From an uncultured Actinomycetes bacterium (GTDB lineage: Bacteria; Chloroflexota; Dormibacteria; Dormibacterales; Dormibacteraceae): a stretch of DNA of 57,968 nt. Both the position numbers and the translations under genes were made by a program. The notes under the pieces were generated by a model. The model was not told the DNA's origin, did not search any database, and saw only the letters and a list, made by a program, of their open reading frames with translations. Location: NCBI GenBank assembly GCA_964529765.1, contig CAZHAC010000001.1:1-57968 (forward strand). Reading direction: 5' to 3'. Position 1 is the stretch's first letter; each line of letters begins with the position of its first letter. Below, piece after piece: positions 1 through 57,968 of this stretch.

Positions 1-48
1 GGCATGGCATTCAAGAGGTCAGGGGTTCGAATCCCCTCGGGTCCACCA
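1..48 (+). tRNA. 3-prime portion of a tRNA-Ala(GGC)-like sequence (anticodon loop to CCA). The window starts inside it, so it may be a displaced att fragment rather than an intact gene
   Basis: Read directly: ATGGCAT (loop with U33, GGC, A37), TCAAG, AGGTC variable loop, AGGGG-TTCGAAT-CCCCT T-arm, CGGGTCC acceptor strand, A73, CCA at 46-48. The acceptor implies G3:U70. The 3 nt before the loop (GGC) pair with TCAAG at only 1 of 3 positions. Confidence 0.6.
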
Positions 49-174
49 TTCCTCTTCTGGTTTAGTCTGTCCTGTATGGGTTTACAGCCCCTAGGCGGTT
101 GACCCCCAATTTGACCCCCTAAACATCCCTTAACCGACCGCGGAGCCTACTTAGCTGAGCCGACCGCCCGGCGC

Positions 175-459
175 TTGCACTGGTGCGGCGTCTATGCCCG
201 CATTTCAGAGGACCGCGATGGAGCGATGGCCAGCGTCCAGCGGCAGCTGGAGGACCTCACCGCCTACGAATCTCTCAAAGGCTGGCCGATAGCCGACCGA
301 TACGCGGCGATCAGTACTTCACGGGCACGTGACGGCTCACGGCTACTTCGACGGCTCGGACACCTGGTGCGGACTTCATTCGGGTTTGTCAGTTCGGTGG
401 CCATCCGCCCACGGTCTCGCGGCAGTCTCCAGTTCCGAACGATCGCACGAGTGCTCTAG
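175..459 (+). pseudogene. Remnant of a serine recombinase (resolvase-type catalytic N-terminus only)
   Basis: The first ~45 codons read CGVYARISEDRDGAMASVQRQLEDLTAYESLKGWPIADRY. This is the Y-x-R-[IV]-S catalytic-serine motif plus the S-x-x-x-Q and GW spacing of resolvase domains. The rest is Arg/Ser-rich filler, with no recombinase or DNA-binding domains. Confidence 0.5.
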
Positions 460-541
460 CCAATTTTGGCCAATTCGGATCCCGATCCAGAGTTGGCAAC
501 GGGACATCGGAGGCCCGAGCTCGGCACAATGCTTGCCTTTG

Positions 542-1783
542 ATGACGCCGCTTACACCGCTCGCCCCCATCCGCGTGCTCGACCTCACTCGTCATATCGC
601 CGGCCCGGTCGCGGTGAACGTGCTCCGCCAGCTCGGCGCGGAGATAATCCGGGTCGAACCGCCCGACGGTAGCGACCCTGGGCGCCGAGGGATCGCGCTC
701 CATTCCGGCGAGCACGCGCCGATGTTCTATGCGCTCCACCGCGGCAAGCGTTCGCTGGCCCTGGATCTAAAGAACCCGGCGGGACGGGCGGTTGTCTTCG
801 ACCTGGCGGCCCGTTGCGACGTCCTTGTCGAGAACCAGCGTCCTGGCGCGCTCGCAGCCTTGGGCCTTGGCGCGCTGGAAGTGCGCGCGCGCAATCCCCG
901 ACTCGTCTACTGCAGCATTTCAGGGTTCGGGGCCACCGGGCCCATGGCGCAGGTCGCTGTAACCGACGGCGGCGTACAAGCCTTCGGAGGCGTGATGTAC
1001 GTCAATGCCGGCCGCGAGACGGGAGCGCCCGGTCCGCTGACCGTGATAAACGTCGCCGACGTTTCGGGCGGCCTCCACGCAGCCCAGGCGATCCTCGCCG
1101 CCCTATATGCAAGGGAACGGACGGGCGAAGGGACCAGCATCGACATGAGCCTCCTGGAACCGCTGCTCCAGATGATGCCCCGGGAGGTCTCCGAGATCTT
1201 CGCTGGCGACCGCCCCTCGACGACCGCGAACATGCGCCCGGTCATCCCACCGCTCGAGTGCGAGGACGGACGCTACGTAGTGGTTCAGCTGCCCTTTCCG
1301 CACCTTCAGGAGCGTTTCCGGAGGCTGGTCGCGGAGAAGGGCCGCAGCCCTGAGATGCTGGAGGACCGTTTCGCCACGCCCGAGGGCCGCGTCCGGGCAT
1401 CCAGCGAGTACGTGGGAATGGTCGTCACCGCCTTCCGGACCCGCCCACAGGCGGACTGGGTGGCCGACCTCCAGGCCCTCGGCATCCCCTCGGGGCCCGT
1501 TAACAACCTGGCCGACGCTCTTGCCAGCGAGCAGCTCGGGGTGCGCGACGGCGTGGTCAGTATCCCAGCGCCGGAGTCTGGACAGCTGAAGGCGCTGGGC
1601 AACCCTTTCCACTTCGACAGTCTCGCCGTCGACCCGGGCACCGAGCCACCACCCTACGTCGGCGAGCACAGCGAGCTGATCCTGCGCGAGGTGCTGGACT
1701 ATGGGCAGGCGGAGATTGCGAGCCTGCGTGCCTCCGGAGCCCTGGGCCAGCCCATGTCGGAGGCGGAGCCTGCCTCGAGCTAG
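542..1783 (+). CDS. Family III (CaiB/BaiF-type) CoA-transferase
   Basis: ORF 329..1783 trimmed to ATG 542. From there, MTPLTPLAPIRVLDLTRHIAGPVAVNVLRQLGAEIIRVEPPDG is the family N-terminus. 413 aa is the usual size, and the upstream 71 codons look like filler. Confidence 0.88.
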   Translation: MTPLTPLAPIRVLDLTRHIAGPVAVNVLRQLGAEIIRVEPPDGSDPGRRGIALHSGEHAPMFYALHRGKRSLALDLKNPAGRAVVFDLAARCDVLVENQRPGALAALGLGALEVRARNPRLVYCSISGFGATGPMAQVAVTDGGVQAFGGVMYVNAGRETGAPGPLTVINVADVSGGLHAAQAILAALYARERTGEGTSIDMSLLEPLLQMMPREVSEIFAGDRPSTTANMRPVIPPLECEDGRYVVVQLPFPHLQERFRRLVAEKGRSPEMLEDRFATPEGRVRASSEYVGMVVTAFRTRPQADWVADLQALGIPSGPVNNLADALASEQLGVRDGVVSIPAPESGQLKALGNPFHFDSLAVDPGTEPPPYVGEHSELILREVLDYGQAEIASLRASGALGQPMSEAEPASS

Positions 1784-2112
1784 AAGGGGGCCATCGCGAT
1801 GGGCGTGACCCGCCCACGCATCGTGCCTTCGGCCACCTGTGGGTCAGCTTCCATGGCGGCCCTCGCCTCGGCCGCGTCGCCGGCTTCCACCACCACGATG
1901 CCAAGGCCGCCCTCCTCGAGAAGCCGGCCTGCGAAAACGAGCCGGCCGGAATTGTGAAGAGCTCGCAAGTGCTCGAGATGGCGCGCCGATACGGCCTTCT
2001 CCGTCTCGGTCGGATCGGTCACGAAGCCTGGCCGGACCGGCTCCAGCAGGTAGGCGAAGAGAGGCACGGGCGGGAAGCTTAAGGCCGACGCACTAATCTT
2101 TCGGATCTGCAT
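1780..2112 (-). CDS. YciI/YCII-domain-like small protein
   Basis: 110-aa frame from ATG 2112 (alternative GTG 2067). [10 protein letters not shown]...[47 protein letters not shown] resembles YCII-domain proteins. High GC3. Confidence 0.6.
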
Positions 2113-3198
2113 TTGGACGTAGAGCGGCAAGGCCCACTGGTTGGGCTCAAGGTGATCGAGTTCGCGGCCATCGGGCCCGTACCCTTCGCGTGCATGCTGC
2201 TCGCCGACCTCGGCGCCGACGTGACCCGCGTGGAGCGACCCGCCGGTACGCGCGGGCTCCGGACCGGCGATGTGAGAGACGTGGTCGGCCGCGGCCGGCG
2301 CTCGGTCATCATCGATCTCCACTCGCCGGACGGCGTGGAGTCCGCGATCGAGCTAACGGCCCGGGCGGACGTTCTCATCGAGGGACTGCGGCCGGGAGTG
2401 ATGGAGCGGCTCGGGTTGGGTCCGGATGTCTGCCTCGCCCGCAACCCCCGCTTGATCTATGGGCGCATGACCGGCTGGGGCCAGGACGGACCACTGGCCG
2501 CCAGAGCCGGCCATGACCTCAACTACCTGGCGGTTGCCGGCGCCCTTCACCCCATGGGCTACTCCGACCGGCCGCCAGCCCCACCACTTAACCTCGTCGC
2601 CGACTACGGCGGGGGCGGCATGCTGCTCGCCTTCGGGGTGATGTCGGCCCTCTACGAGCGGGAGCGTTCGGGTCAGGGCCAGGTCGTCGACGCGGCCATG
2701 GTCGACGGGGTAGCGCTGCTTTCGGCGACCTTCCACTCCTTGCTTGCTATCGGGATGTGGAGCGAACAGCGGGAGGCCAACCTGCTCGACGGCGGAGCTC
2801 ATTTCTACCGTGTCTACGAGTGCGCCGACGGCCGCTTCATTAGCGTGGGTGCGATCGAGCCGCAGTTCTACGCCGAGCTGCTCGACCGCCTCGGGCTGGA
2901 GCCCGAGGAGTGGCCGCAGGACGACCGTGACCGCTGGCCGGAGCTGCGCGAGCGGTTGGCCGCGGTATGGAGGAGCCGGCCGCTGGCCGAGTGGGTCGAT
3001 CTCTTTGCCGGGAGCGACGCCTGCGTGGCGCCCGTCAACCTGCTCGGCGAGGCACCCGACGATCCCCACCTGGCCGCTCGCGGCACATTCGTCGAGCGGT
3101 TCGGGGTCCGCCAGCCAGCCCCGGCGCCCCGCTTCAGCCGCACCCCTGGGGCGATCGCCTCCGAGCCGCCCGCCCCGGTCTCCGAGCCACCCTGTTAG
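2113..3198 (+). CDS. Family III CoA-transferase of the alpha-methylacyl-CoA racemase type
   Basis: [48 protein letters not shown] and [13 protein letters not shown] match racemase-type family III proteins as I remember them. The TTG start at 2113 is provisional. Confidence 0.85.
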
Positions 3199-4031
3199 AG
3201 AAGGTCGGCCGGATAGTCGTCGGCGAGCCCGAGCGGAAAACGCGGCGGCCGCTTCTCGAGAAAGGACGTTATGCCCTCGCGCGCGTCTTCCGAGCGCCCG
3301 GTATGCCACATGAGCCGGCTCTCGCGGAGGTGTGCCGGCATCGGGTCGCGCTCGCTCAGACCCCGCCAAAGCATCTCTCGCCCCAGCGCAACCGACACAG
3401 GCGATGTGTTCTCGGCGATCTCGCCCGCCAGCTCGTAAGCCGCAGGCAGGAGCGCGTCTGGGTCGTGGAGGCTCTTGACGAGGCCGCCGGCGAGGGCCTC
3501 TCCGGCGCCGAACACGCGCCCGGTGGCAACCCACTCAAGGGCCTGGGAGACGCCGACGACACGAGGCAAAAACCAGGTCGAACAGCCCTCCGGCACCACA
3601 CCACGGCGGGCGAACACGAAGCCGAACCGGGCGTTGGTCGATGCCAAACGGACGTCCATGGGGAGCGTGAAAGTGGAGCCGAATCCGACCGCAGGCCCGT
3701 TGACGGCGGCGATAACGGGCTTCCGGCAGGCGTGTACGGCGAGGCCGACCCGGCCGCCGCCGTCGCGGTGGTCGGCGATGTCACGCGCTCCGCCGCGCGC
3801 CTCAGGATCGAATCGGCTGGCGCCGGCGCTGAGGTCGGCTCCCGCGCAGAAGGCGCGGCCTCGGCCCGTTACAACGACAGCCCTCACGGCCGGGTCGGCG
3901 TCGGCGCGGCGGAAGGCATCCACCAATTCCTCGATCATGGAGTCGGTGACGGCGTTGAGCCGGTCGGGGCGGTTGAGGGCCAGCGTGAGCACCGCACGCT
4001 CGACGCTGTATTCGATCTCTCGGTAGTCCAC
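3195..4031 (-). CDS. Enoyl-CoA hydratase/isomerase (crotonase fold)
   Basis: [31 protein letters not shown] and [11 protein letters not shown] are both oxyanion-hole segments. GTG start at 4031. Confidence 0.9.
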
Positions 4032-4083
4032 GTTTCGTCTCGACCTCCTCGCGGCCGAGGGGCCGCCACATCCTCGTGCTAGG

Positions 4084-4101
4084 TTACTGACTCGTTAGTA
4101 A
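4084..4101. promoter_or_regulatory. Operator-like imperfect inverted repeat, site 1 (TTACTGAC-TC-GTTAGTAA)
   Basis: AT-rich 18-mer in the 100-bp divergent gap between 4031(-) and 4132(+). The 22-mer is 20/22 identical to 8833-8854. The embedded TAAGAT (4099-4104) is a -10-like hexamer. Confidence 0.6.
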
Positions 4102-4131
4102 GATGGCGGCCACGTTGCGGGAGCGAAGATC

Positions 4132-5265
4132 ATGACCAGAGAGCACCCCTGGCGGCTCATCGACGCCGACGACCTGCCCTACCACCAGCACCCGCTGCCC
4201 TTTGAGATCCCGGCCAGCTCCGACTCCCACTTCAACGACGGCTACTACTTCGCCGCTCTCCATGAGGACTGGTACGTCGTCTTCGGTCTTCGGCTGCATC
4301 CCAACAACAACGTCATCGACGGCTTCGCCGCCACCGTGCATGGCAGCGAGCAGCGGACGCTGCGAGCGTCCCGAGCGCTCCGGCCACGAGTGGGTGAGCT
4401 GACGGCCGGCCCGCTTCGACTCCAGCTGCTGACGCCGATGCAAGTCCAGCGAGTCGTGGTCGAACCTAACGAGTCGGGAATCGAGCTCGATCTCACCTTC
4501 ACGGCCGCCGCCGAGCCCTTTCTGGAACAGCCCCACGTGGAGTACCGGCACGGCCGGCTGGTCAGTGACGTTCTCCGCTACGACCAGGTCTGCCGCGTGC
4601 AGGGCTTCGTCAGCATCGACGGCGAACCGACAACCGTGACCGGATGGCACGGGATTCGCGACCACTCCTGGGGCATCCGGAGCAGCTTCGGCCCCCATAC
4701 TCCGGTACAGGGTGTCGAGCCCCAGCGATCGCACTTCGAGCGCCGGGCGATGCGTATCTGGCTGCCCTTCTTGGTTGAGGGTGAGGCGGGCTATCTCTCC
4801 TTGCACGAGGACTCGGAGGGCGCGCTCCTCGATCTCGAGGGCCGGCTCGACCTCGCCGATGGCAGCTCGGTAGGAATCCGCGACCTGCATCACCGGATCG
4901 AGTACGAGCCGGGCACCCGCTGGCCTGCGCGCGGCGAACTGATTTTTCTGGATGAGCGCGGCCGCGAGCATCCGTACACGTTCGAGCGGGTGGCCGGCCC
5001 CTGCTTCGGGCAGGCCTTCGGGTACGCGCGCGGCTGGCGCGACGGCCAGCCGCCCGGCGTCTACCGCGGGGCCGACGTGCTGGAGACCGATCGCATCCGG
5101 ATCTCTTCGAAAGAGCCGCTGGCGGGGCCGGAACACGTCCCAGAGAAGCGCCGGATCGGCGCCAACGAGTTCCCGATCCGCCTCACCAGCGCCGGTGGCG
5201 GCATCGGAATGGGCAACCTCGAGCACCTCTTCTTCGGCCCCTATCACCCCGCGGGTTTCCAATGA
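4132..5265 (+). CDS. Conserved-looking protein of unknown function (377 aa)
   Basis: Long high-GC3 ORF whose stop overlaps the next start (ATGA 5262-5265). Motifs HFNDGYYF and GWHGIRDHSWG. I cannot assign a family from memory. Confidence 0.8.
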   Translation: MTREHPWRLIDADDLPYHQHPLPFEIPASSDSHFNDGYYFAALHEDWYVVFGLRLHPNNNVIDGFAATVHGSEQRTLRASRALRPRVGELTAGPLRLQLLTPMQVQRVVVEPNESGIELDLTFTAAAEPFLEQPHVEYRHGRLVSDVLRYDQVCRVQGFVSIDGEPTTVTGWHGIRDHSWGIRSSFGPHTPVQGVEPQRSHFERRAMRIWLPFLVEGEAGYLSLHEDSEGALLDLEGRLDLADGSSVGIRDLHHRIEYEPGTRWPARGELIFLDERGREHPYTFERVAGPCFGQAFGYARGWRDGQPPGVYRGADVLETDRIRISSKEPLAGPEHVPEKRRIGANEFPIRLTSAGGGIGMGNLEHLFFGPYHPAGFQ

Positions 5266-6293
5266 CCGCCGACGCCGGCCTGGCCGGGCGCGAGCGGCTG
5301 GCGGACTGGCTGGCGCCCCGGCTGGGCGGCGGGCAAGGGGAGGTCTGGATCGAGGACGTCCGCCGCCGCTCCGAGGGCTTCTCCTGGCTCACCTATACCT
5401 TCACCGCCACCTTTGCCGGCGAAGACGGCCGGCGTGGGCGGCGGCGCCTGGCGTTGCGCCTGCAGCCGGCCGACGGCTTGCTCGCCCCTTATGACGCCGT
5501 CCGCCAGTTCGAGATCCAGCGGGCAGTGGCCGCCAGCGGGCTGGTGCCAGTTGCGGAGCCGCTGTGGCTGGAGCCCGACGCCAAGCTGCTGGGTGCGCCT
5601 TTCTACGTGATGGAGGCGGTGAGCGGGATGGTTCCGGTGCCGGGGGAACGGGCACCCTTCGAACCCAGCCGGCGAGAGACGGTGGGCAGACGGCTGGCGG
5701 GCATCATCGCCAGCCTCCACAAGCGCCCGCTCGAGGAGTGGGCGCTGGGCTTCGAAACCCCACCGGCAGCCGCTTATCCCGCTCACGCCCTCGACCGCTG
5801 GGAGGAGTTCTACGAGGATTCGACTCTGATCGAGGTACCGGCGATGCGGGCCGCTTTCGCCTGGATGCGCCGCCATCCGCCGGCGACTGAGCGCCTGGTC
5901 TTCTGCCACGGCGACTACCGCTACGGAAACCTGATGTTTTCCGGCGCCCGGGTCGTTGCGGTCTTCGACTGGGAGCTCGCCCATGCCGGCGACCCTCTGG
6001 AGGACCTCGGCTGGACGCTGCTTCCGGCGCTGCGCACTGACCCAGCGCTGATCGCCGAGACGGTGGCACCCGCCGAATTCCTCCGCCTCTACAGCGAGCA
6101 GGGCGGGATCGCCATCGATGCCACGGCGCTCCGCTTCTGGTCGATCCTCGCCCACGTCAAGGGCGCTGCCATCTACCTGCGCGGCGTCAAAGCGTTCGAG
6201 CGGGGCCGTGTTGGCGACCTCCGGATGGGTGCCCTCGGCCACCGATACCTCTATTTGATCCGCTCCCTGACCGCGGAGCTGGAGGCGGCGTGA
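5262..6293 (+). CDS. APH/choline-kinase-fold phosphotransferase
   Basis: FCHGDYRYGNLMF (catalytic loop H-x-D-x-x-x-x-N) and VFDWELAHAGDPLEDLG (metal-binding D). Translationally coupled on both sides. Confidence 0.85.
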   Translation: MTADAGLAGRERLADWLAPRLGGGQGEVWIEDVRRRSEGFSWLTYTFTATFAGEDGRRGRRRLALRLQPADGLLAPYDAVRQFEIQRAVAASGLVPVAEPLWLEPDAKLLGAPFYVMEAVSGMVPVPGERAPFEPSRRETVGRRLAGIIASLHKRPLEEWALGFETPPAAAYPAHALDRWEEFYEDSTLIEVPAMRAAFAWMRRHPPATERLVFCHGDYRYGNLMFSGARVVAVFDWELAHAGDPLEDLGWTLLPALRTDPALIAETVAPAEFLRLYSEQGGIAIDATALRFWSILAHVKGAAIYLRGVKAFERGRVGDLRMGALGHRYLYLIRSLTAELEAA

Positions 6294-6769
6294 TCCAGAA
6301 CTCGCTCGACGTGCTCTTCGACGGGATGCTGCGAACCCTGCAGGAGGTGGCTCCGCTAGTCCGTGACGACTACGCCCGCGGGCAGCTGGAGGCGGCGGCC
6401 GACATCCTGGCCAATCTGGCCGAGCGGGTGGACTGGCGCGAGGCCGAGCTGCGGGAGACGATTCGGCGCGCGCGGGCGATTCTCGCCGCGGCGGTGGCGG
6501 AAGCCCCAGACGCGGCCGAGCTCGCAGCAGCCCGCGACTGCCTGGCCCAGCCGCGCCCGAGCACCGGTGGGCTGACCGCCACTCGCGACCTTCACCTCCG
6601 CGCGCTGGCCGGGGTCCAGCGCTACGCCGGCGAGACCGACTCGGCGGGCCTCCAGCGCCGCCTCGATCGGTTCCTTAAGTGGCAGCTGGAAACCGAGACC
6701 GTCCTCCTCCGCCGGGCGCGCGCCCGCGCCCGCCGGACGTCGCCGGCCCACCAAGCCAAAGGAGGCTGA
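6290..6769 (+). CDS. Small Ala/Arg/Glu-rich, probably all-helical protein of unknown function (159 aa)
   Basis: GTGA overlap with the kinase stop, consistent high GC3 and no low-complexity collapse. The thiolase follows after 7 nt. Confidence 0.6.
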   Translation: MIQNSLDVLFDGMLRTLQEVAPLVRDDYARGQLEAAADILANLAERVDWREAELRETIRRARAILAAAVAEAPDAAELAAARDCLAQPRPSTGGLTATRDLHLRALAGVQRYAGETDSAGLQRRLDRFLKWQLETETVLLRRARARARRTSPAHQAKGG

Positions 6770-6776
6770 GACCCAG

Positions 6777-7985
6777 ATGGCAGTAGCTTCAGAAGCGGTG
6801 ATCGTCGACGTGCTGCGCACGCCGGTCGGGCGGGGGAAACCGGAGGGCGGTTGGCTTGCCGAGATGCATCCCGCCGATCTCCTCGCCGAGACGCTGAAGG
6901 GGATTCTCGAGCGCAACGGAGTGGACGCGAGCGAGATCGACGACGTGATCGCCGGCTGCGGAATGCAGGTCGGCGAGCAGTCGGTCAACATCGCCCGCAA
7001 CGCCGTTCTCGGCGCGGGATTTCCGGAGCACGTCCCAGGCACCACCCTGGACCGGCAGTGCGGGTCGTCGCAGCAAGCTGCCCACTTCGCCGCCCAGGGC
7101 GTTATGGCGGGGGTCTATGACGCGGTCATCGCCTGCGGCGTCGAGATGATGAGCGTGATTCCGATGGGGACCTCGACGCTCGGCCGGAACCCCTACGGGC
7201 GAAAGCTCGCCGATCGCTATCCAGAGGGCCTCGTGCACCAGGGCATCTCCGCCGAACTGATCGCTGCTCGCTGGGACATCGAACGCGCGCAGATGGACGC
7301 TTTCTCGGCGGAGTCGCATCAGCGGGCAGCCGTCGCCACACGGGCTGGGAACTTCGAGAACGAGATCCTTCCCGTAGCCGTGGGTGGGGCCGACGGGGAG
7401 CGGATGGTCAGTCAGGACCAGGGAATCCGCCCCGACACCACTGCGGAGGCCCTGGCCGCCCTCAAGCCGGCCTTCTATAGCGAGCGCCTGGCGAGCCGGT
7501 TTCCGGAGATCAAATGGACGATCACCGCCGGCAACTCATCGCAGATCTCGGACGGCGCCTCGGCCGCCCTGATCATGTCGCGCCAAAAGGCGGCGGCCCT
7601 CGGGCTCAAGCCCCGGGCCCGGTTCGTCGAGTTCGCGGTCACCGGCGACGACCCGATCCTGATGCTCACCGGCGTCATCCCAGCGACCCGGAAAGTCCTC
7701 GACCGCGCCGGCCTCGGCGCCGGCGACATCGACGTGTTCGAGGTCAACGAGGCGTTCGCGCCCGTAGTGCTGGCCTGGCAGCGGGAGATCGGCTGCAACC
7801 TCGATCGGGTCAACGTGAACGGCGGCGCGATCGCGCTTGGGCACCCCATCGGCGCATCGGGCACCCGCCTGCTGGCCACTCTCGTCAACGTCCTCGAGCA
7901 GCGAGGCGGCCGCTACGGCCTGCAGACCATGTGCGAAGGCGGCGGCATGGCCAACGCGACCATCATCGAACGCCTCGAGGCCTGA
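6777..7985 (+). CDS. Acetyl-CoA C-acyltransferase (thiolase)
   Basis: DRQCGSSQQA nucleophile region, with NVNGGAIALGHPIGASG and CEGGGMANA C-terminal thiolase signatures. 402 aa. Confidence 0.93.
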   Translation: MAVASEAVIVDVLRTPVGRGKPEGGWLAEMHPADLLAETLKGILERNGVDASEIDDVIAGCGMQVGEQSVNIARNAVLGAGFPEHVPGTTLDRQCGSSQQAAHFAAQGVMAGVYDAVIACGVEMMSVIPMGTSTLGRNPYGRKLADRYPEGLVHQGISAELIAARWDIERAQMDAFSAESHQRAAVATRAGNFENEILPVAVGGADGERMVSQDQGIRPDTTAEALAALKPAFYSERLASRFPEIKWTITAGNSSQISDGASAALIMSRQKAAALGLKPRARFVEFAVTGDDPILMLTGVIPATRKVLDRAGLGAGDIDVFEVNEAFAPVVLAWQREIGCNLDRVNVNGGAIALGHPIGASGTRLLATLVNVLEQRGGRYGLQTMCEGGGMANATIIERLEA

Positions 7986-7988
7986 GCG

Positions 7989-8789
7989 ATGGCGGTCGAG
8001 ACCAGCTTCGAGACGATTCGCTTCGACCTGGACGCCGGCGTAGCACGCGTCGTGCTCGACCGCGGCGACGGCATGAACGCCCTCAGCCACACCCTGGCTC
8101 GGGAGCTCATGGAGGTGGCCGCCTTTTGCGACGGCCACCCAGAGGTCCGCGCCGTGCTCCTGCTCGGAAATGGAAGGAACTTTTGCGTGGGCGGCGACCT
8201 CAAGAGCTTTGCCGCGGCCGGCGACAACCTCTACAGCCACCTCAAGGAGAGGACCACCTTCTTCAGCTCGGCGATGTCGCGCCTGGCCCGTGGGCGGGCC
8301 CCCGTCGTCTCCGGCGTGCACGGCTTCGTGGTCGGCGGCGGATTGATTCTGGGCGCGATCGCCGACATCGTCCTCGCCGCTCGCTCGGCCACGTTCTCGG
8401 TTGGCTTCACTCGCTTGGGCTTGACCCCGGACGGAGGCACCACTTACCTGCTGCCGAGGCTGGTCGGCTTGCGCCGGGCTCTCGACCTGACGCTGAGCAG
8501 CCGGCCGTTCGACGCCGAGGAGGCGCTGGCGATGGGTCTCATCACCCGCATCGTCGACGACGATCGCCTGGCCGCCGAGGCTGAGGCCGAGGCTCGGCGC
8601 CTGGCGGAGGGGCCCACGCTCGCCTTCGGGGCGGCGCGAGGCTTGCTCCGCGCTGCCTTCGAGCAGTCCTTCGAGACGCAGCTGGAGCTCGAGAACCGTG
8701 CAATCGCTGATGCAGCACGGACGGCTGATGGGCGCGAGGGTGTGGCGGCCTTCATCGAGCGCCGGCAGCCGCAGTACCGCGGGCGCTGA
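7989..8789 (+). CDS. Enoyl-CoA hydratase/isomerase (crotonase fold)
   Basis: VLLLGNGRNFCVGGDLKS and GVHGFVVGGG. 266 aa. Confidence 0.88.
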   Translation: MAVETSFETIRFDLDAGVARVVLDRGDGMNALSHTLARELMEVAAFCDGHPEVRAVLLLGNGRNFCVGGDLKSFAAAGDNLYSHLKERTTFFSSAMSRLARGRAPVVSGVHGFVVGGGLILGAIADIVLAARSATFSVGFTRLGLTPDGGTTYLLPRLVGLRRALDLTLSSRPFDAEEALAMGLITRIVDDDRLAAEAEAEARRLAEGPTLAFGAARGLLRAAFEQSFETQLELENRAIADAARTADGREGVAAFIERRQPQYRGR

Positions 8790-8832
8790 GCGGCCGAAAG
8801 ATTGCTTGACCACCTCTCCGGACCTCGATAAC

Positions 8833-8850
8833 CTACTGACGCGTTAGTAA
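8833..8850. promoter_or_regulatory. Operator-like inverted repeat, site 2 (CTACTGAC-GC-GTTAGTAA), with a candidate promoter
   Basis: Near-identical copy of site 1. TTGACC at 8806-8811 and TAACCT at 8829-8834 (17-nt spacer) make a plausible -35/-10 that overlaps the repeat. About 95 nt upstream of the SBP start. Confidence 0.6.
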
Positions 8851-8945
8851 GATGTGCCCCCTAGCGGAGGGTCGGGGCAGCGCGTCTGAGGTCAGCCCTA
8901 AAAGGCATTCCGCCGGCCCTTTTCGGCGGCGAGAACGGGAGCAGC

Positions 8946-10571
8946 ATGAAGATGCGATCAGTCGTTCGTCCCGGTAGACATCGGCTCGCGACCCTGGCGA
9001 CCGCGACCATGCTGCTGGCCAGCTGCGCCGGCGGCACCAATGGCGGCAACGCCTCCAGCACCCCCGTCTACGGTGGCGTGCTGAAGGTCGCGATGGACGC
9101 CGAAAGCCCGGGCTGGGTGCCCGGCTGTGCCACCATCGCCTACGCCGGGGGGTACATCCAATACGCCTGGTTCGACGGCATCACCGACTTCGACAAGAGC
9201 GGCAACACGATTCCCTTCCTGGCCGAGTCGGTCACCCCGAACTCCGATTTCACGCAGTGGACGGTGAAGCTGCGGAGTGGGGTCACCTTCTCCAACGGCA
9301 CGGCGCTTACCGCGCAGTCGCTGAAGGACGACTTCGACAACTACCTGAAAGTCAAGGGTTCCACGGCCGCCAGCCTCGTCGCCACCGTTAAGAGCGCGAC
9401 GGTTAGCGACCCCCAGACGATCGTCTTCGCGATGGCGGCGCCGGTGTCCGACTTCCCTTACACGCTCAGCCAGATCTGGGCGTTCGACCCGGCCACCAAG
9501 GACAAGTACGGGGCTCAGGACTACTGCAGCCACCCGATCGGCACCGGGGCCTTCCAGCTCAGCAGCTGGGACCGCAACAACCTGACCGTCGCCAAGAAGG
9601 TGAGCAGCTACTGGCGCAAGGATGGGAACAACAAGCTGCCCTACCTGGACGAGCTCGACTTCCGGCCCATTCCCAACAGCGACTCCCGATTCGCCGCGCT
9701 CCAGTCCGGTGACGTGGATGCGCTCTTCAGCCGAGACGCCGACACCCTGACGCGTGCCTCCAAGCTGCCCAACATCAAGGTCGCGACCTATGTCGCTAGT
9801 GGCGGCTACGGCCTCTTCTTCAACAACATGAAGGCGCCAGTCGACGACGTACGGGTTCGCCGCGCCCTCTCCGAGGCCACCAACAAACCGGCTGTGGTCG
9901 CCTCGGGCGGCGGCGACAAGCAGTACCAGATCGTTCGCGACGAGTACTACGCTCCCAACAGCCCCTACTACAGCCAGAAGGCCGCCGACGCATCGCCCAA
10001 GTTCGACGTCAACAAGGCGAAAGCCGATATCTCGGCCTACATCAACGATCCCAAACGGAGCGATGGCCAGCCGGTGGGGTCGCCGGTGAAGATCGAGATC
10101 TCGGTCACGCCTGACGCGGCCGCCAACGCCATGGTCCAGGTCGTGCAAGCGGAGTGGCAGCAAATCCAGGGCGTACAGGTGACCATCAACCAGAAGCAGG
10201 AGATCCCCCTTGTGCTTGACGCGATCAAGGGCAACTTCACCGTCAACTGGTTCGGTTGGAGCGACCAGCCGCCGTACTCGCTCTTCTCGCACAACTTCCT
10301 GCCCTATCCCGCCAACACCTCCAACTACGCGCACTTCAACAACGACACAGTGGTCTCGACGATCAATCAGCTGGCCCAGACCAACGATCCCGCCAAGACC
10401 AAGCAGCTGGCTGAGCGAATCCTGATGGTCTTCGCCGACCAGGTGCCGCTCATTCCGCTGACCACGACGCCAGTCGGCATCGCCTACAACACGAAGAAGG
10501 TCCACAACCTGGTGATGCAGCCGTCCTCCGTGGGCCATGTCGACTGGGCCACGGTCTACGTCACCAAGTAG
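8946..10571 (+). CDS. ABC transporter substrate-binding lipoprotein, family 5 (DppA/OppA type)
   Basis: Signal peptide with lipobox LLASCAG. 541 aa, followed by DppBCDF-like genes. Confidence 0.88.
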   Translation: MKMRSVVRPGRHRLATLATATMLLASCAGGTNGGNASSTPVYGGVLKVAMDAESPGWVPGCATIAYAGGYIQYAWFDGITDFDKSGNTIPFLAESVTPNSDFTQWTVKLRSGVTFSNGTALTAQSLKDDFDNYLKVKGSTAASLVATVKSATVSDPQTIVFAMAAPVSDFPYTLSQIWAFDPATKDKYGAQDYCSHPIGTGAFQLSSWDRNNLTVAKKVSSYWRKDGNNKLPYLDELDFRPIPNSDSRFAALQSGDVDALFSRDADTLTRASKLPNIKVATYVASGGYGLFFNNMKAPVDDVRVRRALSEATNKPAVVASGGGDKQYQIVRDEYYAPNSPYYSQKAADASPKFDVNKAKADISAYINDPKRSDGQPVGSPVKIEISVTPDAAANAMVQVVQAEWQQIQGVQVTINQKQEIPLVLDAIKGNFTVNWFGWSDQPPYSLFSHNFLPYPANTSNYAHFNNDTVVSTINQLAQTNDPAKTKQLAERILMVFADQVPLIPLTTTPVGIAYNTKKVHNLVMQPSSVGHVDWATVYVTK

Positions 10572-10610
10572 CCGGCGGAAACGGGTAGTCCAGGAAGGGG
10601 TAGCGGGGTT

Positions 10611-11600
10611 TTGAGGAGAGGTGGCCCCATCACCGGTTTCGCCGCCGCCGCGGCGAAGCGAGGCGGTCGCCTCCTCCTCACCCTGTTCGCCGTGAGCACA
10701 GCGGCCTTCCTGGTTACCTCGCTGATCCCCGGCAACGCCGCCTACCTGATCCTCGGGCCTGCCAACCTGACGCCCGAAAACATCGCCGCGGTCGAGCACG
10801 AGCTCGGCGTCGACGAGCCGCTGCCGCTGCGCTACGTGCACTGGCTCGGGCGCGTGCTGCACGGCGACTTCGGCTACTCCTACGTGCTCAACGACAGCGT
10901 TGGCCGGGAGATTCTCCACCACCTTCCTGTCTCCCTGGAGCTGATCGTTCTCAGCGTGATCATCGCGCTCGTGATCGCGGTTCCGCTCGGCGTGGCCAGC
11001 GCCTACCGGGTCGGGCGACCGATCGACCGCGTAATCTCCGCCCTCACATTCGGGCTGCTGGCGGTACCAGGCTTCGTGATGGCCCTCGTCCTGATCCTGG
11101 TCTTCGCAGTCAGCCTCCACATGCTTCCCTCGACTGGCTGGGTGCGCTTGCAGGAGGACCTGATCGGCAACCTCCAGGCCGCGCTTTTGCCCGCCCTTTC
11201 ACTGTCGGTGTCGCAGCTGGCGGTGTTCACGCGCCTCATGCGAAGCGAGATGATCTCCACCCTCCAGGAGGACTACATCGCCATGGCCCGGGCAAAGGGC
11301 CTGCCGACCCGGCGGATTCTCTTCCTGCACGCCTTCAAGCCCTCGTCCTTCCCGCTCCTGACCCTGGTCGGGATCCAGGTCGGGGTGCTGATCTCGGGCA
11401 CCGTGATCGTGGAGAGCATCTTCGGGCTGCCCGGCATCGGCAGCCTGCTGCTGACCTCGATCTACTCCCACGACTACGCGATGATCCAGGGCGTCACGCT
11501 CTTCGTCGCCACCGGGTTCGTGACCGTCAACTTTGCTGTCGACGCGCTCTACGCGGTGCTCGACCCCCGCGTACGCCGGCAGGGCCTGGCGGCGGCCTAG
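10611..11600 (+). CDS. ABC transporter permease (DppB/OppB type)
   Basis: Multi-span hydrophobic protein. The EAA-loop region is YIAMARAKGLPTRRILFLHAFKPS. The start (TTG 10611) is provisional. Confidence 0.88.
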   Translation: MRRGGPITGFAAAAAKRGGRLLLTLFAVSTAAFLVTSLIPGNAAYLILGPANLTPENIAAVEHELGVDEPLPLRYVHWLGRVLHGDFGYSYVLNDSVGREILHHLPVSLELIVLSVIIALVIAVPLGVASAYRVGRPIDRVISALTFGLLAVPGFVMALVLILVFAVSLHMLPSTGWVRLQEDLIGNLQAALLPALSLSVSQLAVFTRLMRSEMISTLQEDYIAMARAKGLPTRRILFLHAFKPSSFPLLTLVGIQVGVLISGTVIVESIFGLPGIGSLLLTSIYSHDYAMIQGVTLFVATGFVTVNFAVDALYAVLDPRVRRQGLAAA

Positions 11601-11610
11601 GTTTCTCGCG

Positions 11611-12522
11611 ATGGCGACCCCACTTGCCGCCCCGCCTCCGCCGGCCATCGCCGCGCGCTCGGAGGAACCAGCCTGGGGCGTCCTCGGCCGGGGGGCACGC
11701 GGCGCCGCGGGTTACGGTTCCGCTTTCTGGGTCTGCGTGGGCTGGCTGGTCCTTCTCGTGCTGGCGGCGCTGCTCGCCGGCTGGCTGCCCATCGCCAAGC
11801 CCAACGCGGTCGACCCCTTCGTCCGGCTCGAGCCTCCGCTTTCGCCAGGCCACCTGCTGGGGACTGACGACCTCGGCCGCGACGTGCTCAGCCGGATGGT
11901 TTACGGAGCCCGGGTGTCACTCTCAGTGGCCACTCTGTCGGTGGTCATCGGGATGGGCATCGGGCTCCCGGCCGGTATCGCCGCGGGCTACCTGCGTCAT
12001 CGAGTCGATGCCGTCGTCACCTTCCTTGTCGACGTCGTCCTGTCCTTCCCGGCGCTCGTCCTGCTGCTGGCCCTGATCGCTTACTTCGGACGCAGCCTCT
12101 TCATCATCGGCGCCCTGATCGGCTTTCTCTCGGTGCCCACCTACACCCGCATCGCCAGGGCGGCGACTCTGGCGGTGGCCGGCCGGGAGTTCGTCCTCGC
12201 GGCTCGTGCGATCGGTGCCCGCCCGGGCCGGATCATGCTCCGGGAGCTGCTCCCCAACGTCCTTCCGTCGGTCGCGGCCTACGGGCTCATACAGATGGGG
12301 GTTGCGATCGTGGTCGAGGGCTCGCTGAGCTTTCTCGGCCTCAGCGTCTCGCTGCCCACGCCCTCCTGGGGCGGTCTCATTGCGACCGGCCAGCACCACC
12401 TGGACGACGGGCCGACGTTGGTGCTGATCCCGTCTCTGGCGATGTTCCTGACCGTCTTCGCCCTGAACTTCATCGGCGACGGCGTCCGCCGGCGAAGCGA
12501 CCGGCGGGAGGGGGTCCTGTGA
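11611..12522 (+). CDS. ABC transporter permease (DppC/OppC type)
   Basis: ORF 11533.. trimmed to ATG 11611, 10 nt after the previous stop. HLLGTDDLGRDVLSRMVYGARVSL and FVLAARAIGARPGRIMLRELLPN are DppC-type motifs. Confidence 0.88.
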   Translation: MATPLAAPPPPAIAARSEEPAWGVLGRGARGAAGYGSAFWVCVGWLVLLVLAALLAGWLPIAKPNAVDPFVRLEPPLSPGHLLGTDDLGRDVLSRMVYGARVSLSVATLSVVIGMGIGLPAGIAAGYLRHRVDAVVTFLVDVVLSFPALVLLLALIAYFGRSLFIIGALIGFLSVPTYTRIARAATLAVAGREFVLAARAIGARPGRIMLRELLPNVLPSVAAYGLIQMGVAIVVEGSLSFLGLSVSLPTPSWGGLIATGQHHLDDGPTLVLIPSLAMFLTVFALNFIGDGVRRRSDRREGVL

Positions 12523-13526
12523 GCGGCGAACCAGTCCTGGTCGTCGACGGCCTGCAGGTCGAATTCGACTCGCCGAGGGGCACCGTCCACGCGGTCGCCG
12601 GCGTCTCCTTCGAGCTCGACGCGGGCTCGACGCTCGGCATCGTCGGCGAGTCGGGGTCGGGCAAGTCGGTGATGTGCCGGGCGATCATGGGCCTGCTGCC
12701 GGGGCGCCACGTGCATCGTCAAGGGCGGGTCGTGCTCGCGGGAAGGGAGGTCAGCGGCCTCACCGGCGGCGAGCTGCGGGAGCTGCTGGGGCCGGTCGTG
12801 GCGATGGTGCCGCAGCACCCGCGCACCTCTCTTAACCCGGTGCTCACGGTGGGCAGCCAGATCACGGAGTCGCTCCGCCTTCACCTCCGCCTCAGCAGTC
12901 GTGAGGCCACAGAGGAGGCGGTACAGCTGCTCGCCGCCGTCGGCATCCCGGAGCCCGGGCGCCGCTTCAAGCAGTACCCGCACGAGCTCTCGGGGGGTAT
13001 GTGCCAGCGGGTCACGATCGCCATGGCACTGTCCTGCCGTCCCCAGATTTTGATCGCCGACGAGCCGACCACCGCCCTCGACGTCACCGTCCAGGCTCAG
13101 ATCCTCGACCTCTTGAAGCAACTCCAGGTAGAACACCAGATGGCCCTGGTGCTGGTCACGCACGACCTCAGCATCGCTGCCGCCTGCACCGACCGGATCG
13201 CGGTCATGTACGCCGGCCGGTTCGTGGAGGAGGCGCCGACCGGACGGCTCTTCGACTCCATGCGCATGCCGTACACCGAGGCGCTGCTGGCTGCAATTCC
13301 CGACATCGACCGGCCCAGCCACTCGCGCCTGAGGGCGATCGAGGGGCAGCCGCCCGATCTCGCCGGCAAAATGCCCGGCTGCGCATTCGCACCGCGCTGC
13401 CCACACGTCCGGGAGCGGTGCCGCGAGGAAGAGCCGCCCTTGGTGGGCGAGGGCGGCCACCGCTTCGCCTGCTGGTACCCGCTCGCCGTCGACGCTCAAG
13501 CCAGGGTCTCCGCCCATGGCCGGTAG
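12519..13526 (+). CDS. ABC transporter ATP-binding protein (DppD/OppD type)
   Basis: Walker A GESGSGKS, signature LSGGMCQRV, Walker B LIADEPTTALD, and a Cys-rich oligopeptide-type C-terminus. GTGA overlap. Confidence 0.93.
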   Translation: MSGEPVLVVDGLQVEFDSPRGTVHAVAGVSFELDAGSTLGIVGESGSGKSVMCRAIMGLLPGRHVHRQGRVVLAGREVSGLTGGELRELLGPVVAMVPQHPRTSLNPVLTVGSQITESLRLHLRLSSREATEEAVQLLAAVGIPEPGRRFKQYPHELSGGMCQRVTIAMALSCRPQILIADEPTTALDVTVQAQILDLLKQLQVEHQMALVLVTHDLSIAAACTDRIAVMYAGRFVEEAPTGRLFDSMRMPYTEALLAAIPDIDRPSHSRLRAIEGQPPDLAGKMPGCAFAPRCPHVRERCREEEPPLVGEGGHRFACWYPLAVDAQARVSAHGR

Positions 13527-14538
13527 CGGCACCGCCCATCTTCGCCCGGCGACCGACGTGCTCCTGCGCGCCGAACAGGTGGTGGTCGAGTTCCCGGTCG
13601 CCGGCGGCCGCATCCACGCCGTCAGCGGGGTGAGCGTGGACGTCGGGCGCAAGGAGACGCTGGCCCTGGTCGGCGAGTCGGGCTGCGGCAAGTCGAGCCT
13701 GGCCATGGCCATCGCTCAGCTGCCCCGGCCGAACGCTGGGCGGGTCTTTTTGGAGGACACGGAGCTGACCTCTCTGCGCGGGGAGAGGATGCGGCAGGCG
13801 CGGCCGCGGATCCAGGTCGTCTTCCAGGATCCGATCGCGGCGCTCAACCCTCGCCGGACGGTGGCCGAGATCGTCGGCGAGCCCCTGGATGTCTGGAGAC
13901 GCGGCAGCCCAGAGGAAAGGCGGCGGCTGGTCGACTCGACCCTGGAGCGCGTCGGTCTCAATCCCGACCGAGTCCGCGACAAGCGGCCCCCCCAGCTGTC
14001 AGGCGGGCAGTGTCAGCGAGTCGCGATTGCTCGCGCACTGGTCCTCGGCCCCGACGTCCTGATCTGCGACGAGCCCGTGTCCAGCCTCGACGTCTCGATC
14101 CAGGCTCAGGTCTTGAACCTGCTCGAAGACCTGAAGCAGGCGTACGGGTTGACCATGCTCTTCATCTCGCACGACCTGGCGGTGGTGAAGAACGTCGCCG
14201 ATCGCATCGCCGTTATGTATCTGGGCAAGCTCTGCGAGTACGTCGGCCAGGTCGACGACCTCTACCGAGAGCCCGCCCATCCCTACACGGCGATGCTCCT
14301 GGCGTCGGTGCCACGTCGAGCCGTGGGCGGCCTGCGGGCAGTTCCAAAGGGCGAAGCGGCATCCCCGATGGCACCTCCCTCCGGCTGCCGATTCCGCACC
14401 CGGTGCCCACGCGCCGATGCCCGCTGCGCGGCCGAGGAGCCGGGGGTTCGGCAAGTGGCCAGCGGCCACTTCGTCGCCTGCCACCACCCCCTGATCGGTG
14501 CCGACTCCGGCCCTGCACTACAGGAGAACCAGCCATGA
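13516..14538 (+). CDS. ABC transporter ATP-binding protein (DppF/OppF type)
   Basis: GESGCGKS, LSGGQCQRV, LICDEPVSSLD. 11-nt overlap with the previous gene. Confidence 0.93.
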   Translation: MAGSGTAHLRPATDVLLRAEQVVVEFPVAGGRIHAVSGVSVDVGRKETLALVGESGCGKSSLAMAIAQLPRPNAGRVFLEDTELTSLRGERMRQARPRIQVVFQDPIAALNPRRTVAEIVGEPLDVWRRGSPEERRRLVDSTLERVGLNPDRVRDKRPPQLSGGQCQRVAIARALVLGPDVLICDEPVSSLDVSIQAQVLNLLEDLKQAYGLTMLFISHDLAVVKNVADRIAVMYLGKLCEYVGQVDDLYREPAHPYTAMLLASVPRRAVGGLRAVPKGEAASPMAPPSGCRFRTRCPRADARCAAEEPGVRQVASGHFVACHHPLIGADSGPALQENQP

Positions 14539-15383
14539 CCGCTACCGCCGCCACCCTTCCCGGATACAGCGCCTATGAGACGCTCGAAATCGTCAAGCGG
14601 GGATCGATCCTCGACGTCCGACTCAACCGGCCTGAAGCCCGCAACGCGATGACGTTCAAGATGGACGCCGAGCTCGACCTCATCCTCGACGAAGCCGAGG
14701 ATGACCCCGAGGTGGCAGCGGTCACGCTGCGCGGCAACGGCGTCCACTTCTGCGCCGGGCACGACCTCAAGGAGGTGGCCACCGGCTACCGCACGGAGGG
14801 CCGTCCGTCAGGGCTGCCCAAGGACATGGCGCGCCCGCACATGCCGCGTGCCTGGTACTTCAAAAAGCCTTTCATTGCCGGCGTCCACGGCTATGTGGGC
14901 CCGATGGCCAACCATCTCATCGCGGCCTGCGACTTCGTGATCGCGGCCGAGGGCACCCGCTTCAGCTTCGAGCAGACACGCATGGGTGGTGGCGCCGCCG
15001 GGGGCACAATCCTCAACTTCCAGCTGCCGATGCGAGTGGTCAAGAAGCTCTGGCTGATGGGGGGCTGGTTCGACGCGGAGAAGGCGCTGGCGATGGATTA
15101 CGTGCAGCGTGTGGTGGCGCTCGAGGACCTCGAAGCGGAGACGATGCGATGGGCGGAAGAGGCGGCCAAGATCCCTGCCGAGCAGTACGTCGGCGCCAAG
15201 GAGATGATCCACCGCTGCTACGAGATCCGCGGCCTGGTCGGCATCGCCATGATCCAGAACAAGGTCTCGGGCCACGGCAGCGTCAAGGACCGCAAGTTCT
15301 TCGAGATGGTCCAGGAGTTGGGACTCAAGGAGGCGCTCAAGTGGCGCGACGCCCAGTTCGACCAGTCGGTCGCCCGGATCTGA
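14535..15383 (+). CDS. Crotonase-fold protein, MenB/BadI-like subfamily (paralog 0)
   Basis: ORF 14010.. trimmed to ATG 14535 (ATGA overlap, CAGGAG upstream). LNRPEARNAM, HFCAGHDLKEVATGY...AWYFKKPFIAGVHGYVGP...FSFEQTRMGGGAAGG, C-terminal LKEALKWRDAQFDQSVARI. Confidence 0.85.
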   Translation: MTATAATLPGYSAYETLEIVKRGSILDVRLNRPEARNAMTFKMDAELDLILDEAEDDPEVAAVTLRGNGVHFCAGHDLKEVATGYRTEGRPSGLPKDMARPHMPRAWYFKKPFIAGVHGYVGPMANHLIAACDFVIAAEGTRFSFEQTRMGGGAAGGTILNFQLPMRVVKKLWLMGGWFDAEKALAMDYVQRVVALEDLEAETMRWAEEAAKIPAEQYVGAKEMIHRCYEIRGLVGIAMIQNKVSGHGSVKDRKFFEMVQELGLKEALKWRDAQFDQSVARI

Positions 15384-15384
15384 G

Positions 15385-17316
15385 TTGATGGCGACGACCG
15401 CTCAGGTCTCGGATGTCCGCGCCGCCGTGGAAGCGCTGCTCAACCCCCGCAGCGTCGCCTTCCTGGGCGCGTCACGGGATCCGGCGGCGCCGAGCAACAT
15501 GTTCATCGGTCAGCTGACCGCGCCTGGCAGCGGCTTCAACGGGAAGATCTTCCCGATCAACCCCAACGCCGAGGAGATCGCTGGTCACCGCGCCTATCCG
15601 AACGTCGGGGCGGTACCGGAGCCGATCGACGTGGCGGTGGTCATGCAGACCTGGGAGCGGGCGGTGGAGGGGCTCCGCGACTGCGCCGGCGCCGGGGTGA
15701 AGGCGGTGTTCATGCTCTCCGCCGTCCCGCAGGAGCCGGGTCGCTTCAACGACGCCATCCGGGAGGCGATCGCCGGGACGCCGTTGCACGTCCTCGGTCC
15801 CAACTGCCTCGGCACCTACAACCTGCTCGAGAACATCTCCATGACCGCCGGCTTCCCGCCTCCGCGTGGGGCGCACCGGCCGGGCACCGGGGTGGCGGCG
15901 ATCGGCCACAGCGGTGGCTCGCTGCTCGGCGTGGCTTCACATGCGGTGGAGATGGGCGTGCCTTTCTCCTACTTCGTGAGCTGCGGCAACGAGGCCGACC
16001 TCAAGTTCGACGACTTCGTCGACTGGTTCCTCGACCAGCCCGACGTGAAGGTGGTTGTCTGCTACCTGGAGGAGATCCGCCGGCCCCGGCGTCTACTGGC
16101 GCTGGCCGGTCGGGCTCGCGAGCTGGGCAAGAGCATCGTCGCCGTAAAGGTGGGCCAGTCGGAGGAGAGTGCCGCGGTTGCCCTGTCACACACCTACTCG
16201 TTCACGGGGCCCTTCGACATCCAGCTGGCGCACCTGCGCCGGCACGGGATCGTGTGGGCAAACAGCATGTCGCAGGCGGCTGCCTTCATCACGGCGCTTC
16301 GCGCCGAACCGCTGCCGCCTGCCCCGGGAGTAGGAGTTCTGACCACGACCGGTGGCATCTCGGCAACGCTGGCCGAGGTGATGAACCGCAGCGGCGTCCC
16401 GCTTCCCCAAGCGGAACCGGCTTTCGGGCGCATCTACGATCTGCTGGCGCCGTCCAACATGCAGGACCCCCTGGTCCACAACCCGGTCGACCTGGGAGCG
16501 CCCGGTGTCCACAACGACGAGCTCTGGCAAGCGGCCGCGGTCGCCCTCCTCGACCAACCCGAGATTGGCACCCTGCTTGTGGTCACAACCGCCAACACCT
16601 GGAAGGAGCGCATTCCGACCGCCCGGTCGGCGGCGAGCGATCGCGGCAAGGCTCTTTCCGTCTATCTCTATATGACGCAGACGGCGAGCTATAAGAAGGG
16701 CGGCGATCTGCCGATCGGCAACTTCGACGAGCTGGCCGCGGATGGCGTCCCCGTCTTCACCTCCGAAGTCGAGTGTGCGGAGGCCCTTCGGATGCTGATC
16801 GACCGCAGCCGCTTCCTCGCCGAGCCGGCGCCACCGGGTCCGGGCGAGGGTGAGCTCAGCGGACCGGAGACGCTGGTTCCGATCGCCGAGGAGGAGGTCC
16901 TGGCCTGGCTTGGGGCCCACGGGATAGCGGCGGGCACCGCAGCGGGCGCCGAGCCGGAATGGCTGGTAGGGGTCCGCAACGACTTCGGCTTTGGTCCGGT
17001 GGTCAGCGTCCGCGCCGCCGGCGTGCTCGGAGAGGCGGCGGCCGAGGCGGCTCTGATCCCGGCCCCGGCCACCGCTCGAGAGGCCGAGCACGCCATCACC
17101 AGCCTCCGGGCCGCCGCCGCGCTTAAGCGCTACGGCCGCTTCTCCACGCCCGGTCGTGCCGGCCTGGCCGCGTTCGCGGCCGGGTTGAGCAGGCTCGCCT
17201 GGGAGCACCGGAACGACCTCGCCGAGCTCGATCTCGAGCTGGCGGCGGCGAACGATGGCAGCTGGGTGGCGAGGGCTGCTCCGCGCGGCGTCGCTCGTCC
17301 CGGAGGGCTGCGTTGA
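15385..17316 (+). CDS. NDP-forming acyl-CoA synthetase-like / CoA-binding-domain protein
   Basis: LLNPRSVAFLGASRD...GKIFPINPNAEEIAGHRAYPNVGAVPEPIDVAVVM is a CoA-binding domain. It is followed by a succinyl-CoA-synthetase-like flavodoxin domain containing LSHTYSFTG. The C-terminus is Ala-rich and poorly recognisable. Confidence 0.75.
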   Translation: MMATTAQVSDVRAAVEALLNPRSVAFLGASRDPAAPSNMFIGQLTAPGSGFNGKIFPINPNAEEIAGHRAYPNVGAVPEPIDVAVVMQTWERAVEGLRDCAGAGVKAVFMLSAVPQEPGRFNDAIREAIAGTPLHVLGPNCLGTYNLLENISMTAGFPPPRGAHRPGTGVAAIGHSGGSLLGVASHAVEMGVPFSYFVSCGNEADLKFDDFVDWFLDQPDVKVVVCYLEEIRRPRRLLALAGRARELGKSIVAVKVGQSEESAAVALSHTYSFTGPFDIQLAHLRRHGIVWANSMSQAAAFITALRAEPLPPAPGVGVLTTTGGISATLAEVMNRSGVPLPQAEPAFGRIYDLLAPSNMQDPLVHNPVDLGAPGVHNDELWQAAAVALLDQPEIGTLLVVTTANTWKERIPTARSAASDRGKALSVYLYMTQTASYKKGGDLPIGNFDELAADGVPVFTSEVECAEALRMLIDRSRFLAEPAPPGPGEGELSGPETLVPIAEEEVLAWLGAHGIAAGTAAGAEPEWLVGVRNDFGFGPVVSVRAAGVLGEAAAEAALIPAPATAREAEHAITSLRAAAALKRYGRFSTPGRAGLAAFAAGLSRLAWEHRNDLAELDLELAAANDGSWVARAAPRGVARPGGLR

Positions 17317-18230
17317 TCGACGCTCGCCAGTACCTGGATCACCTCCGGGCGGTGGTCGAGATCAACGGCATGCAGGTGTCCGAGATCGTCGCCCCCGCCG
17401 AGCACGAGGTCGTGCTGCGGGGTCTCCGCCTCCACTACCACGATTGGGGGAACGAAGCGGCGCCCCCGCTGCTCTTCCTGCACGGCGGCGGTCTCACGGC
17501 CCACACGTGGGACGTGGTCTGCCTGGCCCTGCGGGCCTACTTTCACTGCCTGGCCCTCGACTTCCGCGGTCACGGCGACAGCGATTGGGCCGAGGTCTAC
17601 GACATCGAGACCCACACCGACGACGTGCGCGCGCTGGTCGAGCATCTTGGAATCGAGCCCGGCCGGCTCCATCTCGCGGGCATGTCGATGGGCGGGATGG
17701 TGGCAGTGCGCTACGCGGGCCGGTTCAACGACCTGGCTTCGCTGACCGTCATCGACGTCGGCCCCGAGCTGCCGCGGAGCGACGGCGCGCGCCGGATCGA
17801 GAACTTCATCGACGGCGCCGAACTGGACTCGATCGACGACTTCATCAAGCGCTCCCTGGCCTTCAACCCGCGCCGCGATCCGGATCTTCTGCGGCAGAGC
17901 CTGCTCCACAACCTGCGCCAGCTGCCGAACGGGAAGTGGACCTGGAAATACGACCGCCGCCACTACCAGCTGGATCGCGACCCGAAAGAGTTCCTGGAGT
18001 TCGTCCGGGCCACCTGGTCGAAGGTCCCGGAGATCAGCTGCCCTGCCCTGGTGGTGAAAGGCGGCGACAGCGACATCCTCTCTGAAGCGACCGCCCGGAG
18101 GCTGGCCGAGTCATTCCCCTCCGGGCGCTACGTGGTGGTGCCCAACGCGGGCCATACCGTACAGGGCGACAACCCGGCCGGCCTCGCCGCCCGCATGCTG
18201 GAGTTCCTGGGCGAGGTGGCGGGGCGGTGA
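17313..18230 (+). CDS. Alpha/beta-fold hydrolase
   Basis: LFLHGGGLTAHTWD, nucleophile elbow GMSMGG and C-terminal NAGHTVQ. TTGA overlap. Confidence 0.88.
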   Translation: MIDARQYLDHLRAVVEINGMQVSEIVAPAEHEVVLRGLRLHYHDWGNEAAPPLLFLHGGGLTAHTWDVVCLALRAYFHCLALDFRGHGDSDWAEVYDIETHTDDVRALVEHLGIEPGRLHLAGMSMGGMVAVRYAGRFNDLASLTVIDVGPELPRSDGARRIENFIDGAELDSIDDFIKRSLAFNPRRDPDLLRQSLLHNLRQLPNGKWTWKYDRRHYQLDRDPKEFLEFVRATWSKVPEISCPALVVKGGDSDILSEATARRLAESFPSGRYVVVPNAGHTVQGDNPAGLAARMLEFLGEVAGR

Positions 18231-19000
18231 CGACGAGGCCGCTGCGGATCCTGCACACGTCCGACCTTCACCTCGGCGATGGATCCGGTACGCCGGGACC
18301 GCTTCGGCACTCGCCCCGCTGCCTCTGTGCTCTGGACGCGCTCGCCGAGGCTGCGGCGCAGTCTGCATCCGACCTCGTGGTAATTGCCGGTGACGTGTTC
18401 GAGAGCGCTCGAGTGCCGGATGCGATCCTGGGAGCTGCGGCAGAGGCGCTGAGCGCCATGTGCGTGCCGGTCGTCGTCCTCCCCGGCAACCACGACCACT
18501 TCGCCGAGGGTTCTCTCTACCATCGCCCAGCCTGGCGGGAAGCCGCCGGCAGGGTCCATGTCATCGGCTCCGAGAGCGGGGAGTGGCTCCGCTTCCCCGA
18601 GCTCGGCCTCAGCTTATGGGGCCGGGCAGTCCACGAACACTCCCCCGACCACCGCCCTCTCCAGGCGGTGCCTGGGCGCCCCGAAGGCGATTGGTTCGTG
18701 GTCGTCGCCCACGGCCACTACCTGGAGGCCCGCGAACTCGCCCCCGGATGGCCCCGGCGCTCGTCGCCGATCCTGCCCGGCGACCTCCACGCCATCAACG
18801 CCGACTACGTCGCCCTCGGTCATTGGGACGTCTGCACGAGGGTCGGCGACAACGGGCTCGAAAGCTGGTACTCAGGCGCCCCGGTGCTGGGCGGAAAGGC
18901 CGCGACCGTCCTTTGCGCCAGCCTCAGCCCTGGCTCGCAAACCCGCGTCGAGCGAGTCCCGATGCCCTCAGGTTCCGATCACTGCTCGAGGAAGGTGTGA
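18227..19000 (+). CDS. Calcineurin-like metallophosphoesterase
   Basis: ILHTSDLHLGD, AGDVFE, LPGNHDH, VVAHGH. GTGA overlaps at both ends. Confidence 0.85.
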   Translation: MTTRPLRILHTSDLHLGDGSGTPGPLRHSPRCLCALDALAEAAAQSASDLVVIAGDVFESARVPDAILGAAAEALSAMCVPVVVLPGNHDHFAEGSLYHRPAWREAAGRVHVIGSESGEWLRFPELGLSLWGRAVHEHSPDHRPLQAVPGRPEGDWFVVVAHGHYLEARELAPGWPRRSSPILPGDLHAINADYVALGHWDVCTRVGDNGLESWYSGAPVLGGKAATVLCASLSPGSQTRVERVPMPSGSDHCSRKV

Positions 19001-20589
19001 TCTTGTCCGACACTCCCAGGACCCTGCCCGCCATCATCGCCGCCCGGGCCGCCAGCGAGCCCAACCGGCCGCTCATCCAGCACGTCGACGGGACCACCGT
19101 CAGCTACGGCGAGCTCCACCACCGCAACCTCCGCTTCGCCGGCGCCTACGCGGCGCTCGGCGTGGGCGAGGGAGACATGGTGGCGACGATGATGCCGAAC
19201 GGCATCGAGACCTACAGCGCCTGGCTGGGGCTCTCGTGGCTGCGGGCGGTGGAGGTCCCCCTCAACGTGGCCTACCAGGGGCCGATGCTCAGCTACACCA
19301 TCAATTACTCGCGGGCGAGCCTGCTGGTGATCAGCGCCGAGTACCTGGAGCGGCTGCGGCCGATCGCCTCCGAGCTCGAGCACCTGCGGACCGTGGTTGT
19401 GCTCGACTCCGATGACGTCGAGGCCGCCCTCCCCTTCAGGCTGGTGACGCGCAGCGAGTTCCTGAAGCCGGCCCCCGCCGGCGAGCTGGCGCCACCCGAG
19501 CTCTGGGACACGGTCGCGCTGATCTTCACCTCGGGGACCACCGGGCGCTCCAAGGGCGTGCTGGTGCCGTGGGGGCAGATGTTCTACAACGTTCGCCCCG
19601 ACCCCACGCTGCTCAACGAGACCGGCGCCTACTACTCGACCTGGCCGACCTTTCACATGTCGGGCAAGTACGCGCTCTATCAGCCGGCGCGGATCGGCGC
19701 CCGGCTGGCTCTCCGGCCCCAGTTCAGTGCCTCGGCCTACTGGGAGGACGTCCGCCGCTTCGGCTGCACGAGCGCGATGATCCTGCCCCCGATGCTCAAG
19801 TTCCTGCTCCTCCAGCCGGAGCTGCCCGACGACCGCGACAACCCGCTGGTCGGGTTCAACCACGGCCCTGTCGTCCCGGAGGTCTGGGAGTTCTGCGAAC
19901 GATTCGGGACCAGGTTCCGATCCGGCTTCGGAATGACCGAGATCGGCGGCCCGCTGCAGACCGGCTGGATGCCCAAGAACCCGAAGTCGAGCGGGCGGCC
20001 GGTCGAGGGGCCGCCCTATTACGACATCAAGGTCGTCGACTCCCACGACGACGAGCTGCCGCCCGGCGAGATTGGCGAGCTGGTGGTCCGGAGCCGGCTG
20101 CCATGGGCGATCATGTCCGGCTACTTCGGATTGCCGGAGGCCACCGCCGCCGCCTGGCGCAATGGTTGGTTCCATACCGGAGACGGCTTTATCAAGGACG
20201 AGGCGGGCGAGTTCTTCTTCGTCGACCGCATGAAGGACTACATCCGGCGGCGCGGCGAGAACATCTCCTCCTTCGAGGTCGAGGCGTACGTTGCCGCCCA
20301 TCCCGCCGTGCTCGAGGTGGCCGCCTTCGGCATTCCGTCCGAGTACGGCGAGGACGAGGTCAAGGTCTGCGTCATCCGGCGGCCGGGCAATGAGGCGCTG
20401 ACGCCCGCCGACCTGCACGCCCAGCTCGCCTCGATCATGCCGTCATTCATGCTGCCGCGCTTCATCGAGTTCGTGGAGGCGCTCCCGCGCACGGATGCCA
20501 CGGGCCGCGTCAAGAAGGTCGAGCTGAAGCCGGACGCCCGCAATGACCGCACGTGGGACCGCGAGGCCGACACCGTCAGGGTCAAGTGA
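18997..20589 (+). CDS. AMP-forming acyl-CoA synthetase/ligase
   Basis: ORF 18460.. trimmed to GTG 18997 (GTGA overlap). FTSGTTGRSKGV, GWFHTGD, RRGENISSFEVE, and the C-terminal GRVKK lysine region. Confidence 0.9.
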   Translation: MILSDTPRTLPAIIAARAASEPNRPLIQHVDGTTVSYGELHHRNLRFAGAYAALGVGEGDMVATMMPNGIETYSAWLGLSWLRAVEVPLNVAYQGPMLSYTINYSRASLLVISAEYLERLRPIASELEHLRTVVVLDSDDVEAALPFRLVTRSEFLKPAPAGELAPPELWDTVALIFTSGTTGRSKGVLVPWGQMFYNVRPDPTLLNETGAYYSTWPTFHMSGKYALYQPARIGARLALRPQFSASAYWEDVRRFGCTSAMILPPMLKFLLLQPELPDDRDNPLVGFNHGPVVPEVWEFCERFGTRFRSGFGMTEIGGPLQTGWMPKNPKSSGRPVEGPPYYDIKVVDSHDDELPPGEIGELVVRSRLPWAIMSGYFGLPEATAAAWRNGWFHTGDGFIKDEAGEFFFVDRMKDYIRRRGENISSFEVEAYVAAHPAVLEVAAFGIPSEYGEDEVKVCVIRRPGNEALTPADLHAQLASIMPSFMLPRFIEFVEALPRTDATGRVKKVELKPDARNDRTWDREADTVRVK

Positions 20590-20608
20590 AAAGGAGGTCG
20601 AAGACGAC

Positions 20609-21427
20609 TTGGGTGACTGGAACACGCTGCTGACCGAGCGGGACGGTGACGTCCTCCACGTGTGGCTCAACCGGCCCGACGCGCGCAACGCGTGGACGGC
20701 CGAGATGCACCACGAATTCGACCGCGTCCTCGACGAGGCGGAGGACGACCCCGGCGTGAAGGTGGTGACGCTGCGTGGGAAAGGCAAGATCTTCTCGGCC
20801 GGGCACGACCTCAAGGAGGTCGCCGGGGGCTATGCGAGCACCGGCCAGCCGGGGGGTTGGAACCCGCACGAAGTGCCTCACATCCGGCGACCGTGGTACT
20901 TCCCCAAGCCGCTCATCGCCGGCGTCCACGGCTATGTGGGGCCGATCGCCTTTGCCATCCTGACCTGCTGCGACTTCATCCTCGCGGTCGACGGCACCCG
21001 CTTCTCGTTCGAGCAAGCCAGGATGGGGGGTGGGGCCCCGGGGGCCAGCCCTCAGGTCTTCCACTTCCGCCCGTCGGTCTGGAAGAAGCTGCTGATGATG
21101 GGCGGCTGGATGGACGCCGGCCAGGCAAAAGACCTCCATTTCGTGGCCCGGGTGCTCGCCGACGAGGCCGCGCTCGACGCCGAGATCCGGCACTGGGCGC
21201 AGCAGCTGGCGCTGGTGCCGTCCAAGCAGGTGCGAGCGGCCAAAGTAGGCATCCATCGCCAGTACGAGCTGATGGGGCTGGCGCGGATGGGCCTGGTCCA
21301 GAACCGGGAGTCGGGCCATGGCTCGCCCGAGGACATGCAGTGGTTCTCGACAGTCATGGATAAGGGGCTCAAGGAGGCGCTGAAGGAGCGCGACGCGCAG
21401 TTCGACCAGGAGGTTTCGCGTGTCTGA
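20609..21427 (+). CDS. Crotonase-fold protein, MenB/BadI-like subfamily (tandem paralog 1)
   Basis: TTG 20609 chosen because AAGGAGG sits at 20591-20597 and the N-terminus (L)GDWNTLL aligns with MGNWETII of paralog 2. 272 aa. Confidence 0.85.
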   Translation: MGDWNTLLTERDGDVLHVWLNRPDARNAWTAEMHHEFDRVLDEAEDDPGVKVVTLRGKGKIFSAGHDLKEVAGGYASTGQPGGWNPHEVPHIRRPWYFPKPLIAGVHGYVGPIAFAILTCCDFILAVDGTRFSFEQARMGGGAPGASPQVFHFRPSVWKKLLMMGGWMDAGQAKDLHFVARVLADEAALDAEIRHWAQQLALVPSKQVRAAKVGIHRQYELMGLARMGLVQNRESGHGSPEDMQWFSTVMDKGLKEALKERDAQFDQEVSRV

Positions 21428-21450
21428 GGCGCGACAAGGAGGAAGCAGCC

Positions 21451-22269
21451 GTGGGTAACTGGGAGACGATCATCGCCGAGAAGGAGGGCCCGATCTACCA
21501 CCTCTGGCTGAACCGCCCAGATGCGCGCAACGCCTGGACGGCGAAGATGCACTGGGAGGTCGACCGGGCGCTCGACGAGGCCGAGGACGACCCCGAGATC
21601 AAGGTGGTCACGCTCCGCGGGAAGGGCAAGATCTTCTCGGCCGGCCACGACCTCAAGGAGGTTGCGGGCGGCTACGCGACCCGTGGCGAGCCGGGCGGCA
21701 TCGATCCTCACCGCGTGCCGGCCATGGAAAGGGCCTGGTACTTCCCGAAGCCGGTCATCGCCGGTGTTCACGGATACGTAGGACCGATCGCCTGGAACTT
21801 CCTCGCCCACCTCGACGTGGTGCTGGCGGTGGAAGGGACGCGCTTTTCGCTCGAGCAGGCGCGGATGGGCGGCGGGGCCCCGGGAGGCACGCCGCTGGTC
21901 CTTCACTTTCCACCGAGCGTCTGGAAAAAGCTGCTGATGGCCGGCGGCTGGATGGATGCCCAGCAGGCGAAGGACTTCCACTTCGTGGCCCGCATAGTCC
22001 CGGATGAGGAGGCTCTCGACCGGGAGATCCGGCACTGGGCGGAGCAGGCCGCGCTGGTCCCCGCCCAGCAGCTGGGAGCGGCCAAGCTCGGCATCCACCG
22101 CCAGTACGACCTGATGGGCCTGGCCAACATGGCGCTGGTCCAGAACCGGGAGTCCGGGCATGGGTCGCCCGAGGACATGAAGTGGTTCACGACCGTGATG
22201 GACAAGGGGCTCAAGGAAGCGCTGAAGGAGCGCGACGCCCAGTTCGACCAGGAGGTATCGAGGGTATGA
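21451..22269 (+). CDS. Crotonase-fold protein, MenB/BadI-like subfamily (tandem paralog 2)
   Basis: GTG start 8 nt after AAGGAGG. 272 aa and co-linear with paralog 1 over its full length. Confidence 0.88.
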   Translation: MGNWETIIAEKEGPIYHLWLNRPDARNAWTAKMHWEVDRALDEAEDDPEIKVVTLRGKGKIFSAGHDLKEVAGGYATRGEPGGIDPHRVPAMERAWYFPKPVIAGVHGYVGPIAWNFLAHLDVVLAVEGTRFSLEQARMGGGAPGGTPLVLHFPPSVWKKLLMAGGWMDAQQAKDFHFVARIVPDEEALDREIRHWAEQAALVPAQQLGAAKLGIHRQYDLMGLANMALVQNRESGHGSPEDMKWFTTVMDKGLKEALKERDAQFDQEVSRV

Positions 22270-23123
22270 CACAGGCTGCTGTGAGGCCAGGGGAGGCACT
22301 TCCCATCCCCACCTACAACACGTTGATCCTGGAGCGCGAGGGGCAGACGCTCCACATCTGGCTCAACCGCCCGGACGCCCGCAACGCCTGGACCGCCGAG
22401 ATGCACCACGAGTTCGATCGCGCCCTCGACTTCGCCGAGGACGATCCGGCGACAAAGGTCGTCGTCGTCCGCGGCAAAGGCAAGATCTATTCCGCCGGCC
22501 ACGATCTGAAGGAGGTTTCAGGGGGCTACGCGACCGAGGGCAAGCCGGGCGGCTGGGATCCCCACGAGATACCGCACATCAACCGCGCCTGGTACCTCAC
22601 CAAGCCGATCATCGCCGGCGTTCACGGCTACGTCGGGCCGATCGCCTGGCACATCACGGCCCACTTCGACTTCGTCCTCGCCGTCCGCGGGACACGATTC
22701 TCCTTCGAGCAGGCGCGGATGGGCGGCGGCGGGCCGGGCGGCACCCCGCTGGTCTTCCACTTCCCGCCGATGGTCTGGAAGAAGCTGCTCATGTTCGGCG
22801 GCTGGATGGACGCCGAGCAGGCGCTGGACTTCAACTTCGTGGCCCGGTTGGTGGAGGATGAGGACGAGCTCGACCGAGAGGTGCGCCATTGGGCTGAGCA
22901 GCTCGCGCTGGTTCCTTCCAAGCAGCTGCGGGCGGCCAAGATCGGCATTCACCGCCAGTACGAGCTCATGGGCCTGGCCGACATGGAGCTGGTCCAGAAC
23001 CGGGAGTCGGGTCACGGCTCGCCGGAGGACATGAAGTGGTTCTCGACGGTGATGGACAAGGGCTTGAAGGAGGCGCTCAAGGAGCGCGACGCCCAGTTCG
23101 ACCAGGAGGTGTCGCGGGTCTAG
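22266..23123 (+). CDS. Crotonase-fold protein, MenB/BadI-like subfamily (tandem paralog 3)
   Basis: ORF 22182.. trimmed to ATG 22266 (ATGA overlap with the paralog 2 stop). 285 aa, with a 13-aa N-terminal extension. Confidence 0.88.
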   Translation: MTQAAVRPGEALPIPTYNTLILEREGQTLHIWLNRPDARNAWTAEMHHEFDRALDFAEDDPATKVVVVRGKGKIYSAGHDLKEVSGGYATEGKPGGWDPHEIPHINRAWYLTKPIIAGVHGYVGPIAWHITAHFDFVLAVRGTRFSFEQARMGGGGPGGTPLVFHFPPMVWKKLLMFGGWMDAEQALDFNFVARLVEDEDELDREVRHWAEQLALVPSKQLRAAKIGIHRQYELMGLADMELVQNRESGHGSPEDMKWFSTVMDKGLKEALKERDAQFDQEVSRV

Positions 23124-23145
23124 CCCGCCAAACGTAGGTAATCCG

Positions 23146-23889
23146 ATGTTTCGGTTCGACGGCCGCGTCGTTCTCGTCACCGGCGGGACGCGCGGCCTCG
23201 GACGGGCCATTGCCGAGGGCTTCGCGACCGCCGGCGCCGACGTCGGCCTGGTGAGCCGCAAGCCCGAGGCCCTGGCCGCTGCCGCGACTGCGATCGCGGC
23301 CGCCGGCCGGCGGCGGGTGGAATGGTTTCCGTGCAACGTGTCCCACTGGGACGCGCTGGAGCCGCTGATCGACGCGGTCTACGAGCGTTTCGGCCGCCTC
23401 GACGTGCTCGTCAACAACGCCGGCCTGTCGCCCCTCTACGACTCACCGGCAGCGATAACGGAGGCGCTCTTCGACAAAGTCGTTGGCGTCAACCTCAAGG
23501 GCCCGCTTCGTCTCTGTGCGCTGGCCGGCGAGCGGATGGCGGCGGCAGGCGGCGGGGTGATCATCAACATGAGCAGCACAGTCGCGCGTAACCCGAGACC
23601 GAACGTCATCCCGTACGCGGCGGCCAAGGCCGGGGTCGAGGCGATGACCACCGCTTTCGCGCACGCCTACGGGCCCGCGGTGCGGGTCAACTGCATCGTC
23701 CCAGGTCCCTTCCTCACCGACGTCAGCCGGCACTGGGACATGGAGCACATGGAGCGCTGGGCGACCGGCTTTGCGCTCCGCCGCCTGGGCAGGCCAGAGG
23801 AGATCGTGGGCGCGGCCCTCTACCTCGCCTCTGACGCCGCGTCCTACACGACCGGCATCATGCTCGAGGTGGCCGGCGGGGAACCCTAG
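23146..23889 (+). CDS. Short-chain dehydrogenase/reductase (FabG-like)
   Basis: VTGGTRGLGRAIA, VNNAG, YAAAKAG. 247 aa. Confidence 0.9.
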   Translation: MFRFDGRVVLVTGGTRGLGRAIAEGFATAGADVGLVSRKPEALAAAATAIAAAGRRRVEWFPCNVSHWDALEPLIDAVYERFGRLDVLVNNAGLSPLYDSPAAITEALFDKVVGVNLKGPLRLCALAGERMAAAGGGVIINMSSTVARNPRPNVIPYAAAKAGVEAMTTAFAHAYGPAVRVNCIVPGPFLTDVSRHWDMEHMERWATGFALRRLGRPEEIVGAALYLASDAASYTTGIMLEVAGGEP

Positions 23890-23892
23890 CGA

Positions 23893-25653
23893 CTACGCGC
23901 CTTCCTGAAGTTCTTCCGGGAGGTCGACGATCCGCGAGCGCAGGTATTCACCGAGGCTCTTCGCCTGCGGGTCGTGTCGAGTCGATGAGCTGACGCCCTT
24001 GCCAAGGAGGCCCACGACCACGAAGTTCAGGGCGCGCAGGTTTGGCAGCCGGTAGCGCCGCACCTCGAGGTCGCGCGCCTCGGGCACGAGGTCCTTGAAC
24101 TGGGCGGTAGTCAGGAAGGCGTCGAGCCAGGCGAACGCCTGCTCGCTGCGCGCCCAGACGCCGACGTTGGCGTTGCCGCCTTTGTCGCCTGAGCGGCTGC
24201 CGGCGACGGTTCCGAGCGGAGACCTGACTGTACGGCCGGCAGACTCCGTGCGGGGCATGCCCGGATCCGGCTCATCGTGAGACACCCAACGCCGCCGCGG
24301 CTCCCGCACCGGAAGCCGCCGTCCGTCCTCCAGCACCACCTCCTGTCTGACCGCGCTCGCCGGGATGAGGCCAGGCCAGTAGACGCCGAAAGGTGTCTCG
24401 GACGTAGGCGGGGTCGTGGTGTAGAAGCCCGGATAACTGGAGAGCGCCATCTCGATCACCCGGTTGCTGAAGGCCCGTCCGACCTTCTTGGAATCGCGGT
24501 CTTTGACCTGCACCCGCAGGTAGGCGGTGGCTCCCTCGTTGGTTTCGCTATCCGGTTGATCCGGCCGGAGCAGCTGCACGTCGACCTCGTCGAAGGCTGT
24601 TTCGCCACCGAGCTCAGCAAAGAGCGTCTGTTGGGCGAGCGCCGCCTTGGCCTCGACATCCAGGCCGGTGAGCGCGAAGGTCATGGAGTTGCGATAACCG
24701 CCCAGGTAGTTGACCGAGACCTTGAGGTCGTGCGGCGCGGGCTCGCCGCGGACATCCGAGATCCGCACGCGGTCCGGCCCCTCGGCCTCGAGTCGGATGG
24801 AGTCGAACCGGCTGATCACGTCGGGGCCCAGATAGCGTGGCCCGTCGATCTCGTAGAGGAGCTGCGCGGTGACGGTGCCGACCGTCACCGACCCCCCGGT
24901 CCCTGGGTGCTTGGTGATCACCGAGGAGCCGTCCGGGTACACCTCGGCGATCGGGAAGCCGGGATGCACGAGGCCGGGCACCTCCCGAAAGAAGCTGTAG
25001 TTGCCGCCCGTGGCCTGGGGCCCGCACTCGATGACATGGCCGGCGACGACCGCGCCGGCGAGCCGGTCCCAGTCGTCGAGCGCCCATCCGAAGCGCCAGG
25101 CCGCCGGCCCCACCACGAGCGACGCATCGGTCACCCGCGGCGTGATGACGACGTCGGCGCCGGCGGCCAGCGCTTCCACGATTCCCCAGGCACCGAGGTA
25201 GGCGTTGGCGGTCACGGGTTGGAAGCCGGACTCGGCCAGGGGACGGCCGTCGAGTGCGCTCCGGAGCGTCTGGCCGAGCTCCGCCAGGCGCGGCTGGAGG
25301 TCGTCGCCCTCGACGTGGGCGACGCGCAGCGGCAGGCCGAGCCGGGCGACCAGCTCGCGAACCTTCGCCGCCAGCCCGGCCGGGTTCAAACCGCCGGCAT
25401 TGGCGACGACCTTGATCCCGCGTTCGGCACATGTTCCCAGGACCTCCTCCATCTGGCGCAGGAAGGAGGTCGTGTAACCCGCGGTCGGGTCCTTCAGCTT
25501 GGCCCAGTAGAGGATCAGCATCGTCAGCTCGGCAAGGTATTCGCCGGTCAGAAAGTCGATCGGGCCGCCCTCCACCATTTCGCGGGCCGCCGCCAGCCGA
25601 TCGCCGTAGAAGCCGGAGCAGTTGGCAATCCGGACCGGCCCGGCGGCGACCAT
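23893..25653 (-). CDS. atuA: AtuA-like protein (DUF1446, acyclic terpene utilisation family)
   Basis: ORF 23893..26070 trimmed to ATG 25653 (GGGAGG 6 nt upstream, 3 nt after the upstream stop). MVAAGPVRIANCSGFYGDRLAAAREMVEGGPIDFLTGEYLAELTM is the DUF1446 N-terminus. 586 aa, similar in size to AtuA as I remember it. Confidence 0.8.
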   Translation of the reverse strand: MVAAGPVRIANCSGFYGDRLAAAREMVEGGPIDFLTGEYLAELTMLILYWAKLKDPTAGYTTSFLRQMEEVLGTCAERGIKVVANAGGLNPAGLAAKVRELVARLGLPLRVAHVEGDDLQPRLAELGQTLRSALDGRPLAESGFQPVTANAYLGAWGIVEALAAGADVVITPRVTDASLVVGPAAWRFGWALDDWDRLAGAVVAGHVIECGPQATGGNYSFFREVPGLVHPGFPIAEVYPDGSSVITKHPGTGGSVTVGTVTAQLLYEIDGPRYLGPDVISRFDSIRLEAEGPDRVRISDVRGEPAPHDLKVSVNYLGGYRNSMTFALTGLDVEAKAALAQQTLFAELGGETAFDEVDVQLLRPDQPDSETNEGATAYLRVQVKDRDSKKVGRAFSNRVIEMALSSYPGFYTTTPPTSETPFGVYWPGLIPASAVRQEVVLEDGRRLPVREPRRRWVSHDEPDPGMPRTESAGRTVRSPLGTVAGSRSGDKGGNANVGVWARSEQAFAWLDAFLTTAQFKDLVPEARDLEVRRYRLPNLRALNFVVVGLLGKGVSSSTRHDPQAKSLGEYLRSRIVDLPEELQEGA

Positions 25654-25655
25654 GC

Positions 25656-26420
25656 CTACCTCCCCGCCCATCGCGGCTCCCGCTTCTCCCGGAAGGCGCG
25701 CGGGCCCTCCTGGGCGTCCTCGCTCAGATAGACCTCCCGGTACGCGGCATGGGCAGCATCGAGCGCCTCGGCAAGCGGCCGCCCGGCCGAGGCGTAGACC
25801 ATCCGCTTGGCGGCGCGTACGGACAGCGGAGCGTTGGCCGCGATGCGCTCGGCCAGCGCCTGGGCGGCCGCCGCCAAGGCGGCAAACTCGACCACCTCGT
25901 TGACCAGCCCGATCACATGTGCTCGCGCGGCGTCGATCGGGTCGCCGGTCAGCATCAGCTGGAGCGCCACCCGAGGCGGGATCAGCCAGGGCAGCGGGGC
26001 CGCCCAGGGCGAACCGCGGCCGACCCGCGCCTCCGAGATCGCGAACCGGGCGTGAGCGGCGGCAATGCAAAGATCGGCCGATTGGGCGAGCAGAAACCCG
26101 CCCGCGTAAGCGGCTCCGTTGACGGCCGCGATCACCGGCTTGTCGATCTCGATGTTGCGTCCGAGCACCGGGAAGTAGTCTTCTGGCGGCACTCGCAGGG
26201 ATTCGCCGGCCATCTCCTTCAGGTCAGCGCCGGCGCAGAAGGCGCGGTCGCCGGCGCCCGTCACCACCATGACCGCCGCCTCGGCGTCGGCGGCGAACCG
26301 CCGATAGCCCGCCCAGAGGCCCTCGCGCACCTCCCGGCTGAGAGCATTCCGGCTTTCGGGCCGGTCGATGGTCACCCAGGCGACCGGACCCCGCAGCTCG
26401 TAGCGGACGGCGTCGCTCAC
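25656..26420 (-). CDS. Enoyl-CoA hydratase (AtuE/LiuC-like position)
   Basis: [33 protein letters not shown] overlap with the carboxylase alpha stop. Confidence 0.88.
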   Translation of the reverse strand: MSDAVRYELRGPVAWVTIDRPESRNALSREVREGLWAGYRRFAADAEAAVMVVTGAGDRAFCAGADLKEMAGESLRVPPEDYFPVLGRNIEIDKPVIAAVNGAAYAGGFLLAQSADLCIAAAHARFAISEARVGRGSPWAAPLPWLIPPRVALQLMLTGDPIDAARAHVIGLVNEVVEFAALAAAAQALAERIAANAPLSVRAAKRMVYASAGRPLAEALDAAHAAYREVYLSEDAQEGPRAFREKREPRWAGR

Positions 26421-28351
26421 GGCTCCACCACGGCCAGGACCTCGCCGGCGGCTACGGCCTGGCCTTCCCGGACCCGCACCTCAGTCACCGTCCCGCCGCC
26501 GTCCGTGCGCACCCGGTGCTCCATCTTCATCGCCTCCACGATCGCCAGCACCTGGCCGGGCTCGACCCTGTCGCCGGCGCTCACCAGGACCTTCAAAACA
26601 ACCCCCGGCAGGGCCGCATGGAGCGACCCGGCGGGTTCGGTAGTGGCAGGTTCCGGCAGCGGATCCAGCTCCCGCAGAGCGCAGTAGCCGAGCGAGCTGT
26701 CGACGTGGGCCACGGTGCCAACCAGGTGGACCTCGAACCGCCGCCGGACGCCGTCCACCAGGAGCTCCACCACCTCCGGCCGGGCAGCCACCACCTCGGC
26801 GTCGAGCCGCTCACCGTCCACCGCCAGACCGGCGCCGTAGGACACCTCGATTTCGCCGGCGGGGATCGCGAAGCGGGTCCGGGCGGGACCCGAGCGGACG
26901 TTGCGCCAGCCCGAGGGGAGGGTCGCCAGCACCGTTGCTGCAGCCCGGCGGGCGCGCTCGCCGGCGAGCGCGGCGGCAGCGGCGTGGAGGCGGAGGCCGT
27001 GCACGTCCAGCGGCGGCCGGGAGAGCTCCGCCGGCGGGCGGCGCTCCAGGAACCCGGTGTCGATGCGGCCGGCCAGGAACTCGCTGTCCGCGAGAATGCC
27101 GACCAGCAGGTCGCGATTGTTGGCGACGCCGTGGATTCGCGCCCCAGCCAGAGCGGCGCGCAGCCTCGCCGCCGCCTTATCCCGGGTAGGCGCATGGGCG
27201 ATGACCTTGGCCAGCAGCGAGTCGTAGTGCACGCCCAGCTCACTGCCATCCTCGACCGCGGAGTCGACCCGAACCCCAGGGGCGCCGACCTGGAAGCGGT
27301 CGAGACGGCCGGCGCCAGGAGCCCATTCGTGGAGTGGGTCCTCGGCGATGAGGCGGGCCTCGATGGCGCTGCCCTGGAGCCGGAAGGGGCCCTCGGGAAG
27401 GTGCTCGCCGGCGGCGACCTCGAGCTGGAGGCGGACCAGGTCGAGGCCGGTCACCGCCTCGGTCACTGGGTGCTCCACCTGGAGCCGCGTGTTCACCTCC
27501 AGGAGGTGGAAGCGGCCCTCGCCGTCGAGGATGAACTCCACCGTGCCGGCGCCCACGTAGCCCGCTGCTTTGGCGAGCGCCACGGCGGCCGCGCCCAGCC
27601 GCTCCCGAAGCTCGGCGTCGACCGCTGGCGACGGCGACTCCTCGATCAGCTTTTGGTGCCGGCGCTGGATCGAGCACTCACGCTCGAAGAGGTGGATCAC
27701 CCGGCCGCGCTTGTCGGCCATGATCTGCACTTCAACGTGGCGCGGCGCGCGCAGGTACGGCTCCAGAAAGACGGTGCCATCGGCGAAGGCGGCCGCGGCC
27801 TCCCGGCGGGCGGAGTCGAGCGCCTGGTCAAGGTCCTGCGGCCGCTCAACCACCCGCATGCCGCGGCCGCCGCCGCCGGCGGCAGCTTTCACCAACAGAG
27901 GGAACCCAAGCCGGGCGGCTTGCGCGTCGACCGCATGCCCGTCGACCTCGACGGCCGGCAAGGTCGGCACACCCGCCGCCGCCGCGATTCGCTTGGCCTC
28001 CAGCTTGGAGCCGAGGCGGGCGATGACCGCGGAGGGGGGTCCAACGAACTCAACCCCGGCCTCCTCACACAGCCGCGCGAAGCCGGCGTTCTCGGCCAGG
28101 AAGCCGTAACCCGGATGGATGGCGTCGGCGCCGGTTCTGCGAGCGGCCGCCACGATCACGTCGCCGCGCAGATAGGAGTCAGCCGGCGCCGCCCAACCAA
28201 TCGGGACAGCCTCGTCAGCCTCAGCCACGAAAGGAGCGTTCCGATCCGCCTCCGAGTAGACGGCCACGGTCGCTATCCCCATCAAGCGAGCGGTCCGGAA
28301 AACGCGGCGGGCGATCTCGCCCCGGTTGGCGACCAGCAGCTTGCGGATCAC
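26417..28351 (-). CDS. Acyl-CoA carboxylase alpha subunit (biotin carboxylase + BCCP; AtuF/LiuD-like)
   Basis: KLLVANRGEIARRVFRTARLMGI, an ATP-grasp core, and the C-terminal biotinylation motif VEAMKMEH. 644 aa. Confidence 0.93.
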   Translation of the reverse strand: MIRKLLVANRGEIARRVFRTARLMGIATVAVYSEADRNAPFVAEADEAVPIGWAAPADSYLRGDVIVAAARRTGADAIHPGYGFLAENAGFARLCEEAGVEFVGPPSAVIARLGSKLEAKRIAAAAGVPTLPAVEVDGHAVDAQAARLGFPLLVKAAAGGGGRGMRVVERPQDLDQALDSARREAAAAFADGTVFLEPYLRAPRHVEVQIMADKRGRVIHLFERECSIQRRHQKLIEESPSPAVDAELRERLGAAAVALAKAAGYVGAGTVEFILDGEGRFHLLEVNTRLQVEHPVTEAVTGLDLVRLQLEVAAGEHLPEGPFRLQGSAIEARLIAEDPLHEWAPGAGRLDRFQVGAPGVRVDSAVEDGSELGVHYDSLLAKVIAHAPTRDKAAARLRAALAGARIHGVANNRDLLVGILADSEFLAGRIDTGFLERRPPAELSRPPLDVHGLRLHAAAAALAGERARRAAATVLATLPSGWRNVRSGPARTRFAIPAGEIEVSYGAGLAVDGERLDAEVVAARPEVVELLVDGVRRRFEVHLVGTVAHVDSSLGYCALRELDPLPEPATTEPAGSLHAALPGVVLKVLVSAGDRVEPGQVLAIVEAMKMEHRVRTDGGGTVTEVRVREGQAVAAGEVLAVVEP

Positions 28352-29946
28352 ATCCGGAAGACCCCGAAACGCTCGCTGCCCCGGACGCTGTTGTTGTGCA
28401 CCGCCGAGAGGCAGAGTCCAAGCACCGTGCGGGTGTCGCGGGGATCGATGATGCCGTCGTCATAGAGGCGCGCCGTGTTGAAGAGGGCCAGTGACTCCCG
28501 CTCGATCTGGTCTTCGACCGCCTCTCGCATCCGGGCGTCGGCCTCCTCGTCAAAGTCCCGACCCGCCGAGCGCGCGTTCTCGCGGGCGACGATCGACATC
28601 ACCCCGGCCAGCTGTTGAGGGCCCATCACGGCGGTCTTGCTGTTGGGCCAGGAGAAGAGGAAGCGGGGGTTGTAGGCCCGTCCCGACATCCCGTAGTTGC
28701 CCGCCCCGTAGGAGGCGCCGACGATGACGGTGATGTGCGGGACGCCGCTGTTGGCCACCGCATTGATCATCTTGGCGCCGTCCTTGACGATCCCCCGCTG
28801 TTCGTAGCGCCGGCCGACGATGTAGCCCGTGGTGTTCTGCAGGAACACGAGCGGGGTGTCCTTCTGGTTGGCGAGCCCGATGAACTCGGCCGCCTTTAGG
28901 GCCTCGTCCGAGAAGAGCACCCCGACGTCGTTGGCCAGGATTCCCACCGGGAAGCCGTGGATATCCGCCCAGCCGGCGACCAGGTTGGTGCCGAAGAGCG
29001 GCTTCCACTCGTCGAAGCGGCTGCCGTCGACCACCCTGGCGATCACCTCACGGATCGGCATCGGCACCCGGATGTCGGCGTTCGCGATGCCGAGCAGCTC
29101 CTCCGGGTCGTGGATCGGTTCGTCGGCGGGCCCGGACGGTCCCGGCCCGAGCTTGCGCCAGTTGAGCCGGCCTACGATCTCGCGCCCCAGCCGCAGCGCG
29201 TCCCGCTCGTCGACTGCCAGGTAGTCCGAGACGCCGGAGGTCCGGGAGTGCATCTCCGCGCCCCCCAGCTCCTCGTCGCCGGACTCTTCGCCGGTGGCCA
29301 TCTTCACGAGCGGGGGGCCGCCGAGGAACACCTTCGCCTGCTCCTTGACCATCACGACGTAGTCGCAGAGCCCGGGCACATAGGCGCCACCCGCGGTGGC
29401 GTTGCCGAAGACAAGAGCGAGCGTGGGGATGCCGAGCGCGGAGAGCTGGGTCAGGTTGCGGAAGATGGCCCCGGCGGGCACGAAGATCTCGGCCTGGGTC
29501 GGCAGGTCGGCGCCACCCGACTCGACGAGGTTGACCAGCGGGAGCCGGTTCTCGCGGGCGATGTCCATCGCTCGCAACGTCTTCTTTAAAGAGAAGGGGT
29601 TCATTGTTCCGCCCCGGACCGTCGCGTCATGGGCGATCAAGACGCATTCCACCCCGTTAATGACGCCGACTCCGGTCACGACGCTGGCGCCGACCGTGAA
29701 CTGGGTGCCGTTGGCGGCCAGCGGCGAGAGCTCGAGGAAGGGCGAGTCGCGGTCGACCAACAGCTCGATCCGCTCCCTGGCGAGCAGCTTGCCCCGCGCG
29801 CGATGACGCTCCACGTAGCGCTCGCCACCACCCATCCTGGCCTCTGCCACGAGCGCCTCGATCTCGGCCAGCCGGGCCAGCATCGCCTCCCGGTTGGCGG
29901 CGAAATCGGGCGAGCGCCGATCAACGCTGGAGGGCAGGACCGGCAT
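28348..29946 (-). CDS. Acyl-CoA carboxylase beta subunit (carboxyltransferase; AtuC/LiuB-like)
   Basis: ORF ..30069 trimmed to ATG 29946 (MPVLPSSVDRRSPDFAANREAM). VESGGADLPTQAEIF and FGNATAGGAYVPGLCDY. 532 aa, typical of methylcrotonyl/geranyl-CoA carboxylase beta subunits. Confidence 0.9.
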   Translation of the reverse strand: MPVLPSSVDRRSPDFAANREAMLARLAEIEALVAEARMGGGERYVERHRARGKLLARERIELLVDRDSPFLELSPLAANGTQFTVGASVVTGVGVINGVECVLIAHDATVRGGTMNPFSLKKTLRAMDIARENRLPLVNLVESGGADLPTQAEIFVPAGAIFRNLTQLSALGIPTLALVFGNATAGGAYVPGLCDYVVMVKEQAKVFLGGPPLVKMATGEESGDEELGGAEMHSRTSGVSDYLAVDERDALRLGREIVGRLNWRKLGPGPSGPADEPIHDPEELLGIANADIRVPMPIREVIARVVDGSRFDEWKPLFGTNLVAGWADIHGFPVGILANDVGVLFSDEALKAAEFIGLANQKDTPLVFLQNTTGYIVGRRYEQRGIVKDGAKMINAVANSGVPHITVIVGASYGAGNYGMSGRAYNPRFLFSWPNSKTAVMGPQQLAGVMSIVARENARSAGRDFDEEADARMREAVEDQIERESLALFNTARLYDDGIIDPRDTRTVLGLCLSAVHNNSVRGSERFGVFRM

Positions 29947-29963
29947 GGGCGGTGGGACTGCGG

Positions 29964-30566
29964 CTAGCGGGCGGTGATGCCGTTGAGCGCGATCGCCACG
30001 ACCTGGTCGGCGAGCTGCTCCGGCTTGACCGGGCCGCGGGGGTTGTACCAGTTGTAGATCCAGTTGCACATCGCCACCACCGACTCCACCAGCACACGTG
30101 GGTGAAGGTCGCTGCGAATCGAGCCATCGGCCTGGCCGGCCTTCACGATGCTCTCCAACTGGCGGTCGTAACGGCGCTTGCGCGACGCGATTCGCTTTGC
30201 ATCCTCTTCCGGCAGCGAGCCGACGTCTTTGAAGAAGACGGCGATTGTCTCGAGGTTGTCGGCCACGACCAGGGTGTGCGCACGGAGTGCCTCACCCAGC
30301 TTCTCGACCGGCCGCAGGTCGCTCTCCTGGATCTTCTCGAAGCGTTCGACGAGCAGGTCCATCGCCCGATCGTGGATCTCACAGAGCAGGCTTTCCTTGC
30401 TCGGCACCCAGTGGTACAGAGCAGCCCGGGTAACGCCCAGCTCAGCGGCGACCGCCTCCAGCGTGGTGCCCCGATAGCCCTCGGTCGAGAAGAGGCGGCG
30501 TGCGGTATCGAGGATCGCCTCCCGGGTGACGCCGCGCCGGCGATTGGTCGTCCGCGCTACCGACAT
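29964..30566 (-). CDS. TetR-family transcriptional regulator
   Basis: N-terminal HTH REAILDTARRLFSTEGYRGTTLEAVAAELGVTRAALYHWVPSKE. 200 aa, first gene of the carboxylase operon. Confidence 0.92.
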   Translation of the reverse strand: MSVARTTNRRRGVTREAILDTARRLFSTEGYRGTTLEAVAAELGVTRAALYHWVPSKESLLCEIHDRAMDLLVERFEKIQESDLRPVEKLGEALRAHTLVVADNLETIAVFFKDVGSLPEEDAKRIASRKRRYDRQLESIVKAGQADGSIRSDLHPRVLVESVVAMCNWIYNWYNPRGPVKPEQLADQVVAIALNGITAR

Positions 30567-30614
30567 GAGCAGTGCAAAGGTTACCGCCTCGGAGGCCGAA
30601 CCGCGAGTTGTAAT

Positions 30615-30632
30615 TGACTAACCAGTAAGTAA
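30615..30632. promoter_or_regulatory. Operator-like inverted repeat, site 3 (reads TTACTTAC-TG-GTTAGTCA on the minus strand)
   Basis: Lies in the 80-bp divergent gap between the TetR start (30566) and the ACAD start (30647). 14 of 16 specified positions match sites 1/2. Confidence 0.55.
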
Positions 30633-30646
30633 ACTAGCGGTCGCGC

Positions 30647-31828
30647 ATGATCCACCCAACGGAGCTTTCGGGTCCACCCACGGAGGCCACGGCGGCGCTT
30701 CGCGAGGGCATCCGTTCGGCGGCGGCTCGGATCGCCCGCCGCCATCCGCGTGACTACTGGCTCGAACGGGCCCGTGGCGGCGGCCACATCCCGGAGATGT
30801 GGGCTTCCCTGGCGGAGGCGGACCTGCTTGGGCTGGGTGTCCCAGAGCACTACGGAGGCGCCGGCGGCGGCGTTTACGAGATGGTGCTGCTCCTCGACGA
30901 ACTCGCCCGGGCGGGCGTGCCCAGCCTGCAGCTGCTCCTGACCGGCCTCGTCCACGCGGCGCTCGCCCGTCACGCCACGCCAGACCAGGTCGAGCGCTAC
31001 CTGAGGCCGAGCATCGAGGGCCGTCTCCGGTTCTGTCTGGGCGTCACCGAGCCCGATGCCGGCACCAACACGTTCGCTATCCGGACGACGGCCCGCCGGG
31101 CCGGCGGCGGCTACCTCGTCACCGGGCAGAAAACCTTCATCTCCGGCGCCGACGAGGCGCAGTACATGTACACCGTGGCCCGCTCAGAGGAGCACTCGGC
31201 GGGCGAGCGCGCTGCCTTCTCGGTGCTGATGATCCCGCTTGACGCACCGGGGGTAGAGCGTCAGCGGCTCGACATCGAGATTCTCCAGCCCGAGTACCAG
31301 TTCACGGTCTTCATGAACGAGGTTCGGGTCGGCGCCGACGCGGTCGTCGGCACGCCCGGGGCCGGCGGCCAGGCCCTGTTCGACGCCTTCAACGCCGAGC
31401 GCCTGCTGGTGGCCGCGATCGCCGGCGGTCTGGGCCGCTACGCGCTCGAACAGGCGGTCGCCTACGCCCGTGAGCGTCGCGTCTTCGGCCGCCCCATCGG
31501 TGGCCATCAGGCTCTACAGCACCGCCTCGCTCGGGCGAGTGCTCACCTCGAGGCGGCACGGCTGACGATGTACGCGGGAGCCGCAGCCTACGACCGCGGC
31601 GAGGAGGCGGGCCCGCTGTGCGCGATGGCCAAGTACCTGGCCTCCGAAGCCGGCGCCGAGGCCACCGACGCCGCCATCCAGGCTCACGGCGGCTACGCCT
31701 TTGACGCCGGCTACGGCGTGGCTTCGATCTGGCCGCTGGTGAGGCTCTTCTCGATCGCCCCGATCACCAACGAGATGGTCCTCAACTACATCGGAGAACG
31801 GATCCTTGGACTCCCGAAGTCCTACTGA
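30647..31828 (+). CDS. Acyl-CoA dehydrogenase
   Basis: GVTEPDAGTN, GQKTFISGA, and a C-terminal helical domain ending PITNEMVLNYIGERILGLPKSY. 393 aa. Confidence 0.92.
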   Translation: MIHPTELSGPPTEATAALREGIRSAAARIARRHPRDYWLERARGGGHIPEMWASLAEADLLGLGVPEHYGGAGGGVYEMVLLLDELARAGVPSLQLLLTGLVHAALARHATPDQVERYLRPSIEGRLRFCLGVTEPDAGTNTFAIRTTARRAGGGYLVTGQKTFISGADEAQYMYTVARSEEHSAGERAAFSVLMIPLDAPGVERQRLDIEILQPEYQFTVFMNEVRVGADAVVGTPGAGGQALFDAFNAERLLVAAIAGGLGRYALEQAVAYARERRVFGRPIGGHQALQHRLARASAHLEAARLTMYAGAAAYDRGEEAGPLCAMAKYLASEAGAEATDAAIQAHGGYAFDAGYGVASIWPLVRLFSIAPITNEMVLNYIGERILGLPKSY

Positions 31829-32648
31829 CCTCGACGTCGATCCCGACGCGCGCCGCTTCTTCGCCGCCGATCTGCTCGCCGGCCTGGTGATCGTTGTCAC
31901 CGGGGGCGGCACCGGTCTCGGCTTCGCGGCGGCGCTGGCCCTGGGCCAGGTCGGCGCCCGGGTCGTGCTCGCCGGCCGAGACGCGGAACAGCTGGCCACC
32001 GCGGCCGGCCGCCTTCAGGGTCATGGCGTCAGCGCTGATTACGCCGCGCTCAACATCCGCGACCAGCCCGCCGTGGACCGCTACTTTGAGCGGGTGGTCG
32101 CCGAGCACGGGCGTCTCGACGGCCTCGTCAACAGTGCGGGCGGCCAGTTCACGAGCCCAGCGGAGGAGCTGACGCCGAACGGCTGGCGATCCGTGGTCGA
32201 CCTCAACCTCAACGGAACCTGGTGGTGCACCAGGGCAGCCGGCCGCCAGATGATCGTGCTCGGCAACGGCGGCCGGATCCTCAACATGGTCGTTTCCTTC
32301 GCCGACCGCTCCTCGGCCGGCATGGTCCACTCCGGCGCCGCCCGGGCCGGCGTGGTCCACATGACTCGCACGCTGGCGCGCGAGTGGGCCCAGTTTGGAA
32401 TCAGCGTCAACGCGATCGGCCCTCAGGCGACCACCGACGCCGTCCGCCGCCTCTACGGCCCGGCCGGAATCGCGAACGTCGAGAACTCGACACCACTCGG
32501 CCGCTGGGGCACGCCCGAGGAGATCGCGCTCTGGGTGGTGGCCCTCATCTCGCCCATGGCCGCCTACCTGACCGGGGCCTTCATCCCCATCGACGGCGGC
32601 AACGCCGCGGGAACCGGTCTCAACTTCCGCAACGGGTCCACGCGCTGA
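31806..32648 (+). CDS. SDR, 2,4-dienoyl-CoA-reductase-like
   Basis: VVTGGGTGLG, VNSAGG, and HSGAARAG in place of the classical Y-x-x-x-K segment, as I recall for DECR-type SDRs. TTG start overlapping the ACAD end by 23 nt (provisional). Confidence 0.78.
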   Translation: MDSRSPTDLDVDPDARRFFAADLLAGLVIVVTGGGTGLGFAAALALGQVGARVVLAGRDAEQLATAAGRLQGHGVSADYAALNIRDQPAVDRYFERVVAEHGRLDGLVNSAGGQFTSPAEELTPNGWRSVVDLNLNGTWWCTRAAGRQMIVLGNGGRILNMVVSFADRSSAGMVHSGAARAGVVHMTRTLAREWAQFGISVNAIGPQATTDAVRRLYGPAGIANVENSTPLGRWGTPEEIALWVVALISPMAAYLTGAFIPIDGGNAAGTGLNFRNGSTR

Positions 32649-33658
32649 TGCCCAACTGGACCGCCGACCAGGTGCTGCACACGCGGATCTGCGACCTCTT
32701 CGGGATCGAGTACCCCGTGGTCCAGGCCGGGATGGGCTACCTCGCCCGAGTCGAGCTCACCGCGGCCGTCTCCGAGGCCGGCGGCTTCGGCGTCATCGGG
32801 AGCACCGGCAACCTGAGCCCCGACGAGCTCCGGGACGAGATCCGCGGGGTGCGAGCGCTGACCGCCAAGCCATTCGCGGTCAACCTCCTGTTTCCCGTCT
32901 TCGACGACTCCCTCGCGGGGCGAGCGATGGCCGCCGATCTCGATGCCAAAGTAGAGGTCGTTCTCGACGAGGCCGTCCCCGTCCTCGGGGCCGGGCTGGG
33001 CACGCCCGAGCGGCGCTATGTCGAGGCCTGCCGGTCACGGGGGACTCTGGTCATGACGACGGTCGGCGCGGTGCGGCACGCCGAGAAGGCGGTGGCGGCG
33101 GGCGCCGATGTTGTCGTGGCCCAGGGCTGGGAGGCCGGCGGCCACAACAGCCGGGTGGCCTCGATGGCGCTGATTCCCCAGGTCGTCCGGGCTGCCGGCG
33201 CCCAGGTGCCCGTGCTCGCGGCGGGCGGCCTGGCGAGCGGCGCCGGGTTGGTTGCCGCTCTCGCGCTGGGTGCCTCCGGAGGCTACTTCGGCACGGTGTT
33301 TGCGGCCAGCCGGGAGGCCCATGCTCATGACAACTTCAAGCAAGCGGTGATCGAGGCCGGCGACACCTCCACGGTGGTGACTCGCGGCTACAGCGGCAAG
33401 CCGGCCCGCCTGCTGCGCAACGCCTTCACCGAGTACTGGGACGCGCATGCTTCCGAGATCCAGCCCTTCCCGCGGCAGATGGAGCTCAACCAGGAGGTCA
33501 CCGCGGCCGCCCGCGTGAACGGCGAAATCGATCGCGGGCCACTGCCCGCCGGTCAGATCGCCGGCTTGCTGACCGAGGTCGAGCCGGCGGCGGCGATCGT
33601 GGAGCGCATCATGGCCGAGGCCCGGGCCGTACTCGAGACCGGGCTCGCCAGCCGGTGA
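32648..33658 (+). CDS. Nitronate monooxygenase / FMN-dependent enoyl-reductase-like (NMO family)
   Basis: ORF 32222.. trimmed to ATG 32648 (TGATG junction). FGIEYPVVQAGMGY, VVAQGWEAGGH. Confidence 0.88.
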   Translation: MPNWTADQVLHTRICDLFGIEYPVVQAGMGYLARVELTAAVSEAGGFGVIGSTGNLSPDELRDEIRGVRALTAKPFAVNLLFPVFDDSLAGRAMAADLDAKVEVVLDEAVPVLGAGLGTPERRYVEACRSRGTLVMTTVGAVRHAEKAVAAGADVVVAQGWEAGGHNSRVASMALIPQVVRAAGAQVPVLAAGGLASGAGLVAALALGASGGYFGTVFAASREAHAHDNFKQAVIEAGDTSTVVTRGYSGKPARLLRNAFTEYWDAHASEIQPFPRQMELNQEVTAAARVNGEIDRGPLPAGQIAGLLTEVEPAAAIVERIMAEARAVLETGLASR

Positions 33659-34812
33659 TCGAGCGCACCCTCTTCAGCGAGGAACACGAGACATTCCGGG
33701 CCACGGTCCGGCGCTTCGTTGAGCGCGAGATTGTCCCCCACCACGCCGAATGGGAGCGGGCGGGGGTTGTTCCCCGCGAGCTGTGGCGCCGGGCGGGGGC
33801 GGAAGGGCTGCTCTGCTGCAACATTCCGGCCCAATACGGCGGCCAAGGCGGTGACTTCTTATTCAGCGTCGTCGTGATCGAGGAGCTGATGCGGGTCGGC
33901 GCCACCGGGCCCTTCTTCTACCTTCACTCCGACATCGTCGCCCCCTACATCCTGAAGTACGGCAGCGAGGAGCAAAAGCGGCGCTGGCTGCCGGCGATGG
34001 CGGAGGGCGAGGCGATCGGCGCCATCGCGATGAGCGAGCCACGCGGGGGCAGCGACCTCCAGCACATCGAGACGACGGCCCTCCCCGAGGGCGACGAGTA
34101 CGTGGTCAACGGCCAGAAGGTCTTCATCTCCAACGGCCAGCTGTGCGACCTGGTGCTCGTCGCCGCCCAGACCGTGCCCGGATCCGGCGCTCGCGGCATG
34201 ACCCTGCTGCTGATCGAAGCCGAGCGGGAGGGATTCCAGCGCGGCCGCAACCTGGAGAAGATCGGTCTCAAGGCCCAGGACACATCCGAGCTTTTCTTCA
34301 ACGAGGTCCGGGTGCCGCGAACGAACGTCCTCGGCGAGGTTGGCCGGGGCTTCCACCAGCTGATGACCGAGCTAGCCCAAGAGCGGCTGATCCAGTGCGT
34401 CAAAGCGGTCGCCGTGTGCGAGGCGGCGCTGGAGTGGACGATCGCCTACACGCGCGAGCGAGATGTCTTCGGCAAGCCCCTTGCCAGCTACCAGAACACG
34501 CAGTTCAAGCTGGCCGAGCTGACCGCCCTGACGCGCACCCAGCGGGTCTTCATCGACCGCTGCCTGGAGCTCCACCTCGCGGGCCGGCTTGACTCCGTCG
34601 ACGCCGCGATCGCGAAGCTGACCGCGACCGAGGCACAGGTCAAGGTGGTGGACGAGTGCCTCCAGCTGTTCGGCGGTTGGGGCTACATGTGGGAATACCC
34701 GATCGCCCGCGCCTACGCCGACGCCCGCCAGGCCAAGCTGGCAGGCGGGTCGATCGAGGTCATGAAGACGATCATCGCCCGCTCGATCCTGCCCAGGACC
34801 GATCGGGACTAG
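33655..34812 (+). CDS. Acyl-CoA dehydrogenase
   Basis: AMSEPRGGSDL, GQKVFISNG, FGGWGYMWEYPIARAYADAR. GTGA overlap. Confidence 0.92.
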   Translation: MIERTLFSEEHETFRATVRRFVEREIVPHHAEWERAGVVPRELWRRAGAEGLLCCNIPAQYGGQGGDFLFSVVVIEELMRVGATGPFFYLHSDIVAPYILKYGSEEQKRRWLPAMAEGEAIGAIAMSEPRGGSDLQHIETTALPEGDEYVVNGQKVFISNGQLCDLVLVAAQTVPGSGARGMTLLLIEAEREGFQRGRNLEKIGLKAQDTSELFFNEVRVPRTNVLGEVGRGFHQLMTELAQERLIQCVKAVAVCEAALEWTIAYTRERDVFGKPLASYQNTQFKLAELTALTRTQRVFIDRCLELHLAGRLDSVDAAIAKLTATEAQVKVVDECLQLFGGWGYMWEYPIARAYADARQAKLAGGSIEVMKTIIARSILPRTDRD

Positions 34813-34830
34813 CCAACGGAGGATTTGCGG

Positions 34831-35742
34831 ATGGGAGCGCTGGAAGGCAAGGTCGTGATCGTCACCGGCGCCGGTCGCGGCATCGGGCGAGACATAGCCC
34901 GGATGGCGGGGACCGAGGGCGCGCGCGTGGTCGTCAACGACCTCGGCGGCGCGGCCGATGGCACCGGTGCGGACGCGACTCCGGCTCAGCAGGTGGCCAA
35001 TGAGATCACGGCCGCCGGCGGTATCGCTGTCGCCAGCACCGACAGCGTTGCCGACTGGGAGAGCGCTCAGCGCATCGTCCAGACCGCGCTCGACACCTAC
35101 GGGCGCCTGGACGCCGTCATCAACAACGCCGGCATCCTGCGCGACCGGATCTTCCACCAGATGGACCCGGCCGATTTCGACACCGTCGTCAAGGTCCATC
35201 TCTACGGCTGCTTTTACGTCGCGCGCGCGGCCGCTCCCCACTTCCGGCGGCAGGAGTCGGGCGCCTTCGTGCACATGACGTCGACCTCGGGGCTGATCGG
35301 CAACTTCGGGCAGGCGAACTACGCCGCCGCCAAGCTTGGCATCGCTGGTTTGTCCAAATCGATAGCGCTGGACATGAGCCTCTTCAATGTCCGCTCCAAC
35401 TGCATCGCGCCCTTCGCGTGGAGCCGGTTGATCGGGACGATCCCGACCGACGACCCCGTACAGAAGGAGAGGGTGGAAAAGATCAAGACGATGGGCACCG
35501 ACAAGATCGCACCGGTGGCTGTCTTCCTCGCCTCCGACTTGAGCGCGCCGATGACGGGCCAGATCCTCGGGGTGCGCAAGAACGAGGTGTTCCTCTTCAA
35601 CCAGCATCGCCCGGTGCGTTCGCTGCACCGCTCCGAGGGGTGGACGCCGGCGCTGCTGGCCGAGCACTTGAAACCGGCCTTCAAACCCTCCCTGGTGCCG
35701 CTCGAGCGCTCGGCTGACGTGTTCAGCTGGGACCCTGTCTGA
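34831..35742 (+). CDS. SDR of the MFE-2 (3R-hydroxyacyl-CoA dehydrogenase) type
   Basis: ATG 34831 preferred, 8 nt after GGAGGA (track start TTG 34825). VTGAGRGIGRDIA, NNAGILRD, YAAAKLG. Confidence 0.85.
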   Translation: MGALEGKVVIVTGAGRGIGRDIARMAGTEGARVVVNDLGGAADGTGADATPAQQVANEITAAGGIAVASTDSVADWESAQRIVQTALDTYGRLDAVINNAGILRDRIFHQMDPADFDTVVKVHLYGCFYVARAAAPHFRRQESGAFVHMTSTSGLIGNFGQANYAAAKLGIAGLSKSIALDMSLFNVRSNCIAPFAWSRLIGTIPTDDPVQKERVEKIKTMGTDKIAPVAVFLASDLSAPMTGQILGVRKNEVFLFNQHRPVRSLHRSEGWTPALLAEHLKPAFKPSLVPLERSADVFSWDPV

Positions 35743-35747
35743 CCGCG

Positions 35748-36614
35748 ATGCCGCTTCAGTACCAGGCGCTGATGGACTGGCCATTCGAGCCCGTCGAGGA
35801 GACCATCTCGCAGCGGGACGTGATGCTCTACGCGCTCGGCGTGGGGCTGGGGGCCGACCCCCTCGACGCCAGTCAGCTTTCCTTCGTCTACGAGCGAAAC
35901 CTGCGCGCGCTGCCCACGATGGCGGTCGTGGTAGGTCGCCCTGGCTTCTTCCTACAGGACCCAAGGGCCGGCGTCGACTGGAAGCAGATGCTGCACGGCG
36001 AGCAGTCGCTGACCATCCACCGCTTGCTGCCGGTCGGCCACCGCGTGGTGAGCCACAACAGGGTCGAGTCGGTGGTTGACAAAGGAGAGGGTCGGGGCGC
36101 TCTCGTCTATACGAGCCGCGAGACGCGAGACGCGGAGACCGGCGAGCTGCTCTGCGAGCAGGTGGCGACCCTGTTCTGCCGGGCCGACGGCGGGTTTGCG
36201 GGACCGGCAGGCCCGGTGCGGCCGGTGCATCCCGTTCCGGACACCGCCCCCGACGTTACCGTCGACCTGCGCACGCTGCCGCAGGCGGCGCTGATCTACC
36301 GGCTCAGCGGCGACTACAACCCGCTTCACGCCGACCCGGAGATCGCGGCTGCGGCCGGCTTCCCGCGTCCGATCCTGCACGGCCTTTGCACCTACGCGGT
36401 CGCCGGACACGCCCTGCTCGGCGAGCTGTGCGATTACCGCCCTGAGCTGGTGCGCAGGATGGACGTCCGCTTCAGCCGGCCCGTCTTCCCGGGCGAGACG
36501 ATTGGGACCGAGATCTGGCGGGAGGCGTGCGGTCGGGCCAGCTTCCGCTGCCGGGTTGTCGAGCGCGACGTGGTCGTGATCGACAACGGGCTCTTCGAGT
36601 ACTCGGCGGCATGA
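35748..36614 (+). CDS. MaoC-like double hot-dog (R)-specific enoyl-CoA hydratase
   Basis: Hydratase-2 motif YRLSGDYNPLHADPEIAAAAGFPRPILHG in the C-terminal half. 288 aa. Confidence 0.88.
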   Translation: MPLQYQALMDWPFEPVEETISQRDVMLYALGVGLGADPLDASQLSFVYERNLRALPTMAVVVGRPGFFLQDPRAGVDWKQMLHGEQSLTIHRLLPVGHRVVSHNRVESVVDKGEGRGALVYTSRETRDAETGELLCEQVATLFCRADGGFAGPAGPVRPVHPVPDTAPDVTVDLRTLPQAALIYRLSGDYNPLHADPEIAAAAGFPRPILHGLCTYAVAGHALLGELCDYRPELVRRMDVRFSRPVFPGETIGTEIWREACGRASFRCRVVERDVVVIDNGLFEYSAA

Positions 36615-37024
36615 CGCTCGAGGAGCGCCTTCGGCGCCTCGAGGACGAGCGCGCCATCGTGCGGGCGCTGGAGGCGTACGGACAGGCCATCGACTACGGC
36701 GACCGCGAGATGTTCCTGGGCATCTTCACCGCCGACGCCGCGCTCGACTACAGCGGAGCCGGACGCTTTGTCGGGACCGAGGAGATCGCCCAGTTCTTCT
36801 CCACGTTCAGCGCCCCCGAGACGTACAACAAGCACCTGGTGGTGCAGCCGCTGATCGAGATCAGCGGCGACGAGGCCAGCGTGCTGAGCTCCTTCCTGTT
36901 CCTTCAGAAGGGGTCCGAAGGTCCCATGCTGAGCCACTACGGCCGCTTCCACGACCGGCTGGTCCGCCAGCCTGACGGTTCCTGGCGAATCGCTCGTCGG
37001 AGGGCGGTGGGGGAGGCAGTCTAG
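36611..37024 (+). CDS. SnoaL/NTF2-like small protein
   Basis: ORF 36527.. trimmed to ATG 36611 (ATGA overlap). LEDERAIVRALEAYGQAIDYGDREMFLGIFTADAALDY is typical of SnoaL_4-type proteins. Confidence 0.7.
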   Translation: MTLEERLRRLEDERAIVRALEAYGQAIDYGDREMFLGIFTADAALDYSGAGRFVGTEEIAQFFSTFSAPETYNKHLVVQPLIEISGDEASVLSSFLFLQKGSEGPMLSHYGRFHDRLVRQPDGSWRIARRRAVGEAV

Positions 37025-37031
37025 GCAGGGT

Positions 37032-37049
37032 GCGGGGCTAAAGCCCGGC
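37032..37049. terminator. Weak hairpin between convergent genes (GCGGGGC-TAAA-GCCCGGC)
   Basis: 7-bp stem with one mismatch and a 4-nt loop, in the 27-bp gap between stops at 37024(+) and 37052(-). No T-tract. Confidence 0.3.
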
Positions 37050-37051
37050 GC

Positions 37052-38263
37052 TCAGACCCCGTACTTCCCGAAAAGCGCCACCGAGCACACGTTGGCGCTG
37101 GGGAAGCCGCCCAGGTTGTGGGTCAGCCCCAGCGCCGGCTCTTTGCGAAGCTGGCGGTCGCCGGCCCGGCCGTTCATCTGCAAGTAGATCTCGTAGATCA
37201 TCCGCAGTCCGGAGGCGCCGATCGGGTGGCCGAAGCACTTGAGGCCGCCGTCGATCTGGCAGGGGATGGTGCCGTCGGAGTCGTAGAAGCCTTCCAGCAC
37301 GTCGACCACAGCGCCACCCTCGGGCGAGATGAAGAGGTCCTCGACCGTCACCAGCTCGGTGATCGAAAAGCAGTCGTGGACCTCGATCAGACTCAGCTCA
37401 CTGCGTGGGTTGCTGACGCCGGCCTCCTCGTAGGCGCGCTTGGCGGCTTGCCGGGCGGTGGCGAAGTAGGTGCCGTCCCATGACTGGTGGCCGGCCTCCC
37501 GGCCGCTGGAGACCGCCACCTGGAGCGCCTTGACGGCGACCATGTCGTCCTTGCTCTTGCCGAGCCCGGCCGCGATCTCGGGGGTGGTGACGATGGCGGC
37601 GGCGGCTCCGTCGCTGACGCCGCAGCAATCGTAGAGACCGAGCGGCTCGGCGACCATCGGAGCGTTGAGGACGGTTTCGATGTCGATCGCGTTGCGCAGG
37701 TGAGCCTTCGGATTGCGGCTGGCGTTGTCGTGGCTTTTGACCGAGATGTGGGCCATCGCGCGCTTCAGGTCGCGCTTGTCGACGCCGTGCTTGGCCTGGT
37801 ACGCGCTGGCCAGCTGCGCGAATGAACCCGGCGCCGAGACGTTGGCCCAGTAGAGGTCGTTGACGCGGCCGCGGGTGCGCTGGGGAAGGCCACCGTAGCC
37901 GGTGTCCTTGAGCTTCTCGCTGCCGACCGCGAGAGCGACGTCGCAGGCTCCGGCGGCCACCGCGTAGACGGCCGCCCGGAACGCCTCGGTGCCCGACGCG
38001 CACTGGTTCTCGACGCGCGTGACCGGGATGTAAGGCAGGCGCAGGGCGGAGGCCATCGGCACCGCCGACTTGCCCACGCTCTGCTCCTCGATGCAGGTGG
38101 AGAACCATGCCGCTTCGATGTCCTCGGTACCGACGCCGGCATCGGCGAGCGCCTCCGTGTACGCCTCCACCATGAGGTCTTCGGCGTCGGCGTCCCAGCG
38201 CTCGCCGAAGCGGGAGCAGCCCATCCCCAAGATGACGACTCGGTCTTTGATGCCACTGGCCAT
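37052..38263 (-). CDS. SCP-x/Ltp-type thiolase-fold protein
   Basis: ORF ..38383 trimmed to ATG 38263 (4 nt after the upstream stop). VVILGMGCSRFGERW, VENQCASGTEAF and CFGHPIGASGLRM. 403 aa. Confidence 0.88.
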   Translation of the reverse strand: MASGIKDRVVILGMGCSRFGERWDADAEDLMVEAYTEALADAGVGTEDIEAAWFSTCIEEQSVGKSAVPMASALRLPYIPVTRVENQCASGTEAFRAAVYAVAAGACDVALAVGSEKLKDTGYGGLPQRTRGRVNDLYWANVSAPGSFAQLASAYQAKHGVDKRDLKRAMAHISVKSHDNASRNPKAHLRNAIDIETVLNAPMVAEPLGLYDCCGVSDGAAAAIVTTPEIAAGLGKSKDDMVAVKALQVAVSSGREAGHQSWDGTYFATARQAAKRAYEEAGVSNPRSELSLIEVHDCFSITELVTVEDLFISPEGGAVVDVLEGFYDSDGTIPCQIDGGLKCFGHPIGASGLRMIYEIYLQMNGRAGDRQLRKEPALGLTHNLGGFPSANVCSVALFGKYGV

Positions 38264-38267
38264 TCGG

Positions 38268-39743
38268 CTACGCCTCCCTCGGCTCGGCAGGCTCTGCGGG
38301 AGCCGCCTTCCAGAAATAACGGGTGAAGCCGCGAGCGTTGTCGCGGTCTTTGATGCGGAAGACCATCCGCATCGGGCTCCCAACCTCGACTCCGCCTTCG
38401 CCGATGCCGGTGAAGTCGATCATCAGCCGGCCGCCTTCCTCGAAGTCGACCATTCCGTAGTAGGCGGGCGGGTCGGGTGTGTAGGTGAGGGTGTCGGCGG
38501 ACCAGCTGACGACCCGCGCTCGCGATTCGGCAAAGGAGTGCGGCTCCTGGCTGTCGACCGCGCGGCAGTCCGGGTTGACGCAGATCCGCAATCGCGGCAC
38601 CTGGTGGGTTCCGCACTGCCGGCAGCGGCCTCCGACGAGCGCGTTGAGAAGATCGTTGTGGCGGTAGTGGGCGGTCAGCGCCGTGCCCTTGTCCGTCTCC
38701 GCCCGGATGCCGCGGTCGATCTTGACGAGGTCGTTCAGCACCATGTAGCGCGGGTAGCTGCAGGGCCTCGCGTGGTCGAGGTGGCGGGTGACGCCGGTCC
38801 TGAGTTTTTGGTAGTCGGGCAGCGCTTCTGTGGTTTCGAAGATGAGCACGTCGACGCCCTGGCCGAAGCCGGCGACCAGGATCCGCTGGCCGGGGCTGGC
38901 TCTTTCGAGCACGTTCACGAGGAGCACCAGCGCATGTGCGGCGCCGGTGTCGCCGCAGTTGGCGGCCAGGTTGTCGGCGACTGATGTGTCCGGGATTTGG
39001 GCCGCCCTGGCGACGGCTTTGTCGACCCTGGCCAGCGGGCAGGCGAGCGCGAAGTGGTCGATCTGCGCCGGTTCGAGGCCGGCTTTGGCAAGCGCGGCCT
39101 TGATCGCGCGGGGCACGATCTTGAGGTAACCCTCCTCGCGCACCCAGCGCTCTTCCCACTGGTAGTCGAACTCTGAGCCCTCGCCCCGAAAGTGGTCGAC
39201 GAAGTCGACCGTGAGCGAGGCGCTTCCGAGCAGTCGCGCCACGCCTTCGCCTGGCCCGACGATCACGGCCGCCGCACCGTGGCCGGTGACCATCTCGGCG
39301 CTGGTCGCCGCCGGCGCCGACCGCTTCTCTGCGGCTATAGCGACGATTTGCTTTTTGCGCGCCGCAGCGGCCTCGAGAGCCGACCGCAAGGCGCCCGTGC
39401 CCGCGCGTTGGGAGCACGTGATGTCCTGCGCTGTCACCTCTTCGCCGAGGCCGAGCGCGGCGGCGACGACGCCCGAGTTGAGCCGGTCGGCGAACGGCAG
39501 GGTGGTGCTGCCGAGAAAGACGCCGTCGATGGTTCGCCGCTCGAAGCCGGTCAGTGCGTCGCGAGCGGCGTCGACGGCCATGGTCACGGAGTCCTCATCC
39601 CAGCCCGCCACCGACCGCTTGCCCTTAGCTCCCGATCGCAGCCCCGGGTTGACCCAGGCGTGGGTGGCCGCGATCTCCTCCCGGGAAGTCCGCAGCGGCG
39701 GCACGTAGCCACCGAAGGCGGCGATCCCAAGCACCTCGGCCAA
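38268..39743 (-). CDS. Fusion protein: HMG-CoA-synthase-like/KAS-III-like condensing-enzyme fold (N) + DUF35 zinc-ribbon/OB-fold domain (C)
   Basis: N-terminus GIAAFGGYVPPLRTSREEIA...AGWDEDSVTMAVDAARDAL...DITCSQRAGTGAL...IDHFALACP. C-terminus GGRCRQCGTHQVPRLRICVNPDC (4-Cys ribbon), then GMVDFEEGGRLMIDF...GSPMRMVFR (OB fold). Confidence 0.8.
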   Translation of the reverse strand: MAEVLGIAAFGGYVPPLRTSREEIAATHAWVNPGLRSGAKGKRSVAGWDEDSVTMAVDAARDALTGFERRTIDGVFLGSTTLPFADRLNSGVVAAALGLGEEVTAQDITCSQRAGTGALRSALEAAAARKKQIVAIAAEKRSAPAATSAEMVTGHGAAAVIVGPGEGVARLLGSASLTVDFVDHFRGEGSEFDYQWEERWVREEGYLKIVPRAIKAALAKAGLEPAQIDHFALACPLARVDKAVARAAQIPDTSVADNLAANCGDTGAAHALVLLVNVLERASPGQRILVAGFGQGVDVLIFETTEALPDYQKLRTGVTRHLDHARPCSYPRYMVLNDLVKIDRGIRAETDKGTALTAHYRHNDLLNALVGGRCRQCGTHQVPRLRICVNPDCRAVDSQEPHSFAESRARVVSWSADTLTYTPDPPAYYGMVDFEEGGRLMIDFTGIGEGGVEVGSPMRMVFRIKDRDNARGFTRYFWKAAPAEPAEPREA

Positions 39744-39763
39744 AGCGTGGTAAGTCTACGCCC

Positions 39764-39785
39764 CAGCTAACTCACGAGTAAGCTG
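39764..39785. promoter_or_regulatory. Imperfect 22-bp palindrome, degenerate operator-like site 4 (minus strand reads TTACTCGTGAGTTAG)
   Basis: CAGCTAACTCACGAGTAAGCTG in the 60-bp divergent gap between 39743(-) and 39804(+). Keeps TTACT-N5-GTTAG but only 10/16 of the site 1/2 consensus. Confidence 0.4.
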
Positions 39786-39803
39786 GGAACTCGATTTGAT
39801 GCG

Positions 39804-40610
39804 ATGCTATCGGCCGTGAGTGTCGACCAACTAACTGAGCACGTGTCGTATCAGCTCGACGGGGGCGTCGCTACCGTGACGTTGACCCGGCCAGAGGCGC
39901 GGAATGCTCTCAGTCCGGAGATGGGGAAGGGGCTCGCTGCGGCCGTCGCCCGGATCGAGGAGGACCGGCGCGTTCGAGCGGTCGTCCTTACCGGCGAAGG
40001 TTCCTGGTTCTGCGCGGGTGGCGACCTCAAGGGTTTTGCCGAACACGGGTTGGGTGTTGTCGATGGCGGCCTGGTCCACCGTGCGCTGATTGGGCTGCAC
40101 CGCCTTCCCGCGCCCGTCATTGCGGGGATCGCGGGCGGTGCTTTTGGGTTCGGACTGGGGCTCGCGTGCGCGTGCGACATCCGGATCGCGGAAGCTGAGG
40201 CCCGGTTCGCTGCCGGCTTTACCGGAATCGGGCTCAGCCCAGACTCGACCACCTCCTACTTCCTGCCTCGGCTGGTCGGGCCCTCGCGAGCGCGGGCCAT
40301 GATGCTCACCAACATTCCGATCATGGGCCGAGAGGCGAAGGAGTTTGGGTTGGTGTGGAGCCTTGCCGAGCCGGGGAAGGTGCTGGAGGAGGCGACTTTG
40401 CTTGCTCAGCGCGTAGCCGCATTGCCTTCGGCCGCGCTTGCGCGAGCCAAGGTGCTCCTCGAGGCGAGCTGGCTGAACTCCATAGAGCAGCAGGTTGACG
40501 TCGAGGTGGCGAACATCGTGCAGACGAGCGAGACGGCCGACTTCCGCGAGGGCGTCACTGCTTTCGTGGAGCGGCGGACGCCGCGATTCGACGCCACGCG
40601 AGGCGCTTAG
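39804..40610 (+). CDS. Enoyl-CoA hydratase/isomerase (crotonase fold)
   Basis: VTLTRPEARNAL, VVLTGEGSWFCAGGDLKG, AGIAGGAFGFG. Visibly lower GC3 than the upstream genes. Confidence 0.88.
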   Translation: MLSAVSVDQLTEHVSYQLDGGVATVTLTRPEARNALSPEMGKGLAAAVARIEEDRRVRAVVLTGEGSWFCAGGDLKGFAEHGLGVVDGGLVHRALIGLHRLPAPVIAGIAGGAFGFGLGLACACDIRIAEAEARFAAGFTGIGLSPDSTTSYFLPRLVGPSRARAMMLTNIPIMGREAKEFGLVWSLAEPGKVLEEATLLAQRVAALPSAALARAKVLLEASWLNSIEQQVDVEVANIVQTSETADFREGVTAFVERRTPRFDATRGA

Positions 40611-40618
40611 TCCCTTCG

Positions 40619-41788
40619 TTGAGCGACCAGGACCTTAACGAACCGGAGTTGTCGTCGATTGCTGAAGCCGTCCGTAAGCGCTGCGCGAGCTTCCCCGACG
40701 ACTACTGGTCCGACTGCGACGAGCAGCACCGCTTCCCGCATGAGTTTTATGCTGCGATGGCTGCCGACGGGTGGGTTGGCATGACGTTCCCCGAGGCCTA
40801 TGGCGGCGGAGGACTCGGGCTACGGCAGGCGACTGTTGTCATGCACGAAATCGCGGCCTCTGGGGCAGCGATGAATGGATGCACGCCGCTGCACCTCACG
40901 ATCTTCGCCCTCGAACCGATCGTCCGGTTCGGGAACGAGAGGCTCAAGTCGAGCTTTCTGCCGCGCGCAGCGGCTGGCGACCTGCACGTTGCGTTTGGCG
41001 TCACCGAGCCCGATGCGGGTAGCGACACCTCCCGGGTCCGGACCGCGGCGGTCAGGACCGGGGATGGCTGGCTGATAAGCGGCCAGAAGATCTGGACGTC
41101 GAAGGCACTCGAGGCCGAGCTGGTGCTGATCCTGGCGCGGACCGCTCCCGCATCACCGGAGGATCGCTTCGGCGGGCTCACGCTGTTCCTAGCCGATCTC
41201 GATCCCGAACATGTTGCGATCCGTCCGATTCCCAAGCTGGGGCGCAACGCCGTCGCCAGCTGCGAGACGTTCTATGACGAGCTGCCGGTCGAGGACTGGC
41301 GACTGGTGGGAGAGGAGGGAAAGGGCTTCCGGCATTTGCTCGTGGCCTTCAACGCTGAGCGGCTCCTGCTCGCTGCGGAGGCGATCGGTGTCGGGCATGT
41401 CGCCCTGAATCGCGCTGTGCAGTACGCCCGGAGCCGAAGTGTCTTCGGCCGTCCCATCGGCGCGAACCAGGCCATAAGTCATCCGCTGGCAGTCGCTTAC
41501 GCCCGACTAACAGCGGCCTGGAACCTGGTCCAGGTGGCCGCGCGCCACTACGACAGCGGGAAGCCCGATGGGACGGAGATCAACACCGCTAAATTCCTTG
41601 CGGCGGAGGCTGGGTTTTACGCTGCGGATCGCGCGCTGCAGACCCTGGGCGGTCAGGGGTATGCGCGCGAGAATCACGTTGAGCGCTACTGGCGCGAGGC
41701 AAGACTTATGCAGCTGGCGCCTATCAGTCAGGAGATGACCCTCAACTTCATCGCCGAGCACGGCCTGCGCTTGCCGCGCTCTCGCTGA
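40619..41788 (+). CDS. Acyl-CoA dehydrogenase
   Basis: GVTEPDAGSD, GQKIWTSKA, and a C-terminal ...ISQEMTLNFIAEHGLRLPRSR tail paralogous to the 30647 gene. TTG start. Confidence 0.9.
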   Translation: MSDQDLNEPELSSIAEAVRKRCASFPDDYWSDCDEQHRFPHEFYAAMAADGWVGMTFPEAYGGGGLGLRQATVVMHEIAASGAAMNGCTPLHLTIFALEPIVRFGNERLKSSFLPRAAAGDLHVAFGVTEPDAGSDTSRVRTAAVRTGDGWLISGQKIWTSKALEAELVLILARTAPASPEDRFGGLTLFLADLDPEHVAIRPIPKLGRNAVASCETFYDELPVEDWRLVGEEGKGFRHLLVAFNAERLLLAAEAIGVGHVALNRAVQYARSRSVFGRPIGANQAISHPLAVAYARLTAAWNLVQVAARHYDSGKPDGTEINTAKFLAAEAGFYAADRALQTLGGQGYARENHVERYWREARLMQLAPISQEMTLNFIAEHGLRLPRSR

Positions 41789-42060
41789 GTTCCGCGTCCA
41801 CTTACCGGGACACCCACAGGTCATTTTCCCACGACAGCGACATGGTTACGTCAAGGAAGGCGGGCAGCATGGGGTTCCGGTCGTTGCGATTCCAGGCCAA
41901 CCAATCGAAACTCATGCCGCGGGATCATCGAGCTCGCGCGTCACTACGCGCCGCCCACTGATCAGTTTGGCGAATCAACGGCCATCGTCACGCCAATGGC
42001 GGCGGCGCGAGGGCCAGGACGCTCTGCAGCTCGGTCGCCCCATGCATGATCTTTGGCGAG

Positions 42061-42834
42061 TTAGCTTCGCTGCTGTGGTGACGACGCAAGTCCCAGTTGG
42101 TTGATCGCAGTATCGCGCAGCTTGTACTTTTGGACCTTGCCGGTGACCGTCATCGGGAACTCTTTGACCGCAAGGACGTAGCGCGGCACCTTGTAGTGCG
42201 CGATCTTCTCCCGGCAGAACTCGCGCACCACCTCGGCGTCGAGCTGTGCTCCATCCCGAGGAATCACGAAGGCGACGATCTCCTCGCCATAGCGCTCGTC
42301 CGGAACTCCCACGACTTGCACGTCAGCGACGTCCGGATGGGCGTAGAGGAACTCCTCGATTTCTCTTGGATAGACGTTCTCCCCGCCTCGGATAATCATG
42401 TCCTTCGACCGTCCCACAATACGAACGTAGCCGTCGGCGTCCATCGTGGCGAGGTCGCCCGTATGCATCCAGCGCGCTCGGTCGATCGCCTCTGCGGTCT
42501 TGTCGGGCTCATTCCAGTACCCGAGCATGACGCTGTAACCGCGGGTGCACAGCTCGCCAGGCTGGCCGATCGGCACGCACGCGCCCGTAGCGGGGTCGAT
42601 GATCTTCACCTCGACGTGCGGATGCACCCGCCCGACCGTCTCAGTCCGATGCTCGACATCGTCATCGCGCCCGGTCTGGGTCGACACGGGAGACGTCTCC
42701 GTCATGCCGTAGCAGATGGTGACCTCCTCCATGTGCATGCGATCGATGACGCTACGCATCACCTCGACCGGGCAAGGTGACCCAGCCATGATTCCCGTGC
42801 GCAGGCTCGACAGGTCGAACGCCTCGAAGTCCGG

Positions 42835-42843
<9 letters not shown>
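42061..42843 (-). pseudogene. 5-prime-truncated acyl-CoA synthetase (C-terminal ~260 codons only)
   Basis: The frame opens right after a TAG at 42844-42846 and reads [25 protein letters not shown]...YGMTETSP...WMHTGD...[14 protein letters not shown]...GKVQKYKL. The N-terminal half with the TSGTTG P-loop is absent. Confidence 0.8.
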
Positions 42844-43439
<596 letters not shown>

Positions 43440-43451
43440 GCCGAGCGACAC

Positions 43452-44246
43452 TTAGGCGCCACGGCCGGTGCCCCAGATGCTCAAGGCTCCCAGAGGGAGC
43501 CAGAGATGGGATTGGGCGTTGTCGCACGGTGGGCTCCACTGGGGTACACAGTCGCTGTCGCCGGCGTCCAGCCCTGTACGTGACCAGCTCACAGGTCGAT
43601 GCGCATCCCGAGGTCGTGGTGGAACATGCCGGCCCGGTAGTCCCAATACGTGAAGATGCGCCGGCCGGGCCAGCGCTCCCGCACCACATCGTGCAGGCCC
43701 GTCGCCTGGAGGCCGGCGAGCGCCGCCCGCTCTGCCGCGGTCACGTGGGTCTGGCCGATGTACGCGTCGGGGTCGAAGACGTCGTCGTCGGTCGGCGCGA
43801 TGTTCATGTCCCCACAGACGATCGCCGAGGCGGGATCGCCGGCGACCATGTCGCGCAGCGCCACCAGCCACTCCAGCTTGTACCGATAGTGCTCTGAACC
43901 TGGCGTGCGGCCGTCGGGTACGTACACGGAATGGGGGCGGATCTCGCTGCCCGTCGCCGACAGCGCGCTGGCCTCCTGGTGCGGGAACCCCGGGGCGCCG
44001 GAGATGCCGGTCAAGACATCGCCCCGCCCGGGACAGGATCGCGACCCCGTTCCACTGCGCCTCGCCGTGGTGTGCGAACGCGTAGCCGCGCCGGGTCAGC
44101 TCGTCGCCGAGCGGCTCAACGAACGAGGTGTCAGTGAGCTTCGTCTCCTGCAGGCATGCGACGTCGGGCTGCCGGCCATCCAGCCACCGCAGCAGCTGCG
44201 GCACGCGCTGCTTGACCGAGTAGACATTCCAGGTTGCCACCCGCAC
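43452..44246 (-). pseudogene. xthA: Exodeoxyribonuclease III with at least two frameshifts
   Basis: N-terminus MRVATWNVYSVKQR...DVACLQETKL...NGVAILSRAG in one frame. The middle GISGAPGFP...VYVPDGR...CGDMNIAPTDDD...FTYWDYRAGMFHHDLGMRIDL is in a second frame (43589-44014). A degenerate tail returns to the first frame. Confidence 0.8.
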
Positions 44247-44298
44247 GACACATATAGGTAGCCAGCCACAACCGCCGTCGTCGGCGCCCTGGCCAGGC

Positions 44299-45246
44299 TC
44301 AGGTCAGCAGCTCGCACATGCAGTCCATCACGGCCCGGTGCGACGCTCCGGTCGCCGCTCTCACGTTTGGCGGATTGCCGGACCGACCGCGCCAGTCCGC
44401 GATCGAGGCTCCGTGGGCAATGTCGCCCCCCACGTCCACCGCCACGTAAGCCTCCTCCCAGCGTCCCAGCTCGGGGTGGAGGGTGAGCAGCCAGGCAAGC
44501 GGATCGTAGAGACCCTGGCCGCGACCGCGGATCCGCGACTCCCAGAACTTCAGCAGCTCGGCTGCCACGCTGGCTCCCGGCGTGCCCAGCCCGGTCAGTT
44601 GGTCCAGGTCCGCGCTCACCATTCGCGCCTCGAGACAGCCGTCGATAGGGACCAGTCGAAGGTCGCGAATGCCGGCGGCCAGCACGGTGCGGGCCGCCGC
44701 CGGGTCGGCGAGGAAATTGAACTCGGCGGCCATCGTCTCGTTGCCACCGGCCCGCAGGCTGCCGCCCATGACAGTCACTCCGCCCAGCCGGCCGGGCAGC
44801 TCCGGGTCGACCGCGATCGCCCTCGCGAGGTTCGTCAGGGGCCCCAAGCAGACCAGCTGCAGCTGGTCTGAGTGCTCACGCACGGCGGCGATCAGCGAGT
44901 CGACTGCTTCAGATGCGGAAGCGTCCGCCCAACGGCCGGCCGGTTTCCAGGCAAGGCCCCCCAGCCCGTCCGCGCCGTGGACTCCGTACGCTCGGCGCGG
45001 GTCACCCATCAGCGGCGTCTGAGCGCCGCGGCTCAATCGCGGCCTCCATCCCGCGGGAAGCAGCTCGCGGTCCTCCAGTACTGTCAGCAGCCGGCGCAGA
45101 TTGCGCCACGCCTCCGGCTCGTCAACGTTGCCCTGCACGGTCGAGATGCCGACCAGCGCCTCCCCTACCTCCCGCAGTGCCAGCAGGATGGCGAGGGCGT
45201 CGTCGAGACCGGGATCGGTATCGATCCAGTAGCAGCTTTCGCTCAC
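44299..45246 (-). CDS. Nucleoside hydrolase (IU-NH family)
   Basis: ORF ..45282 trimmed to GTG 45246 (GTGA overlap with the upstream stop). WIDTDPGLDDALAILLAL is the DxDxxxDD calcium/ribose-binding motif, followed by GISTVQGN. Confidence 0.88.
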   Translation of the reverse strand: MSESCYWIDTDPGLDDALAILLALREVGEALVGISTVQGNVDEPEAWRNLRRLLTVLEDRELLPAGWRPRLSRGAQTPLMGDPRRAYGVHGADGLGGLAWKPAGRWADASASEAVDSLIAAVREHSDQLQLVCLGPLTNLARAIAVDPELPGRLGGVTVMGGSLRAGGNETMAAEFNFLADPAAARTVLAAGIRDLRLVPIDGCLEARMVSADLDQLTGLGTPGASVAAELLKFWESRIRGRGQGLYDPLAWLLTLHPELGRWEEAYVAVDVGGDIAHGASIADWRGRSGNPPNVRAATGASHRAVMDCMCELLT

Positions 45247-46238
45247 GCGTGACCCTCCCGGACCCGCTCGGCGAAGTGGCACGCCGCAACCGTCCCATCA
45301 GCGAAAGCGACCTCCGGCGGGATCACCTCGGCGCATACCTCCTGTGCCAGCGGACAGCGGGTGCGGAAGCGGCAGCCGGAGGGCAGGTCCGTGGCCGAGG
45401 GGATGTCGACACCCCTCAGCCTCTGGCGTGGTTCGAGCCGCCGGGCGGGATCGGGAACCGGGGTGGCGTCGAGCAGGGTTCGCGTATAGGGATGGGCGGG
45501 CCGGGCCAGCAGTGAGGCGGCGCGACCCTGCTCAATCACGGCACCCAGGTACATCACGATTACGCGGTCGGCGATCGCCCGCACCACTCCGAGGTCATGG
45601 GTGATGAAGAGGTAGGAGAGCCCCCGCGATTCCTTCAGCTCGCGGAGGACGCGCAGGACCTGGGCCCGGACGGAGACGTCGAGGGCCGATACCGGCTCGT
45701 CGGCCACCACCAGCCGCGGTTCCGAGGCCATGGCCCGCGCAATTCCGACCCGCTGGCGCTGCCCACCCGAGAGCTCGTGGGGCAGGCGGTGGGCGAAGGT
45801 GGCGGCCGCCAGGTCGACCTGCTCCAGCAGCTCCGCCGCCCGCCCCCGCGCGACTGATGCGGGCAGGCCGAGGTTGTACCGGAGCGGTACCTCCACGCTG
45901 GCGCCGACCGTCCGTCGCGGGTTGAGCGCAGCACCGGTGTCCTGGAAGACGACCTGCACTTCCCGCCGGTGCCGCCGGCGCTCGTCACCGCCAAGCCGGA
46001 ACAGGTCGGAGCCCCGGTAGAGCACCCGGCCGCTGGTCGGTTCGAGCAGTCCCAGCAGGATCCGGCCGAGAGTCGACTTCCCGCTGCCGCTCTCGCCGAC
46101 CAGGGCAACCGTCTCCGCCTCTCCGATCTCGATCGAGACGCGGTCGACCGCGACCAGCGGCCGGCCGCGCCGGAAGAGTCCGCCGCCGACCTGGAAGCGC
46201 CGGCTCACCGCCTCGGTCCGGAGCACCGGCTGACTCAC
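45243..46238 (-). CDS. ABC transporter ATP-binding protein (DppF/OppF type)
   Basis: GESGSGKST, LSGGQRQRV, VVADEPVSALD. Start trimmed to GTG 46238 (GTGA overlap). Confidence 0.92.
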   Translation of the reverse strand: MSQPVLRTEAVSRRFQVGGGLFRRGRPLVAVDRVSIEIGEAETVALVGESGSGKSTLGRILLGLLEPTSGRVLYRGSDLFRLGGDERRRHRREVQVVFQDTGAALNPRRTVGASVEVPLRYNLGLPASVARGRAAELLEQVDLAAATFAHRLPHELSGGQRQRVGIARAMASEPRLVVADEPVSALDVSVRAQVLRVLRELKESRGLSYLFITHDLGVVRAIADRVIVMYLGAVIEQGRAASLLARPAHPYTRTLLDATPVPDPARRLEPRQRLRGVDIPSATDLPSGCRFRTRCPLAQEVCAEVIPPEVAFADGTVAACHFAERVREGHA

Positions 46239-47224
46239 ACCCAGGCACCGGGAAGGGCCGGCTCCGACGCCCGCCAGCACGCGTCCTCTCCTCCGTCGGG
46301 CCGCCGCGTCAACGAGGGCTCGCGCGCCTGGCAGGGGTCAGGCAGGGCGAGCGGACAGCGCGGATGGAAGCGGCAACCGGCGGGCATCGAGCGGGGCTCC
46401 GGCACTCGGCCGGGGATGCTGAAGAGGTCGGCGGCCGCCGTCCCTTCGACGGCCAGCGTGCTCCGGAGCAGGCCCTGCGTGTACGGGTGGCGTGGGCTCC
46501 GAAAAAGCCGCTCCACGGAGTTCGTCTCCACGATCCGTCCCGCATACATCACGTAGACGCGGTCGCAGGCCTGGGCGACCACGCCGAGGTCGTGCGTGAT
46601 CAGGAGGATGGCTAGACCAAGCTCGTGACGAAGCCTGAGCAGCAGGTCGAGGATGCCGGCCTGGATGGTTACGTCAAGGGCCGTCGTCGGCTCGTCGGCG
46701 ATAAGAAAGTCGGGGTTCATGGCCAATGCCGCGGCGATCAGGACCCGCTGGCGCATGCCGCCGGAGAGTTCGTGCGGGTACTGGCGAGCCACGGCCGCAG
46801 CCCGCGGCAGCTCCATGAGCTCCAGCAGCTCGACCGCGCGCGAGTTAGCACCTTCGGAGCGGCCGTGAGAGCGCAGCGTCTCAGCCACCTGGTCGCCGAC
46901 CGGCATCAGGGGATCGAGATAGGTGGTCGGATCCTGGAAGATCATCGCCAGGCGAGCACCGCGGAGCTGCCGCCAGCGCGCCGGCCCGGCCGCTCGCAGG
47001 TCCTCGCCGTCGAAGCGCACCTCGCCCGAGGCGATCCTGGCCGCCATCGTCGGGAAAAGGTTCATCAGCGCAAACGCCGTCATCGACTTCCCGGAGCCCG
47101 ACTCGCCGACCAGCCCGACCACCTCGCTTCGCTCGACGGAAAGCGTCACGGCGTCGACAACGCGCAGCGGCGGCCCGCCGGCCAGCTCCACCGCCAGGTC
47201 GCGCACCTCCAGAAGCGGCGCCAT
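46235..47224 (-). CDS. ABC transporter ATP-binding protein (DppD/OppD type)
   Basis: GESGSGKS, LSGGMRQRV, LIADEPTTALD. Start trimmed to ATG 47224 (TGATG junction). Confidence 0.92.
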   Translation of the reverse strand: MAPLLEVRDLAVELAGGPPLRVVDAVTLSVERSEVVGLVGESGSGKSMTAFALMNLFPTMAARIASGEVRFDGEDLRAAGPARWRQLRGARLAMIFQDPTTYLDPLMPVGDQVAETLRSHGRSEGANSRAVELLELMELPRAAAVARQYPHELSGGMRQRVLIAAALAMNPDFLIADEPTTALDVTIQAGILDLLLRLRHELGLAILLITHDLGVVAQACDRVYVMYAGRIVETNSVERLFRSPRHPYTQGLLRSTLAVEGTAAADLFSIPGRVPEPRSMPAGCRFHPRCPLALPDPCQAREPSLTRRPDGGEDACWRASEPALPGAWV

Positions 47225-48024
47225 CACGCAGTCCTCCGCCCGCGTGGGTTGAGGACGTCGTTGAGGCCGTCGCCGGCCAGGTTGAGCGCCAGCACGAGGG
47301 CGGCGGTGGCGAGCCCGGGCCAGAAGGAGAGCCACCAGGCAACCGCCAGGTACTGCTGCCCCTGATTCAGCATGTCCCCCCAGGAGACAAAGTTGGGGTC
47401 ACCGAGTCCGAAGAAGCTGAGGCCGGTCTGGATCAGGATCGCCGAACCCACCTCCAGGGTGCCGACGACAACCACAGGCGCCAGCGCGTTCGGCAGGATC
47501 TCCTTGGTGATGATCGCCCAGTGCCCCATCCCGCCGACTCTTGCCGCCTCAACGTACTGAGCACCGCGCAGGCTCTGGAAGGCTGTCCGGACTACTCGCG
47601 ATGTCTGCGGCCAGGAGAGTATGGCGATCACGAGCACAACCTTCAGCAGTCCGGCCCCATAGATGGCGACGATGATTAGCGCGAGCACGAAGCGTGGGAC
47701 CGTCTGGAAGAACTCCGAGCATCGCATGAGGAGCGCATCGCCAAAGCCGCCGAAGTAGCCGGCCGCGGCCCCGACGAGGATTCCGATCAGGAGCGAGACC
47801 GAGGCCGCGCAGACCCCGACCAGGATCGAGACCCGGCTCCCAAACAGGAGCCGCGCCCAGATGTCACGGCCGAGGTCGTCGGTACCCAGGAGGTGTCCGT
47901 GAGAGAGGGGCGGCAGCAGCGCGTCGGGACTACCGTGCATGGGGTCGTGCCCGGCCAGCAGGGGCGCGGCGAGCGCCGCCAGCGCGACCAGCCCAACGAA
48001 CGTGCTCGCGGCAGCCGTCCTCAC
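47224..48024 (-). CDS. ABC transporter permease (DppC/OppC type)
   Basis: HLLGTDDLGRDIWARLLFGSRVS, YVEAARVGGMGHWAIITKEILPN. Confidence 0.9.
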   Translation of the reverse strand: MRTAAASTFVGLVALAALAAPLLAGHDPMHGSPDALLPPLSHGHLLGTDDLGRDIWARLLFGSRVSILVGVCAASVSLLIGILVGAAAGYFGGFGDALLMRCSEFFQTVPRFVLALIIVAIYGAGLLKVVLVIAILSWPQTSRVVRTAFQSLRGAQYVEAARVGGMGHWAIITKEILPNALAPVVVVGTLEVGSAILIQTGLSFFGLGDPNFVSWGDMLNQGQQYLAVAWWLSFWPGLATAALVLALNLAGDGLNDVLNPRGRRTA

Positions 48025-49001
48025 CGCCGTCGCAGCCTGGGGTCGATGAAGGCCTGCACGATGTCGGTCGCCAGGTTGGCAAGGACGACCGTGATCGAGA
48101 TGAAGAGCAGGATCGCGGTCATGGTCGGGTAGTCGCGCCGGGAGATCGAACCGAAAAGGAGGAGTCCGATTCCGGGCCAGCCGAAAACCGCCTCGATCAG
48201 GGCGGAGCCGGCGAGCAGGAAGCCCAGGTTGTAGCCGATGACAGTCACGACCGGCGCCGCAGCGTTGCGGAGCGCGTGACCGAACAAGACGGCTGTCCGC
48301 GAGGCGCCACGGGAGCGGGCGGCAAGGATGTAGTCGGAGCCGAGCACCTCCAGCATGCTCGTACGGGTCAGCCGCGAGATCAGCGCCAGGTATCGGAAAG
48401 AGAGCGCGAGGGCGGGCAGCACAAGATGGCGGGCGCCGTCGACGAAGCCTGCAAACCCAGTCTCTTGGAGGCGGATCGAGTGACTCCCCTGCGCCGGCAG
48501 CCAGCCCAGGGAGAGGGCGAAAACCAGGATGAGGACCTGTCCGAGCCAGAACTCAGGTACCGAGTAGCCGCCCAGGGAGACTGCCTGCACAGCGGAGTCG
48601 AGCAGTCTCCCGGGCCGCGCGGCCGCCAGCACACCAAAGAGGACTCCAAGCAAGACGGCCAGCCCGATCGCGGTCAGGGTCAGCTCGACCGTCGCGCCCA
48701 CCCGCTCCCCAATCAGCGAGAGCACCGGCTGGCGGTTGGCGAATGAGTAGCCGAAGTTGAGGTGGGCCAGCTGCTCCAGGTAGCGGACGAGGCGGACGGG
48801 GAGCGGCTGGTCGAGCCCGAACTCATGGCGTACCTCCTGCACGTAGGCCGGCGGGGCGGGATAGTCACCGACCAGGACGGTCACCGGGTCGCCAGGCGCG
48901 AGCTGGATGAGGAGGAAGTTGACGACCACAACCGCCAGCAGCAGCGGCAGGGCCAGGACGAGCCGGCGGCCCGCGAAGGCCGCCAGCTCAGAAAGTCTCA
49001 T
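48021..49001 (-). CDS. ABC transporter permease (DppB/OppB type)
   Basis: Hydrophobic multi-span protein. EAA region YILAARSRGASRTAVLFGHALRNA. Confidence 0.9.
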   Translation of the reverse strand: MRLSELAAFAGRRLVLALPLLLAVVVVNFLLIQLAPGDPVTVLVGDYPAPPAYVQEVRHEFGLDQPLPVRLVRYLEQLAHLNFGYSFANRQPVLSLIGERVGATVELTLTAIGLAVLLGVLFGVLAAARPGRLLDSAVQAVSLGGYSVPEFWLGQVLILVFALSLGWLPAQGSHSIRLQETGFAGFVDGARHLVLPALALSFRYLALISRLTRTSMLEVLGSDYILAARSRGASRTAVLFGHALRNAAAPVVTVIGYNLGFLLAGSALIEAVFGWPGIGLLLFGSISRRDYPTMTAILLFISITVVLANLATDIVQAFIDPRLRRR

Positions 49002-49010
49002 CGGTGACGC

Positions 49011-50618
49011 TCAGGCCGCGATCGAGACGTCCCCCCAACGATCTCGGGAGTCGATCGAGTGCCAGAGACCGCTCAGCTTCTTGGAAGCGAAGTCGATACC
49101 CGCCTCGTCGAAGAGGACCAGCGAGGGAACGTCCTTGTTGAGGATGACCTGGAGCTGTTTGTAGTCGGCGGCGCGCTGGGCCTGGGAGGGCTCGGTAGCG
49201 GCCCGGTCGAGGAGGGAGTCGACCTGTGGGTTGGAGTAGCCGGAGGCGTTGGTGAACTGGGCGGTCCCGTTGGTCGTCACGTAGAGGCGGTGGTAGCCGA
49301 TGGCCGGGTCGCCACTGGAAACGAAGGACTGGAGCGTGAGATCGAAGTCCTTCTGCACGAACACCTTCTGGATCATGACCGAGCGCTCGAGTGGGACCAG
49401 GTCCACGACCAGACCGATCTGGCTCAGCTCGTCCTTGATGATCTGCGAACCGGATACGAACTGCGGCCGCGCGGAGTCGTAGACCAGGCTCAGGTGCGTG
49501 CCGGAGGCAATCCCGGCAGTCGCCAGCAGCGACTTCGCCTTCTGCGGATCGTAGGGATAGAGCTTCGAGTAGCTGACGTCCTTGTTGACGAGCCACGGAA
49601 AGCCGTCGCCGAAGGCGCCGGCGCCTGGCCGTCCAAGGCCGTTCATCGTCTGCTTGACCAGAGTGTCGCGGTTGATCGCGAAAGCGAGCGCCTGCCGAGC
49701 CTCGGGGTTGGCGAGGGCCGCATGGCGCGTGTTCATCATCAGGAAGTCGATCGCCGGCGTGCCCTGGCCGGTCTTCGACTGCAGCTTGCCGTCCGCCTTC
49801 AGGCGAGCCAGGTCAGCTTTCGGCAGGTAGAAGTCGGCGACGAAGTCGACCTCTCCGGTCTCGAGGCCGTTCGATCGGTTGGCGGGCTGAGGCACGACCT
49901 GGAAGATGACCGAGTCGAGGGCGGGCCGCTTGCCCCAGTAGGAGTTGTTGCGAACGACCTTCAGGCTCGAGCCGTGGTTCCACTCAGAGAACTGGAAGGG
50001 CCCGGTCCCGATCGGCTTCAGGTTGGCCGCGTTCGTCTTGACGTCGGTGCCCTGGTAGACGTGGGCCGGCAGGATCGGGGCGTCGAAGACGGAGAGGCCG
50101 TTCGGGAAGGGCGCGTATGGCTTGGTCAGGGTGAAGACCGCGGTCTGGGCATCGGGCGCGCTGACCTGGAGGCCCAGGCTCTTGATGGTGTTCGCCGTGC
50201 GCGGATGGAACTTCGCTAGGACCTCGTCGAAGGTGTACTTGACGTCCGCGCTCGAGAAGCTCTGACCGTCCTGCCACTTCACACCCTGCCGGAGCTTGAA
50301 GGTGTACGTCTTGCCGTCCGAGGAGGCCGTCCAGCTGGTCGCCAGGGCCGGTTGCGGAGTGAAGGTGGAGTCGAGCCAGACCAGGCCTTCGAAGATCTTG
50401 GAGCCGACGTCGCCGGCCGAGTAGCCCGTGGTCATGCCGAGGTTCAGGGTGTCAGGGTCGGAGTCGATGGCGACCACCGCGCTCCCGCCGGTGCTCGGGG
50501 TGGAGCCGCCGCTCGAGTTGTTGCCGCAGGCTGCTACCGCCAGCAGGAGTAGCGCCGCAACCGCCGCGAACCTGCCTGCGCTTTTCGAGCGGCGGGACTG
50601 GTGGTTGGGTCTCGGCAT
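49011..50618 (-). CDS. ABC transporter substrate-binding lipoprotein, family 5
   Basis: Signal peptide with lipobox LAVAACG. 535 aa, upstream of the DppBCDF-like genes. Confidence 0.88.
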   Translation of the reverse strand: MPRPNHQSRRSKSAGRFAAVAALLLLAVAACGNNSSGGSTPSTGGSAVVAIDSDPDTLNLGMTTGYSAGDVGSKIFEGLVWLDSTFTPQPALATSWTASSDGKTYTFKLRQGVKWQDGQSFSSADVKYTFDEVLAKFHPRTANTIKSLGLQVSAPDAQTAVFTLTKPYAPFPNGLSVFDAPILPAHVYQGTDVKTNAANLKPIGTGPFQFSEWNHGSSLKVVRNNSYWGKRPALDSVIFQVVPQPANRSNGLETGEVDFVADFYLPKADLARLKADGKLQSKTGQGTPAIDFLMMNTRHAALANPEARQALAFAINRDTLVKQTMNGLGRPGAGAFGDGFPWLVNKDVSYSKLYPYDPQKAKSLLATAGIASGTHLSLVYDSARPQFVSGSQIIKDELSQIGLVVDLVPLERSVMIQKVFVQKDFDLTLQSFVSSGDPAIGYHRLYVTTNGTAQFTNASGYSNPQVDSLLDRAATEPSQAQRAADYKQLQVILNKDVPSLVLFDEAGIDFASKKLSGLWHSIDSRDRWGDVSIAA

Positions 50619-50630
50619 CGGTTGTCCTCC

Positions 50631-51752
50631 TTAGTGCCCTGAGGCTTCGTTCGGCGGAGCCAGCAGCTCCCGCTGCAAACTGTCGATCTCGGCTTCGAAT
50701 TCAGCCCGGACCCGTCGCTTCTCGCTCGCATCGAGCCACGAGCCTTCGATCCCGTTCAGGCAGATCTGGCGGATCTTGGCGGGCGGAAGCCCGAGTTCGA
50801 GGCCGGCGATCACGTACTCGTCGGAAAGGGTGGTCGGGAACATGGCCGGGTCGTCCGAACCGAGGCTCACTCGGAGACCTTCGGCGACCATCGTCTTGAT
50901 TGACTCGCGCCGCCATGGCTGCCAGGCACGGCGCGAAGTGGTGAAGATGGTCGTGAAGACAACGCCCTGCTCCCGGCAGCGCGCGACCACCGCCTCGTCC
51001 TCGAGTACGAAGTAGCCATGGTCGATCCGCTCGCACTGCAGGAGGTCGAGGCAGGTGAGGATGTTGCGGGCCGAGGGATCGTGCTCAGCGGCATGGGCGG
51101 TCCGGTGGAGACCGGCGCCGGCAGCCAGCGCGTACGCCTCCACGAACTTCTCGGGCGGCCCCGCCAGCTCGAAGTTCTCGAGACCGATCCCGATCACCTC
51201 CGGGCGCGGGTTGGCGATCATCGCCTTGACCAGGTCAGTCGCAGCCTGGGCGCTGTCCGCGCGGTTGATCCCGGCGATCAGCCGGCACGGGATCCCGAAG
51301 TCGCGTTCCGCGGCGCGAACGCCCTCCACCAGCCCGTCCACGATGGCTCGATAGCCGGTCCCGTAGGCCGCGTAGAGCGTGGGCTCGAAGAACATCTCCC
51401 GGTAGCGGAGGTTGTCGGCGACCCCGTCCTCCACCGACTCGTAAGCGATGCGCGCGAAATCCTCCTCATCGCGGACGACCGCCGCGAACCATTCGGAGAC
51501 CTCGAGCAGCGAGTAGGCGGGATCGGAGTCGTCGTCGGGACTGGCCGCCGGCAGCGGGATCCGAGTGTTCCGGTAGCGGTCGTCGGTGGCCGGTCGCGAG
51601 TTGATGTGCTCGTAGACATGGACCGGATCGGCAGGCAAGCTGACGCCATGCTTGCGGGCGAGCTCGGCGAGGGTCGTGGCACGGGTGGCGCCCAAGAGGT
51701 GGCAGTGCAGCTCGACCTTCGGGATTGCGCGCAGAAATTGCTCGTAGCTCAG
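50631..51752 (-). CDS. Adenosine/adenine deaminase family protein; 5-prime end unresolved
   Basis: GLHRTAHAAEHD and SLGSDDPAMF are ADA-family motifs. The metal-binding PKVELHCHL (His codons at 51699-51707) lies upstream of the first ATG/GTG/TTG in frame (TTG 51695). The end coordinate uses an in-frame CTG at 51752 as a placeholder. Confidence 0.75.
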   Translation of the reverse strand: MSYEQFLRAIPKVELHCHLLGATRATTLAELARKHGVSLPADPVHVYEHINSRPATDDRYRNTRIPLPAASPDDDSDPAYSLLEVSEWFAAVVRDEEDFARIAYESVEDGVADNLRYREMFFEPTLYAAYGTGYRAIVDGLVEGVRAAERDFGIPCRLIAGINRADSAQAATDLVKAMIANPRPEVIGIGLENFELAGPPEKFVEAYALAAGAGLHRTAHAAEHDPSARNILTCLDLLQCERIDHGYFVLEDEAVVARCREQGVVFTTIFTTSRRAWQPWRRESIKTMVAEGLRVSLGSDDPAMFPTTLSDEYVIAGLELGLPPAKIRQICLNGIEGSWLDASEKRRVRAEFEAEIDSLQRELLAPPNEASGH

Positions 51753-51763
51753 GGTCCAGATAG

Positions 51764-51783
51764 TATGACGTCATAGGACGTCC
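51764..51783. promoter_or_regulatory. Two abutting palindromes, each centred on GACGTC (TATGACGTCATA + GGACGTCC)
   Basis: Perfect 12-bp and 8-bp palindromes in the short divergent gap between the deaminase gene and the GntR/HutC gene. Confidence 0.5.
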
Positions 51784-51799
51784 TACTACGCAGCGAAGC

Positions 51800-52573
51800 T
51801 TGGCCGAGAGCGGCGTGGACCGGTCGAGTCCTGTGGCCCTCTATCGCCAGATCGCTGACGACCTCGCCGGTGCGATAGGCAGCCGCTACCTCCCGGGCGA
51901 CCGCCTTCCCTCGGAGCCGGAGCTGATGCGTTCGTACGGAGTCAGCCGGATCACGGTCAGGCAGGCGACGGCGAACCTGGTCGAACGGGGCCTCCTAGTG
52001 CGGGGCGCCGGCAAGGGCACCTTTGTCAGCACGCAGAGGGTGCGCCAGGACCTGCGTTCGCTGACCGCCTTCCGCGACGTGCTCAGCGCCCAGGGACTTC
52101 AGCCAGAAACCCGGTTGGCGGAATTCGGCCGCCGCGAGGCGCCGGACAGTCTTCGGAGCGCGCTGCGGCTGGGGGACGGTCATGCCCTCTACTTCCGCCG
52201 CGTCTTCTCCCTTGACGGGGCCGCGGTGGCCGCGACCGAAGTTCACCTGCCGCCCGCGCTGGTCCCGCTCGTCAGCCGCGCAGACGCCGAGAAGCTGGCC
52301 TCTCACGAGATCCTGGAACGCTTCGGCGGAATCCGCATCGAGCATGCCGAACTCACGGTCAAGGTTGCGACCGCCGTCGTCGAGCTGGCTGACGACCTGG
52401 GCGTCGAGCCCGGGAGCGCACTCCTGCTCTCGGAGAGACTCTCCTTCACCGGCGACGGCCTGCCCGTCGAGCACAGCTCACTCTTCCTCCGGCCGGAGGT
52501 CGGAGAGTTCGGGCTCAGCGTCCGCCACGGAACGTCGCTGAGGCCGATGATCCGGACTTCGGAGCCAAGTTGA
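51800..52573 (+). CDS. GntR-family regulator, HutC subfamily (UTRA effector domain)
   Basis: ALYRQIADDL...LPSEPELMRSYGVSRITVRQATANLVERGLLVRGAGKGTFV winged helix plus a ~150-aa C-terminal domain. Start TTG 51800 or GTG 51815. Confidence 0.88.
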   Translation: MAESGVDRSSPVALYRQIADDLAGAIGSRYLPGDRLPSEPELMRSYGVSRITVRQATANLVERGLLVRGAGKGTFVSTQRVRQDLRSLTAFRDVLSAQGLQPETRLAEFGRREAPDSLRSALRLGDGHALYFRRVFSLDGAAVAATEVHLPPALVPLVSRADAEKLASHEILERFGGIRIEHAELTVKVATAVVELADDLGVEPGSALLLSERLSFTGDGLPVEHSSLFLRPEVGEFGLSVRHGTSLRPMIRTSEPS

Positions 52574-53829
52574 GGTTCGACGCGGTGGCGCTCCGGCGCG
52601 ATCTGCACCGCCACCCTGAGCTCGGCCTGACTGAATTCCGGACCGCGTCGATAGTTGCCTCGGGGCTGCGGACTCTCGGCTACGAGGTGCGGTTGGGGGC
52701 CGAGGTCATGGCCGCTGACGCGATGGTCGGGGTCCCGAGCACCGAGGAGCTGGCGGCCGCTAAAGCCAGGGCGATTGCCGAGGGCGCCAACAGAGACCTG
52801 GTGGAGGCGATGGACGGCGGGCGGACCGGCGTGGTGGGCGTGCTGGAGGGCGCGCGGCCGGGGCCAACCGTCGCCTTCCGCTTCGACCTAGACGCGCTTC
52901 CCATTCAGGAGGCTGGCGAGGCTTCACACGCGCCGGCCGCGGCGGGCTTCGCCTCGGCGCATCCGGGGATCATGCATGCCTGCGGGCATGACGGCCACAC
53001 GGCCTCCGGCCTCGCCCTGGCCGAGCGGCTGGCCGGGCGCGACTTCTCCGGCCGTCTGAAGCTGATCTTCCAGCCTGCGGAGGAGGGCGGCCGCGGGGCG
53101 GCGCCGATGGTGGCGGCCGGGGTGGTCGACGACGTCGACCGGCTCTTCTGTTACCACCTGGGCCTCGGCTTCCCGCTGGGGACGTTCTGCGGTGGAGTGA
53201 CAGGATTTCTCGCCACCACCAAACTCGAAGCGATTTTCCATGGCGTCGAGGCGCACGCGGGGATGGCACCCGAAAAGGGGGTGAACGCGCTCCTCGCGGC
53301 CTGCACGGCCACGTTGAACCTGCATGCGATGCCGCCCTTTGGCAGCGGACCCACCCGCATCAACGTAGGCGTGCTTACTGGAGGCACGGCAACCAACATC
53401 GTCCCCGGCGAGGCGCGGCTGCGCCTGGAGACGAGGGCCCATTCCGGTGAAACCAACCTGGAGCTGGAGAGGCGGGCCCGAAGGGTGCTCGCAGGAGCGG
53501 CTGAGATGTACGGCGCGCGTGTGGACGTGAGCGTCCGGGGCGCCGCCACCGATTTCGAGTGCAGCCCGGAGCTGGCGGAGCTCGCCTGCCAGGAGGCCCA
53601 GTTATCGGGGCTCTTCGATGAGTGTCGGTTCATCGAGGAGACAAGCGGCAGCGAGGACGCCGGATTCCTGATCAAACGGGTCCAGGAAAAGGGCGGTCAG
53701 GCGACGTACATGATGGTGCCCTGCCCCTTACCTTCGCCCCATCACAGCCCTCGCTTCGATATCGAGGAGGAGTCGATCGGGCTCGCGGTCGAGCTGCTCG
53801 AGCGAGTCGCCAGGCGCTGCCTGCGCTGA
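52570..53829 (+). CDS. M20D-family amidohydrolase (aminoacylase/hippurate-hydrolase type)
   Basis: LRRDLHRHPELGLTEFRTA, MHACGHDGH, IFQPAEEGG. Confidence 0.88.
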   Translation: MRFDAVALRRDLHRHPELGLTEFRTASIVASGLRTLGYEVRLGAEVMAADAMVGVPSTEELAAAKARAIAEGANRDLVEAMDGGRTGVVGVLEGARPGPTVAFRFDLDALPIQEAGEASHAPAAAGFASAHPGIMHACGHDGHTASGLALAERLAGRDFSGRLKLIFQPAEEGGRGAAPMVAAGVVDDVDRLFCYHLGLGFPLGTFCGGVTGFLATTKLEAIFHGVEAHAGMAPEKGVNALLAACTATLNLHAMPPFGSGPTRINVGVLTGGTATNIVPGEARLRLETRAHSGETNLELERRARRVLAGAAEMYGARVDVSVRGAATDFECSPELAELACQEAQLSGLFDECRFIEETSGSEDAGFLIKRVQEKGGQATYMMVPCPLPSPHHSPRFDIEEESIGLAVELLERVARRCLR

Positions 53830-54068
53830 CCGGCGATCACGAGAGGATCTGAGACCCCCACCGCGGGCAGTCGCCGGCCACCTGCGGACGGGCCGTGCCG
53901 GCTCTGGAGCTCGAGGCGAGAGCCCTCGCGCCAACGGAGCCGATTTCGATATAGGTGAGCAACCGAGCTGCTTCGCGCGCCCGCGTCATTAATATCGCTC
54001 TATCTGTCCAGGCGAGCTCGAGATCACGCTCGTCGATCATGTGTTGTTACGGCTCGCGATGTCGCAAG

Positions 54069-54455
54069 TTACAGCCGGATCACTTCCAGCTCGTCAAACA
54101 CGTCGAAGTCGGAGTCCTGGGTGCAGACCGGCACGCCCTGCGTCCGCGCTGTCGCGGCGATCCAAGTATCTTGAATCTTCGGCCTTGTGCCGCGTCGACG
54201 GGCAACCGCGACCAGTTCCGCGAAGGCCGCGGCCACCGGCTCATCGATCGGTAGCGCCGCGTAAGTGGAGTGGACGCTCGTGAGCGTGGCCATGCGACGT
54301 GCGCGCGTGGCCTCATCCGCAGCAAGGTGAACACCCAGCATCAGCTCCGCCAAGGTGACGACCGACAGGGCTGCCTCGTCCGGCAACCTGGCGACGTCTA
54401 GCGAACGCCCTTGCTCTGACGCAATGAAGATCGATGTGTCGAGGATCGCCCTCAT
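54069..54455 (-). CDS. vapC: PIN-domain toxin (VapC type)
   Basis: ILDTSIFI (first acidic residue), TLAELM, IAATA and CTQDSDF. 128 aa, with a 4-nt overlap with the antitoxin gene. Confidence 0.88.
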   Translation of the reverse strand: MRAILDTSIFIASEQGRSLDVARLPDEAALSVVTLAELMLGVHLAADEATRARRMATLTSVHSTYAALPIDEPVAAAFAELVAVARRRGTRPKIQDTWIAATARTQGVPVCTQDSDFDVFDELEVIRL

Positions 54456-54694
54456 AGCTGATCGACGGTGTCCGGGAGTGCCGAATCGAGCTCGAGGCGG
54501 AGCCCGGGATCAGCTTGCACCAGGTTCTCAAGAACTCGCGTCTTGGCCACCCACACACTGCGACCGGCTAGAGGGACAAGCTCTGCGACCGGGCGTCGAT
54601 CGACGGTGACGACAAGGCGTTGACCGGCCTCGACTCGCCGGAGCACATCGGATATGTGATTGCGAAGTTCGCGCACTGAGACCTCGTCCGCCAT
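54452..54694 (-). CDS. Phd/YefM-type antitoxin
   Basis: VSVRELRNHISDVLRRVEAGQRLVVTVDRRPVAELVPL. 80 aa, immediately upstream of the PIN gene. Confidence 0.85.
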   Translation of the reverse strand: MADEVSVRELRNHISDVLRRVEAGQRLVVTVDRRPVAELVPLAGRSVWVAKTRVLENLVQADPGLRLELDSALPDTVDQL

Positions 54695-54703
54695 TCGCTA
54701 ACT

Positions 54704-54719
54704 GTAGCACATGTGCTAC
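54704..54719. promoter_or_regulatory. Perfect 16-bp palindrome GTAGCACATGTGCTAC upstream of the antitoxin start
   Basis: Ends 9 nt from the ATG at 54694. On the coding strand it overlaps a -10-like TACAGT (54701-54706). Confidence 0.6.
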
Positions 54720-54841
54720 GGCCTCCTGCAGACTGTGGCCACGGCAGGCACCCAGCCGACCTGCACTCGGCACCTGGCTCGAGGCGGCCGAGATCCGGCC
54801 GGTCTTACGGCAGTTTGACCGCTGGGGCAACCTCCGCCCCT

Positions 54842-54863
54842 AGCAGCTGTCCGGACAGCTGCT
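54842..54863. terminator. Perfect 22-bp palindrome / hairpin AGCAGCTGT-CCGG-ACAGCTGCT
   Basis: 44 nt downstream of the DmpA-like stop (54908, minus strand) and ~150 nt upstream of the antitoxin start. No U-tract on either strand. Confidence 0.45.
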
Positions 54864-54907
54864 TAGCCGGTAGGCTCGCCGACACGCCGGGCGGTACGTC
54901 GGCGTGA

Positions 54908-56011
54908 TCAGCTCGGGGACAGCAGTCGCATGTACTCGTCAACCGGGAAGCCGTGGCGGACGCGACCTTCGTTGCCGACAACCGTGTCTGCGGTGAAGAG
55001 CGCGTTGACGACAGCCTCCTCAGTGGCCTCAACAACCGACTGAAACAGCCCGTCCATGACCTCACTGGTCTCCACCAGCGTCGCATGCTGTGAGATCCGC
55101 TCATCCGGCCAGTGAGGAACCCGGAAAGCGGTCGTGAACGCCAGCGCATAGTCGCCGCTGAAGTGCTCGCCGATCGTGCCGGTTCGTGCGAGCCCGGTTT
55201 GCGCGCGTCGCGCGAGACGGGTTAGCTGGCGGTCGGAGAGCGGAGCGTCCGTGGCGATCACGACGATGCAAGAGCCGGCTCCGGGCGGCCAGGTGCCGTC
55301 GGATCGAGGGGGTGGCGTGAGCGCGTCGCCGACCCGGCGACCAGCGATCGTGAGATGGGGATGGGCGCCGAAGTTGGCGAGCGTCAGAACGCCGACGGTG
55401 AAGCCTCCGACGTCCGGCGGGGTGACGCGAGAGGCAGTCCCAATGCCCCCTTTCCACCCATAGCAGACCATGCCGGTCCCCGCGCCCACATGTCCTTCGG
55501 CGACCGGCCCCGGTGTCGCGGCTTGAATCGCTTCGAGCGCATGATCCGGCCGCACGTGGCAGCCGCGCATGTCGTTGAGCTGCGAGTCGTTGCACTCTGC
55601 GACCACGACGTTCACCCCGCCGGTCGTGGTCCCAATCTCCGGGTTCGAAGCCAGCGCGTGCCTGACGCCTCCCTCCATCACCGGGCCGACGGACAGGGTG
55701 TTCGTCAACAAGATCGGCGTCTCCAGGACGCCGAGCTCGGCGAGCTGTGTCAGTCCGGCCGCCTTGCCGAAACCGTTGATGACGTGGGCGGCGGCTACCA
55801 CCTTCTCGCGGAAGAGGTCGCCGCCATGAGGGACGATGGCCGTTACGCCAGTGCGCACCACCGCCGGCTCGTCGCGCCACAACGTCACCTGCCCAACCTG
55901 GACTCCCTTCACGTCGGTGATTGTGTTGTGGACGCCGGCGGGCAGCAGCCCGAGTTTGAGGCCGCGGTCGCGGGCCCGCGGGCGAGCTGGAGGCGGCTGG
56001 CTCGCGGTCAT
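54908..56011 (-). CDS. DmpA/peptidase S58 (P1) family aminopeptidase
   Basis: ORF ..56200 trimmed to ATG 56011 (ATGA overlap, GGAGGA upstream). NTITDVKGVQVGQ, VRTGVTAIVP, GAGTGMVCYGWKGGIGTAS. Confidence 0.85.
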   Translation of the reverse strand: MTASQPPPARPRARDRGLKLGLLPAGVHNTITDVKGVQVGQVTLWRDEPAVVRTGVTAIVPHGGDLFREKVVAAAHVINGFGKAAGLTQLAELGVLETPILLTNTLSVGPVMEGGVRHALASNPEIGTTTGGVNVVVAECNDSQLNDMRGCHVRPDHALEAIQAATPGPVAEGHVGAGTGMVCYGWKGGIGTASRVTPPDVGGFTVGVLTLANFGAHPHLTIAGRRVGDALTPPPRSDGTWPPGAGSCIVVIATDAPLSDRQLTRLARRAQTGLARTGTIGEHFSGDYALAFTTAFRVPHWPDERISQHATLVETSEVMDGLFQSVVEATEEAVVNALFTADTVVGNEGRVRHGFPVDEYMRLLSPS

Positions 56012-56727
56012 TCCTCCCACGCCACCGCCCGCACCGGCGAACCACTGGAGTCTGGGACCGGCAGCGGCAGCGCCGAGAATCGCACGCGCTTGCCGACAAT
56101 CGGCTCGAGGTTGCCGAGCCCCTCGAGAATGTAGACGTCCTGGCTGAGGCAGATGGTGTGCGCCGGCCAGTGCGGTGGTGGAGTTGCCTTGTCGTACCAC
56201 TTCTTGACGAATATCCCGTCATAGAGATGTTCGAAGCCGAACGCCTCGACGCCAACCGCCTTGATCCCCTGCTTCACCAACCAGCTGGCACCGTCTGGCG
56301 TCACGAAGGTCTGGTTCATCAGGTACTCGTCCGCAGTCCCGGGTTCCTCGCGCGTGTAAACCAGCACGATGTCGCCTGGCCGCACCTTCGGTGTCGCGCG
56401 CTCAAAGTCCTCGGAAGTGATCCCGCGTCCGTTGGCGAAGCTGAGGTCGAGCACAACTGCCTCGCCAATCAGCCTGTTGATGTCGATCGCGTCGACGCTG
56501 GGCGTGTTGGGCACGATGTGTAGCGGCGAGTCCAGGTGCGTTCCGAAATGGTCGTTGAGGTGCCACTGGCAGACGGTTCCGTTATCGGTATCCCAATTTC
56601 GTATCCATTCGGTGCGTACGGAGTGAAACGGTGAATCCTCGTCCGCCGCCATCTTGCCGGCGAGCTCGATGATCGTTTCGTGGGTCATGGGGCGGGTGAG
56701 ATCGATGAGATGTGGGGACCAGGTCAC
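56008..56727 (-). CDS. Cyclase-family protein (kynurenine-formamidase-like metal hydrolase)
   Basis: HLNDHFGTHLDSPLH is the H-x-G-T-H-x-D-x-P-x-H motif. 239 aa, GTG start. Confidence 0.85.
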   Translation of the reverse strand: MTWSPHLIDLTRPMTHETIIELAGKMAADEDSPFHSVRTEWIRNWDTDNGTVCQWHLNDHFGTHLDSPLHIVPNTPSVDAIDINRLIGEAVVLDLSFANGRGITSEDFERATPKVRPGDIVLVYTREEPGTADEYLMNQTFVTPDGASWLVKQGIKAVGVEAFGFEHLYDGIFVKKWYDKATPPPHWPAHTICLSQDVYILEGLGNLEPIVGKRVRFSALPLPVPDSSGSPVRAVAWEE

Positions 56728-56751
56728 GACGTTGGCACTCCTTTTGGATGA

Positions 56752-57480
56752 TCAGCAGGCGGTTCGGACGGTGCCACCCGCGAGCTCGATAACGCGCCCG
56801 GCGACAAGCTGGGCGGCGTCCTCAACTGGTACCGGCCAGGACTTCGGGACGGCATAAAACAGCGACGACAGCTCAGTGCAGGCCAGCAGCACGGCGTCTG
56901 CGCCGCTCGCAATCGACTGCTCGGCCACCCCTTGAACACGGCGGCGCAGATTTTCGCGGTCGTTGCCGCCCGCTTTCACTCCGCCCTTCCCGTAGATCAC
57001 ATCCATCAACTCTTGCTGCGCCGGTCCGTCTGGCACACACGCCTCGACGCCGTGGCGATCAAGAGCCGTCTGGTACAGCTGCGTCTTCAACGTCCCTTTT
57101 GTCGCCAGCACGGCGATCCGGCTTTGGGATCCGTACAAGCCGGCCATCGCGCCCGCCGCCTCTCCGATCCAGTCGACGAGAGGTACGTCCATCGACTGCG
57201 CGACTTGCGGATAGAAGGCGTGGGCAGTGTTGCATGCCATGACTATGAGTTCGGCGCCGGCGATTTCCAGCCGCCGCGCGACGGTCCGCAGAGCGGGAAC
57301 CGGATCGTCACCTTTTCCGTCCAGGAACGCGGTTCGATCGGGCACCGAAGGGTCACCATCCACGATCACGTGGAGATGGTCCTGATCGCGCCTGGCGAAG
57401 GTCAGATCCACGATCCTTCGATAGAAGTCCGCGCTGGCCTCGGGGCCCATCCCCCCGAGCACGCCGATCGTCAGCGGCAT
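56752..57480 (-). CDS. Asp/Glu racemase family protein
   Basis: IGVLGGMGPEASADFYRRIV, with CNTAH and ACTELS (the two catalytic Cys regions). Confidence 0.88.
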   Translation of the reverse strand: MPLTIGVLGGMGPEASADFYRRIVDLTFARRDQDHLHVIVDGDPSVPDRTAFLDGKGDDPVPALRTVARRLEIAGAELIVMACNTAHAFYPQVAQSMDVPLVDWIGEAAGAMAGLYGSQSRIAVLATKGTLKTQLYQTALDRHGVEACVPDGPAQQELMDVIYGKGGVKAGGNDRENLRRRVQGVAEQSIASGADAVLLACTELSSLFYAVPKSWPVPVEDAAQLVAGRVIELAGGTVRTAC

Positions 57481-57968
57481 TAGAACCGGGGCGGCGTTAT
57501 GGCGCTGACCTGGATGACCGGATCAGGTCCGTGATTAGCGATCGAGTGCGGGATGGAGCTGTCGTAGGCGACACTGTCGCCGGCCTCGAGGATATGCACC
57601 TCGTCGCCAATGGTCAGGTGGAGCGTTCCCGACAGCACGAGGACGCACTCCTGGCCGACATGCGACATCGGCGGGGTGGGAGGGTGCCCCGGCTGCAGCT
57701 CGATCCACACGAACTCGATGTTCCATCGGAGATCAGGTGTGAGCAGTTCGTAGATGATCTGCGACTCCGGCACCGCCAAACGGCGGCGCTGGCCGCGGCG
57801 CACCACCGCTGCCTTGGTGCCTGGCTCGGGGAATACCGGCTTGGCGCTCGGTAATCCGTCGGCGAAGAATTCGGCGATCGGCACATCGAGCCCGGCCGCC
57901 AACCGGCGCAGGGTGGTGATCGAGGCACTGGCCTTGCCCGTCTCGACCTGATTGATCAGGCTGGCGGA
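57480..57968 (-). CDS. XRE-HTH + cupin transcriptional regulator; N-terminus beyond the window edge
   Basis: The frame stays open to the window end and reads SASLINQVETGKASASITTLRRLAAGLDV (HTH_3). A cupin follows (HVGQECVLVLSGTLHLTIGDEVHILEAGDSVAYDSSIPH). TAATG junction with the racemase gene. Confidence 0.82.
   Translation of the reverse strand, partial: SASLINQVETGKASASITTLRRLAAGLDVPIAEFFADGLPSAKPVFPEPGTKAAVVRRGQRRRLAVPESQIIYELLTPDLRWNIEFVWIELQPGHPPTPPMSHVGQECVLVLSGTLHLTIGDEVHILEAGDSVAYDSSIPHSIANHGPDPVIQVSAITPPRF

Follow-up and report, generated by a model that had tools for sequence, protein, structure and literature searches.

Catabolic pairing of an NDP-forming synthetase with a crotonase is known from FerA/FerB of Sphingobium SYK-6, and crotonase genes are likewise paired with a dedicated CoA ligase in CaiC/CaiD or MenE/MenB, as in the locus described here. 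The locus, from an uncultured actinobacterium, lies in a window of 57,968 nucleotides (the whole stretch of DNA that was analysed) and resembles several other described systems as well. Its importer has the full architecture of the PepT family (Opp/Dpp/Nik/Gsi, TC 3.A.1.5), including one permease with an N-terminal extension; its ACD-like protein has the fused alpha-beta domain order of the NDP-forming acyl-CoA synthetases (the DMSP lyase DddX, PDB 7cm9, and the 3-hydroxypropionate- and 4-hydroxybutyrate-CoA ligases); and its crotonases ECH1-4 share with PaaF, CaiD, MenB, BadI and ScpB the ECH_1 fold, the oxyanion-hole motif FSAGHDL and a G-x-V-G segment. APH kinase and lyase genes upstream are homologous to those of the 25-hydroxysteroid kinase/25-phosphosteroid lyase of Sterolibacterium denitrificans, for which the kinase biochemistry and an inferred lyase step have been described (PMC8449060, PMC11061730), and to which the kinase-dependent eliminations of ACAD10/11 are related. 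The genes are as follows:

8946-23889, + strand: 14-gene co-directional unit, from the start of the SBP gene to the stop of the SDR gene
8946..10571, +: family 5 solute-binding lipoprotein (SBP); Pfam SBP_bac_5, 212 bits; signal peptide and lipobox LLASC
10611..11600, +: ABC permease 1; BPD_transp_1 and BPD_transp_1_N
11611..12522, +: ABC permease 2; BPD_transp_1
12519..13526, +: ABC ATPase 1; ABC_tran, C-terminal oligo_HPY domain
13516..14538, +: ABC ATPase 2; ABC_tran, C-terminal oligo_HPY domain
14535..15383, +: crotonase ECH1; ECH_1; its clade travels with ACD and importer
15385..17316, +: ACD-like protein (NDP-forming acyl-CoA synthetase superfamily); CoA_binding_2, Succ_CoA_lig and partial ATP-grasp_5
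17313..18230, +: alpha/beta-fold serine hydrolase; GMSMG nucleophile motif, C-terminal His
18227..19000, +: small metallophosphoesterase; Metallophos; DxH, GD, GNHD, H and GH motifs intact
18997..20589, +: AMP-forming acyl-CoA ligase; AMP-binding; PRK06155/CaiC-like group
20609..21427, +: crotonase ECH2; ECH_1
21451..22269, +: crotonase ECH3; ECH_1
22266..23123, +: crotonase ECH4; ECH_1
23146..23889, +: classical SDR oxidoreductase, last gene of the unit; SDR family

Recomputation and Pfam searches returned the 14 genes, coordinates, strand, start and stop codons and families of the original prediction, and its list of all 13 junctions was reproduced exactly: 39, 10, -4 (GTGA), -11, -4 (ATGA), +1, -4 (TTGA), -4 (GTGA), -4 (GTGA), 19, 23, -4 (ATGA) and 22 nt. 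Thus, eight of the 13 junctions are overlaps or a 1-nt gap, the largest gap being 39 nt; GC3 is 0.81-0.94 in all called frames. No terminator-like gap had been seen in the unit, and a terminator scan and folding against shuffles agreed: the region 7500-24500 held seven terminator-like matches (6.1 +/- 3.1 in shuffles), none within a + strand intergenic gap, and neither the four longer gaps nor the unit's 3' end folded better than shuffles (z -0.5 to +0.7). The stop of the SDR gene lies 3 nt from that of a convergent AtuA gene. The SBP, two permeases and two ATPases form a peptide/opine/nickel (PepT)-type importer; the stop of ATPase 2 overlaps the start of ECH1, and the importer genes are predicted to be translationally coupled to the nine enzyme genes. 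One compact same-strand unit joining a PepT-type (family 5 SBP) importer to CoA-thioester enzymes therefore stands as first described, with no component of the unit reaching an equivalog-level family cut-off.

The unit is real but does not stand alone, since a 22-bp element in the gap before the SBP gene also precedes a five-gene unit upstream:

4085..4106, +: putative 22-bp promoter/operator element, copy 1, TACTGACTCGTTAGTAAGATG; 26 nt before the ATG at 4132
4132..5265, +: Rv3169-family protein (DUF7065), putative phosphate-eliminating lyase; NCBIfam NF053593, 260 bits (cut-off 150)
5262..6293, +: APH-family kinase; Pfam APH, 117 bits
6290..6769, +: 159-aa protein; 4-nt overlap of its start with the gene before it
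6777..7985, +: thiolase (acetyl-CoA C-acyltransferase); Pfam Thiolase_N/C; TIGR01930, 456 bits (cut-off 240)
7989..8789, +: crotonase ECH0 (PRK05981/PaaG-like), of another subfamily than ECH1-4; 30% identity to ECH1
8834..8855, +: putative 22-bp element, copy 2, TACTGACGCGTTAGTAAGATG; within the 156-nt gap before the SBP gene

Within copy 1 lie an imperfect palindrome of 16 nt and a hexamer, TAAGAT, that resembles a -10 box. The two 22-bp cores agree at 21 of 22 positions, and the two matches in the window compare with 0.12 expected (two or more in 0 of 100 shuffles); no cognate regulator gene was found adjoining the element. Its presence before both units suggests a functional island of about 19 genes (4085-23889). 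Within the upstream unit, the 159-aa protein matched no Pfam or NCBIfam family, the Rv3169-family protein matched 25-phosphosteroid lyase (PDB 9fzn/9g2i/9g4c; E=6e-29, residues 11-191), and the kinase, which is similar to Rv3168, to the kinase domain of ACAD11 and to an APH-like protein (9fsg), has PDB matches to 3dxp, 9fsg, 8v3v/8v3u (ACAD11) and 3ats (E 1e-18 to 1e-22). The overlap of the kinase gene with that of the lyase homologue fits an ATP-dependent dehydration via a phosphoester.

A related organism (L001 and L007) has the identical gene order, with 80-96% amino-acid identity and dN/dS of 0.06-0.19 for each shared gene, indicating that the genes of the unit are real and under selection; in L007, a transposase follows the SDR gene in place of AtuA. 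The window is rich overall in CoA and lipid genes, elsewhere holding an AtuA and acyl-CoA carboxylase cluster, an SCP-x-type thiolase paired with a ChsH2-type OB-fold gene, several acyl-CoA dehydrogenases (ACADs) and a MaoC hydratase, which weakens arguments resting on neighbours within it, so that the case for a link between importer and CoA chemistry is carried by conservation across genomes. In a small comparative sample of about eight independent contexts, relatives of the SBP, permeases or ATPases were flanked by CoA-thioester enzymes (crotonases, CoA ligases, acyl-CoA dehydrogenases or CoA transferases) in six of six independent contexts. This conserved-neighbourhood comparison upholds the link originally proposed, which appears to be functional and conserved, not accidental.

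The 14 genes had been taken as one system; compact they are, but they are a fusion of two modules, each conserved elsewhere, and the crotonase tree splits likewise, an ACD-linked clade standing apart from an AMP-ligase-linked one. Module A, as delimited by these comparisons, consists of the importer, ECH1-type crotonase, ACD, alpha/beta hydrolase and metallophosphoesterase. Parts of it recur as GntR-ACD (40%)-permease (65%)-permease (64%) in L002 and as ECH1-type crotonase (60%)-ACD (41%) in L003/L004, and a distant contig (JGI 3300047160) has another order, namely crotonase, ACD (697 aa), two permeases, two ATPases, hydrolase and a 258-aa Metallophos gene, alongside an SBP (46% identical), an IclR regulator, a CoA transferase and SDRs. 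In L088 and L089/L090, SBP orthologues of 43-44% identity, with permeases and ATPases of 54-59%, belong to clusters of AMP ligase, APH, Rv3169-family protein and crotonase, and further on SBP, ABC genes, crotonase, ACAD and CoA transferase; L171/L172 has the same architecture with an SBP orthologue (P0247) of 45% identity. Module B comprises the AMP-forming ligase, ECH2-4-type crotonases and SDR: such a crotonase adjoins an orthologous AMP ligase (42-56% identity) in L005, L006, L008 and L009, and L173 has two tandem crotonases of the ECH2-4 clade with a ligase of the AMP-binding family nearby. A metagenome scan for further ACD relatives yielded generic ACDs only.

The ACD-like protein belongs by its Pfam domains to the NDP-forming superfamily, as originally assigned, and retains the alpha His (SHT), but it is not an intact enzyme, since its ATP-grasp core has lost about 65-70 residues, the HKSD motif among them. 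This deletion (GYPxVLK...HKSDxGGV) is present here and in the 80% relative, whereas the core is intact in 37-39% relatives and generic ACDs; the deletion is confined to this lineage. Lacking the ATP-binding core, the protein probably does not function as an NDP-forming synthetase; it remains under purifying selection and may survive solely as a CoA/acyl-CoA-binding partner. The direct adjacency of its gene to a crotonase gene suggests that activation comes first and that the crotonase then acts on the thioester. ECH1 had been labelled MenB/BadI-like, an assignment that we reject: the protein reaches only 75-82 bits where the cut-offs are 343-468 (and 88 bits against 276 for the HCHL/FerB type) and is 54-57% identical to ECH2, ECH3 and ECH4. 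ECH1-4 form a single uncharacterised subfamily without the hydratase Glu-Glu pair, and their catalytic set would differ from that classical pair. The catalytic motifs of both the hydrolase (closest solved relative 3p2m/6wym) and the metallophosphoesterase are intact.

Family libraries and literature searches gave no described pathway with this gene content, as the original prediction had held, and the recurrence of the importer-CoA enzyme link in distant relatives points to a real, uncharacterised pathway that consumes an organic acid. We consider it reasonably probable (about 60%) that the island is a catabolic regulon for uptake of an organic acid and its degradation via CoA thioesters. The acid is probably hydroxylated and ester- or phosphoester-conjugated; the earlier idea of such a linkage is strengthened by the distant reordered contig, in which the hydrolase and metallophosphoesterase accompany importer, ACD and crotonase. 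In this scheme, in which the roles of the hydrolase, phosphoesterase and each crotonase are read from family membership and co-occurrence only, the importer would take up the substrate, the serine hydrolase and metallophosphoesterase would strip an ester- or phosphate-linked group, and the free carboxylate would be converted to its CoA thioester, in this lineage probably by the AMP-forming ligase because the ACD-like protein has no nucleotide-binding core. Hydration, dehydration, isomerisation or retro-Claisen steps may then fall to the four non-redundant crotonase paralogues (C-C bond processing by them being a guess), after which the SDR would oxidise the hydroxyacyl-CoA and the thiolase cleave the oxoacyl-CoA, while the kinase/phospho-lyase pair, spending ATP, could dehydrate an alcohol that no crotonase can eliminate. 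As the unit lacks an acyl-CoA dehydrogenase, the scheme fits only substrates already unsaturated, hydroxylated or oxo-substituted.

A steroid-, bile-acid- or terpenoid-derived substrate is possible although unlikely; it would be a carboxylic acid of alicyclic or isoprenoid type, such as a steroid or terpenoid acid already broken down in part. The kinase/phospho-lyase pair would then remove water from a tertiary alcohol, as happens when sterol side chains are degraded anaerobically, and the crotonases would be ring- or side-chain-processing hydratases or hydrolases. The upstream lyase homologue and the likeness of the kinase to Rv3168 and the ACAD11 kinase domain (PMC8449060) speak for this, although the lyase homology is confined to residues 11-191; so do the AtuA, SCP-x/ChsH2, MaoC and ACAD genes of the window, from which the hallmark steroid-core genes (KstD, KshA, HsaA-D, IpdAB and FadD3) are all absent. 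Elsewhere, ECH2-4-type crotonases adjoin KshA-like Rieske oxygenases, flavin/Baeyer-Villiger-type and luciferase-like monooxygenases, cupins and SDRs, but the oxygenase neighbours equally suit aromatic catabolism. A further argument in favour is CamABCD of Rhodococcus jostii RHA1, an ABC importer that takes up cholate metabolites (PMC8399759).

Salvage of short hydroxy-acids or oligo-esters (3- or 4-hydroxyalkanoate oligomers or conjugates, for example polyester breakdown products) appears improbable. Here, the hydrolase would cleave oligomers, the monomers would pass as CoA esters to acetyl-CoA via dehydratase/hydratase pairs, SDR and thiolase, and 4-hydroxyacyl-CoA would fall to the kinase/lyase pair, in the manner of the Lva and ACAD10/11 routes. 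The closest solved relatives of the ACD-like protein include 3-hydroxypropionate- and 4-hydroxybutyrate-CoA ligases, the second-best solved relative of ECH1 is 3-hydroxypropionyl-CoA dehydratase, the hydrolase has weak matches to models of short-chain PHA depolymerases and the kinase matches the ACAD11 domain, but all such matches are far under family cut-offs and no better than those to unrelated members of the same superfamilies. Hydratase, dehydrogenase and thiolase are present without an ACAD, yet the Lva/ACAD10/11 logic requires an ACAD-type eliminase, absent from the island, and the reading accounts neither for the phosphoesterase nor for the need of as many as four crotonase paralogues. 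That a peptide, nickel or metallophore importer abuts unrelated lipid/CoA genes by chance is already disfavoured and very improbable. Tight packing with overlapping stops and starts is common in high-GC actinobacteria, CoA enzymes are dense across the window, and the best SBP family matches are to NikA, GsiB and OppA models; however, the SBP reaches only 129 bits against a NikA cut-off of 393 and lower scores still elsewhere (GsiB 103/594, OppA 64/947, DppA 62/1005), the crotonase start is overlapped by the ATPase stop, importer, crotonase, ACD, hydrolase and phosphoesterase recur in shuffled order at 40-65% identity, and CoA enzymes occur in all six contexts examined.

Compared with the PepT-family importers, the SBP falls far under every named equivalog cut-off, and its orthologues lie consistently within CoA-thioester gene clusters, not beside peptidases. 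Unlike the NDP-forming synthetases, the ACD-like protein has lost its ATP-grasp core, and the adjoining crotonase is not of the HCHL/FerB type. Scores of ECH1-4 against the MenB, BadI, CaiD and PaaF models are 3-6 times under their cut-offs. Where PaaF and CaiD have their first Glu, the four paralogues have H, A, N and H; the second Glu column is Gln in all four with an invariant Glu one residue before, and the Tyr140 loop of ScpB is missing. Invariant residues peculiar to the subfamily are H66, D67, H107, E135, KK, GGW and HR, and it carries a 12-residue C-terminal insertion. Homology to 25-phosphosteroid lyase is limited to the N-terminal half of the Rv3169-family protein. In contrast to S. 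denitrificans, the island has no molybdenum hydroxylases nearby and its context is CoA-dependent; and whereas no candidate lyase gene lies beside the kinase gene of S. denitrificans (PMC8449060), here the two genes adjoin.

We found that the 14 plus-strand genes between positions 8946 and 23889 form an orphan, ABC-importer-linked cluster for CoA-dependent catabolism. As the original prediction had supposed, no pathway with this gene content was described in the family libraries or the literature searched, and the same literature gave nothing relevant on DUF7065 or on clusters combining an ACD (a member of the NDP-forming acyl-CoA synthetase superfamily), crotonases and an ABC transporter. Orphan clusters for CoA-dependent catabolism are frequent among Actinomycetota; this one is distinguished by conservation across lineages, an uncharacterised crotonase subfamily, a degenerate ACD and its pairing with a kinase and a phospho-lyase homologue. 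ORF listing and Pfam scans returned the 14 same-strand genes, and the families, that had been named from the sequence:

8946-23889, plus strand, 14-gene unit: solute-binding protein (SBP), two permeases, two ATPases, crotonase ECH1, ACD-like protein, alpha/beta hydrolase, metallophosphoesterase, AMP-forming ligase, crotonases ECH2 to ECH4, SDR
14535-15383, plus strand, ECH1
15385-17316, plus strand, ACD-like protein
20609-21427, plus strand, ECH2
21451-22269, plus strand, ECH3
22266-23123, plus strand, ECH4

When recomputed, the 13 junctions measured 39, 10, -4, -11, -4, +1, -4, -4, -4, 19, 23, -4 and 22 nt, reproducing each predicted value and its implied start codon; the largest gap was thus 39 nt, genes overlapped or lay 1 nt apart at eight junctions, and GC3 was 0.81-0.94 in each called frame. 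Terminator-like matches in the region did not exceed those in shuffled sequences and none fell inside a plus-strand gap, in line with the claim that no gap held a terminator-like structure, and no unusual structure was found in the four longer gaps or at the 3' end of the unit. A single transcript from 8946 to 23889 would fit the sequence, with a promoter-like shared element upstream. In addition, the same gene order was found on two contigs of one JGI sample, L001 (ATPase-ATPase-ECH1-ACD-hydrolase) and L007 (ECH2-ECH3-ECH4-SDR), with 80-96% amino acid identity to the window and dN/dS values of 0.06-0.19 for every gene. Since the SDR gene of L007 is followed by a transposase and not by AtuA, the unit probably ends with the SDR gene, and the convergent AtuA/carboxylase cluster of the window would be a separate neighbour. 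An Rfam search of the whole window and a search of a plasmid collection with ECH3 gave no match.

The SDR stop (23889) and the convergent AtuA-family stop are 3 nt apart, leaving no space for terminators. This neighbouring Atu/Liu-like acyl-CoA carboxylase cluster (23889-30566) is followed by a further block (32222-41788) resembling side-chain degradation genes, and then by two 5'-truncated gene remnants placed head to head (42061-43413), which look like a deletion scar in which both N-termini and the shared promoter region have been lost:

23893-26070, minus strand, AtuA
26417-28351, biotin carboxylase
28348-30069, carboxyltransferase
29964-30566, TetR
32222-41788, nitronate monooxygenase, ACAD, SDR, MaoC/MFE-2-type hydratase, SnoaL_4 protein, crotonase, ACAD, with the two genes below
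37052-38383, minus strand, SCP-x-type thiolase
38268-39743, minus strand, adjoining ACP_syn_III_C and ChsH2-type OB fold protein
42061-42789, minus strand, remnant with only about residues 340-516 of an AMP-forming ligase
42835-43413, plus strand, SDR remnant without its first ~85 residues

An imperfect palindrome of 16 nt lies in the 156-nt gap before the SBP gene, and its pattern has just two occurrences in the window, at 8834 and 4085 (0.12 matches expected; two never reached in 100 shuffles). The two copies share a 22-bp core, TACTGAC[T/G]CGTTAGTAAGATG, identical at 21 positions and ending in TAAGAT, a -10-like hexamer. This element was not matched in the other comparison loci, and a structured leader or riboswitch sought upstream of the SBP gene was not found, the fold being no better than that of shuffled sequences (z = -0.18). 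Another tightly packed unit follows the copy at 4085 at a distance of 26 nt:

4132-8789, plus strand, five-gene unit: Rv3169-family protein, APH-family kinase, 159-aa orphan, thiolase, PaaG-like crotonase

Sharing of the element by both units suggests that about 19 genes (4085-23889) make up a functional island controlled by one putative operator. Neither copy has a regulator gene beside it, and the sole TetR gene of the window (29964-30566) is part of the Atu-like cluster. The trio of APH kinase, Rv3169-family and crotonase genes is also syntenic with SBP orthologues in two of the comparison loci (L088 and L089), and the gene tables of two others (L171 and L172) show a matching APH-unknown-ECH arrangement.

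The SBP is a family 5 solute-binding protein (SBP_bac_5, 212 bits), with a signal peptide and lipobox (LLASC) consistent with the actinobacterial relatives found in searches, and the Pfam architecture of its importer comprises two BPD_transp_1 permeases and two ATPases with oligo_HPY C-terminal domains. Against the models of named substrate classes (NikA, GsiB, OppA, DppA and opine/CntA) the SBP scored 45-129 bits, below every cut-off (393-1098). Judged by these profiles, the importer belongs to the PepT family by architecture and to no named substrate class, and a nickel, glutathione or oligopeptide importer was rejected on the family cut-offs together with the gene context. Its relatives, and those of the ACD-like protein, were located in the following arrangements:

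L002, GntR-ACD-permease-permease (permeases 64-65% identical to those of the window)
L003/L004, ECH1-type crotonase (60%) adjoining ACD (41%)
JGI 3300047160 contig, 28.6 kb, one strand, ECH-ACD(697 aa)-permease-permease-ATPase-ATPase-alpha/beta hydrolase(304 aa)-Metallophos(258 aa)
L088, L089/L090 and L171/L172, Amidohydro_2-AMP ligase-APH-Rv3169 family-ECH-Amidohydro_2-SnoaL_4-Amidohydro_2-(Dabb)-SBP5-ABC-ECH(250 aa)-ACAD-CoA transferase III

The JGI 3300047160 contig also carries the best distant relative of the window SBP (46%), as well as an IclR regulator, a family III CoA transferase, SDRs, a second family 5 SBP and another crotonase of the subfamily. SBP orthologues in L088 and L089/L090 shared 43-44% identity with that of the window, and their permeases and ATPases 54-59%; L171/L172, with the SBP orthologue P0247 (45%), have the L088 architecture according to their gene tables. 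CoA-thioester enzymes were present in all six independent contexts of importer relatives, which bears out the proposed joining of importer and CoA-thioester chemistry; from this recurrence, the link appears not to be accidental. Importers of the PepT family usually carry annotations as peptide or nickel transporters; with a whole orthologous group tied here to CoA-thioester catabolism, it is probable that many of these annotations are wrong in Actinomycetota.

The L088-type cluster is itself strongly conserved and recurs in several metagenomes, and no description of it was found in the literature searched. The window also contains a second PepT-type importer with a family 5 SBP, on the minus strand (43452-53829), apparently for the catabolism of a non-peptide substrate, perhaps a nucleoside:

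43452-44246, Exo_endo_phos protein
44299-45282, inosine-uridine nucleoside hydrolase
45243-46280, minus strand, ATPase
47224-48024 and 48021-49001, minus strand, permeases
49011-50618, minus strand, SBP
50631-51695, adenosine deaminase
51800-52573, divergent GntR/UTRA regulator
52570-53829, M20 peptidase

The four crotonases of the 14-gene unit belong to one subfamily, ECH1 being 54-57% identical to ECH2-4 and the latter 75-78% identical among themselves. In a neighbour-joining tree the subfamily formed two clades: that of ECH1 (with L001, L004 and P0207, a relative's protein), the members of which lie beside ACDs and the importer, and that of ECH2-4 (with L005, L006, L008, L009 and L173), the members of which lie near AMP-forming ligases. 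Ligases adjoining the crotonase in L005, L006, L008 and L009 were 42-56% identical to that of the window; the L173 ligase, assigned by Pfam only, was left out of this comparison. Because the two clades keep different partners, the unit is regarded as a fusion of two modules, module A (importer, ECH1, ACD, hydrolase and phosphoesterase) and module B (AMP ligase, ECH2-4 and SDR). Each paralogue has its own orthologue in the relative (92-95%) and the crotonases have the lowest dN/dS of the operon (0.06-0.08), suggesting that the duplications are old and the copies non-redundant. In species-representative genomes, a scan with the crotonase alignment gave three loci above 40% identity (L008, L009 and L010), the other 77 being generic crotonases. 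In two Pseudonocardiaceae, an Amycolatopsis genome (L006) and a Pseudonocardia MAG (L008), an FMO/Baeyer-Villiger-type monooxygenase and a cupin join the ECH2-4-type crotonase and AMP ligase, an arrangement that suggests a CoA-ester-dependent, oxygenative variant of module B.

The ACD-like protein has few relatives: an indexed search gave one of 80% identity (P0002; L001 2997-4925) and then only relatives of 37-39%, and among 1.84 billion cluster representatives, searched exhaustively, it formed a 50% cluster of its own; just three clusters, all of 702-710 aa, scored above 300 bits. A metagenome scan with the ACD alignment gave, among the matches listed, only generic ACDs of 33% identity or less. 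CoA_binding_2 and Succ_CoA_lig domains are present (Pfam) and the alpha His (SHT) is kept, ALSHTYSFTG aligning to AASHTGSIAG of 4xyl, but the ATP-grasp_5 match covers only profile positions 109-203 of 221. A stretch of about 65-70 residues in the ATP-grasp core (GYPxVLK...HKSDxGGV), kept by all other aligned ACDs including the 37-39% relatives, is missing from this protein and its 80% relative, so that neither a complete ATP-grasp domain with nucleotide-binding core nor the beta His (HKSD/E-x-GGV) was found. In the known ACD mechanism, this segment carries the nucleotide-binding lysine and the second phosphohistidine, and from its deletion we infer that the protein would be unable to couple to NDP/NTP. 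The gene is nevertheless under purifying selection (dN/dS 0.19 overall, 0.13 in the N-terminal 405 residues and 0.27-0.29 in the remainder). No AMP ligase was found near the full-length ACD of the JGI 3300047160 contig in the roughly 24 kb seen, and it is plausible that an acquired AMP-forming ligase took over activation in the lineage of the window. The ligase of the unit is 31% identical to E. coli CaiC and scored under the PRK06155 cut-off. The pair is a naturally occurring case of an NDP-forming synthetase that has degenerated yet is retained under selection beside an AMP-forming ligase.

Gene content, gene coupling, module conservation and the shared element are established by the sequence analysis, and from them a pathway can be proposed in which every step is conditional. 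The substrate would be imported and then deconjugated by the esterase and the phosphoesterase. The alpha/beta hydrolase has a GMSMG motif and a C-terminal His, and the metallophosphoesterase all five of its family's motifs; their closest solved relatives, a "possible hydrolase" (3p2m/6wym) and, for the N-terminal part only, the Mre11/SbcD nuclease domain, are uninformative on substrate. The AMP ligase would next form the CoA thioester, the ACD-like protein being its degenerate partner; the crotonases would act on this thioester, the SDR would oxidise the product before cleavage by the thiolase, and the kinase/phospho-lyase pair would deal with a recalcitrant alcohol. As the unit contains no ACAD, the substrate would have to carry an unsaturation, a hydroxyl group or an oxo group from the start. 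In other loci, the ECH2-4 clade is accompanied by KshA-like Rieske oxygenases, flavin monooxygenases, a luciferase-like monooxygenase, cupins and Dabb proteins, and the SBP-linked clusters of L088 type have Amidohydro_2, SnoaL and Dabb genes. The neighbours of the ECH2-4 clade make cyclic or branched acids, broken down oxidatively, one candidate substrate class, with which the Atu-like, Ltp/ChsH2-like and MaoC genes of the window agree; the weak affinities of the ACD and ECH1 to hydroxy-acid enzymes would instead favour short hydroxy-acids as the candidate.

The boldest reading, to which we give a probability of about one in four, is that module A (PepT importer, ECH1-type crotonase, ACD, esterase and metallophosphoesterase) encodes a CoA-dependent pathway, so far undescribed, that acts on an organic acid conjugated through a phosphoester or an ester; that an uncharacterised crotonase subfamily with a non-Glu-Glu active site performs new thioester chemistry; that the ACD of this lineage is in mid-replacement, its ATP-grasp core gone and the acquired AMP-forming ligase module activating; and that the adjacent kinase/phospho-lyase pair takes ATP-driven alcohol dehydration beyond 25-hydroxysteroids and 4-hydroxyacyl-CoAs to a new substrate class. 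The SBP, the two ligases, the four conserved, non-redundant crotonase paralogues and the conserved pair of esterase and phosphoesterase give the locus handles for a new catabolic route, and what the locus is likely to yield is a new assignment of substrate and pathway, not a new principle.

Comparison with known enzymes sets the crotonases apart. ECH1-4 have the ECH_1 fold (81-114 bits) and a conserved oxyanion-hole motif (FSAGHDL), and crotonase folds are too uniform for fold searches to tell functions apart. The MenB, BadI, CaiD, PaaF and HCHL models scored 3-6 times under their cut-offs; for the first crotonase, predicted to be MenB/BadI-like, the values were 77 bits against 343 (menB TIGR01929), 82 against 380 (PRK07396) and 75 against 468 (badI TIGR03210), and on these scores, with its paralogy to ECH2-4, that identity was rejected. 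The window crotonases at 7989-8789 and 39804-40610 offered no canonical Glu-Glu reference, and ECH1-4 were aligned with E. coli PaaF, PaaG, CaiD, MenB and ScpB, PaaF and CaiD serving as the substitute. At the first catalytic Glu of PaaF and CaiD (GxELA), ECH1-4 have His, Ala, Asn and His, and at the second (PE) all have Gln, preceded by an invariant Glu in place of the usual Pro; the canonical enoyl-CoA hydratase Glu-Glu pair is therefore absent. ScpB shares FSAGHD with ECH1-4, whereas its Tyr140 loop is absent from them. Residues invariant in the subfamily include H66, D67, H107, E135, K159-K160, W167 and H216-R217.

The closest parallel to the upstream unit lies in sterol degradation. The Rv3169-family protein scored above its NCBIfam cut-off and shares homology with the 25-phosphosteroid lyase of solved structure (E=6e-29), the kinase (Pfam APH, 117 bits) matches Rv3168, an APH-like protein and the ACAD11 kinase domain, and the two genes are adjacent and overlapping; on these grounds they form a putative pair of 25-HSK/25-PSL type. 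Steroid-core and molybdenum hydroxylase genes were not found in the window. In Sterolibacterium, from which the 25-hydroxysteroid kinase was isolated, the lyase step (inferred) then removes the phosphate, and ATP is spent to dehydrate a tertiary alcohol (PMC8449060, PMC11061730), and the present pairing of kinase and phospho-lyase homologue may help to generalise such ATP-dependent dehydration past sterol side chains.

Follow-up and report, generated by a model that had tools for sequence, protein, structure and literature searches.

The locus studied here raises the question of why one operon should hold three adjacent and closely similar crotonase genes: whether the repeat is real, which chemistry its products might catalyse and what has kept all three copies. 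Overall, the window (the whole stretch of 57,968 nucleotides that was analysed), which comes from an uncultured actinomycete of soil, contains a gene-family expansion of an ordinary kind, with some details of mild interest. The explanation that we consider likely is a lineage-specific tandem triplication within an uncharacterised crotonase clade, the copies having diverged in acyl specificity inside a CoA-activating operon.

A genuine and old tandem array

The three genes lie on the + strand: P1 (20609–21427, 272 amino acids, TTG start, with an AAGGAGG Shine-Dalgarno motif upstream), P2 (21451–22269, 272 amino acids, GTG start) and P3 (22266–23123, 285 amino acids, ATG start). An older paralog of the same clade, P4 (14535–15383, + strand, 282 amino acids), has an ATG that overlaps the stop codon of an upstream ATPase gene. 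All four proteins match Pfam ECH_1 (E values of 1e-22 to 1e-32; 81–114 bits against a cut-off of 27). These open reading frames bear out the sequence-only reading, which had described three co-linear genes of these lengths plus a fourth paralog, and whose quoted motifs are all present in the proteins. It had also taken P2 and P3 to be translationally coupled, in agreement with the ATGA overlap between the P2 stop and the P3 start at position 22266. In pairwise comparisons, P1, P2 and P3 are 76.8–78.7% identical in amino acids, close to the three quarters of common residues estimated before, and 77–79% identical in DNA, versus 54–57% identity between P4 and the trio, which upholds the proposal of a tandem triplication plus a fourth paralog.

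Independent assemblies with 100% identical gene junctions (ENA ERZ1758404 and Logan SRR28401742), a diverged orthologous triple and identical runs of at most 32 nt between any two of P1–P3 rule out an assembly artefact; the collapsed or expanded repeat that had been envisaged as a refuting case is not borne out. The orthologous three-gene array, together with the downstream gene for a short-chain dehydrogenase/reductase (SDR), occurs in two JGI samples: at locus L007, with 88% DNA identity, and in a second sample known from its gene table only, whose P2 orthologue has 96% protein identity. Because the same triple is found in L007, the array predates the split between the two lineages. GTDB genome scans for copy-number variation in close relatives gave single-copy members only, with at most 57% identity to P2, and a metagenome scan for close relatives gave nothing close among the matches listed.

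In a neighbour-joining tree, every copy groups with its positional orthologue, with the topology (P2,(P1,P3)); the triple has the single-copy gene P0004 as its sister, and P0043, P0054 and P0091 share a separate sub-clade with P4. Synonymous divergence (dS) is 0.63–0.83 among the paralogs versus 0.42–0.51 between orthologues. Strong purifying selection acts on every copy and each is separately maintained, with dN/dS between the window and L007 of 0.084 for P1, 0.056 for P2 and 0.080 for P3, and divergence accelerated after duplication, with dN/dS among the paralogs of 0.19–0.26. All 24 family-invariant residues are retained in every copy and no frameshift or premature stop was seen in the open reading frames, although P1 departs at one nearly invariant position (P154R), and P2 carries the lineage-fixed changes F123V and E220D. 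Tandem duplicates often arise by selection for gene dosage, and the persistence of the same invariant residues in all three copies would suit an array that is a plain dosage amplification or a decaying redundancy, with copies that are equivalent or in part turning into pseudogenes. Such an origin is nevertheless very improbable for copies this old, each separately conserved in a second lineage (dN/dS 0.06–0.08), with intact reading frames and with 50 copy-specific substitutions fixed in both lineages.

The 3′ ends of the trio had been described as near-identical in DNA, and the locus as prone to recombination. The last ~120 nt are only 88–93% identical, versus 77–79% over the whole genes, their differences are mostly synonymous, and dS in the last 50 codons (0.57–0.69) is about equal to the whole-gene value. 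Quartet site patterns were of the orthology type at 83–94 sites per quartet and of the genome type at 2–7 dispersed sites, random homoplasy amounting to 2–5. The dS values and quartet patterns rule out gene conversion as the source of the 3′-end similarity at this locus and revealed no conversion since the L007 split; the case for a recombination-prone locus is accordingly weak. A likeness between copies 1 and 3 of L007 seen in a sliding window failed to hold in the quartet test. In a tandem pair from another lineage, the 3′ end is homogenised.

An uncharacterised crotonase clade

By their sequences, P1–P4 fall into a separate clade of the crotonase superfamily that is still uncharacterised; a literature search found no characterised member of it. 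Their best NCBIfam models are the generic PRK08272 and PRK08290, with 110–128 bits where the cut-offs are 257 and 280. The AF2 monomer model of P2 (pLDDT 91.8) has a predicted spiral beta-beta-alpha core together with a helical domain at the C-terminus, and its top Foldseek matches are all crotonases (TM up to 0.83), the best being 4k29, 3njb, 4jyj and 3rrv at TM ~0.8. The segments FSAGHDL and GVHGYVGP(I/M)A appear, from alignment, to correspond to the oxyanion motifs of PaaF, MenB, CaiD and ScpB.

Canonical hydratases carry two catalytic glutamates, Glu144 and Glu164 in the rat enzyme (ECH) and Glu126 and Glu146 in DspI (PMC5834635). In P1–P4, the first of these positions holds A, N, H and H, respectively, and varies over the clade, and the second is Gln136, directly preceded by an invariant glutamate, Glu135. 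The absence of the canonical pair confirms the earlier remark that these proteins are unlike ordinary enoyl-CoA hydratases. The clade invariants also include His66, Trp96, Lys100, His107 and Arg261. With canonical hydratases such as rat ECH, Escherichia coli PaaF and Mycobacterium tuberculosis EchA8, the clade shares the fold, the CoA-ester motifs and the oxyanion strands, and, of the E. coli references compared by hhalign, PaaF scores best (161.5, versus 144.6 for MenB and 117.8 for methylmalonyl-CoA decarboxylase, MMCD). The clade differs from them by GP(I/M)A in place of GGG, an invariant His in place of the Asn of VNG and 7 inserted residues towards the C-terminus.

The closest solved structures all come from structural genomics: 4k29 from Xanthobacter autotrophicus, 3ome and 3njb from Mycobacterium smegmatis and 3t3w from M. 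thermoresistibile. Among PDB sequences, the family profile gives 155 bits to 4k29, 134 to 3ome and 132 to 3t3w; EchA8 scores 113, MenB structures 94–98 and rat ECH 93. In fold, 4k29 and 3njb resemble the clade (Foldseek TM ~0.8), FSAGHDL occurs in 3ome and 3t3w as well, and 4k29 has a similarly extended C-terminus with a G-L-x-x-A-x-x-x-R-D-A-x-F motif. By contrast, 4k29 retains Glu at the two canonical positions (ACE, FGEPE), and 3ome and 3t3w lack His107 and Glu135. These structures are only ~25–28% identical to the clade, the NCBIfam scores stay under half of the cut-offs, and neither the four structures nor PRK08272 and PRK08290 have an assigned function. ScpB/YgfG, the E. coli MMCD, shares FSAGHD, with its His in the first oxyanion position, and the F-S that follows the third strand, although it is only 22% identical and has the lowest hhalign score of the three references. 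Its Tyr140 is said to have been implicated in decarboxylation by Benning and co-workers in 2000; we rejected a ScpB/YgfG-type assignment since, despite the common His66, the clade has a 2-residue deletion where this tyrosine would align.

The sequence-only reading had placed these genes in the branch of MenB and BadI, that is, among enzymes of Dieckmann or retro-Claisen C–C chemistry, and had seen an insertion after FSAGHDLKEV. The segment from K69 to P101 is of ordinary length (33 residues in the clade, 33 in MenB, 29 in E. coli PaaF and 35 in PaaG, hence at most 4 residues extra), and the region after FSAGHDLKEV shows a gap of only 2 residues against PDB 5zai. MenB does share with the clade the crotonase fold and an equal-length loop after the first oxyanion strand with Gly-Gly-Tyr. 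In MenB, the C-terminal helix crosses the trimer-trimer interface into the active site of the opposite subunit. Some features could speak for MenB/BadI-type enzymes: this superficial GGY in a Gly/Pro-rich loop as long as the MenB A-loop and the missing hydratase Glu pair. Ring cleavage is not absurd either, as Baeyer-Villiger-type monooxygenases and also esterases are neighbours of some distant members, and in the window a cluster of Atu-like genes for terpene utilisation is adjacent. Membership was nonetheless rejected by HMM cut-offs, hhalign, Foldseek and catalytic residues, and we regard this chemistry as highly improbable for P1–P4. The models menB TIGR01929, PRK07396 and badI TIGR03210 give P4 only 77, 82 and 75 bits (cut-offs 342.7, 380 and 467.6) and are outside the best 25 NCBIfam matches for P1–P3; profile and structure searches place MenB no better than ordinary hydratases, with no MenB structure among the top 50 Foldseek matches; and identity to E. 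coli MenB is 23% versus 27% to PaaF. Asp163 is catalytically essential in MenB, where Tyr97 and Tyr258 are strictly conserved (PMC3637252); in the clade, Asp163 aligns to a 2-residue deletion, Tyr258 to Gly and, according to hhalign, Tyr97 to a variable non-Tyr position. The tyrosine of the GGY, Tyr75, aligns with MenB Tyr94 and is itself not invariant within the clade. As for 6-oxocamphor hydrolase, which carries out CoA-independent retro-Claisen chemistry, no entry was found among the best 60 PDB sequence matches or the top 50 Foldseek matches.

Operon and recurrent gene neighbourhood

P1–P4 are part of a run of 14 genes on the + strand (8946–23889), with 4-nt start/stop overlaps between genes; scans for terminators above chance and Rfam elements found none within it. 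The run opens with an ABC importer (8946–14538, +) made of a NikA/peptide-type SBP_bac_5 binding protein, two permeases and two ATPases (Pfam; NCBIfam nikA-like, 129 bits). P4 is followed, always on the + strand, by an NDP-forming (ADP-forming) acyl-CoA synthetase (15385–17316; Pfam CoA_binding_2, Succ_CoA_lig and ATP-grasp_5; TIGR02717, 222 bits), an alpha/beta-fold hydrolase (17313–18230; Pfam Abhydrolase, with weak matches to enol-lactonase and PHA-depolymerase models), a metallophosphoesterase (18227–19000; Pfam Metallophos) and, directly upstream of P1, an AMP-forming acyl-CoA ligase (18997–20589; Pfam AMP-binding; PRK06155 at 459 bits, under its cut-off). The last gene encodes the SDR (23146–23889, +; Pfam and NCBIfam SDR matches), which is kept after the triple in L007 (88%), where synteny stops at its stop codon. 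An NCBIfam equivalog-level match was found for none of the ligase, synthetase, hydrolase, phosphoesterase, SDR and binding protein, so that these neighbours point to no particular substrate.

The same companions recur around other members of the family. Importers of this type also adjoin them in L011, L182, L186, L261 and a JGI 3300047160 contig, the alpha/beta hydrolase in L011–L013 and L094, and the metallophosphoesterase in these same loci as well as L182 and L024. Homologous AMP-forming ligases adjoin single-copy members in L008, L009, L014, L016 and L181, and the NDP-forming synthetase is syntenic with P4-type genes in L010–L013. In these four loci the order is ABC importer, P4-like gene (80–81%), P0004-like gene (72%), NDP-forming synthetase, hydrolase and metallophosphoesterase, with the P4 orthologue of L011–L013 directly upstream of the single-copy sister of P1–P3. 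Counting AMP-forming ligases, NDP-forming synthetases and family III CoA-transferases, CoA activation accompanies members of the family at more than 12 independent loci. The clade is thus associated time and again with enzymes for CoA activation, with an alpha/beta hydrolase and a metallophosphoesterase, and with an importer of the NikA/peptide type. Distant members have mixed neighbours (P450, BVMO, LLM monooxygenase, aldolase, amine oxidase), and because these neighbourhoods are heterogeneous a single substrate class is unlikely for the whole clade.

Related actinobacterial MAGs probably keep the ancestral layout, in which a P4-type and a P1–P3-type crotonase gene stand side by side between the peptide/nickel-type ABC importer and the NDP-forming synthetase, alpha/beta hydrolase and metallophosphoesterase. 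In the lineage of the window, the P1–P3-type gene lies behind the AMP-forming ligase and has been tripled, with the SDR gene following. The ligase or the synthetase would turn an imported carboxylic acid into its CoA thioester, and the crotonases would then stabilise the thioester enolate in the usual backbone oxyanion hole, to which His66 and residue 113 would contribute their NH groups. Catalysis would rely on one invariant glutamate, Glu135, together with His66 and His107, and not on the two-Glu machinery of hydratases. Because this single Glu135 replaces the Glu pair, the residue patterns of the alignment, together with the one AF2 monomer model, suggest a one-base reaction (isomerisation, beta-elimination/addition or hydration-cleavage) rather than classical syn-hydration.

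Divergence among the copies and their shared C-terminus

The 50 sites that are fixed inside each orthologue pair yet differ among the copies bear on what distinguishes P1, P2 and P3. Pairwise differences reach 10–12 of the 20 residues at positions 1–20, 8–10 of 24 in the loop 72–95 and 5–8 of 12 in the helix 113–124, which follows the second oxyanion strand; this helix differs in all three copies and not only in P2, for which a changed segment had been noted. In crotonases, segments such as these line the acyl pocket. Because the fixed differences sit in the N-terminal strands, the loop 72–95 and the helix 113–124, we infer a divergence in specificity, by which P1–P3 probably carry out the same type of reaction on different, related acyl groups.

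The opposite end of the proteins behaves differently. Just 3–4 of the last 50 residues differ between any two copies (Fisher p 0.001–0.005), the final 22, DKGLKEALKERDAQFDQEVSRV, being the same in P1, P2 and P3; the C-terminal 50 residues are 92–94% identical versus 73–74% for the remainder. In 782 further pairs from the family with similar divergence, identity at the C-terminus averages 10 points below that of the remainder (SD 7), which puts the near-identity of P1–P3 ~4 SD above the family norm. The co-resident pair of L261 repeats the pattern, with dN of 0.035 in the C-terminus versus 0.262 in the remainder at similar dS (0.60 versus 0.64). A rule by which co-resident paralogs always freeze their C-terminus does not hold: it is true for P1–P3 and L261 and fails for P0086/P0099 (0.58 in the C-terminus versus 0.79 in the remainder) and for P4 against P1–P3, where no excess within-genome C-terminal similarity was found. 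Simple specificity divergence does not specifically predict the C-terminal near-identity, which could reflect co-assembly.

The C-terminal region of crotonases forms a trimerisation domain and a lid covering the neighbouring subunit (PMC5834635), and its near-identity in P1–P3 is compatible, as far as sequence goes, with the heterotrimers on which the sequence-only reading had speculated. P1–P3, possibly with P4, might thus assemble as mixed trimers or hexamers, the array encoding one heteromeric enzyme rather than three, in which another paralog would supply the C-terminal region that completes an active site. We consider this unlikely. The genes are tightly packed or overlapping within one operon, dS in the conserved segment is not lowered, which points to selection and not gene conversion, the pattern is repeated in the independent L261 pair, and P4-type and P1–P3-type genes stay side by side in other MAGs. 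The structural model, however, is of a P2 monomer, the pattern is missing from P0086/P0099 and from P4 against P1–P3, and a baseline constraint on the C-terminus combined with faster change of the core after duplication explains it equally well. Crotonases are, moreover, described in the literature as typically homo-oligomeric. The nearest precedent for hetero-association, and the only heteromeric crotonase in our literature search besides general descriptions of the fold, is the E. coli hydratase-isomerase complex PaaF-PaaG, whose subunits associate physically (PMC4498308). Like the array, it consists of crotonase-fold enzymes encoded side by side; unlike P1–P3, PaaF is a distant paralog of PaaG and the two catalyse different reactions, each forming its own homotrimeric discs, which are stacked with subunits unmixed (PMC4498308). 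For mixed trimers of crotonase paralogs 77–79% identical, the search found no precedent.

More doubtful still is the bolder proposal of a new type of crotonase, with one Glu and two His, whose tandem paralogs co-assemble into mixed trimers or hexamers with combinatorial composite active sites. If true, selection would keep the C-terminal trimerisation/lid segment identical among copies as the pocket-lining core diverges, and one operon would yield combinatorial composite active sites for a family of imported carboxylates, in a pathway whose markers would be the importer of the ABC type, the CoA ligase or synthetase, the alpha/beta hydrolase and the metallophosphoesterase that recur. Co-resident copies in which the cores have diverged and the C-termini are frozen provide a testable handle on mixed oligomers of close crotonase paralogs. 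The repeat is a genuine, stable and selected gene-family expansion and not an assembly problem, and a tempting but wrong MenB/BadI annotation is removed. The analysis delimits a small uncharacterised clade of crotonases, which makes a reasonable target for enzyme discovery.

The crotonase genes and their operon

The crotonase triplication is a real and old expansion under selection in an uncharacterised clade of crotonases, carried by a CoA-dependent catabolic operon. Its three genes follow one another on the forward strand: P1 (20609-21427, TTG start with AAGGAGG upstream, 272 aa), P2 (21451-22269, GTG start, 272 aa) and P3 (22266-23123, ATG start, 285 aa). P4 (14535-15383, 282 aa), the fourth, is located upstream on the same strand. 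All four have the crotonase fold, matching the Pfam family ECH_1 at 81-114 bits. P1-P3 are 76.8-78.7% identical to each other in protein and 77-79% in DNA, and P4 shares 54-57% of its residues with them, which bears out the consecutive triplet plus one paralog described by the sequence-only reading. The start of P3 also overlaps the stop of P2 in an ATGA, and all motifs quoted in that reading occur in the proteins. The last 22 residues are the same in P1, P2 and P3; the 3’ ends, said to be almost identical at the DNA level, prove less so, the final ~120 nt being 88-93% identical with mostly synonymous differences.

The four genes belong to a run of 14 forward-strand genes (8946-23889) arranged head to tail with short gaps or 4-nt start/stop overlaps (ATGA, GTGA or TTGA, at 14535, 17313, 18227, 18997 and 22266), a repetition implying serially coupled translation within a single long operon. 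A scan of this interval found neither terminators above chance nor Rfam elements. The first gene encodes a NikA/peptide-type binding protein (8946-10571) and is followed by two permease and two ATPase genes, P4, an NDP-forming acyl-CoA synthetase directly after it (15385-17316), an alpha/beta hydrolase (17313-18230), a metallophosphoesterase (18227-19000), an AMP-forming acyl-CoA ligase (18997-20589), P1-P3 and, as last gene, an SDR.

The operon is flanked by genes for CoA-transferases, thiolases, acyl-CoA dehydrogenases and further crotonases, and by an AtuA/carboxylase cluster. Upstream, at 329-3198, are two genes for family III CoA-transferases; in other contigs carrying clade members, genes of this family are translationally coupled to the clade crotonases (L094-L096) or lie immediately upstream of them (L018, L023). 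Convergent with the operon, an Atu/Liu-like cluster on the minus strand (23893-30566) encodes an AtuA family protein with a ferredoxin-like domain, an enoyl-CoA hydratase and a TetR regulator, along with an alpha subunit (biotin carboxylase with BT domain) and a beta subunit (carboxyltransferase). The window carboxyltransferase is 67-76% identical to homologues in diverse Actinomycetota MAGs, which marks the host as an uncultured actinomycete lacking a close genome. Three extra crotonase genes (3195-4031, minus; 7989-8789, plus; 25656-26420, minus) bring the number to seven in 58 kb. In alignments, two of these three lack both canonical catalytic Glu and the third retains the second only; the crotonase at 7989-8789 has the V-H-G motif too.

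Age and origin of the triple

An assembly artefact is ruled out, as the junctions of P1-P3 recur with 100% identity in independent assemblies (L001, an ENA forest-soil contig, and L002, a Logan contig from another run), and the JGI contig L007 carries the three genes and the downstream SDR gene collinear with the window and 88% identical in DNA. The gene order is the same in another JGI sample. Synteny with L007, which can be followed from P1 onward because that contig begins just upstream of P1 and leaves the ligase outside, stops exactly at the SDR stop codon (window 23890), so that the block of triple and SDR adjoins a rearrangement breakpoint. Beyond it, a Transposase_mut gene comes next in L007 (region 3351-5013) and the convergent AtuA gene in the window.

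A neighbour-joining tree built from 122 family sequences groups each of P1-P3 with the L007 orthologue in the same position and has the topology (P2,(P1,P3)); P0004, a single-copy protein, is the sister of the triple, and P4 falls in a different, older sub-clade. Nei-Gojobori estimates of dS are 0.42-0.51 for the orthologues and 0.63-0.83 for the paralogs within the window. Because of this tree pairing and the higher dS of the paralogs, the triplication is older than the split between the two lineages. Strong purifying selection has preserved each copy, and the proteins changed faster once duplication had occurred, as dN/dS is 0.056-0.084 for orthologues versus 0.19-0.26 for paralogs. Concerted evolution since the split is undetectable in quartet site patterns, where 83-94 sites are of the orthology type and only 2-7, scattered, of the genome type, no commoner than the homoplastic third pattern (2-5 sites). 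With a longest identical run between copies of 32 nt, the suggestion that the locus is recombination-prone is therefore unsupported.

In four actinobacterial MAG contigs (L010-L013), an ABC importer, a P4-like gene (80-81%), a P0004-like gene, an NDP-forming synthetase, a hydrolase and a metallophosphoesterase follow one another in this order, the P0004-like gene being single-copy and 72% identical to P2. In the ancestor, therefore, one P4-type gene likely stood beside one P1-3-type gene. In the window lineage, the P1-3-type gene is situated behind an AMP-ligase and has multiplied to three copies. Elsewhere, single-copy members lie directly beside a homologous AMP-ligase (L008, L009, L014, L016, L181) or a family III CoA-transferase (L018, L023, L094-L096), and other members beside an NDP-forming synthetase (L186, L261). 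Hydrolase, metallophosphoesterase and SBP_bac_5 importer genes recur with family members, and the contexts of distant members differ (P450, BVMO, LLM monooxygenase, HpcH aldolase, amine oxidase); CoA activation is the sole constant of these neighbourhoods. A metallophosphoesterase gene, often accompanied by an alpha/beta hydrolase, adjoins clade members in the unrelated contigs L011, L094, L182 and L024. NCBIfam annotation of the neighbouring genes allows no substrate to be named for the operon.

Family placement and active-site residues

The clade has no curated-family assignment, the best NCBIfam models being the generic subfamilies PRK08272 and PRK08290 (110-128 bits, their cut-offs being 257 and 280). 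A profile built from 68 family members (A1), searched against solved structures, came closest to the structural-genomics entries 4k29 (155 bits), 3ome and 3t3w; it scored MenB entries at 94-98 bits, the same level as rat mitochondrial hydratase (93), and EchA8 higher (113). The AF2 model of P2 (pLDDT 91.8) best matches 4k29 and 3njb, with TM about 0.8, and no MenB structure is among its top 50 structural matches. P2 is 23% identical to MenB of E. coli, 27% to PaaF, 25% to PaaG, 26% to CaiD and 22% to ScpB, and hhalign with the family profile ranks PaaF (161.5) above MenB (144.6) and ScpB (117.8). In MenB, Asp163 is essential and Tyr97 and Tyr258 are strictly conserved (PMC3637252), whereas in the clade Asp163 falls in a 2-residue deletion, Tyr258 is Gly and Tyr97 is a variable non-Tyr position; the Tyr of the ‘GGY’ motif pairs with MenB Tyr94 and varies even inside the clade. 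These weak scores and missing residues leave the proposed membership of the MenB/BadI branch unsupported, and we judge it to be wrong, the likeness being superficial and limited to one loop. The supposed insertion after FSAGHDLKEV is of ordinary length, K69-P101 comprising 33 residues versus 29 in PaaF, 33 in MenB and 35 in PaaG, and this Gly/Pro-rich stretch opens a gap of only 2 residues against PDB 5zai.

The sequence-only reading was right that these are not ordinary hydratases. In alignments, the residue opposite the first catalytic Glu (rat Glu144) varies, being A in P1, N in P2 and H in both P3 and P4, and the one opposite the second (Glu164) is Gln136, preceded by an invariant Glu135. 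Over 115 homologues (P2 numbering), the invariant or nearly invariant residues are R22, P23, R26, N27, G57, G59, G65, H66, D67, W96, Y97 and K100 in the N-terminal part, H107, G111, P112, D122, A126, T130, F132, S133, E135 and R138 in the middle, and G165, G166, W167, R181, W196, R217, G223 and R261 towards the C-terminus. We infer that P1-P3 are enolate-stabilising acyl-CoA enzymes that use a single carboxylate together with one histidine or two. Each copy retains all 24 invariant residues, and therefore none looks like a pseudoenzyme. Changes at nearly invariant positions (F123V and E220D in P2, P154R in P1, F62Y in P3) are all fixed in the L007 orthologues too.

Divergence among the copies

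Fifty positions are fixed inside each orthologue pair and differ between copies. Pairwise, the copies differ at 10-12 of residues 1-20 (N-terminal strands), 8-10 of the 24 in loop 72-95 and 5-8 of the 12 in helix 113-124 after the second oxyanion strand (FAILTCCDF in P1, WNFLAHLDV in P2, WHITAHFDF in P3), versus 3-4 of the last 50 (Fisher p 0.001-0.005). The equivalent of this helix bears the first catalytic residue in crotonases generally, and we assume that the helix and the loop before it give the acyl pocket its shape.

The likeness of the C-termini could mean that the co-expressed paralogs have stayed compatible so as to form mixed oligomers, since the C-terminal helices of crotonases are a trimerisation domain and a lid over the neighbouring subunit (PMC5834635). 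Such C-terminal conservation is unusual for the family: in 782 other pairs that share 65-85% identity over residues 1-222, conservation of the final 50 residues trails that of the rest by 10 points on average (SD 7), whereas in P1-P3 it exceeds it by 19-20 points. As dS is not lowered in this segment, selection rather than gene conversion keeps these ends alike. An independent co-resident pair in the JGI 3300066520 contig L261 (10001-10822 and 12452-13285, flanking an SBP_bac_5 gene) behaves in the same way, its dN being 0.035 over the final 50 codons versus 0.262 elsewhere and its dS 0.60 versus 0.64. However, ordinary lid constraint combined with accelerated change of the core explains the pattern equally well, and the pattern is absent from the co-resident pair P0086/P0099 and from P4 compared with P1-P3. 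PaaF-PaaG, the sole case of crotonase hetero-association that we found in the literature, consists of stacked homotrimeric discs (PMC4498308). Mixed oligomers seem to us unlikely. The simplest reading, which we consider probable, is that P1-P3 share one reaction type and have diverged in acyl specificity.

The L261 pair neighbours genes for an LLM-type monooxygenase, riboflavin synthesis, an NDP-forming acyl-CoA synthetase and a peptide-type ABC importer. Two short contigs, L266 (1-1049, JGI 3300060150) and L267 (1-1135, JGI 3300060351), are 99.7% identical in their overlap, so that P0078 (272 aa) and P0039 (285 aa) make up a tandem clade pair from another organism. The 3’ 559 nt of these two genes are 95.7% identical, with the last 195 nt the same and the 5’ parts far apart, which points either to a chimeric assembly or to gene conversion of the 3’ end in the recent past.

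Expansions of crotonase paralogs are commonplace in actinomycetes, and a specialist would therefore not be surprised by the triple. The unusual residue set of the clade and the frozen C-termini are noteworthy, although not headline material.
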